From positions 102,744-166,743 of the forward strand of contig NZ_FNVO01000009.1 of the NCBI RefSeq assembly GCF_900108175.1: DNA of 64,000 nt, written 5' to 3'. A model generated the notes under the pieces. The model did no database searches. It was not told the DNA's origin and saw nothing but the letters and a program-made list of their open reading frames with translations. Shown piece after piece: positions 1 through 64,000 of the stretch (within the stretch, counting starts at the first letter, position 1; each line of letters starts with the position of its first letter). The position numbers were made by a program, and so were the translations under genes. This DNA comes from Thermomonospora echinospora (GTDB lineage Bacteria > Actinomycetota > Actinomycetes > Streptosporangiales > Streptosporangiaceae).

Positions 1-2
1 TC

Positions 3-98
3 GCCGGAACGGACCGCGACCACCTGGCCACCACCGCCCGCGTCACCCGCGCCGACCTGGACCTGCTGGTACCACCCCGCACCCGCCCGGCCCTCTGA
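3..98 (+). CDS. 3' end of an unidentified gene (partial, frame 3, ...DRDHLATTARVTRADLDLLVPPRTRPAL*)
   Basis: Open frame runs from the window edge to TGA at 96-98 and reads as a plausible protein C-terminus. It is too short to identify. Confidence 0.25.
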   Translation, partial: AGTDRDHLATTARVTRADLDLLVPPRTRPAL

Positions 99-134
99 CG
101 CGGCACCCACCGCGCCCCCTCACCCGGCAGATCC

Positions 135-197
135 CGCCGATCTTGACGTTATTGGACTCTGAACCGCGTTCAGACGACCACAACGTCAAGATCGGCG
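135..197. repeat. Nested perfect palindrome, copy A (arms CGCCGATCTTGACGTT...AACGTCAAGATCGGCG; inner palindrome CTGAACCGCGTTCAG at 159-173)
   Basis: Read directly from the sequence. It lies between the stop of the partial + gene and the 3' end of the - strand ligase (convergent gene ends). Two more copies lie at 23473-23535 and 23588-23649. Confidence 0.9.
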
Positions 198-234
198 AAG
201 GTCTGTAGGCGCCGCAGTAGGCGCCGACGGGCCG

Positions 235-1857
235 CTAGGCTCCGGCGGGGCCGGGGGGCAGGTCCCTGCGGACGATCTTGCCGGTGGCGTTGCGCGGCAG
301 TTCGTCGAGGAAGTGCACGTCCCTGGGCACCGCGAACCTCGCCACCCGGTGGCGGGCGTGCTCGCGCACCTCGTCGGCCGTCAGTTCCACGCCCGGCTTC
401 AGCACCACGTAGGCGGCCAACCGCTGCCCGAAGTCGGTGTCCGGGACGCCGACCACGGTGGCCTCGCGCACCTGGGGCAGGTCGTTCAGGACGTCCTCGA
501 CCTCGCCGGGGAAGACGTTCTCCCCGCCGGAGACGATCATGTCGTCGTCGCGGCCCTGCACGAACAGCCGGCCCCGCTCGTCGATCCGGCCCAGGTCGCC
601 CAGGCTCATCAGGCCGTCGTGCATCTCCTTGGCCGCGCCGTTGGTGTAGCCGGCGAACAGCAGTTCGTTGGCGGCGAAGATCCGCCCGACCGTGCCCGGC
701 GGCACCGGCCGCCCGCCGGAGTCCAAGATGGCCAGCCTGGTCCCGGGCGGCGGGGTGCCGGCCGTGTCGGGGTGGTGCCGCAGGTCCTCGGGGGTCGCGA
801 TGGTCACCCAGGACGACTCGGTGGACCCGTAGAGGTTGTAGAGCACGTCGCCGAAGGCGTCCATGAACCTGGTCGCCAAGCCGCCGGGCAGCGCCGACCC
901 GCTCACCGCCACCACTCGCAGCGCGGACAGGTCGGGCATCTCCTCGGCTCCGGCCTCGGCCCGCCACTCCAGCATGCGCTGCAGCATCACCGGCACCGCG
1001 ACCAGCACGGTGGCCCGGCTGACGGCGGCGGCCCGCAGGCTGCCCTCCGGGTCGAACCGGCGGCGCAGCACCATCGTCGCCCGTAGCGCGATGGCCATCT
1101 GCAGGTTGGCGTAACCCCAGGTGTGGAACAGCGGCGCCTCGATGAGCACCGTCTCGTGCACCCGCAGCGGGATCCGGGAGAGCATCGACGCCAGCGGGCT
1201 GAGGCCCGGCCTGGAGTGCCGGTCGGCTCCCTTGGGCCGCCCGGTCGTCCCCGAGCTGAGCACCACGGTGCGGCCGGGCCTGGGCGGCGGGGCGAGGCGG
1301 GCGTCACCCGCCCGTTCGATCAGCCCGGCCAGGTCCGAGCCGGGGCCGTCGGCGGTCAGGGCGCGCACCGTCTCCGGGGCGCCCTCCAGGACGCCGGTGA
1401 ACTCCGCGTCGGCGACGAGCACCTCGATCCGCTGCTCGTCCAGCACCTTCAGCGACTGCTCGGCGCTCATCCCCGTGTTGAGCAGAACGACATCGGACCC
1501 GAGCTTGCTGCACGCCACCAGGGTCTCCACCATGCCCCGGTGGTTGCGGCACAGCACCGCGACCCGCGGTCTGGCCCCGCCCTCGCCCAGCGCCGTCGCC
1601 AGCCGGTCGGTGCGGGCGTCCACCTCCGCGTAGGTCAGCGCCCCGTAGTCGTCCACGATCGCCGGCCGGTCGGGGTCGCGGGCCGCCGCCGAGATGAACG
1701 ACCCGCCCAGCGTGGTGCCCCACCGCCGGAGCCCGGCCAGTTGCCGCGCCACCCGCGTCGGGTGTCCCGGCCGCCACAGTCCGCTGCGCCCGAACATGAC
1801 GGCGATCCTGAACGCCGCTCCGGCCCGCCGTCCGATCCCGGCCTTTTCCGCCACCAC
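235..1857 (-). CDS. AMP-dependent synthetase/ligase (acyl-CoA synthetase family)
   Basis: Shows the SSGTTGRPKG AMP-binding motif and a C-terminal GEVEDVL...VVGVPD...PRNATGKIVRR motif. A GTG at 1857 is preceded by GGGAGACGGAGAG. An alternative ATG (MFGRSG) lies near 1797. Confidence 0.85.
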   Translation of the reverse strand: MVAEKAGIGRRAGAAFRIAVMFGRSGLWRPGHPTRVARQLAGLRRWGTTLGGSFISAAARDPDRPAIVDDYGALTYAEVDARTDRLATALGEGGARPRVAVLCRNHRGMVETLVACSKLGSDVVLLNTGMSAEQSLKVLDEQRIEVLVADAEFTGVLEGAPETVRALTADGPGSDLAGLIERAGDARLAPPPRPGRTVVLSSGTTGRPKGADRHSRPGLSPLASMLSRIPLRVHETVLIEAPLFHTWGYANLQMAIALRATMVLRRRFDPEGSLRAAAVSRATVLVAVPVMLQRMLEWRAEAGAEEMPDLSALRVVAVSGSALPGGLATRFMDAFGDVLYNLYGSTESSWVTIATPEDLRHHPDTAGTPPPGTRLAILDSGGRPVPPGTVGRIFAANELLFAGYTNGAAKEMHDGLMSLGDLGRIDERGRLFVQGRDDDMIVSGGENVFPGEVEDVLNDLPQVREATVVGVPDTDFGQRLAAYVVLKPGVELTADEVREHARHRVARFAVPRDVHFLDELPRNATGKIVRRDLPPGPAGA

Positions 1858-2071
1858 CGCTCTCCGTCTCCCGCCGGCACATGGGGACGGCCGTCCCGCC
1901 GGCGCCGGCGAATGCCGAGAGTAGGCAGCGGAATCGGCCGATCGCCATGAATCCGGCCCACCCGCCGGTCTCGTCTTTTATCACCCAGTTGACATATCTC
2001 CGTCACCGCGTGCCGCTAACTTCCTCGCCCACGGAAATCGTCCCGGTGGTCTGTCCGAGCAGCCCTCGGGG

Positions 2072-2662
2072 GTGGTCAAAGGAAGCACATGCGTTGACCC
2101 GGGGCCGTGGCGTCCGCACGATGGCGGCATGGATGATCGGACGGCCGCCGCGCTGGACCTGCTCGCCGGACGAGGTGCGGAGGAGATCGCACATCCCGGC
2201 GGAACACTGCTGGCTCACCTTCAGCGCGTCCACGCCATGCTGGAACGGTGGCGGGTACGTCCGGCGGTGCGGCTGGCGGGGCTGTGCCACGCGTTCTACG
2301 GCACGGACGGGTTCGCCACCGCGCTGGGCGAGACGAGCCGCCGGGCGGAACTGGTCGCGTGCATCGGCGAGGAGGCCGAGAACCTCGTCTACTTCTACGC
2401 GAGCTGTGACCGCGCCTCCTCCTATCCGGAACTGGCGCGCGGCGGGCCGTTCCGGGACCGCTTCAGCGGCGAGCGGTCCGATCCCCCGCCCGCCGCCCGC
2501 CGTGACTTCGCGGAGCTCACGGTGGCGAACGAACTGGACCTCGTCGAGATCAACCCCGAGTTCCGCGAACGGTACGGCCCCGGGTTGCGCGACCTGTTCA
2601 CCTCCTGGGACGCGCTGCTCGGCGACGCCGCCCGGCACGCCGTCCGCACCGTACTGCCCTGA
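2072..2662 (+). CDS. Hypothetical protein (196 aa, non-repetitive, conserved-looking LLAHLQRVHAMLERW...HAFYGTDGF motif)
   Basis: The ORF lies between two - strand genes with no overlap. A GTG at 2072 follows a GGGGG tract, and an alternative ATG (MDDRTAA) lies at 2129. Its composition looks like a genuine globular protein. Confidence 0.5.
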   Translation: MVKGSTCVDPGPWRPHDGGMDDRTAAALDLLAGRGAEEIAHPGGTLLAHLQRVHAMLERWRVRPAVRLAGLCHAFYGTDGFATALGETSRRAELVACIGEEAENLVYFYASCDRASSYPELARGGPFRDRFSGERSDPPPAARRDFAELTVANELDLVEINPEFRERYGPGLRDLFTSWDALLGDAARHAVRTVLP

Positions 2663-2699
2663 TCCGCCCGACCACCCTGACAGCGGGCGAGCGGCCCGC

Positions 2700-5600
2700 C
2701 TACGAGACCGTCTGCCCGCTCCAGGGCCCCAGGAAGTCCGCCGGGGTCTGCCGGAGCGCTTCGCCGAACGCCTCGTCGCCCAGCGCGGCACGGATTCGCC
2801 GGGTGACCCGCTCGACGTCGCCCCGCTCGCCGTCCGGCAGCGGCGCCCCCACGGACTCCCGGATCCCGGCCGCCTCACCGAGCAGCCGCGCGGCCTGCCG
2901 CGGGTCGCCCGCCAGCGAGTGCGCCCCCGCCAGCCCTTCCAGCGCCAGCGCCACGGCCCGGGGATCCCCGGACGGCCCCTCGTCTTCGGCGTGGCCGGTG
3001 GCGGCGGCCAGGGCCTCGGTGTGCAGGGCCAGGGCCGCCTGCGCGTCGCCCCGCTGTTCGGCGACGAAGCCCAGCTCGGCCAGGACGAAGGAGACCCCGG
3101 CGTCGCCGTTCACCTGACGGAGCCACGCCAGCCAGCGGCGCAACTGGCGGTCGGCCTCGTCGAGCCGGCCCTCGCGACGGGCCACCAGGCCCAGGCCGAC
3201 GCCGGCGTACTCCTCGGCGGACTTGTCACCGTGCTCGGCGGCCAGCCGGCCGGCGCGGTCGTGCAGTGCGCGCGAGCCGGCCAGGTCGCCGGTGAGCAGC
3301 GCGATCCGGCCCAGGCCGGACAGCGCGAACGACACCTGCCCCCACAGGCCCAGGTCCTCGGCGACGCGCAGGATCTCGCCGCGGAGCCGGGCGGCGCGGT
3401 CGTAGTCGCCGACGATCTCGGCGTGCTTGCCCAGGGCGTCGGTGGCCTCGATCAGGCCCCAGTCGTCGCCGAGGTCGCGGAAGAGGGCCCGGCTGCGCTC
3501 GGCGTCGCGTTCGAGGGCGGCCAGGTCAGCCCGGCTCAGGGCCAGCTTGGCGCGGGTGCCGAGCGCGGCGGCCGTCCCCCACCGGTCGCCCAGGAGGCCG
3601 AAGGTCGCCAGCGCTCCGTCCAGCCGAGTCTCATGCGCCGACAGGTCGCCATAGGCCCAGCGGACGAACGTCAGGAACCACTCCGCCCTGGCGTGCCCCG
3701 CCCGGTCGCCGGTCTCCCGGTAGTGCGCGAGCGCCGCCTCTCCCTCCTCGGCCGCGCCGAAGTCGTCCCCAGCGGCCACCTCCATGCCCGCTCGCCAGCA
3801 CATGGCCTGGGCGCGGACGGCGGCGGGCGCCGGGCCATCGATCGACAGCGCCAGGGCGAGCGAGCGGCGGGCCTCGCCCAGCCGCCCCCGCAGGTACCAG
3901 TACCAAGCCAGCGCGTTGACCAGGCGCAGACCCTGGTCGGCGGCATGCCGGCGGGCCGCCCATTCCAGTGCGCCGCGCAGGTTGGCGGCCTCCAGGTCGA
4001 GCAGTTCGAGCGACCGCCGCTGCCCGCTACCGCGCAGCGACGGCTCGGTGCTCACGGCCAGGTCGGTGTAGTAGCGCAGATGCCGGTCCCGGACCCGCGC
4101 CTGCTCCCCCGCCTCCTCCAGGCGTTCGGCGCAATATGCGGCCACCGACTCCAGCAGGCGGTAGCGCACCTCCCCGGAGCCCCGCGGGGCCGCCACCACC
4201 AAGGAACGGTCCACCAGGCGTGACAGCAGGTCGGGCACGTCCGCCCGCTCGACGCCGTCGCCCGCGCAGACCGTCTCGGCGGCCTGGAGGGTGCAGCCGT
4301 CGGGGTGAACGGCCAGCCGGCGCAGCACCGCGCGCTCCGGCCCGGTCAGCGGCTCCCAGCTCCAGTCGATCACGGCGCGCAGCGTCCGCTGCCTGGCCGG
4401 GGCGTCGCGCCGCCCGCCGGTCAGCAGCCGGAACCGGTCGTCCAGGCGGGCGGCCAGTTCCCGCACGCCCAGCGCCCGTACCCGGGTGGCGGCCAGTTCC
4501 AGCGCCAGCGGCAGGCCGTCCAGCCGCGCGCAGATCACCGCGACCGCCGGGCCGGTGCTCTCGTCGAGGATGAATCCGGGCGCCGCGGCGGCGGCCCGCG
4601 CCGCGAACAGCCGCACCGCGCTCGACTCCGGCGGCCCGCCTGCGGGCGCCGCCGGATCGGGCAGGTCCAGCGGCGGGACGGCCTGGACCCGTTCTCCGGA
4701 GATCCCCAGCGGTTCTCGGCTGGTGGCCAGGATGCGCAGCTCCGGCGCCGTCCGCAGCAGCAGCGCGGTCAGCTCGGCGGCGGACTCGACCACGTGCTCG
4801 CAGTTGTCGAGGACGAGCAGCACCCGCCTGCCCCGCAGCGCGGCGGCCAGGTGCGCGGCAGGTTCGAGGCGGCGCCGGCCGGGGGGAGGTCCGGACGCCG
4901 CGTCGTCGCGGACGTCCAGCACGGCCCCCACGGCCTCGGCGACGGACGCGCCCGGCTCCAGCGAGGCGAGTTCGACCAGCCACACGCCGTCGGGGAACTC
5001 ATCGGTGAGCCCGGCGGCCGTCGCCAGGGCCAGCCGTGTCTTGCCGACCCCGCCCGGCCCGGTGAGCGTCACCAGCCGGTCGGTCTCCAGCAGCGCTGTC
5101 GCCCGGCGTACGGCCTCCGCCCTGCCGATGAGGTCGCCGAGCTGGGCGGGCAGGTTGGTACGGGGACGCTCGGCGGCGGGGGCGAGGGCGGGATCCTGCC
5201 GGAGCATCGCCTGGTGGAGCGCCACGAGCGCGGGGCCAGGGTCCACGCCCAGTTCGTCGGCCAGCCGCTCGCGTAGTTCCCGGTAGCCCGCCAGCGCCTC
5301 GCCCTGCCGGCCGGCTCGGTAGAGGGCCAGCAGATGTGCGGCGCGCAGCCGTTCCCTGAGCGGGTGCCGGGACACCGGATCCGCCAGCTCGCCCGCCAGC
5401 AGGGCGTGCTCTCCCAGCTCCAGGCGAGCCTCGGCCTGTTCCTCCAACACCAGCAGCCGCTGCTCCTCCAGCCCGGCGATCTCCGCCTGGAGGAACGGGG
5501 CGTCGGCGAAGTCGGCGAATGCGGGCCCCCGCCACAGCGCGAGCGCGTCCGACAGCAGCCGCACGCGGGTGCGCGGGTCGGTGGCCCGCCGCGCCCGCTC

Positions 5601-5930
5601 GGCCAGCAGGCCGAAGCGCCCGGCGTCCACCGCGTCGGCGCCCACCTGTAGGGCGTAGCCGCCCGCCCGCCGGATGACGAGGGCGCGGGCCCCCGGTTCG
5701 GCGGCCTCCAGCGCCCCGCGCAGCTGGGAGACGCGGGCCTGGAGGGTGGCGGCGGGGCTGCGGGGCGGGCGGCCGGGCCACAGGTCATCGACCAGCCGGT
5801 CCGCCGGTACGGGGCGTCCCCGGTGGGCGAGCAGATCGGCCAGCAGGGCGCGGACCTTCACCTCAGGCACCCTGACCGGTTCGCCGCCGTCCGTCCACAC
5901 CGCCAGCGGACCGAGCACCCCGAAGCGCAC
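2700..5930 (-). CDS. SARP/AfsR-family transcriptional regulator (OmpR-type winged helix + BTAD + NB-ARC-like ATPase + TPR)
   Basis: N-terminus MRFGVLGPLAVW...VPEVKVRALLADLL...LVDDLWPGRPP is the canonical SARP DNA-binding plus BTAD region. A P-loop GPGGVGKTRLA and C-terminal TPR-like repeats follow. Many shadow ORFs on the other strand are ignored. Confidence 0.85.
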   Translation of the reverse strand: MRFGVLGPLAVWTDGGEPVRVPEVKVRALLADLLAHRGRPVPADRLVDDLWPGRPPRSPAATLQARVSQLRGALEAAEPGARALVIRRAGGYALQVGADAVDAGRFGLLAERARRATDPRTRVRLLSDALALWRGPAFADFADAPFLQAEIAGLEEQRLLVLEEQAEARLELGEHALLAGELADPVSRHPLRERLRAAHLLALYRAGRQGEALAGYRELRERLADELGVDPGPALVALHQAMLRQDPALAPAAERPRTNLPAQLGDLIGRAEAVRRATALLETDRLVTLTGPGGVGKTRLALATAAGLTDEFPDGVWLVELASLEPGASVAEAVGAVLDVRDDAASGPPPGRRRLEPAAHLAAALRGRRVLLVLDNCEHVVESAAELTALLLRTAPELRILATSREPLGISGERVQAVPPLDLPDPAAPAGGPPESSAVRLFAARAAAAAPGFILDESTGPAVAVICARLDGLPLALELAATRVRALGVRELAARLDDRFRLLTGGRRDAPARQRTLRAVIDWSWEPLTGPERAVLRRLAVHPDGCTLQAAETVCAGDGVERADVPDLLSRLVDRSLVVAAPRGSGEVRYRLLESVAAYCAERLEEAGEQARVRDRHLRYYTDLAVSTEPSLRGSGQRRSLELLDLEAANLRGALEWAARRHAADQGLRLVNALAWYWYLRGRLGEARRSLALALSIDGPAPAAVRAQAMCWRAGMEVAAGDDFGAAEEGEAALAHYRETGDRAGHARAEWFLTFVRWAYGDLSAHETRLDGALATFGLLGDRWGTAAALGTRAKLALSRADLAALERDAERSRALFRDLGDDWGLIEATDALGKHAEIVGDYDRAARLRGEILRVAEDLGLWGQVSFALSGLGRIALLTGDLAGSRALHDRAGRLAAEHGDKSAEEYAGVGLGLVARREGRLDEADRQLRRWLAWLRQVNGDAGVSFVLAELGFVAEQRGDAQAALALHTEALAAATGHAEDEGPSGDPRAVALALEGLAGAHSLAGDPRQAARLLGEAAGIRESVGAPLPDGERGDVERVTRRIRAALGDEAFGEALRQTPADFLGPWSGQTVS

Positions 5931-6030
5931 CCGGCCAGCGTATCCGGCCGCCCGTAGCCGTCCCGAAGCGATTCCGAAGGGCCGGTCGCCATGGTGGGGC
6001 CGTCACGACACGACACGACGGGAGACCGCG

Positions 6031-6936
6031 ATGCACAACGGGGACGCGCCGGTGACGGTGATCGGGCTGGGCGCGATGGGCGCGGCGATGGCGGAGGCGT
6101 TCCTCAAGGACGGGCGGCCGACGACGGTGTGGAACCGCACGGCGGCCAAGGCCGACCCGCTGGTGGACAAGGGTGCCCAGAGGGCGAGCACTCCCGCCGA
6201 GGCCCTGGCGGCGGGCGAACTGGTGGTGATCAGCCAACTGGACTACCCGGCGATGTACGACACGTTCGCCGGCGCCGAGGCCGCGCTGGACGGGAAGGTG
6301 CTGGTCAACCTCAGCTCAGGGACCCCGCAGGAGTTGCGGGAGGCGGCCGGCTGGGCGGCCGGGCACGGCGCCCGGCTCGTCACGGGCGGGATCATGGTGC
6401 CGCCCCCGGGGATCGGCACGCCGGACTCCTATGTCTTCTACAGCGGGCCCGAGCCGGCGTTGGACACCCACCGCAAGACACTGGAGACACTGGGCGCCGT
6501 CACCTACGTCGGCGCCGACCCCGGCCTGGCGATGCTCTACTACCAGGCGATGCTCATGATGTTCTGGTCGACCCTGACCTCCTACTTCCACGCGGTGGCG
6601 CTGGTGGGGTCGGCGGGCGCCACGGCCGAGGACCTGCGGCCCTTCGCCGCCAGGCTGTACGGCCAGCTCACCGGGGACGGCCCGATGGGGTTCCTGCCGA
6701 TCCTCACCCGGGAGATCGACGCCCGCGAGTACCCCGGCGAGCAGAACAGCCTGCACATGCAGGCGGTGGGCGCGGCGCACGTGGTCGAGGCGTTCCGGGA
6801 CGCCGGGCTGCACACCGGGATGCCCGGCGCGCTGCGGGATCTGTTCGCCCAGGCGGACGCCGCCGGGCACGGGGCCGAGGGCCTGACCAGCGTGATCGAG
6901 GTGATCCGGGACCCGCAGGCGGCCTCCGGGCGGTAG
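6031..6936 (+). CDS. NAD(P)-dependent oxidoreductase of the 6-phosphogluconate-dehydrogenase-like beta-hydroxyacid dehydrogenase / imine reductase family
   Basis: Shows a VTVIGLGAMGAAMA Rossmann motif. Size is about 301 aa and the fold pattern is typical of HIBADH/IRED. The ATG at 6031 is preceded by GGGAGA. It is divergent from the SARP gene. Confidence 0.8.
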   Translation: MHNGDAPVTVIGLGAMGAAMAEAFLKDGRPTTVWNRTAAKADPLVDKGAQRASTPAEALAAGELVVISQLDYPAMYDTFAGAEAALDGKVLVNLSSGTPQELREAAGWAAGHGARLVTGGIMVPPPGIGTPDSYVFYSGPEPALDTHRKTLETLGAVTYVGADPGLAMLYYQAMLMMFWSTLTSYFHAVALVGSAGATAEDLRPFAARLYGQLTGDGPMGFLPILTREIDAREYPGEQNSLHMQAVGAAHVVEAFRDAGLHTGMPGALRDLFAQADAAGHGAEGLTSVIEVIRDPQAASGR

Positions 6937-7088
6937 GGGCCCGCGGCCGGCGGTGACGGAGGGGGTGCCTCCATTCGGCCGGGACGGCACGGCGACGGCG
7001 GCCGCGCGTGGCGCGGCCGCCGTCGTGTGGTGCGGGTCGGGTGCGGAGGGGTGGGCCACGCCGGGTGGCCCGCCCTCCGGGTGCCCTA

Positions 7089-7967
7089 TCAGGAGTTGGG
7101 GCAGGTGTCGCGGTAGTCGGAGATGTCGCCGATGGCGCGAGGGGCCGGGCACAGGAACTGGTCGTAGCGGGTGTCGTCGTCGATGTACCGCTTCATCCAG
7201 CTGATCATGTACTTGGCCATGGTGGTGTTGGAGACCTGCGGGAAGAAGTGGCTGGCGTTGTCCAGCTCCAGGTAGGCCTTCTCACGGGCGTTCGACAGGC
7301 TGTTGTAGAAGGGGATGGAGTGGCTGGCGACCGAGGCGACGGCGTCGGACTCGCCGCCGATGATCAGGGTGGGGGTCCGCACCTCGGGCCAGGTCTTGTC
7401 GGTGTTCCAGGGAGCCAGCGGGATGGCGGCCTTGAGTGAGGTGCGGTCCTTGGCGGCTTCCAGGGTGCCGCCGCCGCCCATGGAGTGGCCGGCCACCGCC
7501 AGGCGGGAGGCGTCGACACGGGTGCGGACCGAGCTGCGCTGGGTGAGGTAGTCCAGGGCGGCCAGGAGCTGGTCGCCGCGGCTGGCGGGCTGGTCCAGGG
7601 TGGTGTTGGTCTCGATGCCGATGACCACGAAGCCCTGGGAGGCCAGGCGGGGGCCGAGCCAGTCCAGGCTGGACCAGTAGGCGGTGAAGCCGGGGGAGAT
7701 GGCGATGGCGCCGAAGGTGCCCTCGCTGGTGGTGGTGGGGTAGTAGATGACGCCGCCGCCGAAGCCGGTCACGCTCAGGGACGAGACGGTGGTCTGCGAG
7801 GTGGCGAACGGGCCGCGCACCGCGGTCACGCTGGACTCGGTCGGGGCCGGCCCACGCTCATAGGGGTTGGCCGCCGCGTTCGCGGCCGGAGCCGCGACGA
7901 TGGCGCTGCCGGCCAGGGCCAGCAGCGCGGGGAGGGTCCGCAGCTTGCGCGCCAGGTTCGTGTTCAT
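7089..7967 (-). CDS. Secreted cutinase / polyester (PET) hydrolase, dienelactone-hydrolase fold, close homolog of the Thermobifida fusca TfCut2 / LCC type
   Basis: Has a signal peptide ([31 protein letters not shown]). The mature N-terminus ANPYERGP follows. The catalytic Ser lies in GHSMGGGG, with Asp in GGESDAV and His in DNASHFF. The Cys pair FLCPAP...YRDTCPNS is conserved. Start MNTN has the RBS GGAGAAAGGA. Confidence 0.9.
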
Positions 7968-8237
7968 CGGTCGGGTCGTCCTTTCTCCTGCGCCCTCGGC
8001 GGGGCGGGGGGTGCCGAGGACTTCCAGGAGTCTTGGTGTGGACGCACCCATCCGGCATCGGTGAAATCACCGGCCGTATGCGAAACCCCAGGATCGGCGG
8101 CGTTCGCTGTGAACGACCACAGCGGGCGGCGGGACCGGCGATGCGCGCCGACAGTGTTGGCGCCTTCCGATTGACCGCCCACCTTCGGCGGACGACCCTG
8201 CTGGAACTCCGGCGCCGAGCTGGACGCATGTGTCGAA

Positions 8238-9989
8238 ATGGGGGCGAGCGTGAGCGGACGTCACAGCAGCCGGCCGGGCCATCCGGACCCGTCCGACGGA
8301 TGGACGGTGAGCTCCGGTCAGGGGCGCCCCGTCCCGCCGACGCGCCGCTCCGACCGCCGGTCCCGGCGTCGCGGCCTGGCCGCGGTGGCGGGGATCGTGG
8401 CGGCGACGGCCCTGGTGGGCGGGGGATGCTACGCGTTCGCCGGATCTCTCGGCTGCGTCACGCGCGGCGCCCTGGAGCTGAACGTCACGGTGGCGCCGGA
8501 GCTGGCGCCCGCGATCAAGGCGGCGGCCGACCGGTTCAACGGGCAGCGGCATGTGACCGGCGGGCGCTGCGTCGAGGCGGTGGTGCGTTCCGCCGACCCG
8601 CAGGCGGTGGCGACGCTGCTGTCGGGCTCGGGCAGCTCACGTGACGCCGGGAGCATCCCGGACGTGTGGATCCCCGACTCGTCCCTGTGGGCGAACCTGA
8701 CCCCCGGTGACGGCTCAGACGGCTCACCGGCCGCGGTCCGGATGCCGCAGCCCGGGTTCTCCATCGCCGAGACGCCCATCGTCGCCGCGGTCCCGCGTTC
8801 GGTGCGCGGGGTGGGCGCCACCGCCCCGCCGAGCTGGGAGCGGCTGCTGACCTCGGGCGGGAGCAAGGCGCGGATGCCCGATCCCGGCCGGCACGCGGTC
8901 GGGCTGGGCACGCTGATCGTGATCCGCTCCGTGCTGGCCGGCGACCGCGACGCCACCGCCAAGTTCACCGGCATCGTCCGGGGCCTGCGCGAGAGCGTCG
9001 TCCCCGACGTACGGGCCCAGTTCGCCCGGGGCGTCGGCGACCGCGTCCTGATCACCTCCGAGCAGGCGGTGCTCGGGCACAACCGGGATCGGCCCGCCGA
9101 ACGGTTGCAGGTCGTCCGGCCCGCCGAGGGGACGGTCGTCCTGGACTACCCGTACACGCTGGTCGCCGACGACGAGGACAGGAGCGCCGCGGCCCGGCTG
9201 TTCGAACGGGAGGTGCGCGGCGGCCAGACCCGCCAGAGCCTGCGCGCCCTGGGGCTGCGCACCACGGGCGGGACGGAGGCCGCCGGGATGGGGCTGCTGC
9301 CCGTGCCCAAGGCCGAGGACGTCCGCCAGGCCCTGCAGGCGTGGGCGAAGCTGTCGCTGACCACCCGGATGCTCTCCCTGATCGACGTCTCCGGGTCGAT
9401 GATCGAGCGGGTGCCGGGCACCAGGGCCACCCGGTTGCAGGTCCTCGCGCAGGCCTCGCAGATGGGGTTGGCGCTGCAGCCCGACGACACCGAGCTGGGG
9501 CAGTGGGTGTTCTCCACCAACCTGGACGGCCGCCGCGACTGGCGGGAGAACGTGCCGCTCGGGCCGCTGGGCGAGCGGATCGGCTCGGTGACCCGGCGGC
9601 AGCGCATCCTCAGCGCGCTGTCGTCGCTGCGGCCCAAGCCGGACGGCGACACCGCGCTGTACGCCACGGTGCTGGCCGCGTTCACCCACATGCGCGAGAC
9701 CTACAAGCCCGACATGGTCAACACGGTGCTGCTGATGACCGACGGCCGCAACGACGACCCCGACGGCCCCACGCTGAGCCGGACGCTGGCCCAGTTGCGC
9801 AAGGAGTACGACCCCGACCGCCCGGTCCAGGTCGTCATCATCGGCTTCGGCGACGAGGTGGACCGTAACGAGCTGGAGCAGCTGGCGCGGGCCACGCATG
9901 GCAGCGTGCACATCGCCCACACGCCCGCGGACATGAAGAAGATCTTCCTGGCCGGCACCGCCCGGCGGGTCTGCTCGCCCCGGTGCTGA
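8238..9989 (+). CDS. Putative Tat lipoprotein with solute-binding-like N-domain and C-terminal von Willebrand factor A (vWA) domain
   Basis: Carries RRSRRRGLAAVAGIVAATALVGGGC (twin-arginine motif, hydrophobic stretch, lipobox Cys). The C-terminus has the vWA MIDAS-like LIDVSGSM...TALY...LLMTDGRND pattern. The exact start is uncertain. Confidence 0.75.
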   Translation: MGASVSGRHSSRPGHPDPSDGWTVSSGQGRPVPPTRRSDRRSRRRGLAAVAGIVAATALVGGGCYAFAGSLGCVTRGALELNVTVAPELAPAIKAAADRFNGQRHVTGGRCVEAVVRSADPQAVATLLSGSGSSRDAGSIPDVWIPDSSLWANLTPGDGSDGSPAAVRMPQPGFSIAETPIVAAVPRSVRGVGATAPPSWERLLTSGGSKARMPDPGRHAVGLGTLIVIRSVLAGDRDATAKFTGIVRGLRESVVPDVRAQFARGVGDRVLITSEQAVLGHNRDRPAERLQVVRPAEGTVVLDYPYTLVADDEDRSAAARLFEREVRGGQTRQSLRALGLRTTGGTEAAGMGLLPVPKAEDVRQALQAWAKLSLTTRMLSLIDVSGSMIERVPGTRATRLQVLAQASQMGLALQPDDTELGQWVFSTNLDGRRDWRENVPLGPLGERIGSVTRRQRILSALSSLRPKPDGDTALYATVLAAFTHMRETYKPDMVNTVLLMTDGRNDDPDGPTLSRTLAQLRKEYDPDRPVQVVIIGFGDEVDRNELEQLARATHGSVHIAHTPADMKKIFLAGTARRVCSPRC

Positions 9990-10044
9990 GCCCGGATGCT
10001 GAAGCCCGGGTGCCGACCCGCCGGGACCGGTCAGCCGGGACCGG

Positions 10045-11262
10045 TCAGCCGCGGGTGGGCTCGTTCCGGCCCACCAGCTTGAGCGCGCTGAGCGCGAGCA
10101 CCACCTCGACCAGCTCCCGGGGCCGGTTCAGCGAGCGCCCGGTGAGCTGCTCGATGCGGCGCAGCCGATTGAGCACCGTGTTGTGGTGGCAGTACAGCCG
10201 GGTGGCCGCCCGGGACGCCGAGCCGTCGCAGTCCAGCCAGGTGGTCAGCGTGGACACCAGCACGTCCCGGAAGGCCGGGTTCACCTCGGCGAAGGCGCCC
10301 AGCACCCCGCGGCCCAGCCGGTCGGCCAGCTCGGGCTGGGAGACCACCAGCGCGTCCGGCAGCCGCCGGTCCAGCCGGGCGATCTCGGCGCCGGGCTCCC
10401 GGCAGGTGCGCAGCGCCAGCTCGGCCAGCCAGCGGGCCTTGCCCAGGTCGGCCAGCGTGTCCACGACCGGGCTGATCCCGGCGTGGCCGTGCACCCGCGG
10501 CCGCAGCACCTCCACCAGTTCCGCCAGGTCGGCGGTGCCCAGGCCGACCAGGGCGAGCTGGGTGTCGGCCCGCATCCGCCAGATGAACCGCAGACCGCCG
10601 CCGTCGGCGGGCCGGCTGAAGCCCCGCCCGTCCAGCATGTCGCTCTGGTCGATCACCACCACCGCGTAGCGGCCCTGGGCGGGCAGCCCGAGCGCGCGGG
10701 TGGCCGCCGGCAGCAGCCCGGGGTCGGTGCCGCGCCCCTCCAGCAGCGCGTCGACGATCGCGTGCACCCGCTCCTCGCTGCGGCGCAGCAGCTCGTACTC
10801 GGTGCGGTGGTAGGCCTCCGCGGCGGTGGTGGACTGCTGGTCGATGGTGTGCCAGGTCTGGGTGGCGTTGCGGACCAGCATCGGCACGTGCGCCGGGTCC
10901 TCCTCGCTGACGACCTCGACCAGGCCCTCCCAGAACACGCAGCCGGCCAGCCGGTAGGAGCGCAGCAGCTGGTCCAGCGGCAGCCCCTGCTCGGCGCGGC
11001 GCCGGCCCAGCTCCTCGGCCCAGCGCAGGTCGGCGCGGCCGCGGCCGGGGTCCAGGATCGCCTCGATGCCGTGGCCCAGCCCGATGTGAGACAACTCCCA
11101 CAGGTCGGCGCGCAGTTCGGCTGGACGATCCTGCCCCTCTCCGGCGAGGATCTCGTTGACCAGCCGGTCCGCCAGTTGCGGCAGATGGTCCGAAAGCCTG
11201 CGCACCGCCCGCCGGATGATCGTGCGGTCGGCCTTGTCGGACGAGGTTGTGAGTGCACCCAT
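10045..11262 (-). CDS. PucR/CdaR-family transcriptional regulator
   Basis: The C-terminus ...ATRLYCHHNTVLNRLRRIEQLTG is the PucR-type HTH. The ATG (MGALTTSS) is preceded by GAGGGAGGTGG. The longer track ORF reaching 11361 is rejected. Confidence 0.8.
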   Translation of the reverse strand: MGALTTSSDKADRTIIRRAVRRLSDHLPQLADRLVNEILAGEGQDRPAELRADLWELSHIGLGHGIEAILDPGRGRADLRWAEELGRRRAEQGLPLDQLLRSYRLAGCVFWEGLVEVVSEEDPAHVPMLVRNATQTWHTIDQQSTTAAEAYHRTEYELLRRSEERVHAIVDALLEGRGTDPGLLPAATRALGLPAQGRYAVVVIDQSDMLDGRGFSRPADGGGLRFIWRMRADTQLALVGLGTADLAELVEVLRPRVHGHAGISPVVDTLADLGKARWLAELALRTCREPGAEIARLDRRLPDALVVSQPELADRLGRGVLGAFAEVNPAFRDVLVSTLTTWLDCDGSASRAATRLYCHHNTVLNRLRRIEQLTGRSLNRPRELVEVVLALSALKLVGRNEPTRG

Positions 11263-11345
11263 GCGCCACCTCCCTCGGTGAGTGCGCTCATGCTGCCATC
11301 GCCCCCACCGCGACGCTATATAAGCGATCCAACAAAAAGCCGGGA

Positions 11346-11361
11346 TTGTGTGCGCACACAA
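11346..11361. promoter_or_regulatory. Perfect 16-bp palindrome TTGTGTGCGCACACAA in the divergent CdaR / LAL-regulator intergenic region (candidate operator)
   Basis: Read in the sequence about 85 bp upstream of the CdaR start. It is flanked by an unusually AT-rich tract (CGCTATATAAGCGATCCAACAAAAAG). Confidence 0.4.
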
Positions 11362-11679
11362 CCGAAGGCCCGGCCCGTTGAGACCCGTCCCTCACTTCGG
11401 ATGCCGCTCTGGACCTGCCCGACGGGGCGTGCTGGTGTGCCAGGCGTCCCCCCAAGGAGGCGACGTGCCCGCTCCACGTTCCCGCCCCCAGAGCAGGCCC
11501 CCTGGTGGGGCGGCCGTTCCGGCCGCCGCGGCACCGCATGGTGGACAGCACCCGCCACGTCCGCACGCTGGACCGGCGCGCTCGGCGGCTTCAGGATCCA
11601 GGGTGAGCCCGTCGACTCCACGCCGACCGAAACCCCTACCCCGCCGAACTGAGCGAAGCCCTGAGCGGGAAGGAGCGAC

Positions 11680-14523
11680 ATGCCACCCGACTCACTGTTG
11701 GCCCCTCCCCCGGCCCCTGAAACGGCCGCCACGACGGCCACCGCGCCGGAGCCCGTCGCCGCGCACCGTCCCGTCCTGCACGGGCGGGACGAGGAGCTGG
11801 CCGAGCTGCGCGACCTGGTCTCCCGCACCCGCCGCGGACGGGGCGGCGCACTGGCGATCGTGGGCGGTCCCGGCCTCGGCAAGACCGCCCTGCTGGACGC
11901 CGCCGCGGGCGAGGCCGGGCCGGACTTCCGTGTGATCGGCACCCGTGGCGTGCGGGGCGAGGCCCGGTTCGCGCTGGCCGGCCTGCACCGGATGCTGCGG
12001 CCGGTGGCCGCGTGGCTGGACCGGCTGCCGGCCGAGCAGGCCGCCGCGCTGGCCTTCCTGACCGACGCGGGGGCCGAGCCGCCCGCCGAGCCGTTCGCGC
12101 TGTGCCGCGCGGTGTACGGCCTGCTGTCAGAGCTGGGCCGGGACGGTCCGCTGCTGTGCCGGATCGACGACGCGCACTGGCTGGACCGGCCGTCCCTGGA
12201 GGCGCTGACGTTCGCCGCGCGCAGGCTGACGGCGCAGCCGGTGCTGGTGCTGTTCGCCAGCCGCAGCGAGCGCGGCGCGTACGCCGAGCTGGACTGCCTG
12301 GCCGACATCCGGTCGCTGCGGCTGGGCCCGGTCGGCGCCGGGGACGCACTGGCCGTGCTGCGCGACCGGACCGCCGGCTGCTGCGGCGACACCGCCACCG
12401 AGCTGCTGGAGCTGGCCGCCGGGAATCCGCTGGCACTGGTCGAGCTGGCCGCCGAGCTGACCCCCGAGCAGTTGGCCGGGCAGGCGCCGCCGCCCGCCGC
12501 GCTGCCCCGGCGCAGCCGGATGCGCACCCACTACCGGCGGCGGCTGTACCGATTGCCGCCGGGCGCCCGGGCGCTGGTGCTGCTGGCGGTCGTCGACGAC
12601 CGGCTGGAGCTGGACACCCTCACCCGGGCCGCCACCGAGGCCGGGATCGACCTGGCCGAGTGGGAGACCGCCCGCTCGTCCGGGCTGGTGCGGGTGGACG
12701 GCGAGGCCGTCCGGGTGCGCGACCCGCTGGTGCGCGGCTGCCTGTACGCGGACGCGGCGCTGAACGAGCGGCACGCGGCGCACCGGCTGCTGGCCCGGGT
12801 GCTCGACCGGCCCTGGCACCGGCTGCGCCGCGACCTGCACCGGGCGGCGGCCGCCGAGGGGCCGGACCCGGCGCTGGCCGACGAGCTGTGCGCGGGCGCC
12901 GCCCAGGCCGCGGCGGCGGGCAACCACCACGACGCGGCCCGCGCCTGGCGGCGGGCGGCGACGCTGACCCCCGACCCGGCGACCAGGGCCGACCGGCTGC
13001 TGGCCGCCGCCGAGGACTTCTGGCAGGCCGGCCGGCCGCACACCGCCCGGATGCTGCTGCGGCAGGCCCGGCCGCTGATCCGTTCGCCGTGGCCGGCCGG
13101 GCGGGCCGACCGGCTGCTGGGGGAGATCGAGCTGCGCGCCGGGCAGCCGGCCGTCGCCGGGCGGCTGCTGCTGGAGGCGGCCGACCGGCTGGCCGAGCCG
13201 CACGGCGGCCTGGCGCTGGCGGCGCTGATGTCGGCGGCCGAGGCCGCCGACCTGTCCGGCGACCTGCACGCCCAGCGTCGGGCGGCCCGGCTCGCCGCCG
13301 GTCTACGGCATCCGGCCGGGCATCCGGTGACCGAGCTGATGGCGGCGCACATCGCCGGGATGACGGCCACCGTCCACGGTGACCACGAACAGGCCGGGCA
13401 GTCGCTGCGGCGGGTGGTCGAGCTGGGCGGCGCCAGTCCCGACCCGGTGGCCAAGGTCTGGGGCAGCGTCGCGGCCATCACCCTCGGCCGGGACCTGCGG
13501 GCCTACGAGCTGGCCGTGCAGGCGGTGCACGGCTCGCGGCGGTCCGGGGCCACGGCGCTGCTGCCGTGGTCACTGGTCACCCTGTCGCTGGTGGAGTGCC
13601 TGCTGGGCCGGTTCCATGCCGCGCTGGCCGACTCGGCGGAGGGGCTGCGGCTGGCGCGGGCCGCCGGGCAGGACAACTGCGCGGTCGACCATCTGGCCCT
13701 GATGGCGCTGGTCAGCGCGTTCCAGGGGGACCGCGAGGCCACCGCGTCCCATCTGGCGGCCGTCGCCGAGCCGATCAGCACCCGCGGGCTGAGCCGGCCG
13801 GCCACAGTGGCGTCGTGGGCGCTGGCCTGCCTGAAGCTGGCCGACGACCGGCCCGCCGACGCCGCCGCCCGGCTGCGGCTGCGCACCGTGACCGGGGCCC
13901 AGCACCGCACCATCCGGGTGCTGGCCGCCCCGTACTTCGTGGAGGCGGCCGTCCGCAGTGACCAGCGGCGGCAGGCCGTGCAGGCGTTGGAGACCTACGA
14001 GCGGTGGGCCGAGGGCACCCGCAGTCCCGGCCGGCTGGCGCTGGCGCATCGCTGCCGGGCGCTGCTGGCCGGCTGCGATGAGGCGGCGGTGGCGCACTTC
14101 GAGGAGGCGCTGCGGCTGCACTCCTCCGCCGAGTCGGCGTTCGAGCTGGCCCGTACCGCGCTGTTGTACGGGCACCGGCTGCGGCGCGGCCGGCGGCCCC
14201 GCGCCGCCCGCGACCATCTGCGCGACGCCCTGCAGATCTTCACCGAGTACGGGGCCGAGCGGTGGGCCGAGCGGGCGCGGGCGGAGCTGCGCGCGGCCGG
14301 GGAGACGGTCGAGCCGGCCGCCCGCGACTGCGCCCCGGCCGGGCTGGACGAGCTGACCCCGCAGCAGTTGCAGATCGCCCGGCTGGTCGCCGAGGGCGCC
14401 ACCAACCGGGAGATCGCCGCCCAGCTCACCCTCAGCCCGCGCACCATCGAGCACCATCTGCGCAACATCTTCACCCGGCTGGACATCCGTTCCCGGGTGG
14501 AGCTGACCATGCTGCTGCGCTGA
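11680..14523 (+). CDS. LuxR-family regulator of the LAL type (N-terminal AAA/P-loop ATPase, C-terminal LuxR HTH)
   Basis: Has a P-loop GGPGLGKTALL. The C-terminus LTPQQLQIARLVAEGATNREIAAQLTLSPRTIEHHLRNIF is the LuxR HTH. RBS GGGAAGGAG lies before the ATG at 11680. Confidence 0.85.
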   Translation: MPPDSLLAPPPAPETAATTATAPEPVAAHRPVLHGRDEELAELRDLVSRTRRGRGGALAIVGGPGLGKTALLDAAAGEAGPDFRVIGTRGVRGEARFALAGLHRMLRPVAAWLDRLPAEQAAALAFLTDAGAEPPAEPFALCRAVYGLLSELGRDGPLLCRIDDAHWLDRPSLEALTFAARRLTAQPVLVLFASRSERGAYAELDCLADIRSLRLGPVGAGDALAVLRDRTAGCCGDTATELLELAAGNPLALVELAAELTPEQLAGQAPPPAALPRRSRMRTHYRRRLYRLPPGARALVLLAVVDDRLELDTLTRAATEAGIDLAEWETARSSGLVRVDGEAVRVRDPLVRGCLYADAALNERHAAHRLLARVLDRPWHRLRRDLHRAAAAEGPDPALADELCAGAAQAAAAGNHHDAARAWRRAATLTPDPATRADRLLAAAEDFWQAGRPHTARMLLRQARPLIRSPWPAGRADRLLGEIELRAGQPAVAGRLLLEAADRLAEPHGGLALAALMSAAEAADLSGDLHAQRRAARLAAGLRHPAGHPVTELMAAHIAGMTATVHGDHEQAGQSLRRVVELGGASPDPVAKVWGSVAAITLGRDLRAYELAVQAVHGSRRSGATALLPWSLVTLSLVECLLGRFHAALADSAEGLRLARAAGQDNCAVDHLALMALVSAFQGDREATASHLAAVAEPISTRGLSRPATVASWALACLKLADDRPADAAARLRLRTVTGAQHRTIRVLAAPYFVEAAVRSDQRRQAVQALETYERWAEGTRSPGRLALAHRCRALLAGCDEAAVAHFEEALRLHSSAESAFELARTALLYGHRLRRGRRPRAARDHLRDALQIFTEYGAERWAERARAELRAAGETVEPAARDCAPAGLDELTPQQLQIARLVAEGATNREIAAQLTLSPRTIEHHLRNIFTRLDIRSRVELTMLLR

Positions 14524-14638
14524 CCGGCGCGCTGACCAAGGCGCTGACCGACGCGCTGACCGTCGTCCGTCCCGCGGGGCCGGGCGGCGGTCAGCGCATG
14601 GTGCGCGGACGGTCAGCACCGGCTCGCAGCCTTGGACC

Positions 14639-15418
14639 ATGACACAGCGAATCAAGCCCCAAGGGGAGGCGCTCCGGCTGGTGTCGGTGCGCAAGGTGTA
14701 CGGCACCGAGGACAACCCCGTGACCGCGCTGGCCAACGTCTCCCTGAGCCTGTCGGCCGGCACGTTCACCGCGGTGATGGGGCCGTCCGGCTCCGGCAAG
14801 AGCACACTGCTGCAGTGCGCGGCCGGGCTCGACCGGCCCACCGAAGGCCGGGTGTACGTGGACGGCACCGAGATGACCGGCGGGAGCGAGGCCGAGCTGA
14901 CGAAGTTCCGGCGCAAGCGGATCGGCTTCGTGTTCCAGCAGTTCAACCTGCTGCCCACGCTGACCGTGCTGCAGAACGTGCTGCTGCCGCTGAAGCTGGC
15001 CGGCCGGAGGGCCAACCCGGACGCGGCGGTGGACATCCTGCGCCGGGTCGGGCTCGGCGACCGGCTCGGCCACCGTCCGGCCGAGCTGTCGGGCGGGCAG
15101 CAGCAGCGGGTCGCCATCGCCCGCGCGCTGGTGACCTCACCCAAGCTGATCTTCGGGGACGAGCCGACCGGGGCGCTGGACACCCGCAGCGCCCGCGAGG
15201 TGCTGACGCTGCTGCAGGAGACGGTGCGCTTCTACGGACGGACGGTCGTGCTGGTGACCCACGACCCGGTGGCCGCCTCGTACGCCGACTCGGTGCTGTT
15301 CCTGGCCGATGGGCATCTCGTCGGGCACCTGGCCGACCCCACCGCCGAGGCCGTCGCCGAGCGGCTGACCCGCCTGGGCGACGAGGTCGCCGCCAGGCGC
15401 GCGATGTCGGGGGTCTGA
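14639..15418 (+). CDS. ABC transporter ATP-binding protein (MacB/FtsE-like)
   Basis: Walker A GPSGSGKST, ABC signature LSGGQQQRVAIARAL and Walker B LIFGDEPTGALD are all present. Confidence 0.9.
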   Translation: MTQRIKPQGEALRLVSVRKVYGTEDNPVTALANVSLSLSAGTFTAVMGPSGSGKSTLLQCAAGLDRPTEGRVYVDGTEMTGGSEAELTKFRRKRIGFVFQQFNLLPTLTVLQNVLLPLKLAGRRANPDAAVDILRRVGLGDRLGHRPAELSGGQQQRVAIARALVTSPKLIFGDEPTGALDTRSAREVLTLLQETVRFYGRTVVLVTHDPVAASYADSVLFLADGHLVGHLADPTAEAVAERLTRLGDEVAARRAMSGV

Positions 15419-15422
15419 TCCG

Positions 15423-16781
15423 ATGCTGTCCCTGGCACTGCGTTCCCTGCGGCACCGCGCCACCGCGTTCGTGGCGAGCTTCCTGGCGATGCTGCTCGGC
15501 GCCGTCATGATCATGTCGTTCGCGTCCATGCTGGACACCGCCGGCGGTACGGGGGTCTCGGACGCCAACGTCGAGACCCTGGTCACCATGGCGAGCGTGG
15601 TGGGCGGGTGGAGCCTGATCCTGGTGCTGTTCGCCGTCACCTCCACCCTGAGCCTGGCGGTGCGGCAGCGGGCCACCGAGATGGCGCTGCTGAAGAGCAT
15701 CGGCGCCACCCCCGCCCAGCTCCGCCGGATGATCCTGGGCGAGACCGCCGTGCTGGCCGTCGCCGCCGTCGCGCTGGCCGTCCTGCCGGGGATGCTGGGC
15801 GGGCGGGCCCTGCTGGCGCTGCTGATCGACACCGAGCAGGTGGCGCCGGACGTGACGCACGTCTTCGGCCCGGCCGCCCTGTCGATGGGGTGCGGGATCA
15901 CGTTCGTGGCGGCGGTGGGCTCGGCGGTGCTGACCGCCCGCCGCACCACCGGGCTGCGGGTCACCGAGTCGCTGATGGACGCCACCGCCGAGCCGCGCCG
16001 GATGAGCCGCAAGCGGCTGGTCGGCGGCATCGTGTTCCTGCTGCTGGCCGCGGATCTGGCCGTCGTCACCGCCACCGTGATGCACGGCGAGGGCAGCGAC
16101 GCGATGCAGACCGCCGGGCAGACCTCCATCTGGGCCTCCATCGGGTTCGCCCTGCTCGGCCCGGTGCTGGTCCGCCGGGTGGCCGGGCTGCCGGCCGCCC
16201 CGCTGGAGCGTTTCGGCGGCGCCGCCGGTCACCTGACCGTGCAGAACGTCCGGCAGCGCGCGCACCAGATGGCCGGTGCGCTGATGCCGATCATCCTGTT
16301 CACCGGGATCGCCACCGGCACCCTCTACATGCAGGACGTCGACAGCGCCGCCATCGCCGCCGAGGGCCTGCTCAAGAACGACGAGCAGAAGAGCATCGAG
16401 ACCCTCAACTTCGTGGTGATCGGGATGGTCGTGCTGTTCGCGGCGATCATGCTGATCAACACCCTGGTCGCCACCACCACCTACCGGCGGGGCGAGTTCG
16501 GCCGCCAGCGCCTCACCGGCGCCACCCCCGGCCAGGTGCTGGCCATGGTCACGTTGGAGTCGGCCGTGCTGACCGTCACCGGCGTGCTGTTCGGCGCGGT
16601 CGCCTCCCTGTTCACGATCCTGCCGTTCACCTTCGCCCGCACCGACACCGTCCTGCCGGACAGCGGCCCGGGCACCTTCCTGGCGATCGTCGCCGTCGCC
16701 GCCGTCCTGACCATGGCCGCCAGCCTGGCCACCGCCGTCCGCGCCCTGCGGATCCCGGCCATCGAGGCGGCGGCGGTCTGA
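15423..16781 (+). CDS. ABC transporter permease (FtsX family)
   Basis: Starts 5 bp after the ATPase stop. Size is 452 aa, hydrophobic, with the MacB/FtsX-type topology of two TM clusters. Confidence 0.85.
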   Translation: MLSLALRSLRHRATAFVASFLAMLLGAVMIMSFASMLDTAGGTGVSDANVETLVTMASVVGGWSLILVLFAVTSTLSLAVRQRATEMALLKSIGATPAQLRRMILGETAVLAVAAVALAVLPGMLGGRALLALLIDTEQVAPDVTHVFGPAALSMGCGITFVAAVGSAVLTARRTTGLRVTESLMDATAEPRRMSRKRLVGGIVFLLLAADLAVVTATVMHGEGSDAMQTAGQTSIWASIGFALLGPVLVRRVAGLPAAPLERFGGAAGHLTVQNVRQRAHQMAGALMPIILFTGIATGTLYMQDVDSAAIAAEGLLKNDEQKSIETLNFVVIGMVVLFAAIMLINTLVATTTYRRGEFGRQRLTGATPGQVLAMVTLESAVLTVTGVLFGAVASLFTILPFTFARTDTVLPDSGPGTFLAIVAVAAVLTMAASLATAVRALRIPAIEAAAV

Positions 16782-16841
16782 CCCCGCCGATCCCGTCCAC
16801 CGGCCCTGGAGCGGGGCGGCCGCGTACGGCGGCCGGCCCGC

Positions 16842-17363
16842 TCAGCCGGCTTTCAGCCACACGTCGGCGGCCACGTCGTCGCGGGTCGCCCGCAGATGCC
16901 AGCAGCCCGGCTCGGTGAACCGGAAACCGGTCCCCCACTCGTCGCCCGGCCGTTCGTAGGTGCTGCCGGAATGGGACTCCGGACCCCAGGCCAGCCGGCG
17001 GGCCTTGCCGTCCGGGCCGGTCAGCGCCATCCGCAGCGGCCCTTTCCCGGTCATCCGCCACACGATCTTGACCTCTTCCTCGGCCGTGTCACCGACCGGG
17101 AAGGGCGGGTAGGGGTGCCGCATCATGACCATCCCCCACAGTTGCGCGCCCCGTCCCGTCCCCTGCACCTCCGGGAGTCCCGAGGAGAACGAGGAGGCCC
17201 GCACGGGCGAGGGCGGATCGCACACCGGAGGCCCCGGTGGAACGGCCGGGACGGAGGACGGCGCCTGCGTCGCGGCCGCCTGTCCGTCTCCCCGGTCCCC
17301 CGCGTCCGAGCACCCGGCGACGCCCAGGGCCAGAACGGCCACCACCGCACCTCGCAAGATCAC
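16842..17363 (-). CDS. Putative lipoprotein of unknown function
   Basis: N-terminus MILRGAVVAVLALGVAGCSD contains the lipobox LGVAGC. It begins at a GTG start. Confidence 0.55.
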   Translation of the reverse strand: MILRGAVVAVLALGVAGCSDAGDRGDGQAAATQAPSSVPAVPPGPPVCDPPSPVRASSFSSGLPEVQGTGRGAQLWGMVMMRHPYPPFPVGDTAEEEVKIVWRMTGKGPLRMALTGPDGKARRLAWGPESHSGSTYERPGDEWGTGFRFTEPGCWHLRATRDDVAADVWLKAG

Positions 17364-17412
17364 GCCCCGAGTATGACCCGGCCCCGCCCGCCGGTAAATG
17401 GGGTCCGCGGTC

Positions 17413-18606
17413 TCACCGGGCGGGGGCGGGGCGGGAGGACCAGACGAGGGCCAGGGAGGCCACGGCGAGGACCCCGGCCAGCCACAGCACGCTCGTCAGC
17501 GAGATCCCGTCCACCATCCGGCCGCCGAGCAGCGAGCCGAACGCGATGGACACCTGGAAGCCCGTCACGACCATCGCCGAGCCCGCCTCGGTGGCGTCCG
17601 GCGCCTCCCGCATGATCCAGCTCTGGAAGACGACCGGGACGGCGCCGTACCCGACGCCCCACACGGCCAGCAGCAGCGCGGCCCGGCCGGTGCCGGCGCC
17701 CGCGAGCGGGATCGCCAGCACGGCGGCGGCCAGCAGCGCCGGCGCGAGGATCGTCGCCCCGTACGGCAGCCTGGGGATCAGCGCGCCGACCGCGAAGTTG
17801 CCCGCGACCCCGGCCACTCCGTAGACCAGCAGCAGCGTCCCGACGAGCCCGGCGTCCACCCCGGAGATGTCCTCCAGCACCGGCCGCACGTAGGTGAAGG
17901 AGGCGAAGTGGGCCACCACGACGAGCGCCAGCCCGCCCAGGCAGGCCCGTACGGCGGGACGGGCGAGCAGCGCCGGGAAGTCGCCGAGCCGCAGGGTCTG
18001 GGTGGCGGGCAGCGGCGGCAGCACGAACGCCAGCACCGCGAGCACCGCCATGCACAGCACGCCCAGCACCCCGGTGGCCACCCGCCACGAGGTCGCGTCG
18101 CCCAGCAGGGTGCCCGCCGGGACGCCGACCACCGACGCCAGCGACACCCCGGACAGGATGATCGCGGTGGCCCGGGGCACCGACGCGGCCGGCACCAGCC
18201 GGACCGCCATCCCCGCCGCCAGCGCCCAGAACCCACCGAACGACAGTCCCGCCAGCAGCCGCGCCGCCAGCAGTACCACGATGTTGGGCGCCAGTGCGGC
18301 GACCAGGTTGGCCACTGCCAGCACGCCGAGCGCGCCGGTCAGCACCAGCCGCCGGTCGGCCCGCCAGGTGACCAGCAGCGGCGCCGACAGCCCGCCGACC
18401 ACCCCGCACGCCGTCATCACCAGGCCCGTCACCCCGTCGGAGGCGTTCAGGTCGGCGCCCATCTCGGTGAGCAGCCCGACCGGCAGCATCTCACTGGTCA
18501 CCAGCGAGAACGTGCCGAGGAACAGCGCCGCCACGGCGGTCCAGCGGGCGACCCCAACAGGCGCCAAGGTAGTTTCGGTCATGATGGCCAGCCTGTCGAC
18601 GATCAT
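17413..18606 (-). CDS. MFS transporter
   Basis: Has twelve predicted hydrophobic segments in an MFS-like 6+6 pattern. It is divergent from a LysR gene. An alternative start lies at 18582 (MTETTL). Confidence 0.85.
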   Translation of the reverse strand: MIVDRLAIMTETTLAPVGVARWTAVAALFLGTFSLVTSEMLPVGLLTEMGADLNASDGVTGLVMTACGVVGGLSAPLLVTWRADRRLVLTGALGVLAVANLVAALAPNIVVLLAARLLAGLSFGGFWALAAGMAVRLVPAASVPRATAIILSGVSLASVVGVPAGTLLGDATSWRVATGVLGVLCMAVLAVLAFVLPPLPATQTLRLGDFPALLARPAVRACLGGLALVVVAHFASFTYVRPVLEDISGVDAGLVGTLLLVYGVAGVAGNFAVGALIPRLPYGATILAPALLAAAVLAIPLAGAGTGRAALLLAVWGVGYGAVPVVFQSWIMREAPDATEAGSAMVVTGFQVSIAFGSLLGGRMVDGISLTSVLWLAGVLAVASLALVWSSRPAPAR

Positions 18607-18674
18607 CGATGCGGAACAACGACGAGTCGCTGATGATGGGATCAGCCGGGCTCATCGATCGAGGACGGGGGCCG

Positions 18675-19574
18675 ATGACGCGGATGGACCTGCGCGAACT
18701 GGAATGCTTCCTGGTGCTGAGCCGGGAACTGCATTTCGGGCGGACGGCCGAGCGGCTCTACCTGTCGCAGAGCCGGGTGAGCCAGTTGCTGCGCTCCCTG
18801 GAGCACCGGGTCGGCGCCCCGCTGGTGGAACGCACCAGCCGCCGGGTCCGGCTCACCCCGCTCGGCGAACGCTTCCTGGAGGACGTGCGCCCCGCCTTCG
18901 AGTCGCTGCACGAGGCGATGGAGCGCGCCCGCGCCGCCGCCCGGGGGGTGGACGGGACGCTGCGGGTCGGGTTCGTCGGGACCCCGAACGCGGCGGTGAT
19001 GGGCACCGTACTGGCCTTCCAGGAGGGCGGCCACGGCACCGAGGTCGAGGTCGTGGAACTACCGCTGGCCGACCCGTTCGGGCAGGTCCGCTCGGGAGAG
19101 GTGGACGCGGCGTTCGTGTGCCTGCCGGTGGCCGAGCCCGGCCTGGTGGTCGGCCCCACGTTCCCCGCGCAGCCGGTCACGGTGGCGGTGTCCCGCACCC
19201 ATCCGCTGGCCGGGCGGGCCGCCGTCCACGTCGAGGAACTGGCCGACCACCCGCTGATCCAGATCGCCGACCCGGCGCCGCGGTACTGGGCGGAGATCTT
19301 CTCCCCGGCCGTCACGCCCGCCGGCCGGCCGATCCCGCGCGGCCCGGTGGTCGCCACCCTCCAGGAGGCGCTGACCATGATCGCGGCAGGCCGGGGCGGG
19401 CTGCTGTTCTGCGCATCGACGGCCGCCTACCACTGCCGGCCGGACACCACGTTCGTGCCGGTCGAGGGACTACCGGAGTCCCGGTTCGGGGTGGTGTGGC
19501 GATGCGCCGGAGAGAACGCCCGCATCCGCGCCCTGGCCTGCGCCGCAACCGCCGCCGCCACGAACTCGGCGTAG
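18675..19574 (+). CDS. LysR-family transcriptional regulator
   Basis: N-terminus MDLRELECFLVLSRELHFGRTAERLYLSQSRVSQLLRSLE is the LysR HTH. RBS GAGGACGGGGG lies before the ATG. It forms a divergent pair with the MFS gene. Confidence 0.85.
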   Translation: MTRMDLRELECFLVLSRELHFGRTAERLYLSQSRVSQLLRSLEHRVGAPLVERTSRRVRLTPLGERFLEDVRPAFESLHEAMERARAAARGVDGTLRVGFVGTPNAAVMGTVLAFQEGGHGTEVEVVELPLADPFGQVRSGEVDAAFVCLPVAEPGLVVGPTFPAQPVTVAVSRTHPLAGRAAVHVEELADHPLIQIADPAPRYWAEIFSPAVTPAGRPIPRGPVVATLQEALTMIAAGRGGLLFCASTAAYHCRPDTTFVPVEGLPESRFGVVWRCAGENARIRALACAATAAATNSA

Positions 19575-19617
19575 GGCGGGACGCAGCCCCGTCGCCCTGC
19601 GCGGGGCCTGGGCGTGG

Positions 19618-20082
19618 TCAGGTGGCCTCGTCCAATTGTTTGGCCAGCCGCTCCAGGCCGCCCCTGATGAGCTGCCCATACCCGTCGTCGCCAAGCGCGC
19701 CGATCTCGGCCCGCGCCTGCTGGAGGTGCTCACGGGCGCGGTCGAAATCGCCCAGCTTGCGATAGCACTCACCCAAGTTCAGGTGCAACGACGGATACAG
19801 GCCGGCCACTGAAAGCGGCACCCCGGCTTGAGCCACCCGCTCATCGGTGACGAGAGCGACGGCGGCGAGCGCTCGCAGATCCCACATCAGCTCCTGGCGC
19901 ACGTCGTCCTGCACGTCGGCCATCGAGTGGGCGAGGACGCAAACATGCAGCGGGTCGCCTTGCTCACCGCCGATGTCGTCCCAGATCTGCGCGAACAGGT
20001 CGCGAGCGGCTTCACGCTGACCCTGGTGGTGATGCAACTCCACCGCCTGGCCGATCCGGGTCATCGTCGGGTCGGTGGTCAT
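19618..20082 (-). CDS. Tetratricopeptide-repeat protein (small, cytosolic)
   Basis: TPR-like helical repeats are visible (LNLGECYRKLGDFDRAREHLQQA). The ATG (MTTDP) is preceded by GAAGGAG. Confidence 0.6.
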   Translation of the reverse strand: MTTDPTMTRIGQAVELHHHQGQREAARDLFAQIWDDIGGEQGDPLHVCVLAHSMADVQDDVRQELMWDLRALAAVALVTDERVAQAGVPLSVAGLYPSLHLNLGECYRKLGDFDRAREHLQQARAEIGALGDDGYGQLIRGGLERLAKQLDEAT

Positions 20083-20252
20083 GTGCAGCTCCTTCACCAC
20101 AGCGGGCAATCGCGGTCAGCCTACTGACCCGACGTGCCTTACGGCCTTCAAAGCTGCTGACCGCCGCCGTCCCCGCTGAGCACCCACCACAGACCGTCCC
20201 GCCTCACTCGACGCATAAGCCGATGACCTGCGGCTTGTCCCGATCTGCCCGC

Positions 20253-21107
20253 TCAGCTTCTGGAGCGCTGCGGTGGTGTCGTCGCTGGTGCATCCGTGAT
20301 GGCACGCTGGGTGCCGACGTGCTGGAGTTCGGCGAGGAAAAAGCCCGTGGCGTACACGGCCGAGCAGTCCAGCAGCCGCCACGGGCTGCCGGTCACCAGC
20401 ATCTCCAGCTCGTACGGCGACACCATCAGCCGGTCGAACCACGCCGACGCCCAGCACCGGTATCGCAGCCGCATCCGCACCTGGCCGGGCATCCGGCCGG
20501 CCTTGCGGTTCGTGTCGTGGTAGCGCAGGTGCTCGGGCGGGCGTACGGCGTAGGGGTCGCGTCCGATCGCGTACATGCGGGCGCCCGGACGGGCCAGCCT
20601 CGCCAGGCTGCCGAGCACCTTCGGGGCCTGCTCGCGGCTGCCGAGCAGACCGAGGTTGCCGCCGAGGAGCATGATCGTGTCGAACGTACCGAGGTCGCCG
20701 GGCCGCTGAACGGTGCCGAGCCGGGCGTCCAGGCCGCGCGACCGGGCCACCTCGACCGCGCCCGGCGACGGGTCGATGCCGACGACCTCCTGGCAGTTCC
20801 GCATGGCGATCATGTGGCGGCCCGCCCCGCACCCGACGTCCAGGACCCGCCCGGCCGCCAGCTCGACCGCGCGGCGCTCCGGAACCATCCACTCGTCGGG
20901 GCGGGTGAAGTAGCGGAAGGCGTCCTCCACGCTCACGAAGCCGTCGGACCGCTCGATCACCTGCCGTGCGACGCCGCGGCGGGCACCGGCCCGGTAGCAG
21001 TCGCGCAGCAGCTCGCCGAAGCCGTCCACGCCGGGCACCTGCGGCGACTCGGCGGCGGCCCCGTAGTCCAGGCAGCCTTTGGCTGGAGTATCCATGGTTG
21101 TTCTCAC
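20253..21107 (-). CDS. Class I SAM-dependent methyltransferase
   Basis: Contains motif I VLDVGCGAGRH. An alternative start lies at 21095. Confidence 0.8.
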   Translation of the reverse strand: MRTTMDTPAKGCLDYGAAAESPQVPGVDGFGELLRDCYRAGARRGVARQVIERSDGFVSVEDAFRYFTRPDEWMVPERRAVELAAGRVLDVGCGAGRHMIAMRNCQEVVGIDPSPGAVEVARSRGLDARLGTVQRPGDLGTFDTIMLLGGNLGLLGSREQAPKVLGSLARLARPGARMYAIGRDPYAVRPPEHLRYHDTNRKAGRMPGQVRMRLRYRCWASAWFDRLMVSPYELEMLVTGSPWRLLDCSAVYATGFFLAELQHVGTQRAITDAPATTPPQRSRS

Positions 21108-21296
21108 TCTCGGGATGGCGGATGTGCCGACCCCTCCTCAGCATCGGCACATCCGCGTCTCGGAAGGAGCAGCGGCCCCAGGGGGTCGGATGAGGCCGCC
21201 ACCCCGCTCTACTGGCCGCCGGCCTCGCCCTGACCGGTACGCCAGGTGGGCCGTACGAACACGGCATCCATCACCGCGCCCCCATCCCGGCGCGGT

Positions 21297-21746
21297 TCAC
21301 GCGGGGCTCGCTATCAGCCCGAGCCGGGTCAAGGCCCGGCGGAACCGCCCTGGTCGGCGGACGGCCTCATGGCGGCCGTGGCGGGCCGCCGGGGTGGTGG
21401 AGCCCCCGCCCGCCGGACGATGCTGCGGCCTCCGGCGGGCGGGGGGCTGGTCCCCGAGCGGTCTGCGGCGCTGGGCCTGGCGCTGCGGGAGGACCGGCCG
21501 GGGGGTCGGGGGGAGAAGCTGCTTGTAGTGCTGTTCGAGCAGGGCGGACAGGCCGGCGGCGGTGTGCGCCTCGATCAGGCCGGTCGCACCGGTCGGCGCG
21601 GCCAGCCACCGGCCGGACTTGGGTCCGTACCAGGCGGCGGCGTCGGGGAACTGGGCACGAAGCTCGCTCTGCTGCCGGTGCCGCGTCTGCTCCTGCGAAC
21701 GAGGTACGGGGATCGGCCACGCAGGGGGCGCTAGGCTCTTACTCAC
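21297..21746 (-). CDS. Candidate hypothetical protein (149 aa, Pro/Arg-rich C-terminus)
   Basis: Third-codon-position GC in this frame is about 93%, as in the bona fide genes here. A GTG start is preceded by AGGAAAGCGAG. There are no recognisable motifs. Confidence 0.35.
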   Translation of the reverse strand: MSKSLAPPAWPIPVPRSQEQTRHRQQSELRAQFPDAAAWYGPKSGRWLAAPTGATGLIEAHTAAGLSALLEQHYKQLLPPTPRPVLPQRQAQRRRPLGDQPPARRRPQHRPAGGGSTTPAARHGRHEAVRRPGRFRRALTRLGLIASPA

Positions 21747-21943
21747 GTCAGGACTCGCTTTCCTGGCCAGGCCCCGGAACTCCCCGACGTTGCAGCGTCG
21801 GGCCGGGGCCGCTTGGTTACACATGGTTAGTGAAACCACGTCACACGGCGTAGGCCAGAGGGCATGATGGGGGGACTGGCCGACCCCCCTAGGGGGACGT
21901 CCGCTCCCCCAGGGGTGCGGGGTGACCGGAAGGTGCACGCACC

Positions 21944-23335
21944 ATGAGCCGAGCCGAAAGACGAGCCAAGATCACCCCCGAAGGACGCGCCAGAGGAGCG
22001 CGCCTGCGGACCGAACGCGACCATCGCGGATGGGGCCGCCGCGAGTTGGCCCGCCTCCTGCTCGACGCCATCGATGACAGGCAAAAACCCTCACACGTCA
22101 CCGTCGCCAGCCACATCAAAGAATGGGAGGATGGCGGCGGAATCTCCGCCATGTACCGCACCGCCTACGCCACAGTGTTCGACCTCCCTGAGGCCGAACT
22201 ATTCGCCCCCACCCAGGCCACCCCGCCACTCTCGCCGTCCGACTCCGGCGAGGTCCGCGCCGTTCAAGAGCTTTCGCAGCCCTATTCCACCGACCCGATG
22301 GGTACCGTGGGCGTGAGCCCTGTTCCCGACTTCAGGGATGACGACATGAGACGTCGCGCTGCACTCCAGTTGCTGGCCGCGCTCGGTGCGGGAACGGCCA
22401 TCCCACCGGGATCTCTCGAAGGCGTCCTCAGCGGGATCGATGATGCGCTCGGCAACCCTCTCGATCTGGACGAGTGGGAGCGCACCGTCCACGAGTACGG
22501 GCAGTTGCTCATCACCCGGCCGGCCGGAGCCCTGACCAGGGACCTGACCTCCGACATCATCACCGTCGGCGAATTGCTCAGGCGGCAGCTCGCCGAACCG
22601 GAGCGGCAGCGGATGCTGCGGGTCAGCGCCGGATTGTCGGCATGTCTGGCGATCAACTTGGGGGACCGGGGCGACATCCGTGCCGTACGCACCGCTTGGG
22701 CCACCGCCATACGCGCCGCTGACGCCTGCGGCGATACGGACCTGCGTGTATGGGTGCGTGGCCGGGCCGCCCAGGAAGCTTGTTGGACCGGACGGCCGAC
22801 CTCCACCGTCGTCGCCCTGGCCGACGAAGCCGTCACGATCGCGGACGGGGGGCCGTCCGCCGGGCTGGCCCGCGCTCATGCCGCACGCGCCTACGCCGCC
22901 GTCGCCCAGGGCGACACCGCCCAGGCCTATGCCTCCCTGGCCAAGGCCAAGCGCACGTTCGACGGGCTTCCGCACCAGGACGGACAGTCGGTGTTCGCTT
23001 TCCGGCAGAGCCAGTTGCGGTGGACCGAGTCCTACGTGCACGCCCTCTCCGGGGACCGCCGGGCTCACGCGACGGTGGCGGAGGCTGAGAGCCTCTACCC
23101 ACCCGACGCGCACGGCCCCCGCTCGAACCTGGCGCTCATGGACGCGGCTGCGCTCATCCAGGCGCGGGAGGTGAAGACGGGACTGGAGCGGGCGATCACC
23201 GCCCTGGAACGCCACCCTGACGCCGCGACCGCCGGAAGGGCGTCGCTGACAGGACAGATCCTACGGACACTGCCACCCGAGGCCCGCAGGCTGCCCGCTG
23301 CCCGCGAACTGCAAGCGCTGACGGCCAGCGCCTGA
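21944..23335 (+). CDS. XRE-family helix-turn-helix regulator (Streptomyces-type, long C-terminal helical domain)
   Basis: The N-terminal HTH (GWGRRELARLL) and RBS GGAAGG support the call. Confidence 0.75.
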   Translation: MSRAERRAKITPEGRARGARLRTERDHRGWGRRELARLLLDAIDDRQKPSHVTVASHIKEWEDGGGISAMYRTAYATVFDLPEAELFAPTQATPPLSPSDSGEVRAVQELSQPYSTDPMGTVGVSPVPDFRDDDMRRRAALQLLAALGAGTAIPPGSLEGVLSGIDDALGNPLDLDEWERTVHEYGQLLITRPAGALTRDLTSDIITVGELLRRQLAEPERQRMLRVSAGLSACLAINLGDRGDIRAVRTAWATAIRAADACGDTDLRVWVRGRAAQEACWTGRPTSTVVALADEAVTIADGGPSAGLARAHAARAYAAVAQGDTAQAYASLAKAKRTFDGLPHQDGQSVFAFRQSQLRWTESYVHALSGDRRAHATVAEAESLYPPDAHGPRSNLALMDAAALIQAREVKTGLERAITALERHPDAATAGRASLTGQILRTLPPEARRLPAARELQALTASA

Positions 23336-23472
23336 TCATCCGCCGTTCCTCAGAGGAACATCCGTACCCCTAACGGGCGCGGGCAACCCAGAAGGTGTGC
23401 GCACCATCAGCCGAGACCGCCCCAAAGAACGCACTAGCGCAGCACCCCCAACATCCCCCGCCCAGCGGATCC

Positions 23473-23535
23473 CGCCGATCTTGACGTTATTGCACCCTGA
23501 ACCGCGTTCAGGCAACAATAACGTCAAGATCGGCG
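23473..23535. repeat. Nested perfect palindrome, copy B (arms CGCCGATCTTGACGTTATTG / CAATAACGTCAAGATCGGCG; inner 17-bp palindrome CCTGAACCGCGTTCAGG)
   Basis: Read in the sequence. It lies between convergent gene ends (XRE + / PaaI -). Confidence 0.9.
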
Positions 23536-23587
23536 GGAATTGAACGCTCTGCGGACGCGCTCACACCCCCTCTACACTCCGAATTTC

Positions 23588-23649
23588 GGCGATCTTGACG
23601 TTATTGCGCTCTAGGTGCCGTTCAGCCTGCAATAACGTCAAGATCGGCG
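23588..23649. repeat. Nested palindrome, copy C (same 20-bp arms; inner part degenerate)
   Basis: Read in the sequence 53 bp after copy B, giving a tandem pair. Confidence 0.9.
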
Positions 23650-23904
23650 AAGACACGAGCCCGGCCGAAGAGGTGCAGCGGGCCGCACGGCGCTTCTACC
23701 GGCCCGACACCCCCTGTACTCGTCGGTCCGGCTCGGCCTTTACAGCGCCGTCGCGTACGCCCGCACCGATCCCGGCGAGGGCGGCCGACAGGCCATGGAC
23801 GTCATCGAATCCGTCCCGCCCGCTACCTCACCAAAGGATGGGGCGCCTGTCTTTCCCAGCCGTGCGAAAGCCCCGCCGACAGGTGACCGGCGGGACCTGG
23901 CGGG

Positions 23905-24465
23905 TCAGCGTTCCTTGGTGAAGTGCTCCAGCGGCACCTTGATGAAAATGCTGGCGGCGCGTACCGCGATCGGGCCGTCCGGGCCGCCGAGGCGGGCCTC
24001 GCCCTCGATGTAGGCCTTGCGTCCGTCCACTCCCGTGCAGCGGGCGGTGAGGTGGACGACCGAGCCCACAGGGACCGGGGCGAGGTAGTCGGTCTCCAGC
24101 CGTCCGGTCACGTACCGGCCGCCCAGCAGCCAGGCCGAGGTGCCGAGGATCTCGTCCATCGCCGAGGCGAGGATCCCGCCGTGCGCGAGCCCCGGCGCCC
24201 CCTGGTGCTCGGGCTGCACGGTGAACTCGGCGTAGGCGGTGCTGCCGTCGTGGCCGGTGCGCCTGATCCGCAGCCCGTGCGGCACGTCCGGGCCGCAACC
24301 GAAGCACGCGTTGCCCAGGACCTCGCCGACGTCCTCCATGTCGCGGACGGCGGAGGCGTCCACGACGGGGACGGCCGCGTCCGACGGCGGCGTGGTGAGC
24401 GGCGAGGCCGCGCTGGAACGCCTGGCGGCGCGGGGCTCACTGGGACTGGTCATGCTTCCAGACAT
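23905..24465 (-). CDS. PaaI-family (hotdog-fold) thioesterase
   Basis: Contains the GLAHGGILASAMDEILG motif typical of PaaI/4HBT-type thioesterases. The N-terminal 40 aa are low complexity, so the start is uncertain. Confidence 0.8.
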   Translation of the reverse strand: MSGSMTSPSEPRAARRSSAASPLTTPPSDAAVPVVDASAVRDMEDVGEVLGNACFGCGPDVPHGLRIRRTGHDGSTAYAEFTVQPEHQGAPGLAHGGILASAMDEILGTSAWLLGGRYVTGRLETDYLAPVPVGSVVHLTARCTGVDGRKAYIEGEARLGGPDGPIAVRAASIFIKVPLEHFTKER

Positions 24466-24550
24466 TACATATCGACTGCGTTCGGCGGAAAGCCGTAAGC
24501 ATGGAGAGCCACATCACGTCAGGGCCGTTCGCCGGGGGTTCGGGCGGAGG

Positions 24551-25807
<1,257 letters not shown>

Positions 25808-25848
25808 CAGGCCCCTGCCTCCTCCGACCACAACGCCCGATCACGGCC

Positions 25849-26235
25849 TCAGCCGCCCTCGTCCTCCGGCCGCGATCCGGGCGGCGGACCATCGGGCAGG
25901 GTGTCGGTGACGGTCAGGCAGCGGGCCAGCCCGGTGATGTCCAGCAGACGGGTCACCGGGCGGCTGGGGGCGACCAGAACGAGCCGGCCGCCGACGGCGA
26001 CCAGGCGTTTGTGAACGTTGATGATGGCGTTCACGCCGCTGGAGTCACAGAAGGCCAGGTCGGCCAGCCGCAGCGCCAGACGGGGCGGGGGCGCCCTGTC
26101 CGCCGCGCCGGCCAGGACCTCGTCCAGGCGGCGGGCCAGCGAGCCAACCGTGGTGAAGTCCAGCGCGCCCGCCAAGGCCAGGACGGTCCAGGGGCCGCGC
26201 CGCTCCAGGGTCACGTCCAGCGCTTCGGCCGTCAT
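25849..26235 (-). CDS. STAS-domain anti-sigma-factor antagonist (SpoIIAA-like)
   Basis: WTVLALAGALDFTTVGSL...LAFCDSSGVNAI is the STAS pattern with the phospho-acceptor Ser. It lies immediately upstream of the PP2C phosphatase, as in a partner-switching pair. Confidence 0.75.
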   Translation of the reverse strand: MTAEALDVTLERRGPWTVLALAGALDFTTVGSLARRLDEVLAGAADRAPPPRLALRLADLAFCDSSGVNAIINVHKRLVAVGGRLVLVAPSRPVTRLLDITGLARCLTVTDTLPDGPPPGSRPEDEGG

Positions 26236-26497
26236 GCCGCCGTCGACGGTGTGGCCGGAAGGGTCATCGGGGGGAACATGCGGCCAGCGAACGCCGTCGG
26301 GAGTGGACGGAGCAGGACGGACACCGATCATCGAGAGCTCCCCGGAGGCGTGTCGGGCGGCCCATCGTGCGGACCTCCTTTCAGACCTGTCGGTGTGCCC
26401 GCTGAAACTCCCCCGAGTGCCATGGCCCGTTCAAAACCGGCCCAAGAAAACGGAAACCGCGGCGGCCGGGACCGTGCAAGTACCCTCGCAGGCAGTG

Positions 26498-27241
26498 ATG
26501 ACCGACACCCTCGACCTGCGACCGCTGACCGCCCGCTCGGTGGTGCTGAGCACGCTGCTCGGCTCCCACCCTCCGCGGATGCCCGCCCGCCACCTGGTCC
26601 GGGTCGGTGAGCTGTTCGGCATCGCCGAGGGCACCGTCCGGGTGGCGCTGTCGCGCATGGTCGCCGCCGGCGACCTCGTCCAGGTGGACGGCGCGTACCA
26701 GCTCACCGAACGGCTGCTGCGCCGCCAGGCCCGCCAGGACGAGAGCCGTTCGCCGCGCACCCGCCCCTGGGACGGCTCCTGGGAAATCGCGGTCATCACC
26801 GCCGAACGCCGGCCCGCCGCCGACCGCGCCGCCCTCCGCCAGGCCATGGCCGGGCTGCGACTGGCCGAGCTGCGCGAGGGCACCTGGCTGCGTCCGGCCA
26901 ACCTCGCCCTCGACCGGCCCGCCATCGTGGCCCAGCAGTGCACGTTCCTCCTCGGACGGCCCGAGCAGGACCCCCGGCGGCTGGCCGCCGCGCTGTGGGA
27001 CCTGCCGGGGTGGGCGGCCACGGCCCGCCGCCTGATCGCCGCACTCGACCGGGCGGCCCCGGCGGCCGAACACTTCACCGTCTCGGCCGCCGTGCTGCGC
27101 CACCTGATGGCCGACCCGCTGCTCCCCGGCGAGCTGCTGCCGGACGGCTGGCCCGGCTCCGAGCTGCGCGCCCATTACGAACGCGCCGAGGCCGCGTTCG
27201 GGCGCTTCCTGGCCGACCACGTCCTGTCGGGCTCCCGGTGA
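26498..27241 (+). CDS. PaaX-family transcriptional regulator
   Basis: ARSVVLSTLLGSHPP...GTVRVALSRMVAAGDL matches the PaaX N-terminal winged helix. The ATG at 26498 is supported. The 5' extension in the track ORF is rejected. Confidence 0.8.
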   Translation: MTDTLDLRPLTARSVVLSTLLGSHPPRMPARHLVRVGELFGIAEGTVRVALSRMVAAGDLVQVDGAYQLTERLLRRQARQDESRSPRTRPWDGSWEIAVITAERRPAADRAALRQAMAGLRLAELREGTWLRPANLALDRPAIVAQQCTFLLGRPEQDPRRLAAALWDLPGWAATARRLIAALDRAAPAAEHFTVSAAVLRHLMADPLLPGELLPDGWPGSELRAHYERAEAAFGRFLADHVLSGSR

Positions 27242-27272
27242 CGCCGCCCGCCGGGACGGGGCCCAACGGCCC

Positions 27273-27741
27273 ATTGGCGACACTCGAACATAAACTGCTC
27301 GCCGTGAACGCTGAGTACGGCTACTGGGAGACCGTCCCCACCCGGTGGAAGGACAACGACGTCTACGGCCACGTCAACAACGCCGTCCACTACTCGGTGA
27401 TGGACACCGTGATCAACGCCTGGCTGATCCGGGAGGCGGGCCTGGACATCCACCGGAGCCGCTCCATCGGGCTGTGCGTGGAGTCGCAGTGCGTCTACAA
27501 GGGCTCGATCGAATTCCCCGAGCCCTTCCGGGTGGGCCTGCGGGTGGGGCATCTGGGCCGTTCCAGCGTCCGCTACGAAGTCGGGCTTTTCCGCGAGGAC
27601 GGCGAGACCCCGGTCGCCGAGGGCCGTTTCGTCCACGTGTTCGTTGACCGCGAGACGCGCCGGCCCGTGGAGATCGGCGAGCCGATGCGCTCGGCGATGA
27701 ACGCACTGCTGACCGGCCCGACCGAAGAGACCACCGCATGA
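27273..27741 (+). CDS. Acyl-CoA thioesterase (4HBT/YbgC-like hotdog)
   Basis: Contains DVYGHVNNAVHYSVMD. The start codon is uncertain: a TTG at 27273 or a GTG slightly downstream. Confidence 0.7.
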
Positions 27742-27799
27742 CGACGAACGGCGAGCCGATGCGCGAACCGCCGGCCGGCCGAACCGAAGGGATGACCGC

Positions 27800-28660
27800 A
27801 TGACGATGAACGGCGGACGTGCACTGGTGCTGGGCGGCGGTGGCGTCGCCGGGATCGCCTGGGAGGCCGGTCTGCTCGCCGGTCTGGCCGAGCAGGGGGT
27901 GGACCTGACCGGCGCCGACCTGTTCGTGGGGACCTCGGCCGGGTCGGTGGTCGGCTCGTTCGCGGCGCACGGCGCCGACATGACCGAGGCGGTGCGGCGG
28001 ATGTCGGCCCGCGCCGAGGGCGACGGCCGGGGCACCGCCCCCGCCGACGTGGACCTGAACGTGGTGCTGCAGGCCTTCGCGATCCTCTACGACGCCTCCC
28101 TCGACCCGCAGGAGGCCCGCGCCAGGGTCGGCCGGATGGCGCTGGAGGCCGAGACCGAGGCCATGGCCGCCGTGCTGGAGGAGGTCGGCACCCGGCTGCC
28201 CAGCCAGGAGTGGCCCGACCGGCGCCTGCTGATCACCGGGGTGGACGTCGAGGACGGCTCGTTCGTCGTCTGGGACGGCTCCTCCAGCGTCCCGCTGGCG
28301 CTGGCGGTACGGGCGAGCTGCACGGTGCCCTGCGTCTTCCCGCCGGTCGCCATCGACGGCCGCCGCTACATGGACGGCGGCTGCCGCTCGGTCACCAACG
28401 CCGACCTGGCCAAGGGCGCCGCCGCCGTGGTCATCGTCGAGCCGATGGCGCACCTGACCCCGCGCGCCACCCTGGAAAAAGAGCTCGCCGAGCTGGGCGA
28501 CGCCCGCACCGTCGCCATCGGCCCCGACCAGGCCACCATGGAGACCTTCGGCGCCGACCTGCTCAGCCCCAAACTCTGGGGCCCCGCCTTCGACGCCGGC
28601 CTCCGGCAAGCCTCGGCCGTCACCGACGACGTCCGCAAGGCATGGGAGCCGTCCGTGTGA
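27800..28660 (+). CDS. Patatin-like phospholipase
   Basis: Shows the oxyanion hole ALVLGGGGVAG, the GTSAG nucleophile elbow and the catalytic Asp in DGG. Confidence 0.85.
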   Translation: MTMNGGRALVLGGGGVAGIAWEAGLLAGLAEQGVDLTGADLFVGTSAGSVVGSFAAHGADMTEAVRRMSARAEGDGRGTAPADVDLNVVLQAFAILYDASLDPQEARARVGRMALEAETEAMAAVLEEVGTRLPSQEWPDRRLLITGVDVEDGSFVVWDGSSSVPLALAVRASCTVPCVFPPVAIDGRRYMDGGCRSVTNADLAKGAAAVVIVEPMAHLTPRATLEKELAELGDARTVAIGPDQATMETFGADLLSPKLWGPAFDAGLRQASAVTDDVRKAWEPSV

Positions 28661-28726
28661 CACCGCCCGTCACCGGCCGGGCCGCAAACGGCCGCCGCCT
28701 GCGGCCGGCCGGTGCGGGCCGCCCGT

Positions 28727-29548
28727 TCAAGAGCAGCCCTCGAACTGCGGGACGGCGATCGTCCCCAGCTCCAGACCGGTGCCGTCGAACCATCTCAACA
28801 GCAGCCTGCGGGCGGTGCCGTCCTGGTACATCTGCGTGATCGCCCGGTTGAGCGCCTCACAGCCCGCCACGTCGCCCCGCCGCATACCGATCCCGGTCCG
28901 CTGCTCGCCGAAGCCGGCGCCGACCAGCCGCAGGCCGGCGCCCCTCTCCCGGGCGATCAGCCCGGCCAGGATCACGTCGTTGGTGGTGATCGCCTCCACC
29001 TCGCCGGTGCGTAGCATGGCCATGCACCGGTCGTAGTGGGGGGCGGGCACCGGCACCGCGGGCACCCCCCGCTCCCGCACCACGCGCTCGGCCGCGTTCG
29101 CGCCCTCCACCGCGCAGATCCGGCGGCCCTTGAGGTCGCGCACGCCGTTGATCCGGCGGTCACCGGAACGCACCAGAATGTCCTGGTAGGAGACGTGGTA
29201 CGGCCCGGCGAAGGCGACCTTGAGCTTGCGCTCGGGGGTGACCGAGAACGTGCCGAACATGAGGTCGGCCCGGCCCGACAACAGCAACGGCTCGCGGTCG
29301 GCGGCCAGCGCCGCCACGAACCTGACCTTCCAGCCGAGCCGGACGGCCAGGTCCCTGGCCACGTCCACCTCGAAGCCCTCGAACGTGCCGTCCGGCCGGC
29401 GCAGCCCGAGCCCGGGAAGGTCCGGCCGCACTCCCACCACCACGGTCCCCTTGTCGAGGATCGACGAACCGCCTCCCGGACCGGCGCAGGCACCGCAGGT
29501 CAGGACGGCCAGAACGACCAGGGCGAACGACACCACCGGCGACCGCAT
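28727..29548 (-). CDS. Amino-acid ABC transporter substrate-binding lipoprotein (PBP type 3), orphan
   Basis: Has a signal and lipobox (LTCGAC) and is SBP_bac_3-like. RBS GGAGGGA lies before the ATG (MRSP). No permease or ATPase gene is adjacent. Confidence 0.8.
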   Translation of the reverse strand: MRSPVVSFALVVLAVLTCGACAGPGGGSSILDKGTVVVGVRPDLPGLGLRRPDGTFEGFEVDVARDLAVRLGWKVRFVAALAADREPLLLSGRADLMFGTFSVTPERKLKVAFAGPYHVSYQDILVRSGDRRINGVRDLKGRRICAVEGANAAERVVRERGVPAVPVPAPHYDRCMAMLRTGEVEAITTNDVILAGLIARERGAGLRLVGAGFGEQRTGIGMRRGDVAGCEALNRAITQMYQDGTARRLLLRWFDGTGLELGTIAVPQFEGCS

Positions 29549-30075
29549 CGTCCCTCCAAACGGGTGTCCGCCGCGGACACGCCGGGTCAACGGCCACCGG
29601 CACGACGGCGGGCCGGGCACGGCTCCGCCCGCCATGCTGGGGCACCCGCCGCCACTGGTCAAGATCTTCAGGCCCGTCGATCCGGTCGCCCGGCCGACTC
29701 GGGGAACGCACCCTGGTCCGATGACCGGTTCCGGTCATGGACGGAAAAGGGAACCGAGATCCATCCGATCCCGTCGAATCACCCGTGCAGCAAGGAGACG
29801 GGAGGTCGCGGGCGGTACCGTTCGAATGCCCGGCTCAAGGCCGCCCGGAACGCGCCCCGGACAATTCGATTGGGCAACAACCAGACATATCTGTATCATT
29901 CGCCTCACGGTGTGCCGGGAAGCCTGGTCGGCAAGGACGACCGGGCTGTCCATCGGCCGGCAACACCGCCAGTCTTCCGGTCGTCCCCGCAAACGACCCG
30001 GTCACCGACCGGGTCGAGACGGCCACGGGTCCCCGCCACCAGGCGGGGGCGGACGCGGGGGAGGTCGGTTAGACC

Positions 30076-30729
30076 ATGGGCGAGTTCGTCGGGACGGTGT
30101 TCGCCTTCCCCACCGTGCTCTTCACCTTTTCGCTGCTGGTCGTCGTCGGCTACTGGGCGTTCGTGGTGCTGGGCGCCGCCGACCTGGACCTGCTGGACGG
30201 CGACGCCGAGGCCGGGGCCGCGGGCCTGGGCGGTTTCCTGGGCGCGCTGCGGCTGGGCGAGGTGCCGGTGACCGTCGCGCTCTCGCTGCTGATCGCCTTC
30301 TCCTGGTTCTTCAGTCTGGTCGGTGCCGTCGTGCTGGATCGTTTCGACCTCTCCTCGCCCCTGACGCTGGCCCTCGGGCTGCTGGCGCTGACCCTGGCCG
30401 TGGTGGCCGGCTGGCTGGTCACCTGCCTGGTGGTGATGCCGCTGCGCAAGGCCCTGCCGCAGGTCCGCGAGTCGTCCCGGCACGACTTCGTGGGCCGGAT
30501 GTGCGTGATCCGCACGTCCACGGTGGGGCCCGACTTCGGCCAGGCCGAGATCACCTCGCCGGACGGCTCGTCGGCCATCATCCAGGTCCGCCAGGAGACC
30601 CCCGATCCCCTGGCCGAGCCGCTCACCGTCGGCAGCAGCGCCCTGATCTTCGACTACGACACGGCCGGCGAGTTCTTCCGCGTCATGCCCTACGACGCCG
30701 CCCTGGATCCCGACCGCCCCTTGCCCTGA
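30076..30729 (+). CDS. NfeD-like / YqiJ-like membrane protein (N-terminal TM helices, C-terminal OB-fold beta domain)
   Basis: Several TM segments are followed by a soluble beta-rich C-terminus (ITSPDGSSAIIQVRQE...SALIFDYD). It lies directly upstream of a flotillin gene, which is the canonical NfeD-SPFH pairing. Confidence 0.65.
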   Translation: MGEFVGTVFAFPTVLFTFSLLVVVGYWAFVVLGAADLDLLDGDAEAGAAGLGGFLGALRLGEVPVTVALSLLIAFSWFFSLVGAVVLDRFDLSSPLTLALGLLALTLAVVAGWLVTCLVVMPLRKALPQVRESSRHDFVGRMCVIRTSTVGPDFGQAEITSPDGSSAIIQVRQETPDPLAEPLTVGSSALIFDYDTAGEFFRVMPYDAALDPDRPLP

Positions 30730-30746
30730 CCCGGGGCCGCCACCGC

Positions 30747-30838
30747 TGCGGCCCCACCGCTTCGACCTCGTTGTCCTGACCGCCCGTCGTTCCGCCTCGA
30801 CGCCCCGGCCGCCCCACCGTCCCGACCTCGTTGCCCTG
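30747..30838. repeat. Two ~30-bp direct repeats (CCCCACCG(c/t)(t/c)(t/c)CGACCTCGTTG(T/C)CCTGACC) with six CCTGA motifs across the 190-bp NfeD-flotillin spacer
   Basis: Read in the sequence. Confidence 0.7.
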
Positions 30839-30919
30839 ACCTCGTTGTTTCGACCGACCGTCGTCCTGAGTCCCCGCCGCCCTGACAGGACGCGACCTGA
30901 CCCCCCGAAGGGAGCGCTG

Positions 30920-33082
30920 ATGGAATCCATCACCCTGGGGCTCGGCGTGCTCATCGCCGTCGTCCTGCTGATCGCGCTCGGCCTGGTGATCATGACCAGC
31001 CGGCTGTTCCGCAAGGTGGAGCAGGGCAAGGCGCTGATCATCTCCAAGGTGCGCAAGGTGGACGTCACCTTCACCGGCGCGGTGGTGCTGCCGGTGCTGC
31101 ACAAGGCCGAGGTGATGGACATCTCGGTGAAGACCATCGAGATCGCCCGTACCGGCCGTGAGGGCCTGATCTGCAAGGACAACATCCGCGCCGACATCCG
31201 CATCACGTTCTTCGTACGGGTCAACAAGACCGTCGAGGACGTCATCAAGGTGGCACAGGCGATCGGCACCGAGCGGGCCAGCAGCCAGGAGACGCTGCAG
31301 GAACTGTTCAACGCCAAGTTCTCCGAGGCCCTCAAGACCGTCGGCAAGCACCTGGACTTCGTCGACCTGTACACCCGGCGCGAGGAGTTCCGCGACCACA
31401 TCATCCGGGTCATCGGCACCGACCTCAACGGCTACAGCCTGGAGGACGCGGCCATCGACTACCTGGAGCAGACCCCGCTGACCTCGCTGGACAAGTCCAA
31501 CATCCTGGACGCCCAGGGCATCCGCAAGATCACCGAGCTGACCGCGATCGAGCACGTGCGCACCAACGAGTTCCAGCGCAACGAGGAGAAGGAGATCACC
31601 CGCCAGAACGTCGACGCCCGGGAGGCCATCCTGGAGCTGCGGCGGCGGGAGGCCGACGCCGAGGCCAAGCAGCGGCGCGAGATCGAGACCGTCAAGGCCC
31701 GCGAGGAGGCCGAGATCGCCCGGGTGCAGGCCGAGGAGCGGCTGCGGGCGCAGACCGCCCACATCCGCACCGACGAGCAGCTCGGCATCCAGCACGAGAA
31801 CAAGGCCCGCGAGATCGCGGTGGCCGAGAAGAACCGCGAGCGGGTCCTCGCCGTCGAGTCCGAGCGGATCGAGAAGGACCGGCTGCTGGAGGTCATCGCC
31901 CGCGAGCGGGAGACCGAGCTGACGCGCATCGCCGCCGACAAGGAGGTCGAGGCCGAGAAGCGGGACATCGCCGAGGTCGTCCGGGAGCGGATCGCGGTCG
32001 AGAAGACCGTGGCCGAGCAGGAGGAGAACATCAAGCGGCTGCGCACGGTCGAGGAGGCCGAGCGGACCCGCCAGGCGCTGGTCATCCAGGCCGAGGCCGA
32101 GGCGCAGGAGGCGCTGGTCAAGGACATCAAGGCGGCCGAGGCCGCGGAGGCGGCGGCCAAGTTCAGGGCCCGCGAGGAGCTGGTGCTGGCCGAGGCCCGG
32201 CAGCAGGCCGCCGACCTCGACGCCCGCGCCAAGATCCGGCTGGCCGAGGGTGTGCAGGCCGAGGAGGCCGCCGCCGGGCTGGCCCAGGCGCAGGTCCGCG
32301 CCCGCAACGCCGAGATCGTCGAGCGGGAGGGCCTGATCGAGGCCCAGATCCGCGAGCGCAACGCCGCCGCGATCGAGAAGGAGGGCCTGGCCGAGGCCAC
32401 GGTCGAGCGCGAGAAGCGGGCCGTGGAGGCCGCCGCGCTGCGCGACCGGCTGCAGGCCGAGGCCGACGGCGAGAAGGACAAGGCGCTGGCCCAGGCCGAG
32501 GGCATCGCCGAGAAGCTCAAGGCCGAGGCGGCCGGCCTGACCGACAAGGCCGCGGCGATGGCCAAGCTGTCGGACGCCACCCGCGAGCACGAGGAGTACC
32601 GGCTGCGGCTGGAGGCCGAGAAGGACATCCGGCTGGCCGGCATCGACGTGCAGCGGCAGGTCGCCGAGCAGCAGGCCAACGTGCTGGCGGCCGGGCTCAC
32701 CAAGGCCGACATCAGCATCGTCGGCGGCGACACGGTGTTCTTCGACAAGCTGGTCGGCTCGGTCGCGCTCGGCAAGGGCATCGACCAGTTCGTCGGCAAC
32801 TCCGAGGTCACCCGTTCGCTGGCCGGCCCGTGGCTGGAGGGCAACGGCCGCTTCACCGAGGACCTGACCCGCGTGCTCGGCTCCATCGGCGCCGGCGACG
32901 TCCGCGACCTCACCCTGTCCGCCCTGCTGGCCAAGCTCATCAAGGCCGGCGGCCCCGACACCGACAAGCTGTCGGAGCTGCTGACCACCGCCCAGCGCCT
33001 CGGCCTGTCCGACGCCCCGGTCAACGCCCTGACCCCGCAGCCGGCCGTCTCCACGGTCAAGTCCGTCAACGGCGACCACTGA
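30920..33082 (+). CDS. Flotillin-family protein (SPFH/band-7 domain; YqiK/FloT-like) with very long Glu/Ala/Arg-rich coiled-coil C-terminal region
   Basis: Has an N-terminal TM helix, an SPFH core and EA-rich heptads. At 720 aa it is longer than the usual 500-550. RBS GAAGGGAG lies before the ATG at 30920. Confidence 0.9.
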   Translation: MESITLGLGVLIAVVLLIALGLVIMTSRLFRKVEQGKALIISKVRKVDVTFTGAVVLPVLHKAEVMDISVKTIEIARTGREGLICKDNIRADIRITFFVRVNKTVEDVIKVAQAIGTERASSQETLQELFNAKFSEALKTVGKHLDFVDLYTRREEFRDHIIRVIGTDLNGYSLEDAAIDYLEQTPLTSLDKSNILDAQGIRKITELTAIEHVRTNEFQRNEEKEITRQNVDAREAILELRRREADAEAKQRREIETVKAREEAEIARVQAEERLRAQTAHIRTDEQLGIQHENKAREIAVAEKNRERVLAVESERIEKDRLLEVIARERETELTRIAADKEVEAEKRDIAEVVRERIAVEKTVAEQEENIKRLRTVEEAERTRQALVIQAEAEAQEALVKDIKAAEAAEAAAKFRAREELVLAEARQQAADLDARAKIRLAEGVQAEEAAAGLAQAQVRARNAEIVEREGLIEAQIRERNAAAIEKEGLAEATVEREKRAVEAAALRDRLQAEADGEKDKALAQAEGIAEKLKAEAAGLTDKAAAMAKLSDATREHEEYRLRLEAEKDIRLAGIDVQRQVAEQQANVLAAGLTKADISIVGGDTVFFDKLVGSVALGKGIDQFVGNSEVTRSLAGPWLEGNGRFTEDLTRVLGSIGAGDVRDLTLSALLAKLIKAGGPDTDKLSELLTTAQRLGLSDAPVNALTPQPAVSTVKSVNGDH

Positions 33083-33261
33083 CCCGTAGCGGGGTGTCGC
33101 GGGCGGCCGCCCGCCCGCGACACCCCGGCCCCGACCGGCCACCCGTGCACACCGGCACGGCGCGACGGAACGGTCCGGCGGATGGCCGTTCCGGAACGAC
33201 TCGTGAACGGGCGGTCGCCGGTTGCGGTGGGCATGGCCGCCATACGCCACTAGGAGGATTC

Positions 33262-36200
33262 GTGACGGAGATCGCCACCGACGCCGCCGGGCATGCGGCC
33301 GTGCCCGGAGACGACGGCAGTGGCGGGCAGGCGGGCGGCCCGGGGATGGACAGCGGCACCTACGAGGTGCTGCGGGCGCGGCTGACCGAGCAGGCGGCCG
33401 AGCTGGCGCGGCGGGCCGAGACGCTCAACGCGCGCCGGGTGGAGGTCTTCGGCAGCGCCGAGCTGCGACTGCTGGGCACCGAGCGGATCCGTACCGGCAA
33501 CAACTGCGTGCCCCGTGACATCGTCCCGGTCACCGGGGCCGTCGTCCCCGCGGACGGGGAGCCCGGTCACCAGTCGGGGCTGATGCTGTTCGGCTACAAC
33601 GTGTTCATCGGGCTCAAGCCGGAGACGACGATCGACGACGTCTTCTCCCTGCATCGCTTCACCCGTGACGGCGATGCGTTCCGGTTCGATGACGTGGCCG
33701 CCGACGAGGCGCCGGGGCTGCTGCGCGACCCCCGCTTCGAGAAGGACTTCGCCGACCTCTACCGCTACTACCGCGACACCCGGCTGATGCAGTTGCGCCG
33801 GCTGGACGGCAAGCTGCTGGCGGTGTTCCAGACCGGGGCGCGCACCACCGACATCCGGGTGCTGCGCTGGCAGATCCACCCGGACGGCACCGCCGAGTAC
33901 CTCGACGCCCAGGGCGAACGCGACCACGTCTTCCCGCCCTCGCACGACTTCACGTGGGTGCAGACCACCCGCGAGCAGCACGTCATGGGCCGCCACCCGC
34001 ACATCTCCATCGAGGACGAGCTGTTCGTGGAGACGGTCGGCGGCGACCTCACCGTCAAGATCGAGAACAACACCGAGTCCGGCGAGGGCGTCTACAGCGA
34101 GCCGGTCGACGAGCCGCTGCAGAGCCTGGCCGACGCCGATGTCCACTACGCCCGGATCGGGTCGCTGATCTGCCTGCGCGTCCGCCCGTACAACGAGACC
34201 GAATGGCGGCACCTGATCTTCAACACCCGCACCAAGGACGTGGTGCGGCTGGACGGCATCGGCCAGGCGTGCCAGCGGCTGCCGGAGGACCACGGGCTGA
34301 TCTTCCCCGGGGGCTACTACCTGACCACCGGGGCCGCCAGGACGTTCGACACCGACGTGGCCGGCCTGGAGTTCGAGCGCGTCATCCGTTCCACCAACGG
34401 CGAGGACGTGCTGTACGTCTTCCACGCCCGCGCCGAGGGCCGCACCCTGCTGCTGCCCTACAACGTGATCCGCAAGCAGGTCGCCGCGCCGCTGCCGTGC
34501 CACGGCTACTCGCTGTTCGACGACGGCACGCTGGTGGTGTTCCGCGCCACGTCCGACGAACCCACCCGCGTCCACCCGATGCAGGTGTGGCAGACCCCGT
34601 ACCTGTCGGACGCCTACGCCGCCGCGCAGCCCGTCGGCACCGGCCCGCTGGAGCGGGTCGGCAACGCCGAGCTGGTACGGGGCATCTCCGACTGCCTGTC
34701 GGTGTCGCGGATGGTCGGCGAGATGGCCCCGTCCACCGCCGTCTACGAGGGCCTGATCTCCGCCTGCGCCCGGGTGTTCGACCACTACCACTGGCTGGGC
34801 GAGGCCGAGCTGGGCGACCTGCGGGCGCCGCTGACGGCCGTCCGGGCCGCGGCCGAGCAGGTGCTGGAGGAGTTCGAGAACGTCCAGGCGCTCACCGCGC
34901 AGGCCGCCGAGGCGGTGAACGAGGCCGCCACCAAGATCGCCTCGCTGGTGCGGACGGTACGGGGCGAGGCGCCCAAGACCGCCGACGCCTGGGTGCAGCA
35001 GCTCGCCGCGCTGCGCCGCGAACAGGGCCACCTGGTCACGCTGCGCGAGCTGCGCTACGTCGACACCGAACGGCTCGACCGCCTCGACGCCGACCTGGAC
35101 ACCGAGCTGGCGGGCGCCGGACGGCGCGCGGTGGCGTTCCTCCAGGGCGAGGACGCGTTCACCGGCTACCACGCCGACGTGGAACACCTGGTCGCCGAGG
35201 CCGCCGAGATCACCACGGTCGCGGCCGCGAAGCCGCTCGGCGAACGGCTGGCCGAGCGGTCGGCCGCACTGGAGACGGTGACCGAGGTCGTCGGCTCCCT
35301 CGACATCGCCGACGCCACCGTGCGCACCCGGATCCTGGAGCGCATCGGCGAGGTCCTCGGCGGCGTCAACCGGGCCCGCGCCACCCTGGAGGCCCGTCGC
35401 CGGGAGCTGCTGGCCACCGAGGGGCGGGCCGCGTTCGCCGCCGAGTTCGCGCTGCTCGGCCAGGCCGTCGCCGGGGCGCTGGCGGTCGCCGACACCCCCG
35501 AGCGCTGCGACGAGCAGCTCGGCCGGCTGATGCTGCGGCTGGAGGACCTGGAAACCCGGTTCGGCGACTTCGACGACTTCCTGGCCGAGCTGTCGGCCAA
35601 GCGCGAGGACGTCTACGAGGCGTTCTCCTCGCGCCGGCAGTCGCTGCTGGACGAGCGGGCCCGCCGCGCCGACCGGCTGGCCGCCTCCGCCGACCGCACC
35701 CTGGCCGGGGTACGCCGCCGGGTGGCGAACCTGGCGTCCCTGGACGAGATCAACACCTACTTCGCCGCCGACCCGATGGTGGCCAAGCTCCGCCAGGTCG
35801 CCGAGGAGCTACGGACGCTGGGCGACGCCGTACGCGCCGAGGAGCTGGAGGGCCGGGTCAAGGCCGCCCGCCAGGAGGCCGGGCGTTCCCTGCGCGACCG
35901 CGCCGACCTGTTCACCGACGGCGGCGAGAGCATCCGCCTCGGCCGGCACCGCTTCGCGGTCAACACCCAGCCGATCGACCTCACCCTCGTCCCGCACTCC
36001 GGCGGCATGGCGTACGCCGTCACCGGCACCGACTACCGCTCCCCCGTCGAGGACGAAGGGTTCACCGGCACCCGCGCGTACTGGGACCAGCCGCTGGTGT
36101 CGGAGTCCCCCGAGGTCTACCGGGCCGAGCACCTGGCCGCGTCCATCCTCGCCATGGCCGAGAACGGCGCCGGGGGCCTCACGCTGGAGTCCCTGCACGA

Positions 36201-38496
36201 AGCCGCCGTCACCGAAGACGCCCTCCTGACGGCCGTCCGGAAGGTCGCCGAGTCGCGCTATGACGAGGGCTACGAACGCGGCGTCCACGACCACGACGCC
36301 ACGCTGATCCTCCAGGCTCTGCTGCGGCTGCACTCGGCTGCCGGCCTGCTGCGTTACCCCCCGTCCGCCCGCGCCGCCGCCCGGCTGTTCTGGGCGTACG
36401 GCACGGACGAGGCCGCCCGCACCCGCTGGACCCGCCGGGCCGCCTCCCTGGCCCGCGCCCGCGCCGCCTTCGGCTCCGCCCCCGCCATCACCGAACTCCA
36501 CGACGAGCTGACCCAGGCCATCGCCGTCTTCATGAACCGGCACGACCTCAATGTCACGCCGTCGGAGTCCTCGTCCGGGTCCGCCGACCTCTCCGGGGGA
36601 CGACCGGACGGGCTCCGCTCCAACGACCCCGCATCACCACCGGCCGACCCGGCCGACCCGGCCGACCCGGCCGGCTCGTTCGGCTCGTTCGGCTCAGGGA
36701 TGGCCTCTGGATCCGCGGTGCAGGGGCGGGGCGCTCGGCCTGACCCGTTGGCCGGGGAGTACCTGTTCGAGGAGCTGGCCGGGAACGTTGGCGGTTTCGT
36801 CACGGGGGCGGGTGCCCGCAGGCTGCTGGAGCTGTTCCGCCGGGCGCTGGGGGGCGGCGGCTCGCACTCGCTGACCGCCTTCGAGGACGACCTGCGCGCG
36901 CTGGGCGACGACCTCGCCGCCCGACAGCAGCTCGTGGAGGCGTGGCTGCGCGCCTTCGCCTCGTCCCAGGGCGAGGCGGAGGGCTTCGAGATGGACCTGC
37001 CCGAGGCCGTCGCGATCGAGCTGTGCGGCGCCGCCGTTCCGCGTCACGACTCGTCCGCCACGTTGAGCGCCACCGTCGAGGGCCTGCTGGGCGCCCACCC
37101 GCGCATCACCGATCGGCGGCTGGACCTGCGCATCGACGAGTTCCTCGCCCGCACCCGCGCGTTCCGTACCGAACGCGTCCCGGCCTACCGGGCGTACCAG
37201 AAGCGGCGCGGCGAGCTGGTCGATCGGGAACGCGCCCGGCTGCGGCTGGAGGAGTACCGGCCCAAGGTGATGAGCGCGTTCGTCCGCAACCGGCTGCTGG
37301 ACGAGGTCTACCTACCGCTGATCGGCGACAACCTGGCCAAGCAGCTCGGGGCGTCCGGCGACGCCAAGCGCACCGACCAGATGGGCCTGCTGCTGCTGAT
37401 CTCCCCGCCCGGCTACGGCAAGACGACGCTGATGGAGTACGTGGCCAGCCGCCTCGGCCTGGTGTTCGTCAAGATCAACGGCCCCGCCCTGGGCCACTCG
37501 GTCACCTCGCTGGACCCGGCCGAGGCGCCCAGCGCCACCGCCCGCCAGGAGATCGAGAAGATCTCCTTCGCCCTGGAGTGCGGCAACAACACGCTGCTCT
37601 ACCTGGACGACATCCAGCACACCAACCCCGAGCTGCTGCAGAAGTTCATCTCGCTGTGCGACGCCCAGCGCCGCATGGAGGGCGTCTGGAACGGCCGCAC
37701 CCGCACCTACGACCTGCGCGGCAAGCGCTTCGCGGTGTGCATGGCGGGCAACCCGTACACCGAGGCGGGCAAGAGGTTCCGCATCCCCGACATGCTCGCC
37801 AACCGGGCCGACGTGTGGAACCTGGGCGACGTCCTGTCCGGCAAGGACGAGCTGTTCGCCCTCAGCTACATCGAGAACGCCCTCACCTCCAACCCCGTCC
37901 TGGCGCCGCTGTCCACCCGCGACCGCGGCGACCTGGAGCTCCTGGTCCGCCTGGCCAAGGGCGACGACTCGGTCCGCCCCGACCGGCTCTCCCACCCCTA
38001 CTCCCAGGTCGAGCTGGACCAGATGGTGTCCGTGCTGCGCAAGCTGCTGCGCGTCCAGCAGATCGTGCTGGCGGCCAACCGGGCCTACATCGCCTCGGCC
38101 GCCCAGTCCGACGACTCCCGCACCGAGCCCCCGTTCCAGCTCCAGGGCTCCTACCGCAACATGAACAAACTGGCCGAACGCATCGTCCCCGTCATGAACG
38201 ACACCGAGCTGGAATCCCTCATCGACGACCACTACCTAGGCGAATCCCAAACCCTGGCCGCCGGCGCCGAAGCCAACCTCCTCAAACTCGCCGAACTACG
38301 CGGCACCCTCACCACCGCCCAGGCCACCCGCTGGCACGACGTCAAACAGTCCTACCTCCGCGCCAAGGCCCTCGGCGGCCAGGACGACGACGCCGTCACC
38401 CGAGCCGTCGGCGCCCTCGGCCTCCTCGCCGACCGGGTAGGCGACATAGAACAGGCCATCCACCGCGCCACCACGCGCCCCACCCCGGCACCCTGA
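33262..38496 (+). CDS. Giant 1744-aa protein with N-terminal beta-rich domain, central coiled coil and C-terminal MoxR/AAA_5-like AAA+ ATPase module
   Basis: RBS AGGAGGA + 5 nt lies before the GTG at 33262. Walker A is LLLISPPGYGKTTL, Walker B is TLLYLDDIQH and the sensor region is VCMAGNPYTEAGKRFRIPDMLANRADVW. A Pro/Asp-rich linker (PADPADPADPAGSFGSFGSG) precedes the ATPase. Confidence 0.8.
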   Translation: MTEIATDAAGHAAVPGDDGSGGQAGGPGMDSGTYEVLRARLTEQAAELARRAETLNARRVEVFGSAELRLLGTERIRTGNNCVPRDIVPVTGAVVPADGEPGHQSGLMLFGYNVFIGLKPETTIDDVFSLHRFTRDGDAFRFDDVAADEAPGLLRDPRFEKDFADLYRYYRDTRLMQLRRLDGKLLAVFQTGARTTDIRVLRWQIHPDGTAEYLDAQGERDHVFPPSHDFTWVQTTREQHVMGRHPHISIEDELFVETVGGDLTVKIENNTESGEGVYSEPVDEPLQSLADADVHYARIGSLICLRVRPYNETEWRHLIFNTRTKDVVRLDGIGQACQRLPEDHGLIFPGGYYLTTGAARTFDTDVAGLEFERVIRSTNGEDVLYVFHARAEGRTLLLPYNVIRKQVAAPLPCHGYSLFDDGTLVVFRATSDEPTRVHPMQVWQTPYLSDAYAAAQPVGTGPLERVGNAELVRGISDCLSVSRMVGEMAPSTAVYEGLISACARVFDHYHWLGEAELGDLRAPLTAVRAAAEQVLEEFENVQALTAQAAEAVNEAATKIASLVRTVRGEAPKTADAWVQQLAALRREQGHLVTLRELRYVDTERLDRLDADLDTELAGAGRRAVAFLQGEDAFTGYHADVEHLVAEAAEITTVAAAKPLGERLAERSAALETVTEVVGSLDIADATVRTRILERIGEVLGGVNRARATLEARRRELLATEGRAAFAAEFALLGQAVAGALAVADTPERCDEQLGRLMLRLEDLETRFGDFDDFLAELSAKREDVYEAFSSRRQSLLDERARRADRLAASADRTLAGVRRRVANLASLDEINTYFAADPMVAKLRQVAEELRTLGDAVRAEELEGRVKAARQEAGRSLRDRADLFTDGGESIRLGRHRFAVNTQPIDLTLVPHSGGMAYAVTGTDYRSPVEDEGFTGTRAYWDQPLVSESPEVYRAEHLAASILAMAENGAGGLTLESLHEAAVTEDALLTAVRKVAESRYDEGYERGVHDHDATLILQALLRLHSAAGLLRYPPSARAAARLFWAYGTDEAARTRWTRRAASLARARAAFGSAPAITELHDELTQAIAVFMNRHDLNVTPSESSSGSADLSGGRPDGLRSNDPASPPADPADPADPAGSFGSFGSGMASGSAVQGRGARPDPLAGEYLFEELAGNVGGFVTGAGARRLLELFRRALGGGGSHSLTAFEDDLRALGDDLAARQQLVEAWLRAFASSQGEAEGFEMDLPEAVAIELCGAAVPRHDSSATLSATVEGLLGAHPRITDRRLDLRIDEFLARTRAFRTERVPAYRAYQKRRGELVDRERARLRLEEYRPKVMSAFVRNRLLDEVYLPLIGDNLAKQLGASGDAKRTDQMGLLLLISPPGYGKTTLMEYVASRLGLVFVKINGPALGHSVTSLDPAEAPSATARQEIEKISFALECGNNTLLYLDDIQHTNPELLQKFISLCDAQRRMEGVWNGRTRTYDLRGKRFAVCMAGNPYTEAGKRFRIPDMLANRADVWNLGDVLSGKDELFALSYIENALTSNPVLAPLSTRDRGDLELLVRLAKGDDSVRPDRLSHPYSQVELDQMVSVLRKLLRVQQIVLAANRAYIASAAQSDDSRTEPPFQLQGSYRNMNKLAERIVPVMNDTELESLIDDHYLGESQTLAAGAEANLLKLAELRGTLTTAQATRWHDVKQSYLRAKALGGQDDDAVTRAVGALGLLADRVGDIEQAIHRATTRPTPAP

Positions 38497-38672
38497 CCGC
38501 CAGAACCTACAGCCCTCTGCGATTTTCAAGCCCTCCTCGCCCTTAAAACTGCACTATCCTGCAATTTCGTCCATATCTGTAATTATGGATGACCGAATAC
38601 AGTTCGGAACTCATGGACAGCAGGTCGCCATTCCCCTAGATTTGCATCTCGGACTTCTGAGGGTGGCCGACC

Positions 38673-39392
38673 ATGAAGATCTTCTCCACGGAGGGGCGAG
38701 GGATCTCCGAGGACGATGTTCCCGGTGCGCTCGCAGAGCGCGGAGTGCTCTACTTCCGCAATGGCGATCTGGGATCTGTGCGATCCCACGTCTTCGACTG
38801 GGGAAGGCCGTACGATCATCCGCATCAGAGCGCGCCCGGAATCACGCTGATCCGCGCCCGGCACACCCGGCCGCCGGCCGGGTTGAGCGGATTTACCAGG
38901 GACCGGCTGGCGCTCCACACCGATCGCGCGACCTGCGCCGAACCACCGGCGGTGGTCGCGACCCTGGTCCTGGCCGCCCCGCGGGCCGGAGGTCAGGCAC
39001 TTCTCGCGGATTCGGCGCGGGTGCTGACCGCCTGGTCCCGGCGGCGAAGGCTCTCCACCGCCCGGAGATCGGCCTTTCTGGAAACCAGGAAGGGACGGAC
39101 CCTACGGCCGCTCATCGACTCCGCACCGACGGGCGGGGTACGGATTCGTTTTCGCGATGACGGCATCGCCCGTCCGGCGGCCATGGGGCCGGCCGGTGAG
39201 GAATTCATCGGCGAGCTCAAAAGGCTGTGTTCGCGACCCGTGGTGCTGGACCTCGGCCCAGGCGAGGGATATCTGATCGACAACTATCGCTACCTGCACG
39301 GACGGCGGTCGTTCGTCGGAGAGCGCACCGTGGTCCGGTTCCTGGCGACGCCAGGCCCCGACCACACGATCCCCTTTGGTTTCGATGGCTAG
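38673..39392 (+). CDS. TauD/TfdA-like Fe(II)/2-oxoglutarate dioxygenase-fold protein
   Basis: LALHTDRATCAEPP is the HxD...P motif 1 and DNYRYLHGRRSF is the DNR...H motif 2. RBS GAGGGTGG is present. The gene is preceded by an AT-rich tract. Its GC3 is clearly lower than that of neighbouring genes. Confidence 0.6.
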   Translation: MKIFSTEGRGISEDDVPGALAERGVLYFRNGDLGSVRSHVFDWGRPYDHPHQSAPGITLIRARHTRPPAGLSGFTRDRLALHTDRATCAEPPAVVATLVLAAPRAGGQALLADSARVLTAWSRRRRLSTARRSAFLETRKGRTLRPLIDSAPTGGVRIRFRDDGIARPAAMGPAGEEFIGELKRLCSRPVVLDLGPGEGYLIDNYRYLHGRRSFVGERTVVRFLATPGPDHTIPFGFDG

Positions 39393-40395
39393 GCGGCCGG
39401 TCGGGCGCGGTTCCCGGCAGAGCCCGCGCGCTCGGCTCGTCCAACGGCTCGCCGCGTTGCCCCCGGCGACGACGCCCGGTTTCTCCACCGGCATACGGGA
39501 GGTCGTCGAGAGCCTTTCCGACCCGGAGGCACAGCTTGCGGACGTGCTGCGCAGCACCCGGCATCCCACCGACGTGCGGTTCGCGGCCCTGTACGGCTGG
39601 CTGCTCAGGCTCCGGCGGGAGGAAAGGTACGCCGAGTACGAATCCGTGCTGAGGCAGTATGGTCACGAGTTCGAGCAAGAGCCCTATGTCTACACGTTCC
39701 ACGCGATCGTCGCGCGCAACAGAGGAGACGCCAGTAGCCTGAGAAGCGCGGTCGAGTACTCCCGGCGCGCGGCCGAGCTGATGCCCGATGTGGCCGGGGT
39801 CGTGCACCAGCTCGCGGCCTTTCTGATCGAGTATCTCGAACGCTCCGACTCCGTCGTCGAAGCCGAGCTTCGGGAGGCGGAACGATCCGTGGACCAGGCG
39901 ATAGCGCTGACACACGGGCAGATCGGCCACTATTTCGAGACCAGAGCCCGCATACTCGCGATCCGGGGAGACTTCGGCGCCGCCCGGGCCGCCGTCAACC
40001 AGGCCATAGAGCTGGAGCCGCGGACCACCCGGGACTACCAGCGGAGGCTGACGCAGTACCAGACCACCCGAATCCGCATCGAGCTGCTGCAACAGCGCGC
40101 GTACTGGCGGCGGCAGCAGGAGGACAATCGCCGCGAACTGACCGATTTCAAAGCACAGCAGTTGCAACTGCTCGGCCTGTTGGCCGCGGTGGTGGCCTTC
40201 ATCGCGACCACGGGAAACCTCGCCGCCAGCGCCAGATGGCCGGACAGCATCCGCCTCATCGAAGGCATGGCCGGGTCCATCATCATCGTCTTCGCGTCGT
40301 TCACCCTGGCAAGTTCGAAGTCGGTATGGCGAGTCCTGTTCATGTACCTGGTGGGTGGGGTACTGCTGGTCGTGCCGTATCTAGTCGAAGGGTGA
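39385..40395 (+). CDS. Hypothetical protein with helical, repeat-like soluble N-domain and 2-3 C-terminal TM helices
   Basis: The start overlaps the stop of the upstream gene (ATGGCTAG). The C-terminus LLGLLAAVVAFIATTGNLAA...IIIVFASFTLA...VLFMYLVGGVLLVVPYLV is hydrophobic. Confidence 0.55.
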   Translation: MARRPVGRGSRQSPRARLVQRLAALPPATTPGFSTGIREVVESLSDPEAQLADVLRSTRHPTDVRFAALYGWLLRLRREERYAEYESVLRQYGHEFEQEPYVYTFHAIVARNRGDASSLRSAVEYSRRAAELMPDVAGVVHQLAAFLIEYLERSDSVVEAELREAERSVDQAIALTHGQIGHYFETRARILAIRGDFGAARAAVNQAIELEPRTTRDYQRRLTQYQTTRIRIELLQQRAYWRRQQEDNRRELTDFKAQQLQLLGLLAAVVAFIATTGNLAASARWPDSIRLIEGMAGSIIIVFASFTLASSKSVWRVLFMYLVGGVLLVVPYLVEG

Positions 40396-40400
40396 CAGGT

Positions 40401-41219
40401 GTGAAGCTCGTTGATTCGGCAGGAGCGGCCGGCGCATCAGATCGGCTCTCCGAGGACAGATTCGGAATGTCCGGAAATTGCGCCTGGGTCATCGACGGCG
40501 CATCGGATTTCCGGAACGAGCGGAATCTGCCCGCCGTCTCGAACGTCCACTGGCTCGTGGATCGTCTGCAGGGCGCCCTGCAGACGCGCGGCGCCGACGG
40601 CACCGTCGCCTCGGGCACCCTCCTGCTGACCGAGATACAGGCCGAGATCGTCGCTGAACTGGCCCGCCACGACCTGCGGGAGATGCAACAGCATCCCTGC
40701 TGCTCCCTGACCCTGCTCGTGGTGCACGAAGACGTCCTGGAGATCGTCCGGGTCGGAGACGCGGTCGGTGTCCTGTGCGGTGACTCGCTGGAGCTGGAGA
40801 TCAGCACCGGGTTCTTCGACGCGCGTGAGGCCGCCGCGGTCGAGCAGGCGCGAGCCCAGGACCTGACGATGGACGAGATCACCTCGGCGATGTACCGGCG
40901 GCGTTCGGAGTACATCCGCGGCATCAACGGCGAGTCGGTCTTCTCCGGCCATCCGGACGGGAACCTCTTCGCGCATTCCCTGCTGGTCCCTCGTCGGCGC
41001 GGAGCGGGCTTCGTCGTCCTGCTGTGCACGGACGGCCTGGCCAGAGCCGTGACGGAATACCGGCTCTTCGCCGACTGGCCTGCGCTGCTCAACGCCTGCC
41101 TGGCCAAGGGCGTGGATGCAGTGATCACCGAAATGCGCGCCTTCGAGGACGCGGCCGAGTCCGTGGCGGGCAAATTCAAGAAATCCGACGATGTGGCGGC
41201 CGTGCTGCTCCAGGTTTGA
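40401..41219 (+). CDS. PP2C-like (PPM-fold) phosphatase-like protein, possibly divergent or inactive
   Basis: A GTG lies 6 bp after the upstream stop. PPM-like blocks WVIDGASD, RVGDAVGVLCGDS and LLCTDGLARAV are present, but several canonical metal-binding Asp and Gly residues are substituted. Confidence 0.5.
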   Translation: MKLVDSAGAAGASDRLSEDRFGMSGNCAWVIDGASDFRNERNLPAVSNVHWLVDRLQGALQTRGADGTVASGTLLLTEIQAEIVAELARHDLREMQQHPCCSLTLLVVHEDVLEIVRVGDAVGVLCGDSLELEISTGFFDAREAAAVEQARAQDLTMDEITSAMYRRRSEYIRGINGESVFSGHPDGNLFAHSLLVPRRRGAGFVVLLCTDGLARAVTEYRLFADWPALLNACLAKGVDAVITEMRAFEDAAESVAGKFKKSDDVAAVLLQV

Positions 41220-41344
41220 CCGGCATCGGCCACGGCCGTCCGGCACCGGACGGCGCACGAGACCATCACTGCACCCGGTACCGCGAACCGGGGGCCGGCC
41301 CTGCGCGGCGAACAGGAGCGAACATGTCGACCACCGACCATCCC

Positions 41345-41779
41345 CCCTTCCTGGTCGAACGGAACCCCGGCTACTTCGAGTACCAGCTTCCCGTCTCGGT
41401 GAAGCTGATCATCGACTACGGCGGAAAGGTCCCGCTGCTCAAGAACGAGCGCGAGGAGTGGGAACTACCCGGCGGAAAGCTCGAAGTGGGGGAACGGCCG
41501 GACGAGTGCGTCGCACGCGAGGTCGAGGAGGAGTTGGGGCTGACCGTGAAGGTGGAGGATCTGGTCGACACCTGGGTCTATGAGATCACTCCACTACGCC
41601 ACGTCTTTATCGTCACCTACGGAGCCCACTACACGGGCTTCCAGACCCCACGCAGCTCCAATGAGCACAAGGCCCTCGGCCTGTTCTCCCCCGGGGAGGT
41701 CGGCGGCCTCACCATGCCCGAGCAGTACAAGACGTCCATCAAGCGCTGGTACGCCATGACGGGCAAGCCGACCGCGTGA
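41345..41779 (+). CDS. NUDIX hydrolase
   Basis: Has a perfect Nudix box GGKLEVGERPDECVAREVEEELGL (Gx5Ex7REVxEELGL). RBS AGGAG lies before the ATG at 41345. Confidence 0.85.
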   Translation, partial: PFLVERNPGYFEYQLPVSVKLIIDYGGKVPLLKNEREEWELPGGKLEVGERPDECVAREVEEELGLTVKVEDLVDTWVYEITPLRHVFIVTYGAHYTGFQTPRSSNEHKALGLFSPGEVGGLTMPEQYKTSIKRWYAMTGKPTA

Positions 41780-41851
41780 CTCCGGGCACCCTCCCCCAGC
41801 AGCCGGTCACCTCATGACATCTGCGCGGGCTTCCCGGACGACCCATGCGGG

Positions 41852-42679
41852 CTACGGCTTGCGGCCTATTCCGCCGACGATGAGTCGGTCCCATGCCGTC
41901 GGCTCCCGGTCCGGTGGGGTGTCCGGGTGCCATTCGACCAGCGGCACGATGCCCGGGTCGACCATTTCCAGTCCGGTGAAGAAGGACTCGATCTCGTGCT
42001 GCTCGCGCCACCGCCCGCGGCCGAAGGACGCCTGCAGCATCTGCTCGATCTGCTGCGACTCCTCGTTGTGCTCGGTGCGGAAGTGGGTGATGAACAGGTG
42101 GCTGCCGGAGGGGACCGCCTCGCGCAGGGTCGCCACGATGCCGGCCGGGTCCTCCTCGTCCTCCAGGTGATGCAGGACCGCGCACAGGATGACGCCGACG
42201 GGCCGGTCGAAGTCGATCAGCTTCCGCGTCGCGGAGTCGTCCAGGATCCCGCGCGGATCACGGGCGTCGGCCTGGATCACCGCCGTGCGATCGTTCTCGT
42301 CCAGCAGGGCCCGGCCGTGCGCGAGCACGATGGGGTCGCTGTCGACGTAGACCACCCGGGACTCGGGAGCGTGCCGCTGGGCGACCTGGTGCACGTTCTC
42401 GGCCGTGGGCAGGCCGCTGCCGATGTCGATGAACTGCCGGATCCCCGCCTGCCGGACGAGGTACCGCACGGCGCGCCCGAGCACCCTGCGATTCTCGACG
42501 GCGATCGTCACCGCACCGGGCAACTGTTCCTTGATCATGTCGCCCACGGCGCGGTCGGAGGCGAAGTTGTCCTTCCCACCGATCATGTAGTCGTAGACAC
42601 GGGCGATGCTGGGCACGGTCGGGTCGATCCCCACAGGCACCCGCCCGGCACCGGCCGACGGCTCCCCGATTCCTTCCAC
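41852..42679 (-). CDS. SAM-dependent methyltransferase of the actinobacterial Methyltransf_19/DUF574 type
   Basis: The N-terminus PSIARVYDYMIGGKDNFASDR is diagnostic of this family. RBS GGGAG lies before the GTG at 42679. Confidence 0.8.
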   Translation of the reverse strand: MEGIGEPSAGAGRVPVGIDPTVPSIARVYDYMIGGKDNFASDRAVGDMIKEQLPGAVTIAVENRRVLGRAVRYLVRQAGIRQFIDIGSGLPTAENVHQVAQRHAPESRVVYVDSDPIVLAHGRALLDENDRTAVIQADARDPRGILDDSATRKLIDFDRPVGVILCAVLHHLEDEEDPAGIVATLREAVPSGSHLFITHFRTEHNEESQQIEQMLQASFGRGRWREQHEIESFFTGLEMVDPGIVPLVEWHPDTPPDREPTAWDRLIVGGIGRKP

Positions 42680-42933
42680 AGGTCACTCCCGACTGCCGAA
42701 GCCCCACCGAGCGCCCGCCGTACCGTACGACGCCGGTGCAGCCGATCTTAAGGCCGGACCTCTCAGGACTTCGTACAGTTCGCCGGATCGGCCACGCGAC
42801 AGCCGGGACAGACTTCCCGCAGCACGGCGCCGAGCCGAGGCGCCGAGCCGAAAGGCTCCGGCCCCTCCACCGGGTAAGGCGGTCGGCGCGATGCCGGGCA
42901 TTGCCGGTACGTCCCTGGCCCTCGGCCTGGAAG

Positions 42934-43598
42934 TCACCGGGAGCGGAGGAGTTCGCCGACCACGCGGCGGACCTTGCCGGCGGCGTCGCGGTCGCCCAGA
43001 CGCAGCGCCGTGTTCGCGGCCATCAGGACCGCGTCGATCTGGAAGGCGGCGAGTTCCACGTCCAGGTCGGCGACCTCACCGGAGTCCACCGCCTGCCGCA
43101 ACTCTTCGGCGAGGAGGGCGACCCACCCCTGATGCTGATGCGCCAGTCGGTCGCGGACAGGGCCGGGGCGGCTGTCGAAGTCGGCGAGGTTCGCGGCCCA
43201 GAAGCAGCCTCCCGGAAACAGTGGTGCTTCGGCATAGCCGATCCAGTGCTCCACCAGGGCTCGCAGCCGGGCGGTGCCGGCGGCGGCGTCCAGCGCGGGC
43301 AGCACGACCGCGTCGGCGAAGAGCCGTTCCGCGGTCTCTATGACGGCCAGGTGCAGGTTCTCCCTGGTCCTGAAGAGGGTCTGGATGCCGCTCTTGCTGA
43401 TCCCCAGGTCGGTGGCCAGCCGGCCCAGGCTGAGGCCGTTGAGCCCTTCCAGGGATGCCAGGTCGACGGCGTGGCGGGTGATGGCCTGCCGGGATTCGGC
43501 GCCCCGTAGCCGTCGCCGGTCGCCTACGGCCTGGTCCGTCCGGCCGGTCGCGCGGAGGCCGTTGTCGGGGGCCGGCCGGCGCATGCGTTCGCTCATCG
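42934..43598 (-). CDS. TetR-family transcriptional regulator
   Basis: The N-terminal HTH is LASLEGLNGLSLGRLATDLGISKSGIQTLF. The ATG is MEPMSERM. The 5' extension in the track ORF is rejected. Confidence 0.85.
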
Positions 43599-43621
43599 GC
43601 TCCATTGTGCCAGTCTTGCAT

Positions 43622-43645
43622 AAAAGTACGAACGATCGTACGTTT
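43622..43645. promoter_or_regulatory. Imperfect 24-bp palindrome AAAAGTACGAACGATCGTACGTTT in the TetR / SnoaL divergent intergenic region (candidate TetR operator)
   Basis: 20 of 24 positions are self-complementary. It is located between the divergent start codons. Confidence 0.4.
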
Positions 43646-43674
43646 AACTCCTCGCGACACGGAGGGATGAGCTG

Positions 43675-44130
43675 ATGGACGGCGATCGCATGTTCGAGCT
43701 GGCACAGGCGCTGGCCGAGGCCAAGAGCCGCCAGGACGTTCCCGCGGCGATGCGGCTCCTCCACCGGGAGATGGAGCTGGAGGTCCCGGCCTTCGGGACG
43801 ACGGTCCGCGGCCCGGCGGAGAACGAGGCGGCGCTCACCTGGTTCTTCAAGGCGTTCCCGGACTACGAGGTCGCACTGGACGGGCACGCCGACAACGGCG
43901 AGACGCTGGTCTGCTGGGGGACGGTGCGGATGACCATGCACGCCGCCGGTCTCGGCCTCGCCCCCAACGGAAGGCGCGCCGAACTGCCGGTGTTCATCCA
44001 GTTCGGCTTCAGGGACGGCCTGATCGCCGCCGAGCGTTTCCTCTTCGACCTGTCGTCCCTGTGCGCCCAGTCGGGCGTCTCCACGGACGAGGCCCGGGAA
44101 AGGCTCTTCAGGCGGAGGGCCGTGGCGTGA
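43675..44130 (+). CDS. SnoaL-like / NTF2-fold protein (ester-cyclase-like)
   Basis: Size is 151 aa with an NTF2-like pattern. RBS GGAGGGA is present. It is divergent from the TetR gene. Confidence 0.7.
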   Translation: MDGDRMFELAQALAEAKSRQDVPAAMRLLHREMELEVPAFGTTVRGPAENEAALTWFFKAFPDYEVALDGHADNGETLVCWGTVRMTMHAAGLGLAPNGRRAELPVFIQFGFRDGLIAAERFLFDLSSLCAQSGVSTDEARERLFRRRAVA

Positions 44131-44645
44131 GCGACCTGAACGAGGCCCGGCCCGCCCCCGACCCACGGCTGAAGGACGTCGGCCGGATCGAGACGGCACA
44201 CCTCTTCGACATGGTCGTCGATCTGGACCCCGCGCTGAACTTCGGCAACGGGCCACTCGGCCGGCGGGTCCTCTTCGGCTCCGCCGGCGGCTCCTTCGAC
44301 GGCCCGAAGCTGCACGGCGAAGTGCTGGACAGCGGCGGCGACTGGGCGGTGTTCCGGACCGACGGGACCATGAACCTGGACGTCCGGCTGACCCTGCGCA
44401 CCCACGACGGTGCCCTCGTGCACATGACCTACGGCGGTCGCCTGGTCACACCGCCCGAACTACGAGCCGCCCTGGCCGACCCGGCCGAGAGCCACCGGGT
44501 GGACCCCACCCGGTACTACTTCCGGACCAACGCCCTCTTCGAGACGGGAGCCGAGCAGTACGCCTGGCTGAACGACGTCGTCGGCGTGGGGTCGGGGTAC
44601 CTCGTCAAAGGCGGAGTCGCCTACCGGGTCTTCCAACTCCTGTGA
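44127..44645 (+). CDS. DUF3237-family protein
   Basis: The GTG start overlaps the upstream stop (GTGA), suggesting translational coupling. The sequence pattern (GGSFDGPKLHGEVLDSGGDW...TNALFETG) fits the family. Confidence 0.7.
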   Translation: MSDLNEARPAPDPRLKDVGRIETAHLFDMVVDLDPALNFGNGPLGRRVLFGSAGGSFDGPKLHGEVLDSGGDWAVFRTDGTMNLDVRLTLRTHDGALVHMTYGGRLVTPPELRAALADPAESHRVDPTRYYFRTNALFETGAEQYAWLNDVVGVGSGYLVKGGVAYRVFQLL

Positions 44646-44724
44646 CAACAAGCCATCACAGCCCCGCCGTATCGGCCGGTCCCCCTGAGGTCCTCCCAGG
44701 CGATCAGCCGTGCCGAACGGCGGG

Positions 44725-44928
44725 TCAACTGATGTCGTAACAACCGCCCTTGATCCGCTGAGCGAAGGCACTCCACTCACTCTGCCGGAACGCCAAGATG
44801 CCACCCTCCGGATCCTTGCTGTCGCGCACGACGACAGCCTGCTCGGCGCTGGCGATCTCTACGCAGTTCTGCCCGCCGTTATCGCTGCGGCGGGACTTGC
44901 GCCAGACGACGTTCGGCGGGGTAATCAT
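44725..44928 (-). CDS. DUF397-domain protein (second, downstream copy)
   Basis: VWRKSRRSDNGGQNCVEIA...VRDSKDPEGGILAF is the DUF397 signature. The long 5' extension in the track ORF is rejected. Confidence 0.75.
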   Translation of the reverse strand: MITPPNVVWRKSRRSDNGGQNCVEIASAEQAVVVRDSKDPEGGILAFRQSEWSAFAQRIKGGCYDIS

Positions 44929-44942
44929 TTGGGCGGCGCTCC

Positions 44943-45176
44943 TCACGGGCTTCCGTTCCGGGCAAGCGCGGTGATGAGCTGGACCGACTTGGCCGGGATG
45001 AATTGTGGTTCCCAGGCAAGGACCTCGCTGGCCTCGTCCTCCAGAGCGAAGATACTCCCGCTGAAGACGGCAGCATAGGCCATCGTGCTCGCCGTCCAAA
45101 TGATCGACCGTGCCGAGCGGCGGGTCAGCTGATGTCGTAACAACCGCCCTTGACCCGCTGAGCGAAGGCACCCCAC
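44943..45176 (-). pseudogene. Truncated remnant of an XRE/DUF5753 regulator gene (paralogous to 45400-46305)
   Basis: The encoded fragment ...AAVFSGSIFALEDEASEVLAWEPQFIP matches WWTAYADVFSGSIVALEDEASEIRAWEPQLVP of the intact XRE gene. The surrounding DNA is about 85% identical to the 45090-45320 and 45930-46030 segments. There is no start codon and no HTH. Confidence 0.55.
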
Positions 45177-45403
45177 GCGTCCTGTTGGAACGCCAAGATG
45201 CCACCCTCCGGGTCCTTGCTATCGCGCACGGCGACCACACGCCCGGCATCGGCGACCTCAACGCAGTTGGCACCGCCGTTGCCGCTGCGCTGGCTCTTGC
45301 GCCAGCCAGCGTGGGAGAGGTCCATCGAGGCGACCTCGACACAGTTGTCTCTGGGGCCGCTGTGCCGAGATTTACGCCAGGGGATGTCTGATAGGTGGAT
45401 CAT
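45125..45403 (-). CDS. DUF397-domain protein (two DUF397 repeats in tandem)
   Basis: WRKSRHSGPRDNCVEVA and WRKSQRSGNGGANCVEVA...VRDSKDPEGGILAF are both present. It overlaps the XRE stop by 4 nt, the canonical XRE-DUF397 operon arrangement. Confidence 0.8.
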   Translation of the reverse strand: MIHLSDIPWRKSRHSGPRDNCVEVASMDLSHAGWRKSQRSGNGGANCVEVADAGRVVAVRDSKDPEGGILAFQQDAWGAFAQRVKGGCYDIS

Positions 45404-46305
45404 TCGGGAGACGCTCCTTGGGGTCGGTCCCCTTGAGCCAGGGCAGTGATGAACTTGACGGACTCGCTCGGGGACATTGCTACATGGCAGATCGCTTCCA
45501 AACCAACCCTAATGCGAGCAACCTCCTCAGCGCTCTCCAGATAGATGTCTCCCATGGGCCCCTCGGCAAAGGCCACGTCGAGCTCATCGTCGTCGTTGAA
45601 GCTCAGAAGCTCCATGGACCCTTCCAAACCCCGGTGCGCGCCGGCGTCGAAGGGAAGGACCTGGATCGTGATGTTCGGCCGTCCGGCTGCCTCGGTGAGA
45701 GCAGTGAGCTGCTTCCGTATGACTTCCCGACCACCGATGGCCCGACGCAGTACAGCCTCGTCCAATACGGCGTGCAACTGTGGAGCGTTTGGGCGCCGTA
45801 GCAGCATTCCGCGATTCATACGAGCCATCACACGTCGCTGAACCGCCACCTGGTCACCGGTGTACGTACTGATGACCTCGCGGGCGTAGTCCTCGGTCTG
45901 GAGCAGGCCGGGGACGAGTTGTGGTTCCCAGGCGCGGATCTCGCTGGCCTCGTCCTCCAGGGCGACGATGCTTCCGCTGAAGACATCGGCGTAGGCCGTC
46001 CACCAGCCGCGCTTCCAGGAGTCCTTGGCGAGCTTGGCCAGCGCGGCATGGGTCGCATCATCGACGCCGTACAGCGCCAGCGCCGCCTCGATGTCGGCGT
46101 TCTTGGGCTGGGTCTGCGCCTTCTCGATGCGGGTGAGCTTGCTGAGCGACCAGCCGAGCTGCCGGGCCGCCTGGCTGGGCGTCAGCCCGGCACGCTCGCG
46201 GAGTTTGCGCAGCTCGAACGCCAAACGTCGGCCTCTGGTCGTGGGGCTGGAGACAACAGCCACGTCAGCACTCCTGATCTCCAAAGATCGCACACGAACG
46301 TGCAA
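45400..46305 (-). CDS. XRE-family HTH regulator with DUF5753 C-terminal domain (Scr1-like)
   Basis: The HTH is LRKLRERAGLTPSQAARQLGWSLSKLTRIEKAQ. The DUF5753-type C-terminus is present. Confidence 0.85.
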   Translation of the reverse strand: MHVRVRSLEIRSADVAVVSSPTTRGRRLAFELRKLRERAGLTPSQAARQLGWSLSKLTRIEKAQTQPKNADIEAALALYGVDDATHAALAKLAKDSWKRGWWTAYADVFSGSIVALEDEASEIRAWEPQLVPGLLQTEDYAREVISTYTGDQVAVQRRVMARMNRGMLLRRPNAPQLHAVLDEAVLRRAIGGREVIRKQLTALTEAAGRPNITIQVLPFDAGAHRGLEGSMELLSFNDDDELDVAFAEGPMGDIYLESAEEVARIRVGLEAICHVAMSPSESVKFITALAQGDRPQGASPE

Positions 46306-46592
46306 CTTCCATCTTCATCATGCTACTTGCACGATACCTATGACGTTCCTTACAGTGCAGAGCGTAGTCATCCAACTCTGCAGAGGAGCGAATTCCGTGT
46401 AGTTTGCTCCGCTTCCAGACCGAGGCAGCTCATGACGATCTTCCATAGGAGTCCCGTACCTGGGCGGGGCCAAGCCCCATCTCCCGCCGTTCCGCCAACC
46501 GGTGTTCGTTGGCGTTCACCGTCGCAGCGGCACCGCACCACCTCGCGTCGGGCGGACCGGACGGGCCCGTTCCGGCTCGGTGGGGGGTCGTG

Positions 46593-47036
46593 ATGGCCGC
46601 GGCCGTTCTCGGGTCGATGGCGATCGTGGCCGAGGCGAGTCAGGTCAGGGTCGTGCGGCGGTGGTTGCGCGGGCTGCTCGGGGCCGAGCATCCCGCCTGC
46701 TACGACTCCGAACTGCTCGGCAGCGAGCTGGTCACCAACGCCATCGAGCACTCCGACTCCGGCCAGTTCGGCCCCGGCGGAACGCCCGGGACCGTTCACA
46801 TCACCGTCCTCGCCCTGGACGGCGCCGTCCGTGTCGAGGTCACCGACGCCGGCTCCGCCACCAGCGTTCCCCAGATCGCCGACCCCGCGACCTACGCCAC
46901 CAGCGGCCGGGGCCTGCGGATGGTCCGTGACCTCACCGGTGGCCGCTGCGGCACCCACACCCACGAGGGCGGCCGCACCGTCTGGTTCGAACTCCCGCAC
47001 CCACCGGCCCTCACCCCGAACGGAGACCGCCCGTGA
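46593..47036 (+). CDS. ATP-binding protein (histidine-kinase-like ATPase fold, anti-sigma-factor-like), partner of the XRE/DUF397 module
   Basis: The pattern ELVTNAIEHS...GRGLRMV is present. It is divergent from the XRE gene, as in the Streptomyces triad. The start MAAAVLG is assumed. Confidence 0.75.
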   Translation: MAAAVLGSMAIVAEASQVRVVRRWLRGLLGAEHPACYDSELLGSELVTNAIEHSDSGQFGPGGTPGTVHITVLALDGAVRVEVTDAGSATSVPQIADPATYATSGRGLRMVRDLTGGRCGTHTHEGGRTVWFELPHPPALTPNGDRP

Positions 47037-47296
47037 GCATCCCGTCCGACCCCCTCACCGAACGCGAACGCCAAGCGGTCCTCCTCGCCCACGACGTCCA
47101 CGACCACCTGCTGCACTGGCTCACCCGCCACGGCGTCGCCTGCCCCCTCGTCGTCTCCCCCTTCGTGGACGCCACCGGGCAGCCCAGCGTCCTCCTGCGC
47201 CTCAACTCCCCCGCCGCCCGGACCCTCCTGCGCGCCCTCACCCTCCCGGCCCCGCCCTCGAACCCCCGCAACGTTCAGCGCCGCGACTCCTTCTGA
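47033..47296 (+). CDS. Small hypothetical protein (87 aa) translationally coupled to the ATP-binding gene
   Basis: The start overlaps the upstream stop. It has no motifs. Confidence 0.35.
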   Translation: MSIPSDPLTERERQAVLLAHDVHDHLLHWLTRHGVACPLVVSPFVDATGQPSVLLRLNSPAARTLLRALTLPAPPSNPRNVQRRDSF

Positions 47297-47589
47297 TCGA
47301 GGAGTGCCGACCGGGTTCGCGGCCGGAGCCCTGCACGCCGGGCAGGTGCCGGCAGTTCTCCGACGGAACGGCGAAGTGCCAGATAAAGGGACGAGTCCGG
47401 AATTCGGGGACAGGATCAGGAATCTCCGTAATACCTTGTCCCGCTTCCCCGGAAGGCCGTTCGGCGATCGTCACATTCGGTCGCCCATCGGTAAATTCAT
47501 GGGCATGTCAGATGATCTGCCTGCGGATAGGGGAATCTGAACCGAGAACGCCTATCCGGCGCGGCGAATGGTCGCGTACATGTTGGTGC

Positions 47590-48888
47590 ATGCCTTATTC
47601 GCGCCGTACTTTCCTGGCCGGGGCCGCGGCGGCGGTCGGCGTGACCATGGCCGGTGGCGTCACCTACACCGGTGCCGGACCGCAGATCGGGACCGAGCCG
47701 CAGGCCCTCGCGGGGCCGCCGCCGTCCGGTAAGCCGGGCATCGACCACATCGTGGTCGTAATGATGGAGAACCGGTCGTTCGACCATTTTCTGGGATGGC
47801 TGCCGAACGCCAACGGCAAACAGGACGGGCTCACGTTCGTCGACCGGGAGGGCGAGGAGCACTCCACCCGCCATCTGCGGGACTTCCAGGGCTGCGGCCA
47901 CCCCGACCCCAACCATTCCTTCCGGGGCGGCCGGATCCAGTACAACGACGGGGCCAACGACGGCTGGCTGCGCGCGCCGCGCAGTGACGAGTTCGCCATC
48001 GGCTACTACCTGGCGGAGGATCTGGACTTCTACCGCCACGCCGCGCCGTACTGGACGGTCTGCGACAACTACTTCGCGGCCTTCATGGGGCCGACGTACC
48101 CGAACCGTCTCTACCAGCACGCCGCGCGGACCGACCGGATCCGCAACTCCCACCGCATCCCCGAGATGCCGACGATCTGGGACCGGCTCGCCGAGGCGGG
48201 GCTGCGGGGCCGGTACTACTACAGCGACCTGCCGTTCACCGCGCTGTGGGGCAAGAAGTACCGGTCGATCAGCCACCCGTATCCGCAGTTCCTCGACGAC
48301 TGCGCCAAGGGCGACCTGCCCGAGCTGTCCTTCGTGGACCCGAAGTTCTCGGGCGAGGCCAACGGGACCTCGGCCGACGACCACCCGCACGCCGACATCC
48401 GCGCGGGCCAGTACTTCCTCAACCAGGTCTACCGGGCGGTCACCCGCAGTCCGGCCTGGGGGCGGACGATGCTCGTCATCAACTACGACGAGTGGGGCGG
48501 ATTCTTCGACCACGTCCCCCCGTCCGTCGCGCCCGACGCCCATCCCTCCTGGGGGCTGCGCGGCTTCCGGGTGCCGTGCCTGGTCATCTCGCCTTGGGCC
48601 CGGCGTGGACACGTCGCCAGCGGCCTCTACGACCACACCTCGGTGCTGAAGGCGGTGGAGTCGCGGTGGGGGCTTGAGCCGCTGTCGCCCAGGGACGCCG
48701 CCGCCCGCGACATCGCGGAGGTCCTGGACTTCACCCGCCCCCCGATGCTCACCCCGCCACAGTGGGAGGTGCCCAAGGTCGTGGGAAGACCCTGCAACTG
48801 CAACCCGGCCAAGGACGACTGCCGTGAGCCATGGCGTGGCCTGCGCGACCTCGCCGACGTCCACGACTGGGAACTGGATCTGGACTGA
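47590..48888 (+). CDS. Tat-secreted phospholipase C / phosphoesterase-family protein
   Basis: The twin-arginine signal is MPYSRRTFLAGAAAAVG. The phosphoesterase-family pattern HIVVVMMENRSFDHFLGW is present. It is preceded by a ~290-bp lower-GC leader. Confidence 0.85.
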   Translation: MPYSRRTFLAGAAAAVGVTMAGGVTYTGAGPQIGTEPQALAGPPPSGKPGIDHIVVVMMENRSFDHFLGWLPNANGKQDGLTFVDREGEEHSTRHLRDFQGCGHPDPNHSFRGGRIQYNDGANDGWLRAPRSDEFAIGYYLAEDLDFYRHAAPYWTVCDNYFAAFMGPTYPNRLYQHAARTDRIRNSHRIPEMPTIWDRLAEAGLRGRYYYSDLPFTALWGKKYRSISHPYPQFLDDCAKGDLPELSFVDPKFSGEANGTSADDHPHADIRAGQYFLNQVYRAVTRSPAWGRTMLVINYDEWGGFFDHVPPSVAPDAHPSWGLRGFRVPCLVISPWARRGHVASGLYDHTSVLKAVESRWGLEPLSPRDAAARDIAEVLDFTRPPMLTPPQWEVPKVVGRPCNCNPAKDDCREPWRGLRDLADVHDWELDLD

Positions 48889-48926
48889 CCCGCTCCAGCG
48901 ACGGTACGGCCATACCGCCGGGTACG

Positions 48927-51362
48927 TCAGGGGAGGCGGACGCCCACCAGGCAGGTGTCGTCGTCGGTGTCGGAGTTGCTGTGGGTCAGCATGTAGTCCA
49001 GACGCTGTTCGAGGGTGTCGGTGGGGGTCTGGGCCGTGGTCATCAGGTGCTGCAGGGACTCCTGCATGGAGCGGTCTTTGCGTTCCACGAGGCCGTCGGT
49101 GTACATCAGCAGGATGTCGCCCGGCTGGAGCTGAAGCTCCCCCTCCTGGTACTCGGCCTCGGCCAGGGCGCCCAGCAGCAGGCCGCCGACCATGGGGAGC
49201 GTGGTGGCGTCCTCCTGCCCGCGGACCAGGACGGGGGGCAGGTGGCCCGCGCGGGCCCAGCGCAGGACGCGGGTGGCCGGGTCGTACAGGGCGCACAGCG
49301 CGGTGGCGGTGACGTTGTCGGTCAGGTGGTGGGCGACCTGGTTGAGCCAGGTCAGCAGTTGGCCGGGGCCGGCGCCGGTGGTGGCCAGGCCGCGCAGGGC
49401 GTTGCGCAGGACGACCATGTCGGTGGCCGCCTCGATGCCGTGCCCGGCGACGTCGCCGACGCACAGCATGACCTGCTTGGACGGCAGCACCACCGCGTCG
49501 TACCAGTCGCCGCCGACCAGGTGGTCCTTCTCGGCGGGACGGTAGCGGGTGACGATGTGCAGCCCAAGGGCGTCGATGGGGCCCCGGGTGGGCGGCATGA
49601 TGGCCTGCTGGAGCTGGCGGGCCAGCCGGTTGCGCTCGGCGGCCTGCTGCTCGGTGTGGGCGAGCTGGTCCCGGGTGGCGGCCAGCGCGACCTCGGTCCA
49701 GTGCTGGGCCGAGATGTCCTGGTAGGCGCCGCGTACGGCGAGCAGTTGGCCCTGCGCGTCCAGCACCGGCTCGGCGACGACCCGCATGTGCCGGGCGATC
49801 CCGTCCGGACGTTGCAGGCGGAAGGCGGCCGAGGCGGACCGGTGGTGGTGCAGCACGCTGCGCAGGAACCGGCCGATGGCGGCCTCGTCGTCGATGTGCG
49901 CGTGGTCGGGCAGCCGCCGCAGCGGGACAGGCTCGGCGGTGGGCTCCAGCCCGTACAGGGCGAACAACTGCTCGTTCCAGGTGACCTTGCCGGTGAGGAT
50001 GCTCTCCTCGAACCCGCCGATGCGTACCAGGCGCTGGGCGTGCTGCAGCAGCCGCGCCAGCCTGGCCGCCTCGTCCTCGATCCGCCAGATCAGCAGGATG
50101 CCGTCGCCGAGCCGGCTGACGCTGATGTCGGAATCGCCGGGCAGCGGCACCTGGTCCACGAGGGCGGTCAGGGCCATCCGCTCGGCGCGGAACGGCTCAC
50201 CGGTGGCGTGCACCCGCTCGACGATCTCGAACAGTCCGCTCTGCCCGGCGGCCATCGGGTACGTCTCCAGGAGCAGCCCGCCCCGGACGGCGGCGCGCGG
50301 GCGTCCCGCCGGGTCGACGAAGCGCCCGTTCACATGGTGGACGCGGAAGTCGGCGAGCCGTCCGTCGGCGTCCAGGTGGGGCCGCAGCACCAGGGCCGGG
50401 TCGTGCAGCCCGTCGGCCAGGTCGACCAGCTCCACCAGCTCGCGCTGGGCGACGTACGGGGGGTCCACCACGACGGCGGAGGGCGCGCTGTGGGTCTCCA
50501 GGGTGTGGGCGCACAGCTCGGCCAGCGCCTCGATCTGGCGTTCGATCTGGGGCGGCTGCGGCTCCAGCTCGTCCGGCCAGCAGATCTCCAGTACGCCCAG
50601 GACGCGGCCGCCGACGCCCGCCGGGACCGCCACGCGGCCGCCGTCCGGCAGGTCGCGGTGGCCGATGGAGGGCAGGCTCGTCCGGGACAGCGACAGGTAC
50701 CACGACATGCGGCGGTCGGCGAGGGCGCAGCGGGCCGGCGTCACCACGCCAGGCGGCACATAACGCCACCGGGCCGGCTCCTCGGCGGAGAACCCGGCCC
50801 AGCCGGCAAGGGTCAGCGACGCGTCCGGCCCGGCGGCCCAGATCGCCACGGCCGTCGCACCGAGCGGGGACAGCGCGTGCTCCAGCAGCGACTCGGCCAC
50901 CGCCTGGGCGTCCCCGGCGGCCAGCGCCCCGGACTCGGCGGTACGTAGCCGGAGCGCGACGGCGGCCGCCTCGTCGTCGTCCGGCCGGGCCGGGCCCGTT
51001 CCGGCCAGGAACTCGCGGGCGACCTCGCTGAGGCGGTCCTGCGCCGCCTGGTCGATGATCTCGGCGGCCAGCTCCAGCGGCGAACGGCCCGCCTCCTGGG
51101 CCAGCTCGTCCAGTTGCCGCGCTGCCTGGGCCGGTCCGCAGCGCAGCCGTTCCACCAGCACGCCCTTGGCCAGCTCGATCAGGGCACGGCCGTCGGCGGC
51201 GGCCTCGGCCTGCTCGATCTGCCGCCGCAGCCGCTCCACGGTGCTCGCCAGCCTGCCCACGCCCCCGTCCGCACCCTCGCCCGACCCGGTGGCGGGCTCG
51301 GTGGGCGGTGCGGTGGGCGGCGGACCGCCGTCGGCAAGTTCCCGTGGATCACCGGTGTGCAC
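48927..51362 (-). CDS. ANTAR - GAF - PAS - PP2C(SpoIIE) multidomain regulatory protein
   Basis: The N-terminal ANTAR domain is RALIELAKGVLVERL. The C-terminal PPM motifs are GGDWYDAV...VGDVAGHG...LLMYTDGLVE. RBS GAGGAG lies before the GTG at 51362. Confidence 0.85.
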   Translation of the reverse strand: MHTGDPRELADGGPPPTAPPTEPATGSGEGADGGVGRLASTVERLRRQIEQAEAAADGRALIELAKGVLVERLRCGPAQAARQLDELAQEAGRSPLELAAEIIDQAAQDRLSEVAREFLAGTGPARPDDDEAAAVALRLRTAESGALAAGDAQAVAESLLEHALSPLGATAVAIWAAGPDASLTLAGWAGFSAEEPARWRYVPPGVVTPARCALADRRMSWYLSLSRTSLPSIGHRDLPDGGRVAVPAGVGGRVLGVLEICWPDELEPQPPQIERQIEALAELCAHTLETHSAPSAVVVDPPYVAQRELVELVDLADGLHDPALVLRPHLDADGRLADFRVHHVNGRFVDPAGRPRAAVRGGLLLETYPMAAGQSGLFEIVERVHATGEPFRAERMALTALVDQVPLPGDSDISVSRLGDGILLIWRIEDEAARLARLLQHAQRLVRIGGFEESILTGKVTWNEQLFALYGLEPTAEPVPLRRLPDHAHIDDEAAIGRFLRSVLHHHRSASAAFRLQRPDGIARHMRVVAEPVLDAQGQLLAVRGAYQDISAQHWTEVALAATRDQLAHTEQQAAERNRLARQLQQAIMPPTRGPIDALGLHIVTRYRPAEKDHLVGGDWYDAVVLPSKQVMLCVGDVAGHGIEAATDMVVLRNALRGLATTGAGPGQLLTWLNQVAHHLTDNVTATALCALYDPATRVLRWARAGHLPPVLVRGQEDATTLPMVGGLLLGALAEAEYQEGELQLQPGDILLMYTDGLVERKDRSMQESLQHLMTTAQTPTDTLEQRLDYMLTHSNSDTDDDTCLVGVRLP

Positions 51363-51407
51363 TGGACTGCTCCTCGGGAAGGGACGGACAGGGCGCCGGA
51401 CGGGACA

Positions 51408-55730
<4,323 letters not shown>

Positions 55731-56129
55731 GTCCCCTACCTCGTCCTGCTCCGTCAGCAGGGCCTTCCGGCCCACCCACCGCGGGCCTCGGCAACCGAAC
55801 CGCGCCGCCACGCCCCTGACCGCATAGTTTCCGTATAGCAATTAACGGGCTGTTGGCGACCCTACCTGAGCCGCCAGACCCCTCGGTACATTTCACGACA
55901 GCCTGCCCCATGGCCGCATTATCCGCCGCGCCCGTATTCGTCCCCGCCATGAACGCGCACTTCGGAGGCATGGCCGACGCGGGCAACGCGACCCGCGACC
56001 GGCCTCGTGGCACCGCGAGTCGAAGCTGCGGCCCGCATGACCGGCCCGGCCGAACGAAGGACATTTCGTCACTTTCCGTAATCCCCATAGCCGGTCTGAC
56101 CTGACACGCCGGCGATACCGCACCGCCGA

Positions 56130-56330
56130 CGTTCCGACGATCCTTCCTGCGAGAGGACATGTCCACCGGAGAACACCGATGGCACCGCGCCACCATCGTT
56201 CCGACAGTCGCTCTGCGGGAGGACATGTTCGCCGGAGAACGCCGGTGACAGCGGCGCCGTCGTCGTTCCGGCGGTCATGCCCAAGGACGTGCCTGCCGGA
56301 GAACGCCGGTGGCGCCGCGCGTTCTCGAGC
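56130..56330. repeat. Three imperfect tandem repeats of ~67 bp, each containing CGTTCCG...GGAGGAC(A/G)TG...CCGGAGAAC(A/G)CCG
   Basis: Read in the sequence in the intergenic region between the Ser/Thr kinase 3' end and the hybrid-kinase 5' region. Units start near 56130, 56197 and 56264. Confidence 0.85.
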
Positions 56331-56356
56331 GTTCTCAAGCGTTCGGCCGGACGCGT

Positions 56357-58048
56357 TCAGGGGCCGGGGGGCGCCTGCCGTTCCTCGGGAGTCCGGTCAC
56401 CGCCGCCCGAGGTGAGGAAGGTGACCAGGCGGGCCAGGCGTTCGGGGACGCGGTTCAGGGGCGTGGCGGTGGCGACCAGCAGGCCGTAGCCGCTGAGCAG
56501 GAGCAGCAGGGGGATCGCTCCCCAGGCGGTGAGCGCCGCCTCCAGCGGGACGGCGACGAGCCAGCCGATGACGCCCCCGCTGTCGGACACCTTTTCGGGG
56601 CTCTCGAACAGATTGGGGGCGCCGGCGGCGACATGGACGACGCCCAGCAGCCCGATGCTCAGGAGGATGGAGCCCAGCAGGATCCGGCGGGTCTGCGCGC
56701 CGCGCTCGGGACGCCGGAAGACCCGGCCCGCCAGTAGGAAGACCAGGACGGGCAGCACGAACGCGCCCAGGCCGAAGGTGCCCCTGAGCGCCGTAGCCCC
56801 CGCCGTCGTCACGGCGAGCTCCGTCCGCGACCACACGAGCGTGCCCGACACGACCGCGGCGACCAGCAGCACCAGGCCCACGCCGTCCCGGCGGTGCGCC
56901 GGATCGGGGCCGATCCGGCCGGGGGCGCGGAACATCCATCCGGCGCCCGACGCGAGCGCCCGCCACAACCTGGACACGGCTCGGGCGGGACGGCCGCGCA
57001 GCCGGGCGACGGCACCGTTGATCGCCTGGACGGGCTGCGGCGGGGCGGGCGGCGCCTGGTGCGCTTGGTGGGCTTGGGGCGGATCGGCCGGCGGGCCTGG
57101 CGGCTGGAACGCCTGGTGGGCCTGGTGCGGGTCGGCCGGTGGCGGGCCGACCGGAGGGAGCGGCGGCTGAGCCGCGGTCCGCGCCGGGGCGAAGGGCTGG
57201 GTGGCCGCGGGCGCGGCCGCCGCGGGGGCGGCGTTCAGCTCGTTGAGCTTGGCCAGGACGTCGGCCATGGCGGGCCGCTCGGCGGGGTCCTTGGCCAGCA
57301 GCCGCAACACCAGGCGTTCCAGATCGGCGGGGATGTCCGGCCTGAGGGCGGTGGGACGCGGCGGGGCCTCGTGCAGGTGCTGGTGCATGAACGCGCTCAT
57401 CGAGGGGCCGGTGAAGGGCGGCCTGCCGGTCAGCAGCGCGTACAGGGTGCAGCCGAAGGAGTACAGGTCCGAGCGCCCGTCGGCGGTGCCGCCCCGGTAC
57501 TGCTCGGGGGCGGTGTAGGGAGGCGTGCCGATCATGATGCCCAGCGGGGTGAGGCCGGGGGCTGCGTCGGCGAAACGGGCCACGCCAAAGTCGCAGATCT
57601 TGGCCCGGCCCTCGGTCAGCTCCATCAGGTTGGCGGGCTTGATGTCGCGGTGCACGACCCCCTTACGGTGGGCGTAGGCCAGGGCGTCGGCGACCTGCGC
57701 CGCCAGCGACACCGCGTGGGCGACCGGGAGCCCGTGCGGATTGGCCTCCAGGAGGGCCAGGAAGTCGCGGCCCTCCAGCAGCTCCATCACGAAGAACGGA
57801 TGGCCCTCGTGCTCCCCCATCGCGTGGACCACGGTGATGCCGGGGTGCTGCAGGGACGCCGCGGCCTGGGCCTCGCGCCGCAGGCGCTGGAGCAGTTCCT
57901 GGTTGGTCCCCAGGTTCGACAGCACGATCTTGACCGCGACCCGCCGGTTGAGGGTCAGGTCGTCGGCGGCCCACACCTCTCCCATGCCGCCCTGGCCAAG
58001 CCGCCGCACCAAGCGGTACTTGCCGTCCAGCACCTCTCCAGGCTCCAC
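56357..58048 (-). CDS. Ser/Thr protein kinase with Pro/Gln-rich linker and C-terminal multi-pass membrane domain
   Basis: Has the GxGxxG motif LGQGGMGEVW, the VAVK lysine, HRDIKPAN, DFG and APE. A GTG (MEPGEV) is preceded by GGGGAAGG. The track ORF extends to 58132. Confidence 0.85.
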   Translation of the reverse strand: MEPGEVLDGKYRLVRRLGQGGMGEVWAADDLTLNRRVAVKIVLSNLGTNQELLQRLRREAQAAASLQHPGITVVHAMGEHEGHPFFVMELLEGRDFLALLEANPHGLPVAHAVSLAAQVADALAYAHRKGVVHRDIKPANLMELTEGRAKICDFGVARFADAAPGLTPLGIMIGTPPYTAPEQYRGGTADGRSDLYSFGCTLYALLTGRPPFTGPSMSAFMHQHLHEAPPRPTALRPDIPADLERLVLRLLAKDPAERPAMADVLAKLNELNAAPAAAAPAATQPFAPARTAAQPPLPPVGPPPADPHQAHQAFQPPGPPADPPQAHQAHQAPPAPPQPVQAINGAVARLRGRPARAVSRLWRALASGAGWMFRAPGRIGPDPAHRRDGVGLVLLVAAVVSGTLVWSRTELAVTTAGATALRGTFGLGAFVLPVLVFLLAGRVFRRPERGAQTRRILLGSILLSIGLLGVVHVAAGAPNLFESPEKVSDSGGVIGWLVAVPLEAALTAWGAIPLLLLLSGYGLLVATATPLNRVPERLARLVTFLTSGGGDRTPEERQAPPGP

Positions 58049-58263
58049 AGCCCCGCCTTCCCCCGGGTCTTCGGACCATATCGGGACACAGCAGCCTATT
58101 GACTCCTCCGTGAGACCGAGAGGACGGAACACAACAGGACTACGCCGCGCGTGCGCATTCGCCGTGGAGGAGTACGGCGAAATCTATCCGCCGGGACATT
58201 GTCCGCCCAGTCCGGCGGATGGACGATCGGGCGGTCCCCGTCCGGCGAGCCCCGAGGAGTCCG

Positions 58264-59457
58264 ATGTACGCCAGAGCGGCCTGGGCGGCGCTGTCCGCCG
58301 TCGTTCTCGTCACCGCGGCGCCGGCACCGGCGGCCCACGCGTCCGCCGCCCCGGCGGTCCGGACGTCGGCCGCCGCAGCGCCCGCCGGGCCGTGGGCCGA
58401 CCGGCCGTCCCAGTTGCTGATGCCCTGGAGCACGCTGCGGCCCTCGGCCGACCCCGTGCCGTTGCAGGAGGCGATCAAACCGCTGCCGGTGTCGTACGAG
58501 TGGGAAGGGCAGCGGTACACGATCGACGACTTCCTGCTGCGTTCGGGCACCCTGGGCTTCGTCGTGCTGGACGGGCAGCGGATCGTGGCCGAGCGCTACC
58601 GGGGCGCGAGCCGGGACACCCGGTTCCAGTCGTGGTCGGTGGCCAAGTCGTTCACCGGGACGGCGGTGGGGATCGCCCTGAGCGAGGGGCACATCGGGTC
58701 CATCGACGAACCGGTGACCAAATACGTCCCCGAGCTGGGCCGGTCCGGGTACGCGGGGGTGTCGATCCGGGACCTGCTGCGGATGTCGTCCGGCATCGAG
58801 TGGACCGAGGAGCAGGACGTCCCGGTGGTGCACGCGGCGGCCGCGGCGGGCGCGTCCATCGAGCGGATGGCGGGCCGGCAGCGGCGCGGGTGGGAGCCGG
58901 GCAGCCGGTTCGAGTACACCAGCATGAACTCCTTCGTCCTGGCCTGGGTGGTCGCCCGCGCGACGGGGCTGCCGTTCCGCGACTACCTGCAACAGCGGAT
59001 CTGGAACGCCGGCGGGATGGCCGACACGGCCTACCTCGGCAGCGACCACTACGACGCCGACCTGGGGTACTGCTGCGTACACGCGACGGCACGCGACTTC
59101 GCCCGGTTCGGGCTGCTGTACCTGCGGGACGGGCGCGTCGGAGACCGGCAGGTCGTGCCCGAGTCGTGGGTGCGGGCTTCGACGCGGCCCTCGGCGCCGT
59201 TCAACGAGCCCGCGGGCGAGACCTCACGCGGGTACGGGTTGCAGTGGTGGATCGGGGGCGGCGACCACGGCGACTACATGGCGTCCGGGCTCGGCGGCCA
59301 GCGCATCTACGTCTCCCCCCGGCACGGCGTCGTCATCACCAAGAACACCGTGTACTCCACCACCTCCGGCGGCGAAGAGCTGACCGCCTTCCGCGCCGTG
59401 GCCGCCCACGTGGCCGCCACCCGCTCCACGGCACCGGCCGCCGCCGCACTGCCCTGA
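58264..59457 (+). CDS. Secreted serine hydrolase of the beta-lactamase / class-C-like (PBP4-like esterase) family
   Basis: Has a signal peptide. The SxxK motif is SWSVAKS, with a downstream Tyr motif. RBS GAGGAG lies before the ATG (MYARAAW). Confidence 0.8.
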   Translation: MYARAAWAALSAVVLVTAAPAPAAHASAAPAVRTSAAAAPAGPWADRPSQLLMPWSTLRPSADPVPLQEAIKPLPVSYEWEGQRYTIDDFLLRSGTLGFVVLDGQRIVAERYRGASRDTRFQSWSVAKSFTGTAVGIALSEGHIGSIDEPVTKYVPELGRSGYAGVSIRDLLRMSSGIEWTEEQDVPVVHAAAAAGASIERMAGRQRRGWEPGSRFEYTSMNSFVLAWVVARATGLPFRDYLQQRIWNAGGMADTAYLGSDHYDADLGYCCVHATARDFARFGLLYLRDGRVGDRQVVPESWVRASTRPSAPFNEPAGETSRGYGLQWWIGGGDHGDYMASGLGGQRIYVSPRHGVVITKNTVYSTTSGGEELTAFRAVAAHVAATRSTAPAAAALP

Positions 59458-59543
59458 GCCATGCTCAGGCCGCCGCACCGCCCCGGCCTGCCCCGATCGG
59501 TCCACGCGTCGGCGGGCCGATGCGGTCGGGGCCAGGCCGGTGC

Positions 59544-59697
59544 TCAGTGGTGGTGGGAGCTTCCGCCGCGGCGGTTCAGCAGGCCGCGCAGGCGGGCACG
59601 GTTGCGCGGGTCACGGGCCAGCCGCTCGGCATGGGCGCGGGCCTGCCTGCCCTGCGGGGTGTGCAGCCAGCGCCGGATCTTGTTGACCACAGAGGCC
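59544..59697 (-). CDS. Small basic protein (51 aa, MASVVNKIRRWLHTPQGRQARAHAERLARDPRNRARLRGLLNRRGGSSHHH)
   Basis: Not in the ORF track (<60 aa). A GTG start is preceded by the strong SD GGAGGAGGAACCC. It is Arg-rich and ends in HHH. Confidence 0.4.
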
Positions 59698-59863
59698 ACG
59701 GGTTCCTCCTCCGGTGGGATTCGCGGGATCGGGCTCGCCCGTTCCCCTACCCGGAGAACGAGGGATCATGGCACGTCGTTCCGTGTCGCGCGCACCGGAC
59801 GCGTCGAGGGGCGCCCGGCCTCACGTCCCGATGCCGCACCGGACCGGAGTGCGGCCCCGCGCC

Positions 59864-59951
59864 GCGTCCGCCTGCCGGAGGGTGAGCAAACCGCGTCCGC
59901 CTGCCGGAGGGTGAACAAGCTGCGTGCCCCTCCCGGAGGGTGGACAATGCG
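59864..59951. repeat. Three tandem ~29-bp repeats (GCGTCCGCCTGCCGGAGGGTGA(G/A)CAA...), the last degenerate
   Basis: Read in the sequence about 170-250 bp upstream of the small - strand gene. On the - strand each unit reads G(T/C)TCACCCTCCGG. Confidence 0.85.
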
Positions 59952-60764
59952 AGGCGGCGCCTTCCGGACCGTGAGGGAACGTGTTCTGAGCATGATCCCG
60001 GTCCAGAAGGCGCCGCAGCTTTTCGCGCCGTGACGTCACGGGGTCTGTCAGCCCTGCCTGGCGGCGGAGAGCCGGGCGGCCACGTCCGTCCAGCGACCAC
60101 GGCTTCTCGATGCAGGTCGCCATACGGCCACTATCGCAAATGGGTTGCAACTACATCAAGGCCGCAGCAGAGTCCGGGCATGCGCCGGTCCGGGCGGAGG
60201 AGGAAAGGGATGGCGGCACCGACATCAGGCGTACGGGAACACAAGGGGGCATACGGTGCGTGACCCGGCCCGGCGGCGGGGTCAGCGGACATGACGGTGG
60301 ACGCATGCGAGCAGATCGGCCCCCGTGGCGCACCGCCCAGCATGATCTCGGTCGTCACCTGCCCGTCCGCTGCGCCGGGCCATGGCCCTGATCGCCCGCG
60401 CCGCGCCGCGACGGACGCGACCGGGCGAGCTCCGAGGTCACACAACGTTAACAGCTTCGCCACAATCCATGGCTCCGAGCGCCGAAAATCACACCCGACC
60501 CCGTCAACGAATACCTCCCGGCCACTGACACACGTTGTGAATAACCGTAGACACTCGGTCACTTCACGCGAATCACCTGCGGCGTTATCGTCTAATCCCT
60601 TGCCGCTCCGCGTTTTCGCTTCGCCCCCGAGACCGCCGGGCGGCAGGGGCTCCGAGGGGAGCGGGCGGCCGGAGCGGGCGCACCGCGTTCCTCACCCGCC
60701 CGCGCCCGGCAACCGTACTCCGGCCGCCTTCCCGCCACCCCCGGAGCCCGCCCCCTTACACCGG

Positions 60765-60881
60765 GCGCGGCGGCCACCACGGCAACGGCCCTCCATCCCG
60801 TCTGGCCCCAAAGGCCGTTCTCCCCGCCTTTCCGTCGCGCGAGGCGCGGCGGCCACCACGACGGCAGCCCTCCATCCCGCC
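60765..60881. repeat. Two 38-bp direct repeats (GCGCGGCGGCCACCACG(G/A)C(A/G)(A/G)C(G/A)GCCCTCCATCCCG) spaced 79 bp apart
   Basis: Read in the sequence just downstream of the FetB-like permease gene. Confidence 0.8.
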
Positions 60882-60922
60882 CGGTGCCGGAGCCTGTCCG
60901 CCGGGACTGTGCTCCGTCTCGT

Positions 60923-61723
60923 TCAGGGCCGGAGCCTGCCCACGGCGACCAGGTGCAGCGTGGTGAGCGCGCACACCGCCTCGGCCGCCAGCAGGCCGAT
61001 CAGCACCAGCAACTGGGTCGCGCCCGCCTGGATCGGGTCGGCACCGCCCAGGATCACTCCGACGTACGCGCCCGGCAGCGTGACCAACCCCACCGTACGG
61101 GTCTGGTCCAGAATCGGGACGAGCGCCAGCGCCGCGGCCGGACGGCACACCTCCAGCACCGCGTCCCTGGGCATCAGCCCGAGCGCCAGCGCCGCCTCAT
61201 ACTCGCCGTACCGGCCGTGCAGTTCCTCCAGGACGCGGCGGCCGCTCAGCGCGGTGGCGGTCATCGCCCCGCCGATCAGGATCCCGGCGATCGGCAGCAC
61301 CGAGACCGGCTCGGCCGGCACCACCGTGGAGCCCACGACGAGGGCCAGCACCGGGCCTACCCCGGCGACGATCGACACCCCCGCCCACCAGATCGCGCCC
61401 GCGCGGCGGGACCCGGCGATGCGGCGGGCTGCGGTCAGCGCGGCGATCGCCACCATCATCGCGATGAACGCGCCCGTCCAGCCCGCGCTGCGCAGCACGG
61501 CGGCGATCAGCAGGGACACCGCCGCGAGCTGCCCCACGGCGCGCACGGCGGCGACGGCGACCTCGCGTCCCGCTCCCAGCCCGCCCAGCCGTACCACCAG
61601 CGCGGCGACGGCGGCGAGCACGAGCAGGACCACCGCCAGCAGCGGCCCCACCTGGGGTGCCGTCGCGACCGCTGCCACGCGTCCTCCTGCACCGTCCCGG
61701 GAGCCGCGAACGCTCTCCAGCAT
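60923..61723 (-). CDS. ABC-transporter permease of the FetB/YbbM (UPF0014) type, no adjacent ATPase
   Basis: Size is 266 aa and very hydrophobic, with a typical FetB-like pattern. The ATG (MLESV) is preceded by AGGTGG. The 5' 300 codons of the track ORF, antisense to the deacetylase gene, are rejected. Confidence 0.65.
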   Translation of the reverse strand: MLESVRGSRDGAGGRVAAVATAPQVGPLLAVVLLVLAAVAALVVRLGGLGAGREVAVAAVRAVGQLAAVSLLIAAVLRSAGWTGAFIAMMVAIAALTAARRIAGSRRAGAIWWAGVSIVAGVGPVLALVVGSTVVPAEPVSVLPIAGILIGGAMTATALSGRRVLEELHGRYGEYEAALALGLMPRDAVLEVCRPAAALALVPILDQTRTVGLVTLPGAYVGVILGGADPIQAGATQLLVLIGLLAAEAVCALTTLHLVAVGRLRP

Positions 61724-61831
61724 TCCACCTGCGGTGCCGAACGATGCCGCCGACACCGGGTGCCCGGGAATGACCAGTTTTGATGGGAAGACCACGCTTG
61801 GACGAGGAAATGCCCGATACCTTTTTGAGCC

Positions 61832-62725
61832 ATGGAGTTCAGCGCGCCGACCCGCCGTCGGCTGTTGTGGACGTTGGGCGCTGTCGGGTTCGCGGTGGCG
61901 ACCGCCTCGGACAGCGTGCGGGGTGTCACGGGCGCTGCGGCCAACTCCTCCGGGCCCGCCGCCCGCCCCACTCCCTCGCGGACTCCCGGCCTGGTCCCCT
62001 CGGCCTCCCCTTCGCTGCCCGTACAGACCCCGCCGGTCCCCGGGCAGCCTCCGGGGCTGGGGTCCGCCGCCCTGCTGCCGGGCCGGCCCGGCTGGAAGCC
62101 GACCCGGGTGCGGCGACGCAAGGACGCGGTCACCAACCTCAAGGAGCTCGGCCCCGACCCCGACCGTCCGCCCCGCGCCCTCGCGCTGACCATCGACGAC
62201 GGGCCGCATCCCCAGTACACCCCGCAGATCCTCGACCTGCTCGCCGAGCACCAGGTCACCGCCACGTTCTTCGTCGTCGGCGAGATGGTGCGGGAGTATC
62301 CGCTCCTCACCCGGCGCATCGTTGAGGCCGGGCACCAGATCTGCAACCACACCATGACCCACCCCTCGCCGTTCAACCTGATCGGCGCCCGGCGGATCCA
62401 CCGCGAGATCGCCGAGGCCCACGCCCGGGTCGCCCAGGTCACCGGGGTGGTCCCCAAGTTCTTCCGCGCCCCCGGCGGCGCCTGGTCGCGGCAGGTGATG
62501 GAGGAGACCGCCGAGTACGGGATGATCCCGATCGGCTGGGAGGTCGACCCGTCGGACTGGCGCCGCCCCGGCGTCGGCCGCATCAAGCGCGCCCTGCTCG
62601 ACAGCGAGGAGGGCGCGATCATGCTCTGCCACGACGGAGGCGGTGACCGCTCGCAGACCGTCGCCGCCCTGCGCCAGGTGCTGCCCCGGCTCAAGAAGCG
62701 GGGCATGACGTTCGTTCCGCTATGA
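61832..62725 (+). CDS. Tat-secreted polysaccharide deacetylase (NodB / CE4 family)
   Basis: Has an RRRLLWTLGAVGFAVA signal. The NodB motifs are LTIDDGPH and HTMTHP, the latter with the catalytic His. Confidence 0.85.
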   Translation: MEFSAPTRRRLLWTLGAVGFAVATASDSVRGVTGAAANSSGPAARPTPSRTPGLVPSASPSLPVQTPPVPGQPPGLGSAALLPGRPGWKPTRVRRRKDAVTNLKELGPDPDRPPRALALTIDDGPHPQYTPQILDLLAEHQVTATFFVVGEMVREYPLLTRRIVEAGHQICNHTMTHPSPFNLIGARRIHREIAEAHARVAQVTGVVPKFFRAPGGAWSRQVMEETAEYGMIPIGWEVDPSDWRRPGVGRIKRALLDSEEGAIMLCHDGGGDRSQTVAALRQVLPRLKKRGMTFVPL

Positions 62726-62745
62726 GGGTCGGATAGTTTGCGCCG

Positions 62746-63078
62746 GTGACCGTCCTGCGCTCCCTGCTGCTGTTCGTCCTGGCCGCGCTCGCCGAGATCG
62801 GCGGCGCCTGGCTGGTCTGGCAGGGCTGGCGGGAACACCGTGGGCTGCTGTGGATCGCCGCCGGGGTGATCGCCCTGGGCGCCTACGGCTTCGTCGCCAC
62901 CTTCCAGCCCGATCCGAACTTCGGCCGCATCCTCGCCGCGTACGGCGGCGTCTTCGTGGCCGGCTCCCTCGCCTGGGGCATCGTCATGGACGGCTTCCGC
63001 CCCGACCGCTGGGACCTCGCCGGCGCCGCCCTGTGCCTGCTGGGCGTCCTGATCATCATGTACGCCCCGCGCGGCTGA
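62746..63078 (+). CDS. ynfA: YnfA-family (UPF0060) small membrane protein
   Basis: Size is 110 aa with four TM segments. It is collinear with the YnfA family throughout. Confidence 0.8.
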
Positions 63079-63210
63079 GCTCATCACGTACGGCCCCGCG
63101 CGGCTGAGGCCATCACGTACGGCCCCACGCGGTCGAGGTCATCACGTACGGCCCCGCGCGGCTGAGGCCATCTACGACCCCGCACGTACGACCCGCACGG
63201 CTGACGCCAT
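63061..63210. repeat. 29-bp minisatellite, 4-5 tandem units (CATCACGTACGGCCCCGCGCGGCTGAGGC), first unit overlapping the ynfA stop codon
   Basis: Read in the sequence. The unit is a near-copy of the last 25 nt of ynfA (ATCATGTACGCCCCGCGCGGCTGAG). Confidence 0.9.
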
Positions 63211-63341
63211 CAGGTGCGGATCCGTGTCCCCTGGGCCGTTGGCCGGTCATGCCGCCGGCGCTCTCGCGTCGGGCGGTGGGCGTCCGTTCGTTCGCGAGGG
63301 TGTGCGGTGCGGCGGGACAGTGACGCGACGCGGGGCGGGGA

Positions 63342-63722
63342 TCAGGTGGTGGCGGCTTTGAGGAGGGGGCGGATGCCGGGGTCGCTGATGCGGTAACGGA
63401 CGACGCGGCCGTCGCGCTGGGGTTCGACGACGCCGGCGGTGCGCAGCAGGCGCAGCGCCTGGGAGACGGCGGTGTCCGACATGCCGGCGGCGGTGGCCAG
63501 GTCGGTCACGCTGATCGGGCCGGCGGAGTCGATGGCCAGCAGCAGGGTGAGCCGGCCGGGCTCCGACAGCAGGTCGAAGCGGCGGGCCCAGGCGGCGACC
63601 CGGTCGCGGTCGCCGATGGCCGCGATGGCCTCGCAGGCCCGGTGCTGGTCGATGGCGGGGCGGTGGGCGCGGTCGGCTGGCACCAGATGCACCTGTCCAT
63701 GGTGCCAGAACTCCATCCCCAT
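63342..63722 (-). CDS. ArsR/SmtB-family metal-responsive transcriptional repressor
   Basis: Shows the HTH_5 pattern LLAIDSAGPISVTDLATAAGMSDTAVSQALRLLRTAGVV. An Asp/His-rich N-terminus is present. An alternative start lies at 63716. Confidence 0.8.
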   Translation of the reverse strand: MGMEFWHHGQVHLVPADRAHRPAIDQHRACEAIAAIGDRDRVAAWARRFDLLSEPGRLTLLLAIDSAGPISVTDLATAAGMSDTAVSQALRLLRTAGVVEPQRDGRVVRYRISDPGIRPLLKAATT

Positions 63723-63723
63723 A

Positions 63724-63748
63724 CCTGCGCAATCGTGCAGGTATGGCT
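63724..63748. promoter_or_regulatory. Inverted repeat TACCTGC-n8-GCAGGTA immediately upstream of the ArsR start (candidate autoregulatory operator)
   Basis: Read in the sequence. ArsR/SmtB repressors typically bind imperfect 12-2-12 inverted repeats overlapping their own promoter. Confidence 0.35.
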
Positions 63749-64000
63749 AGGCTGTCCGGGCCGTGGTGATCGGGAATTCCGGTGCGGCGCACCTCAGCCA
63801 GGGGATGCGCCAAGGCCGGAGCGGCCCTCGCCACTGTGATCGGGAGATCCTGCCGTTCCTTCCCGACGGGTCACGTCCCGCCGGGAGGCCACTGGGCGCG
63901 CGAGCGCCTGGGAAGGTCGAACGGCGGGCCGGACCCGTCAGCCAGGAGACCGGCCACGGCACTTGACCACCGTCCACGAGGTGTTGGAAAGGTCCGGTGT

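Follow-up and report, generated by a model that had tools for sequence, protein, structure and literature searches.

Palindromes at two convergent gene ends

The 64-kb window, that is, the whole stretch of DNA analysed here, holds three long palindromes at two sites. Copy A lies between a plus-strand open reading frame ending at 98 and the minus-strand gene of an AMP-binding enzyme ending at 235, and copies B and C lie between a plus-strand XRE gene ending at 23335 and a minus-strand 4HBT thioesterase gene ending at 23905, the gene calls at both sites thus agreeing with the convergent placement proposed by the first-pass annotation. The features are as follows:

99–134, plus strand: C-rich leader of copy A, starting directly after the TGA stop codon (96–98) of the upstream plus-strand open reading frame
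135–197, no strand assigned: palindrome copy A, 63 nt, CGCC-GATCTTGACGTT...AACGTCAAGATC-GGCG
198–247, plus strand: G-rich right flank of copy A, like the right flank of copy C
23438–23472, plus strand: C-rich leader of copy B
23473–23535, no strand assigned: palindrome copy B, 63 nt
23536–23586, plus strand: 51-nt spacer between copies B and C, also copy C's leader
23587–23649, no strand assigned: palindrome copy C, 63 nt

The 20-nt arm CGCCGATCTTGACGTTATTG occurs six times in the window, forming three inverted pairs (135–154/178–197, 23473–23492/23516–23535 and 23587–23606/23630–23649), where 0.00 such pairs are expected by chance (100 shuffles). The earlier description of three nested perfect palindromes of 62 bp therefore holds as to their number and inverted arrangement, but the length is 63 nt and copies A and C are imperfect. 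The right arm of copy A carries two mismatches (CCACAACG in place of CAATAACG) and its inner stem-loop reads CTGAAC-CGC-GTTCAG; copy B has 23-nt arms without a mismatch and an inner 7-bp stem, being perfect over 23470–23538 (TCC...GGA); and copy C has a single arm mismatch (CGGC for CGCC) and a weakly paired core that differs from those of the other copies. The RNA folding that had been suggested as a check yielded strong hairpins, with single-strand energies of −37 to −56 kcal/mol and z-scores of −5.5 to −11.8 over the three copies (A: −48.8 kcal/mol, z −8.7; B: −53.9/−55.6 kcal/mol, z about −11 to −12; C: −41.2/−37.2 kcal/mol).

When the covariance model of the family described below was run on the 64 kb, it recovered copies A (52.7/55.6 bits), B (59.6/64.6 bits) and C (53.3/50.8 bits) only, all within 50–65 bits, the next match being unrelated at 20.6 bits. 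Additional single arms with up to two mismatches were considered as further family members in the window (22 against 1.5 expected) and were rejected, as all but the six real arms are coding, the matches outside the palindromes being GTC-AAG-ATC codons that the covariance model does not accept. Rfam searches at both the gathering threshold and a permissive E-value returned nothing for the window palindromes beyond generic miRNA hairpins matched by chance; a plasmid collection held no match to either the window copies or the Nocardiopsis consensus, viral contigs held zero palindrome matches, and literature queries using the palindrome sequence as search words returned primer coincidences only. 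As for the TTGACG within the arms, previously taken for a −35 element, a consensus scan found no promoter-like site.

Tandem duplication and the intervening 23 kb

In alignment, the leader of copy A is similar to those of copies B and C, and its right flank includes the stop codon of the AMP-binding enzyme gene (235–237, minus strand). The flank similarity is modest, both over the left 50 nt (A to B, p = 0.0035; B to C, p = 0.0045) and over the right 50 nt (A to C, p = 0.006). Copies B and C are a 114-nt tandem duplication of the C-rich leader plus palindrome, the spacer and copy C making up the second unit (23537–23649 against 23423–23535). Copy A had been read as a hybrid, and a B-like left and a C-like right flank are indeed detectable, whereas the accompanying idea that one such site was resolved into two does not stand; tandem duplication of the 114-nt leader-plus-palindrome unit at B/C is the best account of the flank pattern.

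Each of the regulators listed for the 23 kb between the sites (SARP, LAL, PucR/CdaR, LysR and XRE) was confirmed, but the view that the palindromes bracket a meaningful block was not upheld, as no island signature was found in it. Copy A and the B/C pair are direct repeats with similar flanks, separated by 23.3 kb, which would suit attachment or recombination sites at the borders of a 23-kb island, or an invertible segment ending at them; such an interpretation is, however, barely credible, given that integrases, recombinases and transposases are all absent in and beside the block, that its GC content (0.70–0.76) is not below that of the rest of the window, and that the same palindrome is present at unrelated sites at 115 or more loci in other genomes. 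The clustering of copies is in itself ordinary, since a second copy lies within 8 kb in about one-sixth of the fetched loci. The proposed comparison of syntenic genomes yielded no synteny with the closest relative, Thermomonospora amylolytica, in which the XRE gene adjoins an integrase and has no palindrome.

A dispersed family of extragenic palindromes

The window copies represent, in Thermomonosporaceae, a family of 63/64-bp extragenic palindromes that is widespread among actinomycetes. The two-arm pattern GATCTTGACGTT-N-AACGTCAAGATC was found at no fewer than 115 loci, spread over about 23 assemblies of actinomycetes, a sample that is ascertained for arm conservation because the genome scan demanded exact arms; carriers among the matches listed are Nocardiopsis, Actinorugispora, Frankiaceae, Geodermatophilaceae, Mycobacteriales and Pseudonocardiales. 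The palindromes are thus clearly not unique to their three sites in the window, which rules out a local operator, and the expectation of a dispersed multi-copy family at gene 3′ ends is borne out.

The family unit has sharp ends and consists of CGNN-GATCTTGACGTT, a variable interior and then the mirror image, with a length of 63/64 nt (74 nt in one class). The distance from outer GATC to outer GATC is fixed at 55, 56 or 66 nt, and at a point exactly 4 nt beyond the GATC, pairing declines from about 90% to the background level. The window copies share the unit length, the GAYCTTSACG-type arms, the boundary 4 nt outside and the model scores, and their CGCC...GGCG ends are those of an Actinorugispora copy (L138, 2820–2883) that overlaps the stop codon of a nuclease gene.

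Among the matches listed, 53 copies are in a convergent, 34 in a tandem and 7 in a divergent gene context, usually 10–40 nt past a stop codon; in about seven copies, as well as in three DUF559 genes, the T|GATC junction itself supplies the TGA stop. The 5′ flanks are C-rich and G-poor on both strands family-wide, and tandem dimers are uncommon, numbering 2 in about 138 copies. No target-site duplication exceeded the control at boundary offsets of 0–8 and lengths of 2–8, the sole exceptions being self-complementary dinucleotides, and no insertion or empty-site polymorphism of the palindromes was observed. Integron attC sites were also considered and rejected, as the ends are CGNNGATC and not RYYYAAC/GTTRRRY and the copies are dispersed, not arrayed; the window genes near the copies include no integrase.

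Compensated evolution of the palindromes

Across the family, 95.3% of cells are paired versus 83.9% in shuffles; both sides are changed in 227 cells versus 62 in shuffles, and one side alone in 35, and the covariation score of 0.297 (versus 0.104) was reached by 0 of 500 shuffles. Changes in the interior are mostly double, GC-to-CG swaps included, and mutations in the arms are compensated as well. Compensated changes also separate two orthologous loci (L042 and L118), at which the unit of gene plus palindromes is stable. On the sense strand, G:U mismatches do not outnumber A:C mismatches (7 versus 12). As the changes are compensated and mostly double without a G:U excess, the pattern looks, on sequence comparison, like the upkeep of a DNA palindrome.

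A nuclease gene between cognate palindromes

A gene encoding an AbiEi-like winged helix-turn-helix joined to a DUF559 (Vsr-like) nuclease has cognate palindromes of about 64 nt on both sides in 24 of 34 loci, and the AbiEi_1+DUF559 gene has a palindrome to either side at each of the five complete genome loci. Conversely, of 20 metagenomic loci picked by the protein alone, using a search profile of three sequences (a five-protein alignment was too divergent), 13 proved to be flanked on both sides and four further ones on one side (the only inspectable side, or the one where a palindrome was found). The same bracketing recurs in Actinorugispora, Micromonospora, Tsukamurella, Arthrobacter, a Mycobacterium sp. 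and a MAG; the arms at the nuclease genes are lineage-specific, closely related nuclease proteins having an arm type in common, and the Tsukamurella palindrome also occurs solo, on eight records. When about 650 neighbour genes from 115 loci were clustered, the always-adjacent families were AbiEi-DUF559 and one Actinorugispora HATPase paralogue.

A tblastn search found no AbiEi-DUF559 gene within the 64-kb window, and the sampled 8-kb pieces of the Nocardiopsis genomes richest in the palindrome contained no flanked gene; N. tropica has two DUF559 genes, which are accompanied by other palindromes. The Actinorugispora multi-copy region was considered as a palindrome-bounded unit and discarded, having a palindrome on one side only. 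At another locus (L148), a palindrome with terminal inverted repeats of 43 nt is split, and a DUF559 gene lies within it.

The AlphaFold model of the nuclease (pLDDT 93.6) has as its best PDB match, over the N-terminal two-thirds, the M. tuberculosis AbiEi antitoxin Rv2827c (1zel), and its predicted C-terminal domain matches the catalytic domain of the homing endonuclease I-Bth0305I as well as the DUF559 structure 3hrl; for the Actinorugispora protein (P0100), the predicted nuclease domain gives a TM-score of 0.63 against 3r3p. The D...E-x-D-G...H residues are invariant, and the PADLOC AbiEi models match the protein. The AbiEi-DUF559 family comprises more than 1000 relatives, for which we know of no established function, and the literature on DUF559, MTES_1575 and AbiEi yielded nothing about palindromic repeats. 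The palindrome pairs around the nuclease gene point to a repeat-plus-enzyme partnership that resembles REP/RAYT and is apparently undescribed; the gene could equally home beside palindromes that were already there.

Mobile-element readings

REPs are imperfect palindromes of 20–40 nt with GTAG (or CGTC) conserved and unpaired at one end (PMC3733652). The first-pass annotation had likened the copies to them, and the likeness stands in so far as the copies are dispersed, extragenic and placed at 3′ ends, but not as regards a RAYT or a tag. Mobilisation of REP/BIME-type copies by a RAYT, i.e., an IS200/IS605-type Y1 transposase, would agree with such extragenic palindromes at convergent ends lacking target duplications and with the existence of tandem pairs. 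We nevertheless regard it as highly improbable: an unpaired GTAG/CGTC tag is missing, the CGTC being part of the stem; stems have 25–29 pairs here versus 5–13 in REPs (PMC3733652); no Y1 transposase recurs among the neighbour genes, the recurrent flanked gene being the AbiEi-DUF559 nuclease; and tandem dimers are as infrequent as noted above.

Foldback MITEs had been named as well. Classical MITEs would be derived from a DDE-transposase insertion sequence by internal deletion, with the arms as its terminal inverted repeats, and the inverted arms, the multiple copies and the intergenic position all suit such an origin, as does the split palindrome at L148, which shows how an internal deletion could yield a solo palindrome. 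Yet target-site duplications are absent at every boundary offset, no DDE transposase is found among the neighbours, the interior changes are compensated with no sign of decay, and the unit has been kept at the orthologous locus, all of which makes a MITE origin very unlikely.

Terminators and the mycobacterial TRIT

The copies might instead be bidirectional terminators or 3′-end stabilisers, intrinsic or Rho-assisted, conserved through recognition of the double-stranded stem by an RNA-binding factor and with no link to mobility or to a nuclease. The position just past stop codons, the enrichment at convergent ends, the very stable hairpins and the 5′ flanks, whose C-rich, G-poor composition on both strands is that of rut sites, would all fit, and the same function was proposed for the mycobacterial TRITs by Gardner et al. 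(PMC3152330). There is, however, no U-tract, which mycobacterial RNA polymerase requires in vitro (PMC3993855): the sequences past the stems are AAGGTCTG, GGAATTGA and AAGACACG, and a consensus scan of both strands found zero terminator-like sites at the two window loci, so the canonical intrinsic type of terminator suggested at first pass finds no backing here. The lack of a sense-strand G:U excess, the rarity of one-sided changes of the G-U type beside common GC-to-CG swaps, and a palindrome that in the 56-nt class continues through the would-be loop also speak against a purely RNA-level role, which moreover leaves unexplained the pairs around one nuclease gene in many lineages. On balance, we consider this explanation rather unlikely.

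TRITs (“Tuberculosis Rho-independent terminators”; Gardner et al. 2011, PMC3152330) are present in about 147 copies per genome, narrowly positioned at stop codons and without a U-tract; a sequence-specific binding factor was suspected, and the element was reported to be restricted to Mycobacterium (PMC3152330). Predicted mycobacterial terminators of all classes, TRITs included, overlap only 2–4% of mapped 3′ ends (bioRxiv 10.1101/2022.06.01.494293). A mycobacterial palindrome of 62 nt between convergent genes (L117, 1501–1562) is like the window family in size and layout, and its arm, CGCGAGCAGACGC..., resembles the “CGAG” arm class that flanks DUF559 genes. This palindrome, which is present in M. 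ulcerans, is one that we take to be a TRIT; as such an assumed surrogate, it scored 15.9 bits (E 0.07) with the family covariance model.

Proposed explanation

The reading that we favour, at a probability of roughly 55%, is that of an actinomycete palindrome family with conserved outer arms and a self-complementary interior, which brackets an AbiEi-DUF559 gene whose product is a putative arm-recognising partner nuclease. The nuclease would recognise the conserved arms, either as a duplex or as an extruded hairpin, and might copy the palindromes, home beside them or keep both arms matched. The solo copies, of which A is one, and the B–C tandem pair would then be its non-autonomous partners, and local spread may proceed as a longer unit of C-rich leader, palindrome and right flank. 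At their own sites, the very stable hairpins probably curb read-through or 3′-end decay where two transcripts converge; lacking a U-tract, they would work as a barrier or a Rho/pause-type element rather than as a canonical intrinsic terminator. A wider version, which we offer tentatively and would not yet bet on, is that these palindromes, and probably the mycobacterial TRITs too, are the non-autonomous half of an unrecognised actinomycete repeat-enzyme system, in which AbiEi-DUF559 would bind the arms, cut or nick the extruded hairpin, copy palindromes to new gene ends and keep the arms identical, making it a second and mechanistically different counterpart of REP/RAYT.

Hairpins of the TRIT type, which perform poorly as terminators, have been a puzzle of mycobacterial genomes since 2011, and to our knowledge no partner protein has been named for them. 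An element of this kind is here seen to be widespread in actinomycetes and to evolve, it seems, as a maintained DNA palindrome, with AbiEi-DUF559 as a concrete candidate for the missing factor, which would also offer the large DUF559 family a candidate function; if true, this would be a second repeat/enzyme symbiosis besides REP/RAYT, built on another catalytic fold. In practical terms, the 63-bp palindromes are markers of gene ends and, in high-GC genomes, a possible source of error in assembly, in the prediction of terminators and in small-RNA calling.

Comparison with known systems

The closest described analogue is the TRIT, with which the window family shares a conserved palindromic hairpin narrowly placed at stop codons and, the TRIT motif being palindromic, therefore also bidirectionality. 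The window family differs in its arm sequence, in its occurrence in at least six other actinomycete groups and in its association with AbiEi-DUF559, no associated gene having been reported for the TRIT. The units resemble REPs and REPINs in being high-copy and extragenic, in lying at 3′ ends without target duplication and in evolving so as to preserve the hairpin, and they recall REP/RAYT in that one enzyme gene lies between two cognate repeats whose class varies with the enzyme lineage; unlike REPs, however, they are 63/64 nt long, near-perfect and paired to their very ends (CGNN...NNCG), and the enzyme is a winged-helix protein with a PD-(D/E)xK (Vsr-like) nuclease instead of an HUH Y1 transposase.

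AbiEi proteins bind inverted repeats, and the autoregulation of Rv2827c, the best structural match of the N-terminal two-thirds, has reportedly been the subject of a paper (PMC7319586). In contrast to AbiEi, the genes examined have no AbiEii toxin partner beside them, the C-terminus is a nuclease, and the putative binding sites are genome-wide repeats and not a single promoter operator. The C-terminus leads to the Vsr-like “EDxHD” homing endonucleases, represented by I-Bth0305I with its pseudopalindromic target (PMC3239194), which has the same arrangement as predicted here of an N-terminal DNA-binding region and a C-terminal Vsr-like nuclease. Endonucleases of the I-Bth0305I type, however, occupy introns or inteins, disrupting the target, whereas the gene described here is free-standing between two intact palindromes, and most palindromes are without a gene.

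Dispersal, boundaries and maintenance of the palindromes

135–197: palindrome A, 63 nt, two mismatches in the right arm
23473–23535: palindrome B, 63 nt, perfect across its 23-nt arms
23587–23649: palindrome C, 63 nt, one arm mismatch and a core unlike that of the other copies

The three palindromic copies at convergent gene ends described in the first-pass annotation are real: the window carries the 20-nt arm CGCCGATCTTGACGTTATTG at six places with ≤2 mismatches (0.00 expected), convergent genes flank both sites, and a covariance model of the family (R1) retrieves A, B and C as its sole members in the 64 kb, the next-best matches being unrelated. Folded as single strands, they reach −37 to −56 kcal/mol (z −5.5 to −11.8), and no sigma-70-like promoter was found at any of them. 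As the left-hand 50 nt are alike among the three (A and B, p=0.0035; B and C, p=0.0045) and A and C also resemble each other in their right-hand 50 nt (p=0.006), the unit repeated in this genome is longer than the palindrome itself and consists of a C-rich leader, the palindrome and a right flank; a 114-nt leader-plus-palindrome unit, duplicated in tandem, makes up B and C, and one other tandem pair (locus L026) was seen among ~138 copies.

The palindromes are a large dispersed family and no local feature. The earlier proviso that they might be unique to these three sites proved to be the opposite of what is found, since at least 115 loci elsewhere in the representative genomes match the two-arm pattern GATCTTGACGTT-N(15–45)-AACGTCAAGATC, for which ~0.1 chance matches are expected in the whole collection. 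The matches listed span ~23 assemblies, namely Nocardiopsis sp. CNT-189 (copies scattered along the entire 6.8-Mb chromosome), N. potens, Actinorugispora endophytica and MAGs of Frankiaceae, Geodermatophilaceae, Mycobacteriales, Pseudonocardiales and Nocardiopsaceae. Among the 122 copies classified with a GC3-based gene caller, 53 lie between convergent, 34 between co-directional and 7 between divergent genes, 7 apparently inside a gene call and 21 at a locus edge; a copy usually sits 10–40 nt past a stop codon, the TGA of which is, in ~7 cases, supplied by the T|GATC junction itself.

Three spacings separate the outer GATC sites among the matches listed: 56 nt (83 copies), 55 nt (26, those of the window among them) and 66 nt (13). 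Outside GATC, ~90% complementarity persists for exactly four positions (consensus C-G-N-N) and then drops to background, so the palindromic unit has sharp ends and measures 63/64 nt, or 74 nt for the 66-nt class; throughout the family, either strand has a C-rich flank 5' of the unit. The interior between the arms varies among lineages and even inside a single genome, with its self-complementarity kept. The Frankiaceae 66-nt class (L008, L085, L102, L025 and L051) has a non-palindromic, oriented interior with a third arm-like motif (GATCTCGACGTT or GATTTCGACGTT), suggesting three putative binding sites per element.

Compensation was analysed in 82 distinct 56-nt copies with 500 shuffles: standard pairs fill 95.3% of the cells (83.9% when shuffled, 29–44% with slid partners), 227 cells are changed on both sides (62 in the control), and the covariation score of 0.297 (control 0.104) was reached by 0/500 shuffles. 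Arm mutations of degenerate copies are compensated as well (GACCTT/AAGGTC, GATCGT/ACGATC, GACGCT/AGCGTC). As one-sided G-U-type changes are rare (35 cells) and GC-to-CG swaps common, as the sense strand of copies between co-directional genes shows no excess of G:U over A:C mismatches (7 vs 12), and as the symmetry of the 56-nt class continues through the centre, these data suggest that what is maintained is a DNA palindrome rather than an RNA helix.

Some copies are part of larger arrangements. Several Nocardiopsis sp. CNT-189 copies (L052, L078, L083, L091, L108 and L050) look like palindromes within palindromes: a further inverted repeat, AGATCGTTGATGGGAGA ... TCTCCCATCAACGATCT, encloses them, and a C-rich stretch is inserted asymmetrically, on one side. 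In a Frankiaceae MAG (L028, 2009–2649), two copies with identical interiors enclose a gene for a small putative lipoprotein (signal peptide plus Cys), which looks like a cassette bounded by repeats. Actinorugispora endophytica (L013, L022, L034 and L040) carries at least four copies, 79–92% identical, of a ~2.4-kb region that includes a HATPase_c_2 gene with a palindrome 31 nt past its stop; one edge of this region is a second palindrome (L013, 4353–4407; L040, 2692–2747), and the other extends past the palindrome.

The 23-kb block and other features of the window

2700–5930: SARP regulator
10045–11361: PucR/CdaR regulator
11680–14523: LAL regulator
18609–19574: LysR regulator
21944–23335: XRE regulator
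7089–8051 (−): PET-hydrolase-like (cutinase-type) gene, PF12740, E 6.5e-130
44702–46000: diverged direct repeats
53872–55551: 276-nt unit, six tandem copies
59862–59948: 29-nt head-to-tail array, 3 copies of CCGCGTCCGCCTGCCGGAGGGTGAGCAAA
63064–63240: 29-nt head-to-tail array, 4 copies of GCCCCGCGCGGCTGAGCTCATCACGTACG
63747–63972 (+): cobalamin riboswitch aptamer, RF00174, 58.7 bits, E 5e-12

All the regulators named for the 23-kb block are present, the PET-hydrolase-like gene lying among them; the bracketing of the block by A and B/C is regarded as incidental, the block having ordinary GC content and neither an integrase nor a transposase between the palindromes. The window is from a member of the Thermomonosporaceae, and the best homologue in the protein collection (69% identity) belongs to Thermomonospora amylolytica. 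In that species (L116, 7664–11338), the closest homologue of the window's 463-aa XRE gene adjoins a phage-type integrase gene, with an IS605 OrfB/TnpB gene 8 kb away; no palindrome of the family was found in the 21 kb covered there. The 276-nt units (76–82% identity) fall within a minus-strand ORF, 51408–55841 (1477 aa), that looks like a repeat-domain protein. The 29-nt arrays, the second ~500 nt upstream of the riboswitch, are not CRISPR-like, as they lack spacers, and the direct repeats (211 nt at 44702/45102, 82% identity; 90 nt at 44995/45911, 84%) fall where the GC content of the window is lowest (0.67).

A nuclease gene bracketed by cognate palindromes

When ~650 genes neighbouring the palindromes were clustered, one family was found always to adjoin a palindrome directly, encoding a ~275–320-aa protein with AbiEi_1 and DUF559/MTES_1575 domains. 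With relaxed arm matching, a palindrome stands on both sides in every complete case (L008, L042, L060, L073 and L092, from five different assemblies, the proteins 26–56% identical), the downstream copy often overlapping the stop codon; the two copies at L008, of the 66-nt class, are inverted relative to each other. In the reverse test, 20 metagenomic loci picked by protein similarity alone, palindromes of ~55–65 nt flank the gene on both sides in 13 and on one side in a further four (the sole inspectable side, or the sole one with a palindrome found), and hardly any strong palindrome in these 96 kb lies elsewhere than beside the gene. Only some of these loci have GATCTTGACGTT arms, others having lineage-specific ones, e.g., CGAGTGCGACG..., CGAGATGCGCAAAGG..., CGATCTTGCGGGG... 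and GACCTTCACGAACC....

Palindromes at named AbiEi-DUF559 loci
Actinorugispora (L138): both sides, GATCTTGACCTT arms, CGCC...GGCG ends as in the window
Micromonospora (L141), a MAG (L142), Arthrobacter (L145), Mycobacterium sp. (L146): both sides
Tsukamurella (L144): both sides, two 64-nt copies abutting the gene
Polymorphospora (L139), N. tropica (L147): clear palindrome on the downstream side only
N. tropica (L148, 1340–1500 and 2404–2500): gene within a single split palindrome, ~43-nt terminal inverted repeats CCCGACTTAACGTCGTTAGCCCACA...

In total, 24/34 loci are flanked on both sides and 31/34 on at least one; cognate palindrome pairs bracket these genes in many lineages. An internal deletion of the split layout at L148 could yield a solo palindrome. 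Eight records carry solo copies of the Tsukamurella palindrome. Closely related proteins have a common arm type, the GAYCTTSACG type being scattered over the protein tree, and the orthologous loci L042 and L118 (79% identical across 4.4 kb) both keep the gene and its palindromes, with interior changes compensated. The 64-kb window has no AbiEi-DUF559 gene.

At E≤1e-10 the relatives of the protein number at least 1057, most of them from actinomycetes, and it has no applicable NCBIfam name. PADLOC AbiEi models match its N-terminal two-thirds, and its sole PDB sequence match is a DUF559 structure (3hrl); the AlphaFold model of the Actinorugispora protein (pLDDT 93.6) best matches the M. tuberculosis AbiEi antitoxin Rv2827c (1zel), and the D...E-x-D-G...H residues do not vary across 30 diverse members.

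The palindromes are a dispersed, discrete gene-end family maintained as a palindrome, a real finding that reaches beyond a local curiosity, and a mechanistic link to the nuclease is proposed with moderate confidence. The AbiEi-DUF559 protein would recognise the arms and might spread the palindromes, home beside them or keep their arms symmetric, solo copies such as those of the window being its presumptive non-autonomous partners; the hairpins may also form a barrier where transcripts converge. Empty sites that would speak for transposition were not observed.

Comparison with known systems

Three element types are set aside, the definition of each failing on a tested feature: MITEs (no flanking direct repeat at any boundary offset tried), intrinsic terminators (no U-tract at the window copies) and attC sites. 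The REP/RAYT reading of the first-pass annotation holds as far as the common logic goes, i.e., an enzyme gene flanked by its own repeats without target duplication, and fails in that the palindromes lack the tag that defines REPs and no Y1 enzyme was found among the ~650 neighbouring genes. Literature searches, within incomplete coverage that makes this absence of evidence only, turned up no report tying DUF559/AbiEi genes to palindromic repeats; I-Bth0305I is a precedent for the fusion of a DNA-binding module to a Vsr-like nuclease with a pseudopalindromic target (PMC3239194). The closest described element, likened here by its published description, is TRIT, with 147 palindromic copies at M. 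tuberculosis gene ends, reportedly only in Mycobacterium and with a suspected binding factor (PMC3152330), whose terminator role is doubtful (PMC3993855; bioRxiv 10.1101/2022.06.01.494293). A mycobacterial 62-nt palindrome (L117) has the layout of the window family and arms resembling the CGAG class, yet scores only 15.9 bits with the family model. We classify the palindromes as a REP/TRIT-like extragenic family with a different candidate partner enzyme.

Follow-up and report, generated by a model that had tools for sequence, protein, structure and literature searches.

A conserved gene unit linking an NfeD-like protein, a long flotillin and a giant AAA+ ATPase in Thermomonospora echinospora

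Within a 64,000-nucleotide window of the Thermomonospora echinospora genome (72% GC), positions 30076-38496 hold three open reading frames on the + strand that encode a 217-aa NfeD-like protein, a 720-aa flotillin and a 1744-aa soluble ATPase. Their third-position GC content of 0.93-0.98 is that of real genes in a genome of this composition. All three frames lie where a preliminary description had placed them, and the spacers have the lengths expected from it (190 and 179 bp). Sigma-70-like sites predicted by a consensus scan number two in the region against 0.2 expected. The features of the locus are the following.

29871..29899, + strand: sigma-70-like promoter match TGGGCA-17-TATCAT, ~175 nt 5′ of the NfeD-like gene (consensus scan only)
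30076..30729, + strand: YqiJ/YuaF-type short NfeD-like protein, 217 aa, PA3730/BacC orthologue; third-position GC 0.96
30738..30855, + strand: direct repeats of the first spacer, two copies and one partial copy of a 44-nt unit, with TTGYCCTGACC three times
30920..33082, + strand: long YqiK-type flotillin, 720 aa, PA3729/BacD/PaFlo3 orthologue
33090..33127, + strand: perfect 17-bp inverted repeat with a 4-nt loop, starting 8 nt past the flotillin stop codon
33262..38496, + strand: giant soluble ATPase, 1744 aa, annotated "DNA repair ATPase", PA3728/PA14_16190/BacE orthologue
33349..34596, + strand: N-terminal helix (aa 31-63) and beta-rich domain (aa 69-444) within DUF3686, from an AlphaFold2 model
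35152..35406, + strand: DUF7902 (aa 631-715), inside the helical middle region, from Pfam
35800..36561, + strand: conserved middle region (aa ~847-1100), from aligned sequences of Actinomycetota, Gamma- and Betaproteobacteria
36568..36741, + strand: low-complexity linker, SSSGS...PADPADPAD...GSFGSFGSG
37291..38103, + strand: AAA+ module of the giant ATPase, from an AlphaFold2 model (pLDDT 84.4)

The NfeD-like protein has transmembrane (TM) segments at residues 3-40, 60-90 and 91-125, followed by an acidic linker and a soluble C-terminal beta domain. The Pfam NfeD model (PF01957) matches only 3 of 25 members of its family, with a best E-value of 0.021, and YqiJ_N (PF21001) scores 15.5 bits against the protein, below the cutoff of 23. 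Homology to YqiJ is supported by profile comparison, in which hhalign matched the family profile to that of E. coli YqiJ with a probability of 82.8% (E 9e-6); identity to PA3730 is 30% (E 8e-20). Behind this gene lie the direct repeats that had been noticed in the first spacer. The two copies of the 44-nt unit (30738-30781 and 30798-30841) are 80% identical, and within the window a 19-nt core is found nowhere but in this spacer (2 exact matches against 0.05 expected). The corresponding spacer of a close relative (L083) measures only 63 nt, and ~125 nt of the window spacer has no counterpart in the alignment. A TTGYCCTGACC-type motif also ends the NfeD-like gene itself (30721-30731), which suggests local duplication of the 3′ end of the gene. 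Aligned in this way, the repeats are a species-specific expansion and not a conserved element.

The flotillin begins at an ATG with the Shine-Dalgarno-like sequence GAAGGGAG on its 5′ side and is built of one N-terminal TM segment, an SPFH domain, an A/E/R-rich coiled coil of ~380 aa and a C-terminal domain. No Pfam entry, including Band_7, matched it at E <= 0.01, and the NCBIfam FloT equivalog model matched weakly (23.7 bits, cutoff 700). Its family profile aligned with that of E. coli YqiK over 413 columns (hhalign probability 99.9%, E 1.5e-31), and the protein is 50% identical to PA3729 over 638 aa. Judged from these alignments, this is a divergent flotillin and not a FloT equivalog, with flotillin homology shown by the YqiK profile comparison. 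The long coiled coil that had been described agrees with the composition of residues ~213-591 (21% A, 19% E, 12% R), which looks coiled-coil-like. Set beside E. coli YqiK (553 aa) the protein is over-long, but not within its own family, where ~700 aa is normal (median 698 aa). The inverted repeat that follows the gene folds at -41.6 kcal/mol (z = -3.3 versus shuffles). A strong hairpin (z < -2) is similarly placed in 22 of the 43 related loci with a flotillin-ATPase gap of at least 90 nt, and in low-GC gammaproteobacteria it takes the canonical terminator form with a T-run. We consider it a candidate terminator, attenuator or RNA-stability hairpin.

For the giant gene, the GTG start at 33262 is preceded by a Shine-Dalgarno AGGAGG at 33252-33257 and agrees both with the gene call and with an identical GTGACGGAG start in L083; the alternative NCBI start at ATG 33346 gives 1716 aa. 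The product could not at first be assigned to a characterized family, but it is described in Pfam: it comprises DUF3686 (E 1e-223, 743 bits, cutoff 25), DUF7902 (PF25472; E 1.4e-32, 112 bits, cutoff 26) and an AAA domain, with AAA (PF00004) and AAA_5 both above their gathering scores (AAA_5 27.1 bits, cutoff 22). More than 6,700 homologues were found, and identity to the P. aeruginosa orthologue is 47% over 1727 aa. The protein has no convincing TM segment, and a Pfam profile search detected no protease, VWA, DNA-binding or nuclease domain. AlphaFold2 gives the N-domain (pLDDT 82.9, pTM 0.78) the beta-rich fold that had been anticipated, at aa 69-444, and the model looks propeller-like, as a divergent beta-propeller within DUF3686 would. 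Of the ~500 aa of coiled coil also claimed for this protein, only part survives: residues 450-600 are modeled as long helices and a crude composition test finds coiled-coil-like sequence in patches, but aa 847-1100 show no obvious coiled coil. This last region carries the invariant motifs GRHRF-VN-Q--DLT, TGTD and RY-EGYE-G-HDHDA and has no Pfam or PDB sequence match. The linker after it aligns poorly with the P. aeruginosa orthologue and is therefore variable and lineage-specific.

Every short motif first read from the giant protein was recovered (PADPADPAD at aa 1127, GSFGSFGSG at 1138, GYGKTT at 1384, LLYLDD at 1445 and GNPY at 1496). The AAA+ module contains a Walker A motif GPPGYGKTT (K1387), a Walker B motif LLYLDD (D1449, D1450), sensor-1 N1497 in GNPY, a candidate arginine finger R1515 (NRAD) and a helical lid, as well as a predicted pre-sensor-1 beta-hairpin seen only in the AlphaFold2 model. 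Across 52 sequences (27 from Actinomycetota, 24 from Proteobacteria) there is no variation at the Walker A, Walker B, sensor-1 and arginine positions. Walker B ends in DD and not the usual DE, so catalytic competence is assumed. The best structural matches of the modeled module are the MoxR-type proteins CbbQ and NorQ, and Foldseek leaves NorQ, RuvB, Cdc48 and FtsH unseparated; the placement nearest MoxR-type ATPases is thus ambiguous. Features pointing to the MoxR family (CbbQ, NorQ, RavA) are the AAA_5 match, beside that to AAA, and the predicted hairpin. MoxR proteins are ~250-500 aa long and are paired with a VWA-domain protein. The giant ATPase, by contrast, has 1744 aa, its AAA+ module being preceded by ~1,340 residues and followed by a helical tail, a DD Walker B and no VWA partner, either in the three proteins or among the conserved neighbor genes. 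The sole VWA protein in the window is encoded 23 kb away (8175-9989).

Neighborhoods were compared at 80 related loci; these belong to Actinomycetota, Myxococcota, Gamma- and Betaproteobacteria, apart from one MAG labeled Clostridia. The flotillin gene lies immediately 5′ of the giant gene on the same strand in 78/78 informative loci, and an NfeD-like gene precedes the flotillin gene in 70 of 74 informative loci. The three-gene unit proposed at the outset is therefore genuine in several phyla, and a giant gene found mostly without flotillin or NfeD neighbors is decisively not the pattern. All-against-all clustering of flanking ORFs found no fourth conserved gene. Divergence of the flotillin and of the NfeD-like protein each correlates with that of the ATPase at r = 0.93, which is consistent with inheritance as a unit and largely reflects shared phylogeny. 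Compared at the protein level, the three genes are a widely conserved membrane-scaffold operon, orthologous to bacC-bacD-bacE, that travels together across phyla.

In Pseudomonas aeruginosa, the orthologues of the NfeD-like protein (30% identity), the flotillin (50%) and the ATPase (47%) keep the gene order and the common strand within bacABCDEF (PA3732-PA3727), which reads DUF2170 - PspA - 213 aa - 688 aa - 1746 aa - PLD. In Gammaproteobacteria, the operon that holds the three genes also encodes a PspA-family protein and the DUF2170 partner of that protein, and several have a PLD-family gene downstream; the full form (CesT/Tir-like DUF2170 and PspA upstream, PLD downstream) was seen at only ~10 loci, all gammaproteobacterial. 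Neither tblastn against the window nor Pfam searches of the neighboring genes found DUF2170 (BacA), PspA (BacB) or PLD (BacF). The window thus holds an abbreviated form, and with no PspA homologue detected, a PspA link in Thermomonospora is conjecture. Relative to bacABCDEF, the window has longer spacers and the lineage-specific linker in the ATPase. Actinomycetota are not known to have sigma-54, so regulation must differ as well. RT-PCR across every junction from bacA to bacF established that bacABCDEF is co-transcribed, and the Bac proteins rise jointly 6- to 13-fold in a bacA mutant (PMC10948618). PA3728-PA3732 are jointly up-regulated in phage-infected cells (PMC12041424), and osmotic shock induces the PspA-like PA3731 (PMC2587700). 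Deletion of paFlo3, the flotillin orthologue, in PA14 reduced biofilm by only ~20%, and in the conditions used no stress phenotype was seen (PMC13086221).

The unit most likely functions as an envelope-stress machine, with the ATPase acting to remodel the flotillin scaffold or its clients, a mechanism that we infer. The earlier suggestion of a role in membrane stress fits the PspA linkage in Proteobacteria. The three-TM NfeD-like protein would anchor or nucleate the single-pass flotillin. The flotillin would oligomerize via the SPFH domain and the long coiled coil, giving a cage or patch at the cytoplasmic membrane face. The soluble ATPase would form a ring through its MoxR-like AAA+ module, and its beta-propeller and helical arm may grip the flotillin assembly or proteins within it. 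ATP would then be spent to remodel, open or recycle the assembly during envelope stress, by analogy with Vps4 acting on ESCRT-III/PspA-type polymers and FtsH inside HflK/C cages. The hairpin behind the flotillin gene probably holds the level of ATPase below that of the scaffold. Taken as a whole, this reading (a conserved membrane module, spread horizontally and present here in its actinobacterial short form, whose giant ATPase remodels a flotillin assembly under envelope stress) has in our estimate about an even chance of being right.

A neighboring account directs the ATPase at clients and not at the scaffold: a flotillin cage would confine damaged or unassembled membrane proteins that the ATPase extracts, unfolds or assembles, as with FtsH in HflK/C or the MoxR chaperones. 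The modeled fold, closest to the maturation ATPases CbbQ and NorQ, points this way, and the predicted propeller could be a client-binding platform. S. aureus FloA-NfeD stabilizes unfolded proteins according to a passage of PMC11222466, and chaperone-like assembly of membrane complexes is proposed in the relevant part of Ravi et al. (PMC11237479). No client gene is conserved beside the module in the flanking-ORF clustering, however, the VWA adaptor usual for MoxR is absent among the conserved genes and no protease domain was detected; we consider client-directed quality control rather unlikely. More improbable is an anti-phage or abortive-infection system, a possibility raised in the preliminary description, in which the module would act as a sensor of infection at the membrane, and the response would be executed by the ATPase, joined in Proteobacteria by the PLD enzyme. 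The distribution is patchy and marked by horizontal transfer (PMC13086221), some copies sit on megaplasmids, and the downstream PLD-family gene and the induction of PA3728-PA3732 by phage (PMC12041424) would suit defense; yet the same induction is also shown by a general, Psp-type envelope-stress response. PADLOC 2.0 returned no significant match for the three proteins (the best, IetA, is P-loop only, E 0.004), no homologue occurs among 50,697 phage records, and the 88 genes flanking 21 of the loci have housekeeping roles and show no defense-island signal, so that the suggestion found no support. Those 88 genes gave just generic kinase and sigma-54-activator matches, two proteins each. Defense genes evolve fast, whereas the ATPase is conserved at 45-50% across phyla over 1,700 aa.

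The database name, a DNA repair ATPase, is inherited from Pfam and NCBI and would be in keeping with the P. aeruginosa recJ gene three genes downstream and with weak RuvB matches, but those are limited to the Walker A region and generic to AAA+ proteins. Neither Pfam nor PDB sequence searches revealed a DNA-binding or nuclease domain, the invariant partners belong to the membrane and a literature search found no mention of DUF3686, which together make a repair function very improbable. Adjacency of unrelated genes by chance, which spacers of ~180-190 bp and a strong hairpin that could mark separate transcription units might suggest, is hardly credible: the order is kept across phyla while the flanks vary, and the P. 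aeruginosa orthologues are co-transcribed (PMC10948618). With that order unbroken in the informative loci and no other neighbor conserved, chance adjacency is refuted.

Returning to remodeling under envelope stress, a more specific form of the proposal is possible, if on balance doubtful: the DUF3686 ATPase may be a dedicated ATP-driven enzyme for disassembly or remodeling of flotillin cages, its propeller docking on the extended flotillin C-terminus and its HDHD-containing middle region perhaps adding a second activity. That region could also carry an activity outside the remodeling model altogether. If true, the ATPase would be the first regulator of an SPFH microdomain scaffold to depend on energy, in a role comparable to that of Vps4 for ESCRT-III.

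A coupling of flotillin, NfeD-like protein and giant ATPase had seemed undescribed, but it is already known from comparative genomics and from P. aeruginosa, and the locus adds a member. The passages of Ravi et al. 2024 (preprint 2020; PMC11237479) on this system present the operon in silico as a PspA-associated partner system in sub-membrane dynamics, and bacC-bacD-bacE (PMC10948618) is its orthologue. They describe abbreviated forms without PspA (flotillin, YqiJ/YuaF TM protein, AAA+ ATPase) as "more widely distributed". The window locus fits this description; the account, being in silico, gives no mechanism in those passages, which also omit the conserved middle region added here along with the tentative placement of the AAA+ module nearest MoxR-type ATPases. 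The same core of a three-TM NfeD-like protein followed by flotillin is found in E. coli YqiJ-YqiK and B. subtilis YuaF-FloT (SPFH2/NfeD2; PMC2636767). Unlike the window locus, these pairs have no ATPase partner, and the window flotillin is ~150-200 aa longer than YqiK/FloT, mostly in coiled coil and C-terminal sequence. SPFH scaffolds with AAA+ machines are established in HflK/C-FtsH and in prohibitin with the m-AAA protease. In these systems the scaffold and the AAA+ enzyme work in functional partnership (PMC13220708). FtsH, of the classical AAA clade, is a protease anchored in the membrane, whereas the window ATPase, whose complex with a flotillin is hypothetical, is soluble, free of a protease domain and putatively MoxR-like.

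The NfeD-like gene, the flotillin gene and the giant ATPase gene form an operon that is both real and conserved. The preliminary description had placed three same-strand genes at 30076-38496, and this is borne out by the ORFs themselves and by their GC3 of 0.93-0.98, the codon-position pattern of real genes, in a window of 72% GC. The sequence motifs, the spacers of 190 and 179 bp and the direct repeats in the first spacer that it reported were all found. The giant protein is 100% identical to the T. echinospora protein named "DNA repair ATPase".

30076-30729, + strand, NfeD-like protein gene, ORF of 217 aa
30920-33082, + strand, flotillin gene, ORF of 720 aa
33262-38496, + strand, giant ATPase gene, ORF of 1744 aa

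The NCBI annotation starts the giant gene at an ATG at 33346. The upstream GTG start is better supported because AGGAGG lies 4 nt upstream of it and a close relative has an identical Shine-Dalgarno sequence and GTGACGGAG start. Residues 1-29 of the resulting protein are predicted to be disordered in an AlphaFold2 model of aa 1-600.

Scanning one genome for each species confirmed 568 proteins related to the giant protein, and the best 80 loci were examined together with their 10-kb flanks; Actinomycetota, Myxococcota, Gamma- and Betaproteobacteria are represented among them, as is one MAG labelled Clostridia. In 78 of these 80 loci the gene immediately upstream, on the same strand, encodes a flotillin homologue; the other two loci break off about 100 bp ahead of the giant gene. 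Of the 74 loci informative for the NfeD-like gene, 70 carry it. The giant gene is therefore not one that mostly occurs without such neighbours, and the proposed linkage is conserved. Four Streptomyces loci (L034, L036, L037 and L043) keep the flotillin and ATPase genes and truly lack the NfeD-like gene; when a replacement NfeD was sought there, the upstream ORFs were dissimilar to the NfeD-like family. Clustering of all flanking ORFs in the best 80 loci revealed no further conserved gene, which, together with the conserved order, excludes chance adjacency of the three genes. L034 has another ORF of roughly 1,700 aa (15105-20225) immediately downstream, and this ORF lacks a Pfam match.

The surroundings of the module are more varied. 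A patatin-like phospholipase gene lies upstream (27800-28660, + strand), and in L083 and L084, two close Thermomonospora-like relatives, a patatin gene (1681-2532) immediately precedes the module in the same orientation. None of the 80 other loci has it, so its adjacency is probably lineage synteny only; considered as a possible functional analogue of the proteobacterial PLD enzyme, it was rejected as a part of the module. Downstream of the operon, 38500-48900 has a GC of 0.66-0.70 versus 0.72-0.75 and a weaker codon-position bias; this stretch, whose genes include TauD-like, PP2C-like, methyltransferase and TetR-family members, may have been acquired more recently. Next, on the minus strand (48927-55841), come a hybrid histidine kinase of 1477 aa, which combines at least six HAMP repeats with GAF, HisKA/HATPase and receiver domains, and then an 811-aa ANTAR-GAF-SpoIIE phosphatase. 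The gene for a 604-aa protein with SBP_bac_11 solute-binding and VWA domains (8175-9989, + strand) lies 23 kb away from the AAA+ gene, to which it is not linked. The 88 flanking proteins scanned from 21 non-actinobacterial loci include two with matches to sigma-54 activator (PspF-like) models and two with matches to TelA.

Neither the NfeD-like protein nor the flotillin matches Pfam at normal thresholds or the PDB in sequence searches with family profiles. The NfeD-like protein has three hydrophobic segments followed by a soluble C-terminal beta domain. It scores 15.5 bits with the YqiJ_N HMM (cutoff 23), and a profile of 25 family members aligns to E. coli YqiJ with a probability of 82.8% (E 9e-6). 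In the flotillin, a single TM segment at the N-terminus is accompanied by an A/E/R-rich coil of about 380 residues, and the family profile aligns to E. coli YqiK with a probability of 99.9% (E 1.5e-31). The 720-aa protein is a divergent YqiK-type flotillin. It had been called over-long; the 720 aa stand, but about 700 aa is the norm for this subfamily.

The giant protein, which the preliminary description could not assign to a characterised family, is already covered by Pfam:

aa 47-510, DUF3686 (E 1e-223)
aa 631-715, DUF7902
aa 1377-1500, AAA/AAA_5

DUF3686 proteins make up 785 clusters at 50% identity (E <= 0.001). The domain sits at the N-terminus, and apparently full-length carriers have about 1,500-2,000 residues. 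Megaplasmids occasionally carry the giant gene, as in 13 of 72,556 plasmid records. Between Actinomycetota and Gammaproteobacteria, identity is 45-50% across about 1,700 residues. The protein has no convincing TM segment, and a PDB profile search with the whole ATPase gave matches confined to the Walker-A region. For aa 1-600 (pLDDT 82.9), AlphaFold2 predicts a helix that leads into a beta-rich domain (aa 69-444), with long helices after it; for aa 1162-1744 (pLDDT 84.4), it predicts a helical/beta pre-domain, AAA+ core, lid and helical tail. In the core, the Walker B helix and the sensor-1 strand are predicted to flank a hairpin. "MoxR-like" is the best description of this module, although it falls short of proof because Foldseek cannot distinguish NorQ, RuvB, Cdc48 and FtsH as matches to the model. 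All 52 sequences compared (27 from Actinomycetota, 24 from Proteobacteria) share Walker A, Walker B, the sensor-1 Asn and a candidate arginine finger without variation, and in every one Walker B (LLYLDD in the window, 37594-37611) carries DD rather than the usual DE. Strong conservation extends to a middle region, aa ~847-1100 (35800-36561), with no Pfam or PDB sequence match. Its invariant motifs GRHRF-VN-Q--DLT (including RHRF), TGTD and RY-EGYE-G-HDHDA (including HDHD) could form a metal-binding or catalytic site.

In the gap between the NfeD-like and flotillin genes, the repeats (30738-30855) duplicate a motif from the 3' end of the NfeD-like gene. The same gap is 63 nt long and free of repeats in L083, the closest available relative, so a conserved regulatory element was rejected; the repeats are a T. 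echinospora-specific expansion of about 125 nt. In the gap between the flotillin and ATPase genes, a perfect 17-bp hairpin (33090-33127) starts 8 nt past the flotillin stop codon. Of the 43 related loci whose gap is at least 90 nt, 22 have a hairpin at this position (z < -2), and in the low-GC gammaproteobacteria (L063, L054 and L068) it has the form of a canonical terminator, complete with T-run. Equivalent hairpins in about half of the loci with a sizeable gap suggest an attenuation step that lies between the scaffold genes and the gene for the enzyme, and the hairpin may serve as a conserved attenuator by which the ratio of scaffold to enzyme is set.

The preliminary description knew of no described function for a coupling of a membrane scaffold to an AAA+ protein; the coupling is already on record. 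Ravi et al. 2024 (mSystems; preprint 2020; PMC11237479) describe an operon of CesT/Tir-like (DUF2170), PspA, a band-7/flotillin protein, an AAA+ ATPase with a propeller, a YqiJ/YuaF-type 3-TM protein and sometimes a PLD enzyme, and give the wider distribution to abbreviated forms that lack PspA. We found the long form (DUF2170/PspA) in about 10 gammaproteobacterial loci. The P. aeruginosa order is DUF2170, PspA_IM30, proteins of 213, 688 and 1746 aa and PLDc_2 (PA3732 to PA3727), followed by yaeQ, recJ and lasB. Wallart et al. 2024 (PMC10948618) showed by RT-PCR that these six genes, bacA-F, are co-transcribed; in a bacA mutant, the products of the five genes downstream increase 6- to 13-fold. 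PA3731 is induced by osmotic shock and has been tied to biofilm formation, swarming and virulence (Macé et al. 2008, PMC2587700). PA3728-PA3732 rise jointly during phage infection (PMC12041424), and single deletion of the flotillin paFlo3 has only a slight biofilm effect (PMC13086221). Searching full texts for DUF3686 gave no paper, nothing on BacE, the P. aeruginosa orthologue of the giant protein, was found beyond Wallart 2024, and no study of the giant ATPase's activity was found.

Orthology and operon membership are established, as is an envelope-stress context in Proteobacteria. We propose that the NfeD-like protein would build a scaffold with the flotillin on the cytoplasmic face, and that the soluble giant ATPase, assembled as a ring and bound via its propeller and helical arm, would spend ATP to remodel the scaffold or its clients. 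Remodelling of the scaffold itself has, in our judgment, an even chance of being correct; remodelling of the clients is possible but rather doubtful. Both versions face the weak flotillin knockout phenotype, the lack of a detected PspA within the window and the atypical Walker B, and both leave the conserved middle region out of account.

A defence machine had also been suggested. This role is improbable: PADLOC was negative on the three proteins, as were PADLOC and Pfam on the 88 flanking proteins from 21 loci, whose neighbours are housekeeping genes; tblastn found no phage copies of the giant gene; and the giant protein's conservation is unusually high. Less probable still is a DNA repair ATPase, the database name, for which there is the inherited name, a generic AAA+ similarity to RuvB and nothing else; the label is unsupported.

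Scaffold-directed remodelling, if the ATPase does act in this way, would mean that SPFH microdomains are actively regulated rather than passive. One flotillin subfamily is always encoded beside its own 1,700-residue ATPase, and the module is thus a handle on the role of bacterial flotillins and their NfeD partners. The preliminary observation holds and its interpretation was partly right, but the family and the coupling were already recorded. With the coupling in the literature, the locus itself is no discovery; this kind of operon is known yet biochemically uncharacterised, and the role of the giant ATPase keeps it moderately interesting. Relative to the long form of Ravi et al. and to P. aeruginosa, in which the operon has an effect on both biofilm formation and virulence, the window carries the module without a detected PspA, and its proper annotation is a bacCDE-type flotillin module.

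Follow-up and report, generated by a model that had tools for sequence, protein, structure and literature searches.

Nucleotide-depletion anti-phage systems, such as dCTP deaminase and dGTPase, and abortive-infection systems that combine an enzyme with a transmembrane (TM) effector remove a nucleotide pool or signal, have a membrane partner, and reside in defence islands or on mobile elements. Defence cargo has been described in Tn7-like transposons, and resistance genes also belong to the cargo of these elements (PMC8649781). The text of Benler et al. 2021 makes no mention of NUDIX, TauD, or PP2C cargo in Tn7-like transposons (PMC8649781).

Here, we describe four co-directional genes (g1 to g4) of Thermomonospora echinospora, located at 38673-41779 of the window, which is the whole stretch of 64,000 nucleotides that was analysed, and 3' of its most AT-rich tract. 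The genes form an accessory operon of Actinomycetota that is self-contained, conserved, and horizontally mobile; it encodes one membrane protein and three metal-dependent enzymes whose active sites are intact. With the function that we infer below, the cassette would resemble the nucleotide-depletion and enzyme-plus-TM-effector systems in its logic (nucleotide removal, membrane partner, and residence in islands or mobile elements), but it shares no homology with them. The earlier note had recognised no pathway in this combination, and we likewise found no described system or paper to fit it. The features, all on the forward strand, are as follows.

38497..38672, + strand: AT-rich intergenic region 5' of g1, comprising the leader and promoter region (overall GC 0.517)
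38614..38642, + strand: sigma-70-like promoter candidate TGGACA-17-TAGATT, about 30 nt 5' of the g1 ATG (consensus match only)
38673..39392, + strand: g1, minimal TauD/TfdA-family Fe(II)/2-oxoglutarate (2OG) oxygenase, 239 aa (Pfam, structure prediction, and conservation)
39385..40395, + strand: g2, cytoplasmic TPR-like helical domain with a coiled coil and three C-terminal TM helices, 336 aa
40168..40389, + strand: membrane region of g2, three hydrophobic helices at aa 262-280, 291-309, and 317-335 (Kyte-Doolittle 19-mer scan)
40401..41219, + strand: g3, PPM/PP2C-fold metal-dependent phosphatase, 272 aa, catalytic domain only
41220..41323, + strand: g3-g4 spacer, 104 nt, with AGGAG 7 nt before the g4 ATG (read from the sequence)
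41324..41779, + strand: g4, MutT/RppH-like NUDIX hydrolase, 151 aa

Base composition, layout, and distribution of the operon

The tract at 38520-38680 has a GC content of 0.484, whereas the window averages 0.720 (z = -4.7); no 161-bp window of the 64 kb is lower. It had been described as the only strongly AT-rich tract; the rank stands, but "only" was overstated, as a second AT-rich spot occurs at 46248-46408 (GC 0.497). The leader at 38497-38672 holds both the lowest-GC 161-bp and the lowest-GC 100-bp windows of the 64 kb, the latter at 38543-38642 (GC 0.43). It also contains small inverted repeats (38567-38575/38584-38592) and CCGAA-N5-TTCGG, read from the sequence at 38593-38607, and it matched no Rfam family. 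The promoter candidate was the sole promoter-like match within 38300-42000, where 0.5 would be expected by chance, and the AT-rich region probably drives transcription of the operon.

The third codon positions are less GC-saturated in the cassette, as the earlier note had proposed. GC3 is 0.775, 0.834, 0.839, and 0.868 for g1 to g4, respectively, all below the mean of 0.916 for the 35 other genes of the window (sd 0.050, median 0.926), with z-scores of -2.8, -1.6, -1.5, and -0.95. The cassette has a GC content of 0.666, compared with 0.724 for the rest of the window, and the 3.1-kb window with the lowest GC in the 64 kb begins at 38504.

The g1 stop and the g2 ATG overlap within ATGGCTAG at 39385-39392, g2 has an alternative TTG start at 39376, and the GTG of g3 at 40401 lies 5 nt past the g2 stop. 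These boundaries are as tight as had been claimed; however, the NUDIX gene is preceded by a gap of 104 nt (41220-41323) and not 125, and no terminator-like or promoter-like site was found in this spacer. The proposal of a single unit is strengthened by the order, strand, and tight spacing or overlaps being kept in about 30 genomes. The arrangement g1-g2-g3-g4 on one strand was found in 28 complete and eight partial or decayed copies among 36 actinobacterial species representatives, which belong to Streptosporangiales, Micromonosporales, Streptomyces, Catenulisporales, and Micrococcales. Across genomes, g1 and g2 mostly overlap or lie at most 12 nt apart, the g2-g3 gap is 0-41 nt, and the g3-g4 gap ranges from -35 to 106 nt.

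Synteny identifies the unit as accessory, since its flanks are unrelated between genera and a close relative, with 87-88% nucleotide identity in the upstream operon, has at the same locus g3 only, without g1, g2, and g4. Acquisition from a lower-GC donor, which had also been suggested, was not specifically supported. The GC content of the cassette is below that of its flanks in 29 of the 37 host loci, and its nearest relatives come from the same family (Actinoallomurus and Actinomadura); the low GC therefore seems to be a lasting trait of the cassette lineage and does not mark a recent import from a low-GC organism.

One version of the cassette (lineage L082-L096) is the first cargo after the TniB/TniQ genes of a Tn7-like element, which also carries type I and type IIG restriction-modification (R-M) genes and AbiJ-like genes. 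There, the cassette overlaps the end of the TniQ gene and is constant, whereas the downstream cargo varies. Another copy sits between Tad-pilus genes and DUF6112 conjugation-like genes. The window and the loci outside that lineage yielded no TniB or TniQ homologue, the window differing in this from the described Tn7-like cargo; neither defence nor mobility genes, tRNAs, or bracketing repeats occur near the window copy. Most copies are chromosomal, without mobility genes in their vicinity; g2 was not found on plasmids, nor g3 in phages. Similarity among the cassettes roughly tracks taxonomy, a pattern that vertical inheritance with loss would fit as well as frequent transfer.

The four proteins and their closest relatives

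The domain calls of the earlier note were borne out for all four proteins, and the catalytic residues are retained in the three enzymes (g1, g3, and g4). The g1 protein passed the gathering threshold of Pfam TauD (PF02668; E = 2.9e-14, 54.1 bits, cut-off 27). H82-T-D84-R85, R159, R161, D163, N204, R206, H209-G-R211, R218, and R222 are invariant in 22 orthologues, and H82, D84, H209, R218, and R222 are also invariant in nine further family members. This conservation covers the 2-His-1-carboxylate facial triad HxD...H, and, by spacing analogy with TauD, R218 is probably the downstream arginine for the C5 carboxylate of 2OG. The AF2 model (pLDDT 88.7) is a double-stranded beta-helix of the clavaminate-synthase-like group; Foldseek matched it best to TmpA (6npb, TMq 0.72), followed by BBOX1, PvcB, CarC, and TauD (probability 1.0).

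Compared with the TmpA/BBOX1 clade, g1 shares the TauD fold (TMq 0.67-0.72), the HxD...H iron triad, and the downstream arginine for 2OG, with profile E-values from 4e-10 to 2e-9; the 4e-10 hit was to TmpA in the PDB, and only the catalytic half aligned. The TmpA/BBOX1 proteins, however, have about 380 aa and an N-terminal domain, whereas g1 is the catalytic barrel only (239 aa, 18-21% identity) and scores far under the TmpA, TMLH, and BBOX equivalog cut-offs. An assignment as a TmpA, BBOX, or TMLH equivalog was rejected on these scores (NCBIfam TmpA, 23.8 vs 400 bits; TMLD, 32.8 vs 268 bits) and on the missing N-terminal domain. Unlike in that clade, the invariant pocket-lining residues of g1 are arginines (R85, R159, R161, R206, R211, and R222), and no aromatic cage could be demonstrated in the comparison. 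Altogether, g1 has seven invariant arginines, which point to a probable anionic substrate.

The matches of g2 to TPR proteins are weak, at 18.2 bits for Pfam TPR_2 (cut-off 27) and at E of about 1e-3 only in the profile search of the PDB, over residues 147-220. Its three hydrophobic helices peak at 2.00, 1.90, and 2.13 in the Kyte-Doolittle scan and are separated by loops of 7-10 residues. The first TM helix is the best-conserved part of the protein, and the segment FKxQQLQLLGLLAAVVAFIA is near-invariant in 24 orthologues. The family comprises 568 clusters at 50% identity, all of about 310-420 aa, among which no fusions were found.

The g3 protein scored just under the gathering cut-off of Pfam PP2C_2 (E = 3.8e-5, 23.8 bits, cut-off 24), several of its orthologues have a precomputed PF13672 match, and a sequence profile found no PP2C in the PDB. 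Its AF2 model (pLDDT 92.8) adopts the PPM beta-sandwich fold, with Foldseek matches to PstP, Stp1, tPphA, and PPM1K (probability 1.0, TM 0.58-0.67, 12-19% identity). E18-D19, D32-G33, D211-G212, and D264 are invariant in 32 sequences and D263 nearly so; mapped by order and spacing, they would retain the acidic metal ligands of motifs I, II, VIII, and XI. The four motifs stand in the same order as in PstP, Stp1, and tPphA, with a D19-D32 spacing of 13 residues in g3. In contrast to these phosphatases, g3 carries a two-helix insert (138-173) in place of the usual flap, has no sensor or TM domain, and is without a partner kinase. Its substrate may be a small molecule instead of a phospho-Ser/Thr protein. 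In the close relative, the gene stands alone at the same locus, and in Alphaproteobacteria, it occurs alone among housekeeping genes; a defence function is therefore not intrinsic to g3.

The most conserved gene of the cassette is g4, whose product matched Pfam NUDIX (PF00293) at E = 2.5e-15 (57.1 bits, cut-off 21.1). The Nudix box G50-G51-K-x3-G56-E57-x7-R65-E66-x2-E69-E70-L-G is invariant in 27 orthologues. The best PDB profile matches were BdRppH (3ees) and MutT proteins (1e-10 to 3e-9), which places g4, on similarity, nearest to NTP and RNA-5'-triphosphate pyrophosphohydrolases. It shares the canonical box and the length of about 150 aa with the MutT/RppH type and differs from it in a family-specific, invariant N-terminal motif, YLVERNPGYFEYQLPISVK, on a conserved strand. 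Identity as a MutT (8-oxo-dGTPase) equivalog was rejected (TIGR00586, 45.9 vs 97.9 bits; PRK10776, 40.7 vs 148 bits), and g4 lies under every NCBIfam equivalog cut-off. In PHROGs, it gave generic NUDIX matches only.

Defence neighbours and competing functional readings

In a Streptomyces copy, PglX and PglW (Pgl/BREX-2) lie directly upstream of the cassette; a type IIG R-M gene adjoins a Micromonospora copy, and DISARM DrmA adjoins a decayed one. A Micromonospora group has a 2141-aa DEAD/Helicase_C/MZB (DUF1998) helicase downstream. Bona fide defence genes adjoin in about five of roughly 25-30 independent contexts, whereas in most others, the window included, defence neighbours are absent or unrecognised. 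The earlier suggestion of a defence or signalling role thus gains circumstantial support from the former contexts and none from many of the latter. The 140 pooled immediate neighbour proteins are heterogeneous and include a PKS, an RHS toxin, and a subtilase. Against PADLOC-DB v2, g4 alone matched, to the generic single-gene NUDIX candidate PDC-S07 (E = 4e-16), a match no stronger than that to generic Pfam NUDIX and to a candidate reported from unrelated taxa, e.g., Enterobacter, Streptococcus, and archaea. There was no match for g1 and g3 and a meaningless 18-bit match for g2; TauD-type Fe/2OG oxygenases and PPM phosphatases are components of no defence system modelled in PADLOC v2.

Tentatively, we read the cassette as a module for conflict or defence, directed against phages or mobile elements, in which a chain of enzymes would act on a phosphorylated, probably nucleotide-derived small molecule under the control of the membrane TPR protein. 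The g2 protein would serve as sensor, scaffold, or membrane effector. The NUDIX enzyme might cut a pyrophosphate bond, e.g., (d)NTP or NDP-X to NMP; g3 might take off the remaining phosphate or reset a phosphoprotein switch; and the arginine-rich oxygenase might irreversibly oxidise the anionic product, so that a metabolite needed by the invader would be depleted or converted. The substrate and the order of these steps are conjecture. The conserved unit, its mobility, the defence neighbours, the invariant catalytic residues, and the confirmed folds favour a conflict module, while g1 has its closest solved relatives among small-molecule hydroxylases (TmpA and BBOX1), which point equally to catabolism.

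A detoxification, resistance, or catabolic cassette is nearly as likely as a defence module, if doubtful in itself. Its enzymes would break down a phosphorylated or anionic xenobiotic of external origin, such as an organophosphate or a nucleoside or phosphonate antibiotic, by NUDIX, phosphatase, and TauD-type oxidative cleavage in sequence, with the membrane protein as anchor or uptake partner, and it would spread on mobile elements as resistance genes do. TauD-family enzymes classically free sulfite or phosphate from anionic substrates, which suits such a role, as do the closeness of g1 by profile and fold to the phosphonate hydroxylase TmpA and to BBOX1, its many invariant arginines, and a set of three hydrolytic and oxidative enzymes typical of catabolic operons. 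The PKS and other secondary-metabolism genes among the contexts and the resistance genes in Tn7-like cargo (PMC8649781) agree with it. However, the cassette has no conserved companion gene for a transporter, a regulator, or a further pathway step, the architecture of g2 (three TM helices, loops of 7-10 residues) does not resemble that of a transporter, none of the enzymes reaches an NCBIfam equivalog, and the recurring R-M, Pgl, DISARM, and Abi neighbours are unexpected for a catabolic operon. As counter-defence or element-benefit cargo, which we regard as very improbable, the cassette would serve mobile elements by degrading nucleotide signals of host immunity or alarms of depleted metabolites, in the manner of phage anti-defence proteins of the NUDIX and phosphodiesterase kinds. 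NUDIX and phosphatase chemistry suits the degradation of signals, and both the constant position at the TniQ gene end and the copy in the conjugation-like region would be expected of such cargo; but the mostly chromosomal copies without mobility genes, the lack of plasmid g2 and phage g3 copies, and the generic PHROGs matches speak against it, and the membrane TPR protein and the oxygenase are left unexplained.

A regulatory or signalling module is improbable, though less so than counter-defence. Here, g3 would be a protein Ser/Thr phosphatase acting on g2 or a host phosphoprotein, g4 would tune a nucleotide alarmone, and the output would feed stress or developmental control with the nearby XRE/DUF397/anti-sigma-like genes. 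The closest folds of g3 are indeed bacterial protein phosphatases (PstP, Stp1, and tPphA). In 21 of the 37 loci, an XRE gene (HTH_31-DUF5753) is found within 10 kb, and the window has one at 45400-46305; this compares with only about 15 XRE-DUF397 pairs per S. coelicolor genome by one account (PMC12516864), and such pairs are pleiotropic developmental regulators (PMC10364602). Conversely, no kinase is conserved with the cassette, and the transposon-borne copy is without an XRE/DUF397-type regulator. The neighbouring XRE genes are not co-inherited orthologues, being 29-40% identical to that of the window whatever the relatedness of the cassettes, on either side, and at 0.3-6 kb. This reading also leaves a TauD-type oxygenase with an arginine-rich pocket unexplained.

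Returning to the conflict module, comparative evidence makes the cassette a credible, if unproven, candidate for a new system of the defence type. Its most specific form, a new four-component anti-phage or anti-mobile-element system of Actinomycetota in which the TauD-family oxygenase, the NUDIX hydrolase, and the PPM phosphatase oxidatively destroy or convert a nucleotide-derived metabolite, gated by the TPR/3TM protein, is rather unlikely. If true, it would be the first such system to use a TauD-family Fe/2OG oxygenase with a NUDIX hydrolase and a PPM phosphatase.

Organisation and conservation of the cassette

The cassette comprises four co-directional genes in a unit of 3.1 kb; its g1 and g3 products show 100% identity to proteins recorded under Thermomonospora echinospora.

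38673-39392, + strand: g1, TauD-fold oxygenase, 239 aa
39385-40395, + strand: g2, TPR-like protein with three transmembrane (TM) helices, 336 aa
40401-41219, + strand: g3, PPM/PP2C-fold protein, 272 aa, GTG start
41324-41779, + strand: g4, NUDIX protein by sequence, 151 aa

The stop of g1 overlaps the start of g2 (ATGGCTAG), and 5 nt separate the g2 stop from the g3 start. The g3-g4 spacer, given as a 125-bp gap in the earlier note, measures 104 nt, with a good AGGAG ribosome-binding site ahead of g4. With a GC content of 0.484, the tract at 38520-38680 lies 4.7 sd under the window mean, and no other 161-bp window in the 64 kb is lower. It had been described as the only strongly AT-rich tract; it is the most extreme one, but a second tract at 46248-46408 is almost as low (0.497). 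The sole sigma-70-like match in 38300-42000, TGGACA-17-TAGATT (38614-38642), lies inside the first tract. No Rfam family (E <= 1) indicated a riboswitch or leader RNA there, the lone match being a chance sRNA inside g3, and no conserved operator was visible 5' of g1 across genera, where promoter-like motifs were lineage-specific only.

The proposed lower GC3 of the cassette genes was borne out, with values of 0.775 (g1), 0.834 (g2), 0.839 (g3), and 0.868 (g4) against a mean of 0.916 (sd 0.050) for 35 other window genes. The cassette is also the lowest-GC 3.1-kb stretch in the window (0.666 vs 0.724). As all four domain assignments (TauD-like, helical with TM, PP2C-like, and NUDIX) stand, the GC, GC3, and domain checks confirm the original observation with two small corrections, to the spacer length and to the word "only". 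Elsewhere in the window, a 469-aa ORF at 21926-23335 without a Pfam match is on a par with the cassette genes in its low GC3 (0.80) and may be another accessory gene.

Scanning a single genome for each species yielded 333 relatives of g3, and all four window proteins were submitted to tblastn against the best 78 of these loci. Among them, the order g1-g2-g3-g4 on a single strand was kept in 28 actinobacterial species, with tight intergenic spacing throughout, which upholds the reading of the four genes as one unit. Complete cassettes occur in genera including Actinoallomurus, Actinomadura, Sphaerisporangium, Sphaerimonospora, Nonomuraea, Actinocrinis, Natronosporangium, Micromonospora, Plantactinospora, Streptomyces, Ornithinimicrobium, Antribacter, and Promicromonospora. 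Identity to the window proteins was 26-43% for g1, 33-65% for g2, 29-59% for g3, and 55-73% for g4. Eight copies were decayed, partial, or incomplete (loci L007, L008, L013, L015, L020, L028, L035, and L069). In decay, g1 and g2 go first and g4 is mostly retained, while solo g3 also occurs; this pattern fits a costly accessory system and does not discriminate among the functional readings.

Some lineages carry additional genes. Streptomyces-type versions have a second, convergent NUDIX gene of 141-168 aa directly 3' of g4 (L097 11357-11788, L098 11326-11832, L101 3789-4214, and L014 11335-11760). The transposon-borne cassettes (L082-L096) have a fifth ORF of 134 aa overlapping the NUDIX stop by 4 nt (L087 12850-13254); it matches nothing in Pfam and lacks homologues in all other loci. 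In one Micromonospora synteny group (L016 7855-8214; L017, L021, L023, and L026), g1 is preceded at a distance of about 25 nt by the end of a same-strand ORF of 113-137 aa, likewise unmatched in Pfam, which may be a lineage-specific fifth gene.

The encoded proteins

The g1 product is a minimal TauD/TfdA-family oxygenase. H82-x-D84, H209, R218, and R222 are invariant, as are R85, R159, R161, D163, R206, and R211 in 22 orthologues. The AF2 model (pLDDT 88.7) has TmpA, BBOX1, PvcB, CarC, and TauD as its nearest structures; TmpA and BBOX1, whose N-terminal domain g1 lacks, also lead the profile search of the PDB. No equivalog cut-off was reached by g1, and protein searches using a word prefilter, which returned few sequences, gave at least 2 matches with the single sequence and at least 11 with the profile.

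The g2 protein combines a helical, TPR-like cytoplasmic part with a coiled coil and three TM helices set close together; its best-conserved part is the first TM with the amphipathic stretch preceding it. In a library of 1.84 billion proteins, the family formed 568 clusters at 50% identity with similar lengths, and none of these clusters contained a fusion to another domain; at E <= 1e-10, g2 clusters number 269.

Judging from its model (pLDDT 92.8), which matched PstP, Stp1, and tPphA with a Foldseek probability of 1.0, g3 is a PPM/PP2C-fold protein. All four acidic metal motifs are kept, with E18-D19, D32-G33, D211-G212, and D264 invariant and D263 almost invariant. The sequence is divergent, scoring 0.2 bits below the Pfam threshold, and its profile found no PP2C in the PDB. 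Thus, the structural comparison recovered the oxygenase fold for g1 and the PP2C fold for g3, and the metal ligands raised as a question in the earlier note are retained in both proteins (HxD...H in g1). By sequence, g4 is a canonical NUDIX protein, most similar to enzymes of the MutT and RppH types. Of the four genes it is the most conserved (66% mean column identity), and its N-terminal motif is specific to the family.

The window also encodes two SpoIIE-type PP2C phosphatases (48927-51362 and 24551-25840), one of them an ANTAR-GAF-PAS-SpoIIE protein of 811 aa, and a 1477-aa hybrid histidine kinase with a six-HAMP array (51408-55841). The phosphatases are unrelated to g3 and illustrate how rich this genome is in PPM signalling proteins.

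Outside the cassette, alphaproteobacterial g3 relatives (L033 and L036-L078) are solo genes with 24-32% identity, neighboured by TrpRS, MurJ, PurL, YebC, prolyl oligopeptidase, MaoC, and patatin genes. Such homologues occupy conserved housekeeping neighbourhoods in Hyphomicrobiaceae, Caulobacterales, and Thalassobaculum, so this PPM subfamily also has a stand-alone role, which is probably a core one. As solo genes amid housekeeping genes, they were rejected as a functional hint for the cassette.

Each of the three enzymes belongs to its superfamily and none reaches a characterised subfamily. No PADLOC system matched the four-gene combination, and our literature search found no paper bringing together NUDIX, PP2C, and TauD; PMC7159879, which covers NUDIX, PP2C, dioxygenase, and gene neighbourhood, deals with unrelated systems. 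Therefore, we rated the locus as an accessory, island-borne multi-enzyme cassette.

Mobility and origin of the low GC content

The cassette flanks are unrelated from genus to genus. In a close relative represented by metagenome contigs, 87-88% nucleotide identity extends over window 29891-38469, and the same locus carries only g3 (80.6% nucleotide identity, window 40371-41224), with other genes in the places of g1-g2 and of g4. The synteny comparison thus gave a presence/absence pattern, with the upstream operon shared and g1, g2, and g4 missing, and the replacement genes mark the site as a variable hotspot. On the contigs (L079 8452-11977; also L080 and L081), the solo g3 is intact (78% amino acid identity), and its neighbours are a MerR/HATPase_c_2/DUF4325 gene and further unrelated genes. 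Similarity to the window sets in about 30 nt ahead of the g3 start codon and breaks off about 8 nt past its stop, as if g3 had been exchanged or retained as a single-gene module.

The upstream operon (30076-38496; GC3 0.96-0.98) encodes proteins of 217 aa and 745 aa, both without a Pfam match, and a 1737-aa DUF3686-DUF7902-AAA protein. It is 81-89% identical at the nucleotide level in L079/L080, its only other occurrence, where g3 stands alone, and it adjoins no cassette copy in loci L001-L078. It was rejected as a part of the system because it is kept in the close relative and absent beside the cassette elsewhere.

A Tn7-like (TniB/TniQ) element of a wastewater actinobacterial lineage carries the full cassette immediately behind its last TniQ gene, the end of which the cassette overlaps. 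This version is nearest to the Ornithinimicrobium cassette, and the cargo downstream of it varies among type I R-M, type IIG R-M with an AbiJ-like gene, and integrases. A further version has Tad-pilus genes on one side and DUF6112 conjugation-like genes on the other. Around the window copy, no tRNA, bracketing direct repeats, or transposition/Tn7 genes were found. Searches by tblastn gave no plasmid copy of g2 (72,556 plasmids) and no phage copy of g3 (50,697 phages), and PHROGs returned only generic NUDIX families. These comparisons show that a membrane protein and three enzymes whose active sites are intact have been inherited, lost, and moved together.

In 29 of 37 loci the cassette had a lower GC content than its flanks, and in 22 the difference was 0.04 or more. 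Cassette similarity roughly follows taxonomy, with Thermomonosporaceae closest; hence the dip appears to be a long-held feature of this cassette and is no proof of the acquisition from a lower-GC donor that had been suggested. Where a genome is high in GC, a local dip can therefore flag a long-standing accessory cassette, not necessarily a recent low-GC import.

Genomic neighbours and functional readings

Defence genes adjoin the cassette in several lineages. Streptomyces sp. NPDC019937 has PglX (2e-294) and PglW (E = 0) directly upstream and a PDC-S28 helicase downstream, a type IIG R-M gene adjoins one Micromonospora cassette, and DrmA (3e-294) adjoins a decayed g3+g4 copy. The R-M and Abi genes carried by the cassette-bearing transposon count among these defence neighbours too. 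In a Micromonospora synteny group, a 2141-aa DEAD/Helicase_C/MZB (DUF1998) protein lies 0.1-5 kb downstream. This helicase (L102 6444-12869; L017, L021, L023, and L026), of Druantia or DISARM type, is 87-89% identical across Micromonospora species. A PDC-S07 match was discarded as defence evidence, being a generic NUDIX model reported in unrelated taxa.

The signalling or defence role considered in the earlier note is only partly supported, since the immediate neighbours pooled from 27 loci are heterogeneous (PKS, RHS toxin, and subtilase among them) and those of the window copy are a methyltransferase, a TetR regulator, and a SnoaL protein. The defence-island association is therefore real but not general. 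A conflict or defence module is the favoured but tentative reading, and the bolder version, a new defence mechanism, is possible but rather doubtful. A detoxification or catabolic cassette is only slightly less likely than a conflict or defence module. Counter-defence cargo seems improbable; the phage and plasmid searches were negative.

A regulatory module is unlikely. In the window and in 21 of 37 loci, an XRE (HTH_31-DUF5753) gene lies no more than 10 kb from the cassette, frequently accompanied by DUF397 and an anti-sigma-like ATPase; these XRE genes are not co-inherited orthologues. A passage of PMC12516864 puts S. coelicolor at only about 15 XRE-DUF397 pairs per genome. The WhiJ-like cluster of the window (44702-47036; GC about 0.63) contains two tandem DUF397 genes, with a 211-nt repeat (44702-44912 / 45102-45312, 82% identical), a minus-strand XRE gene (45400-46305, GC3 0.758), a HATPase_c_2 anti-sigma-like gene (46509-47036), and a 90-nt duplicated fragment (44995-45084 and 45911-46000).

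Under the tentative defence reading, the three enzymes would form a short chain on one phosphorylated molecule, performing pyrophosphate cleavage, phosphomonoester hydrolysis, and oxidation adjacent to an anionic group. Given the arginine-rich pocket of g1 and the likeness of g4 to MutT and RppH, the substrate is probably of nucleotide type. The g2 protein, which lacks an enzymatic domain and has a strongly conserved TM segment, would be a sensor, scaffold, or membrane effector.

Due to its compact size, mutable catalytic residues, and natural partial versions (solo g3; g3+g4), the cassette is directly testable. The immune repertoire of actinomycetes, which are industrially important and phage-rich hosts, is poorly charted. 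If the cassette acts in defence, it would represent a new enzymatic logic in bacterial immunity, TauD-type oxidative chemistry coupled to NUDIX and PPM hydrolysis; if it acts in detoxification, it would be a mobile resistance determinant.
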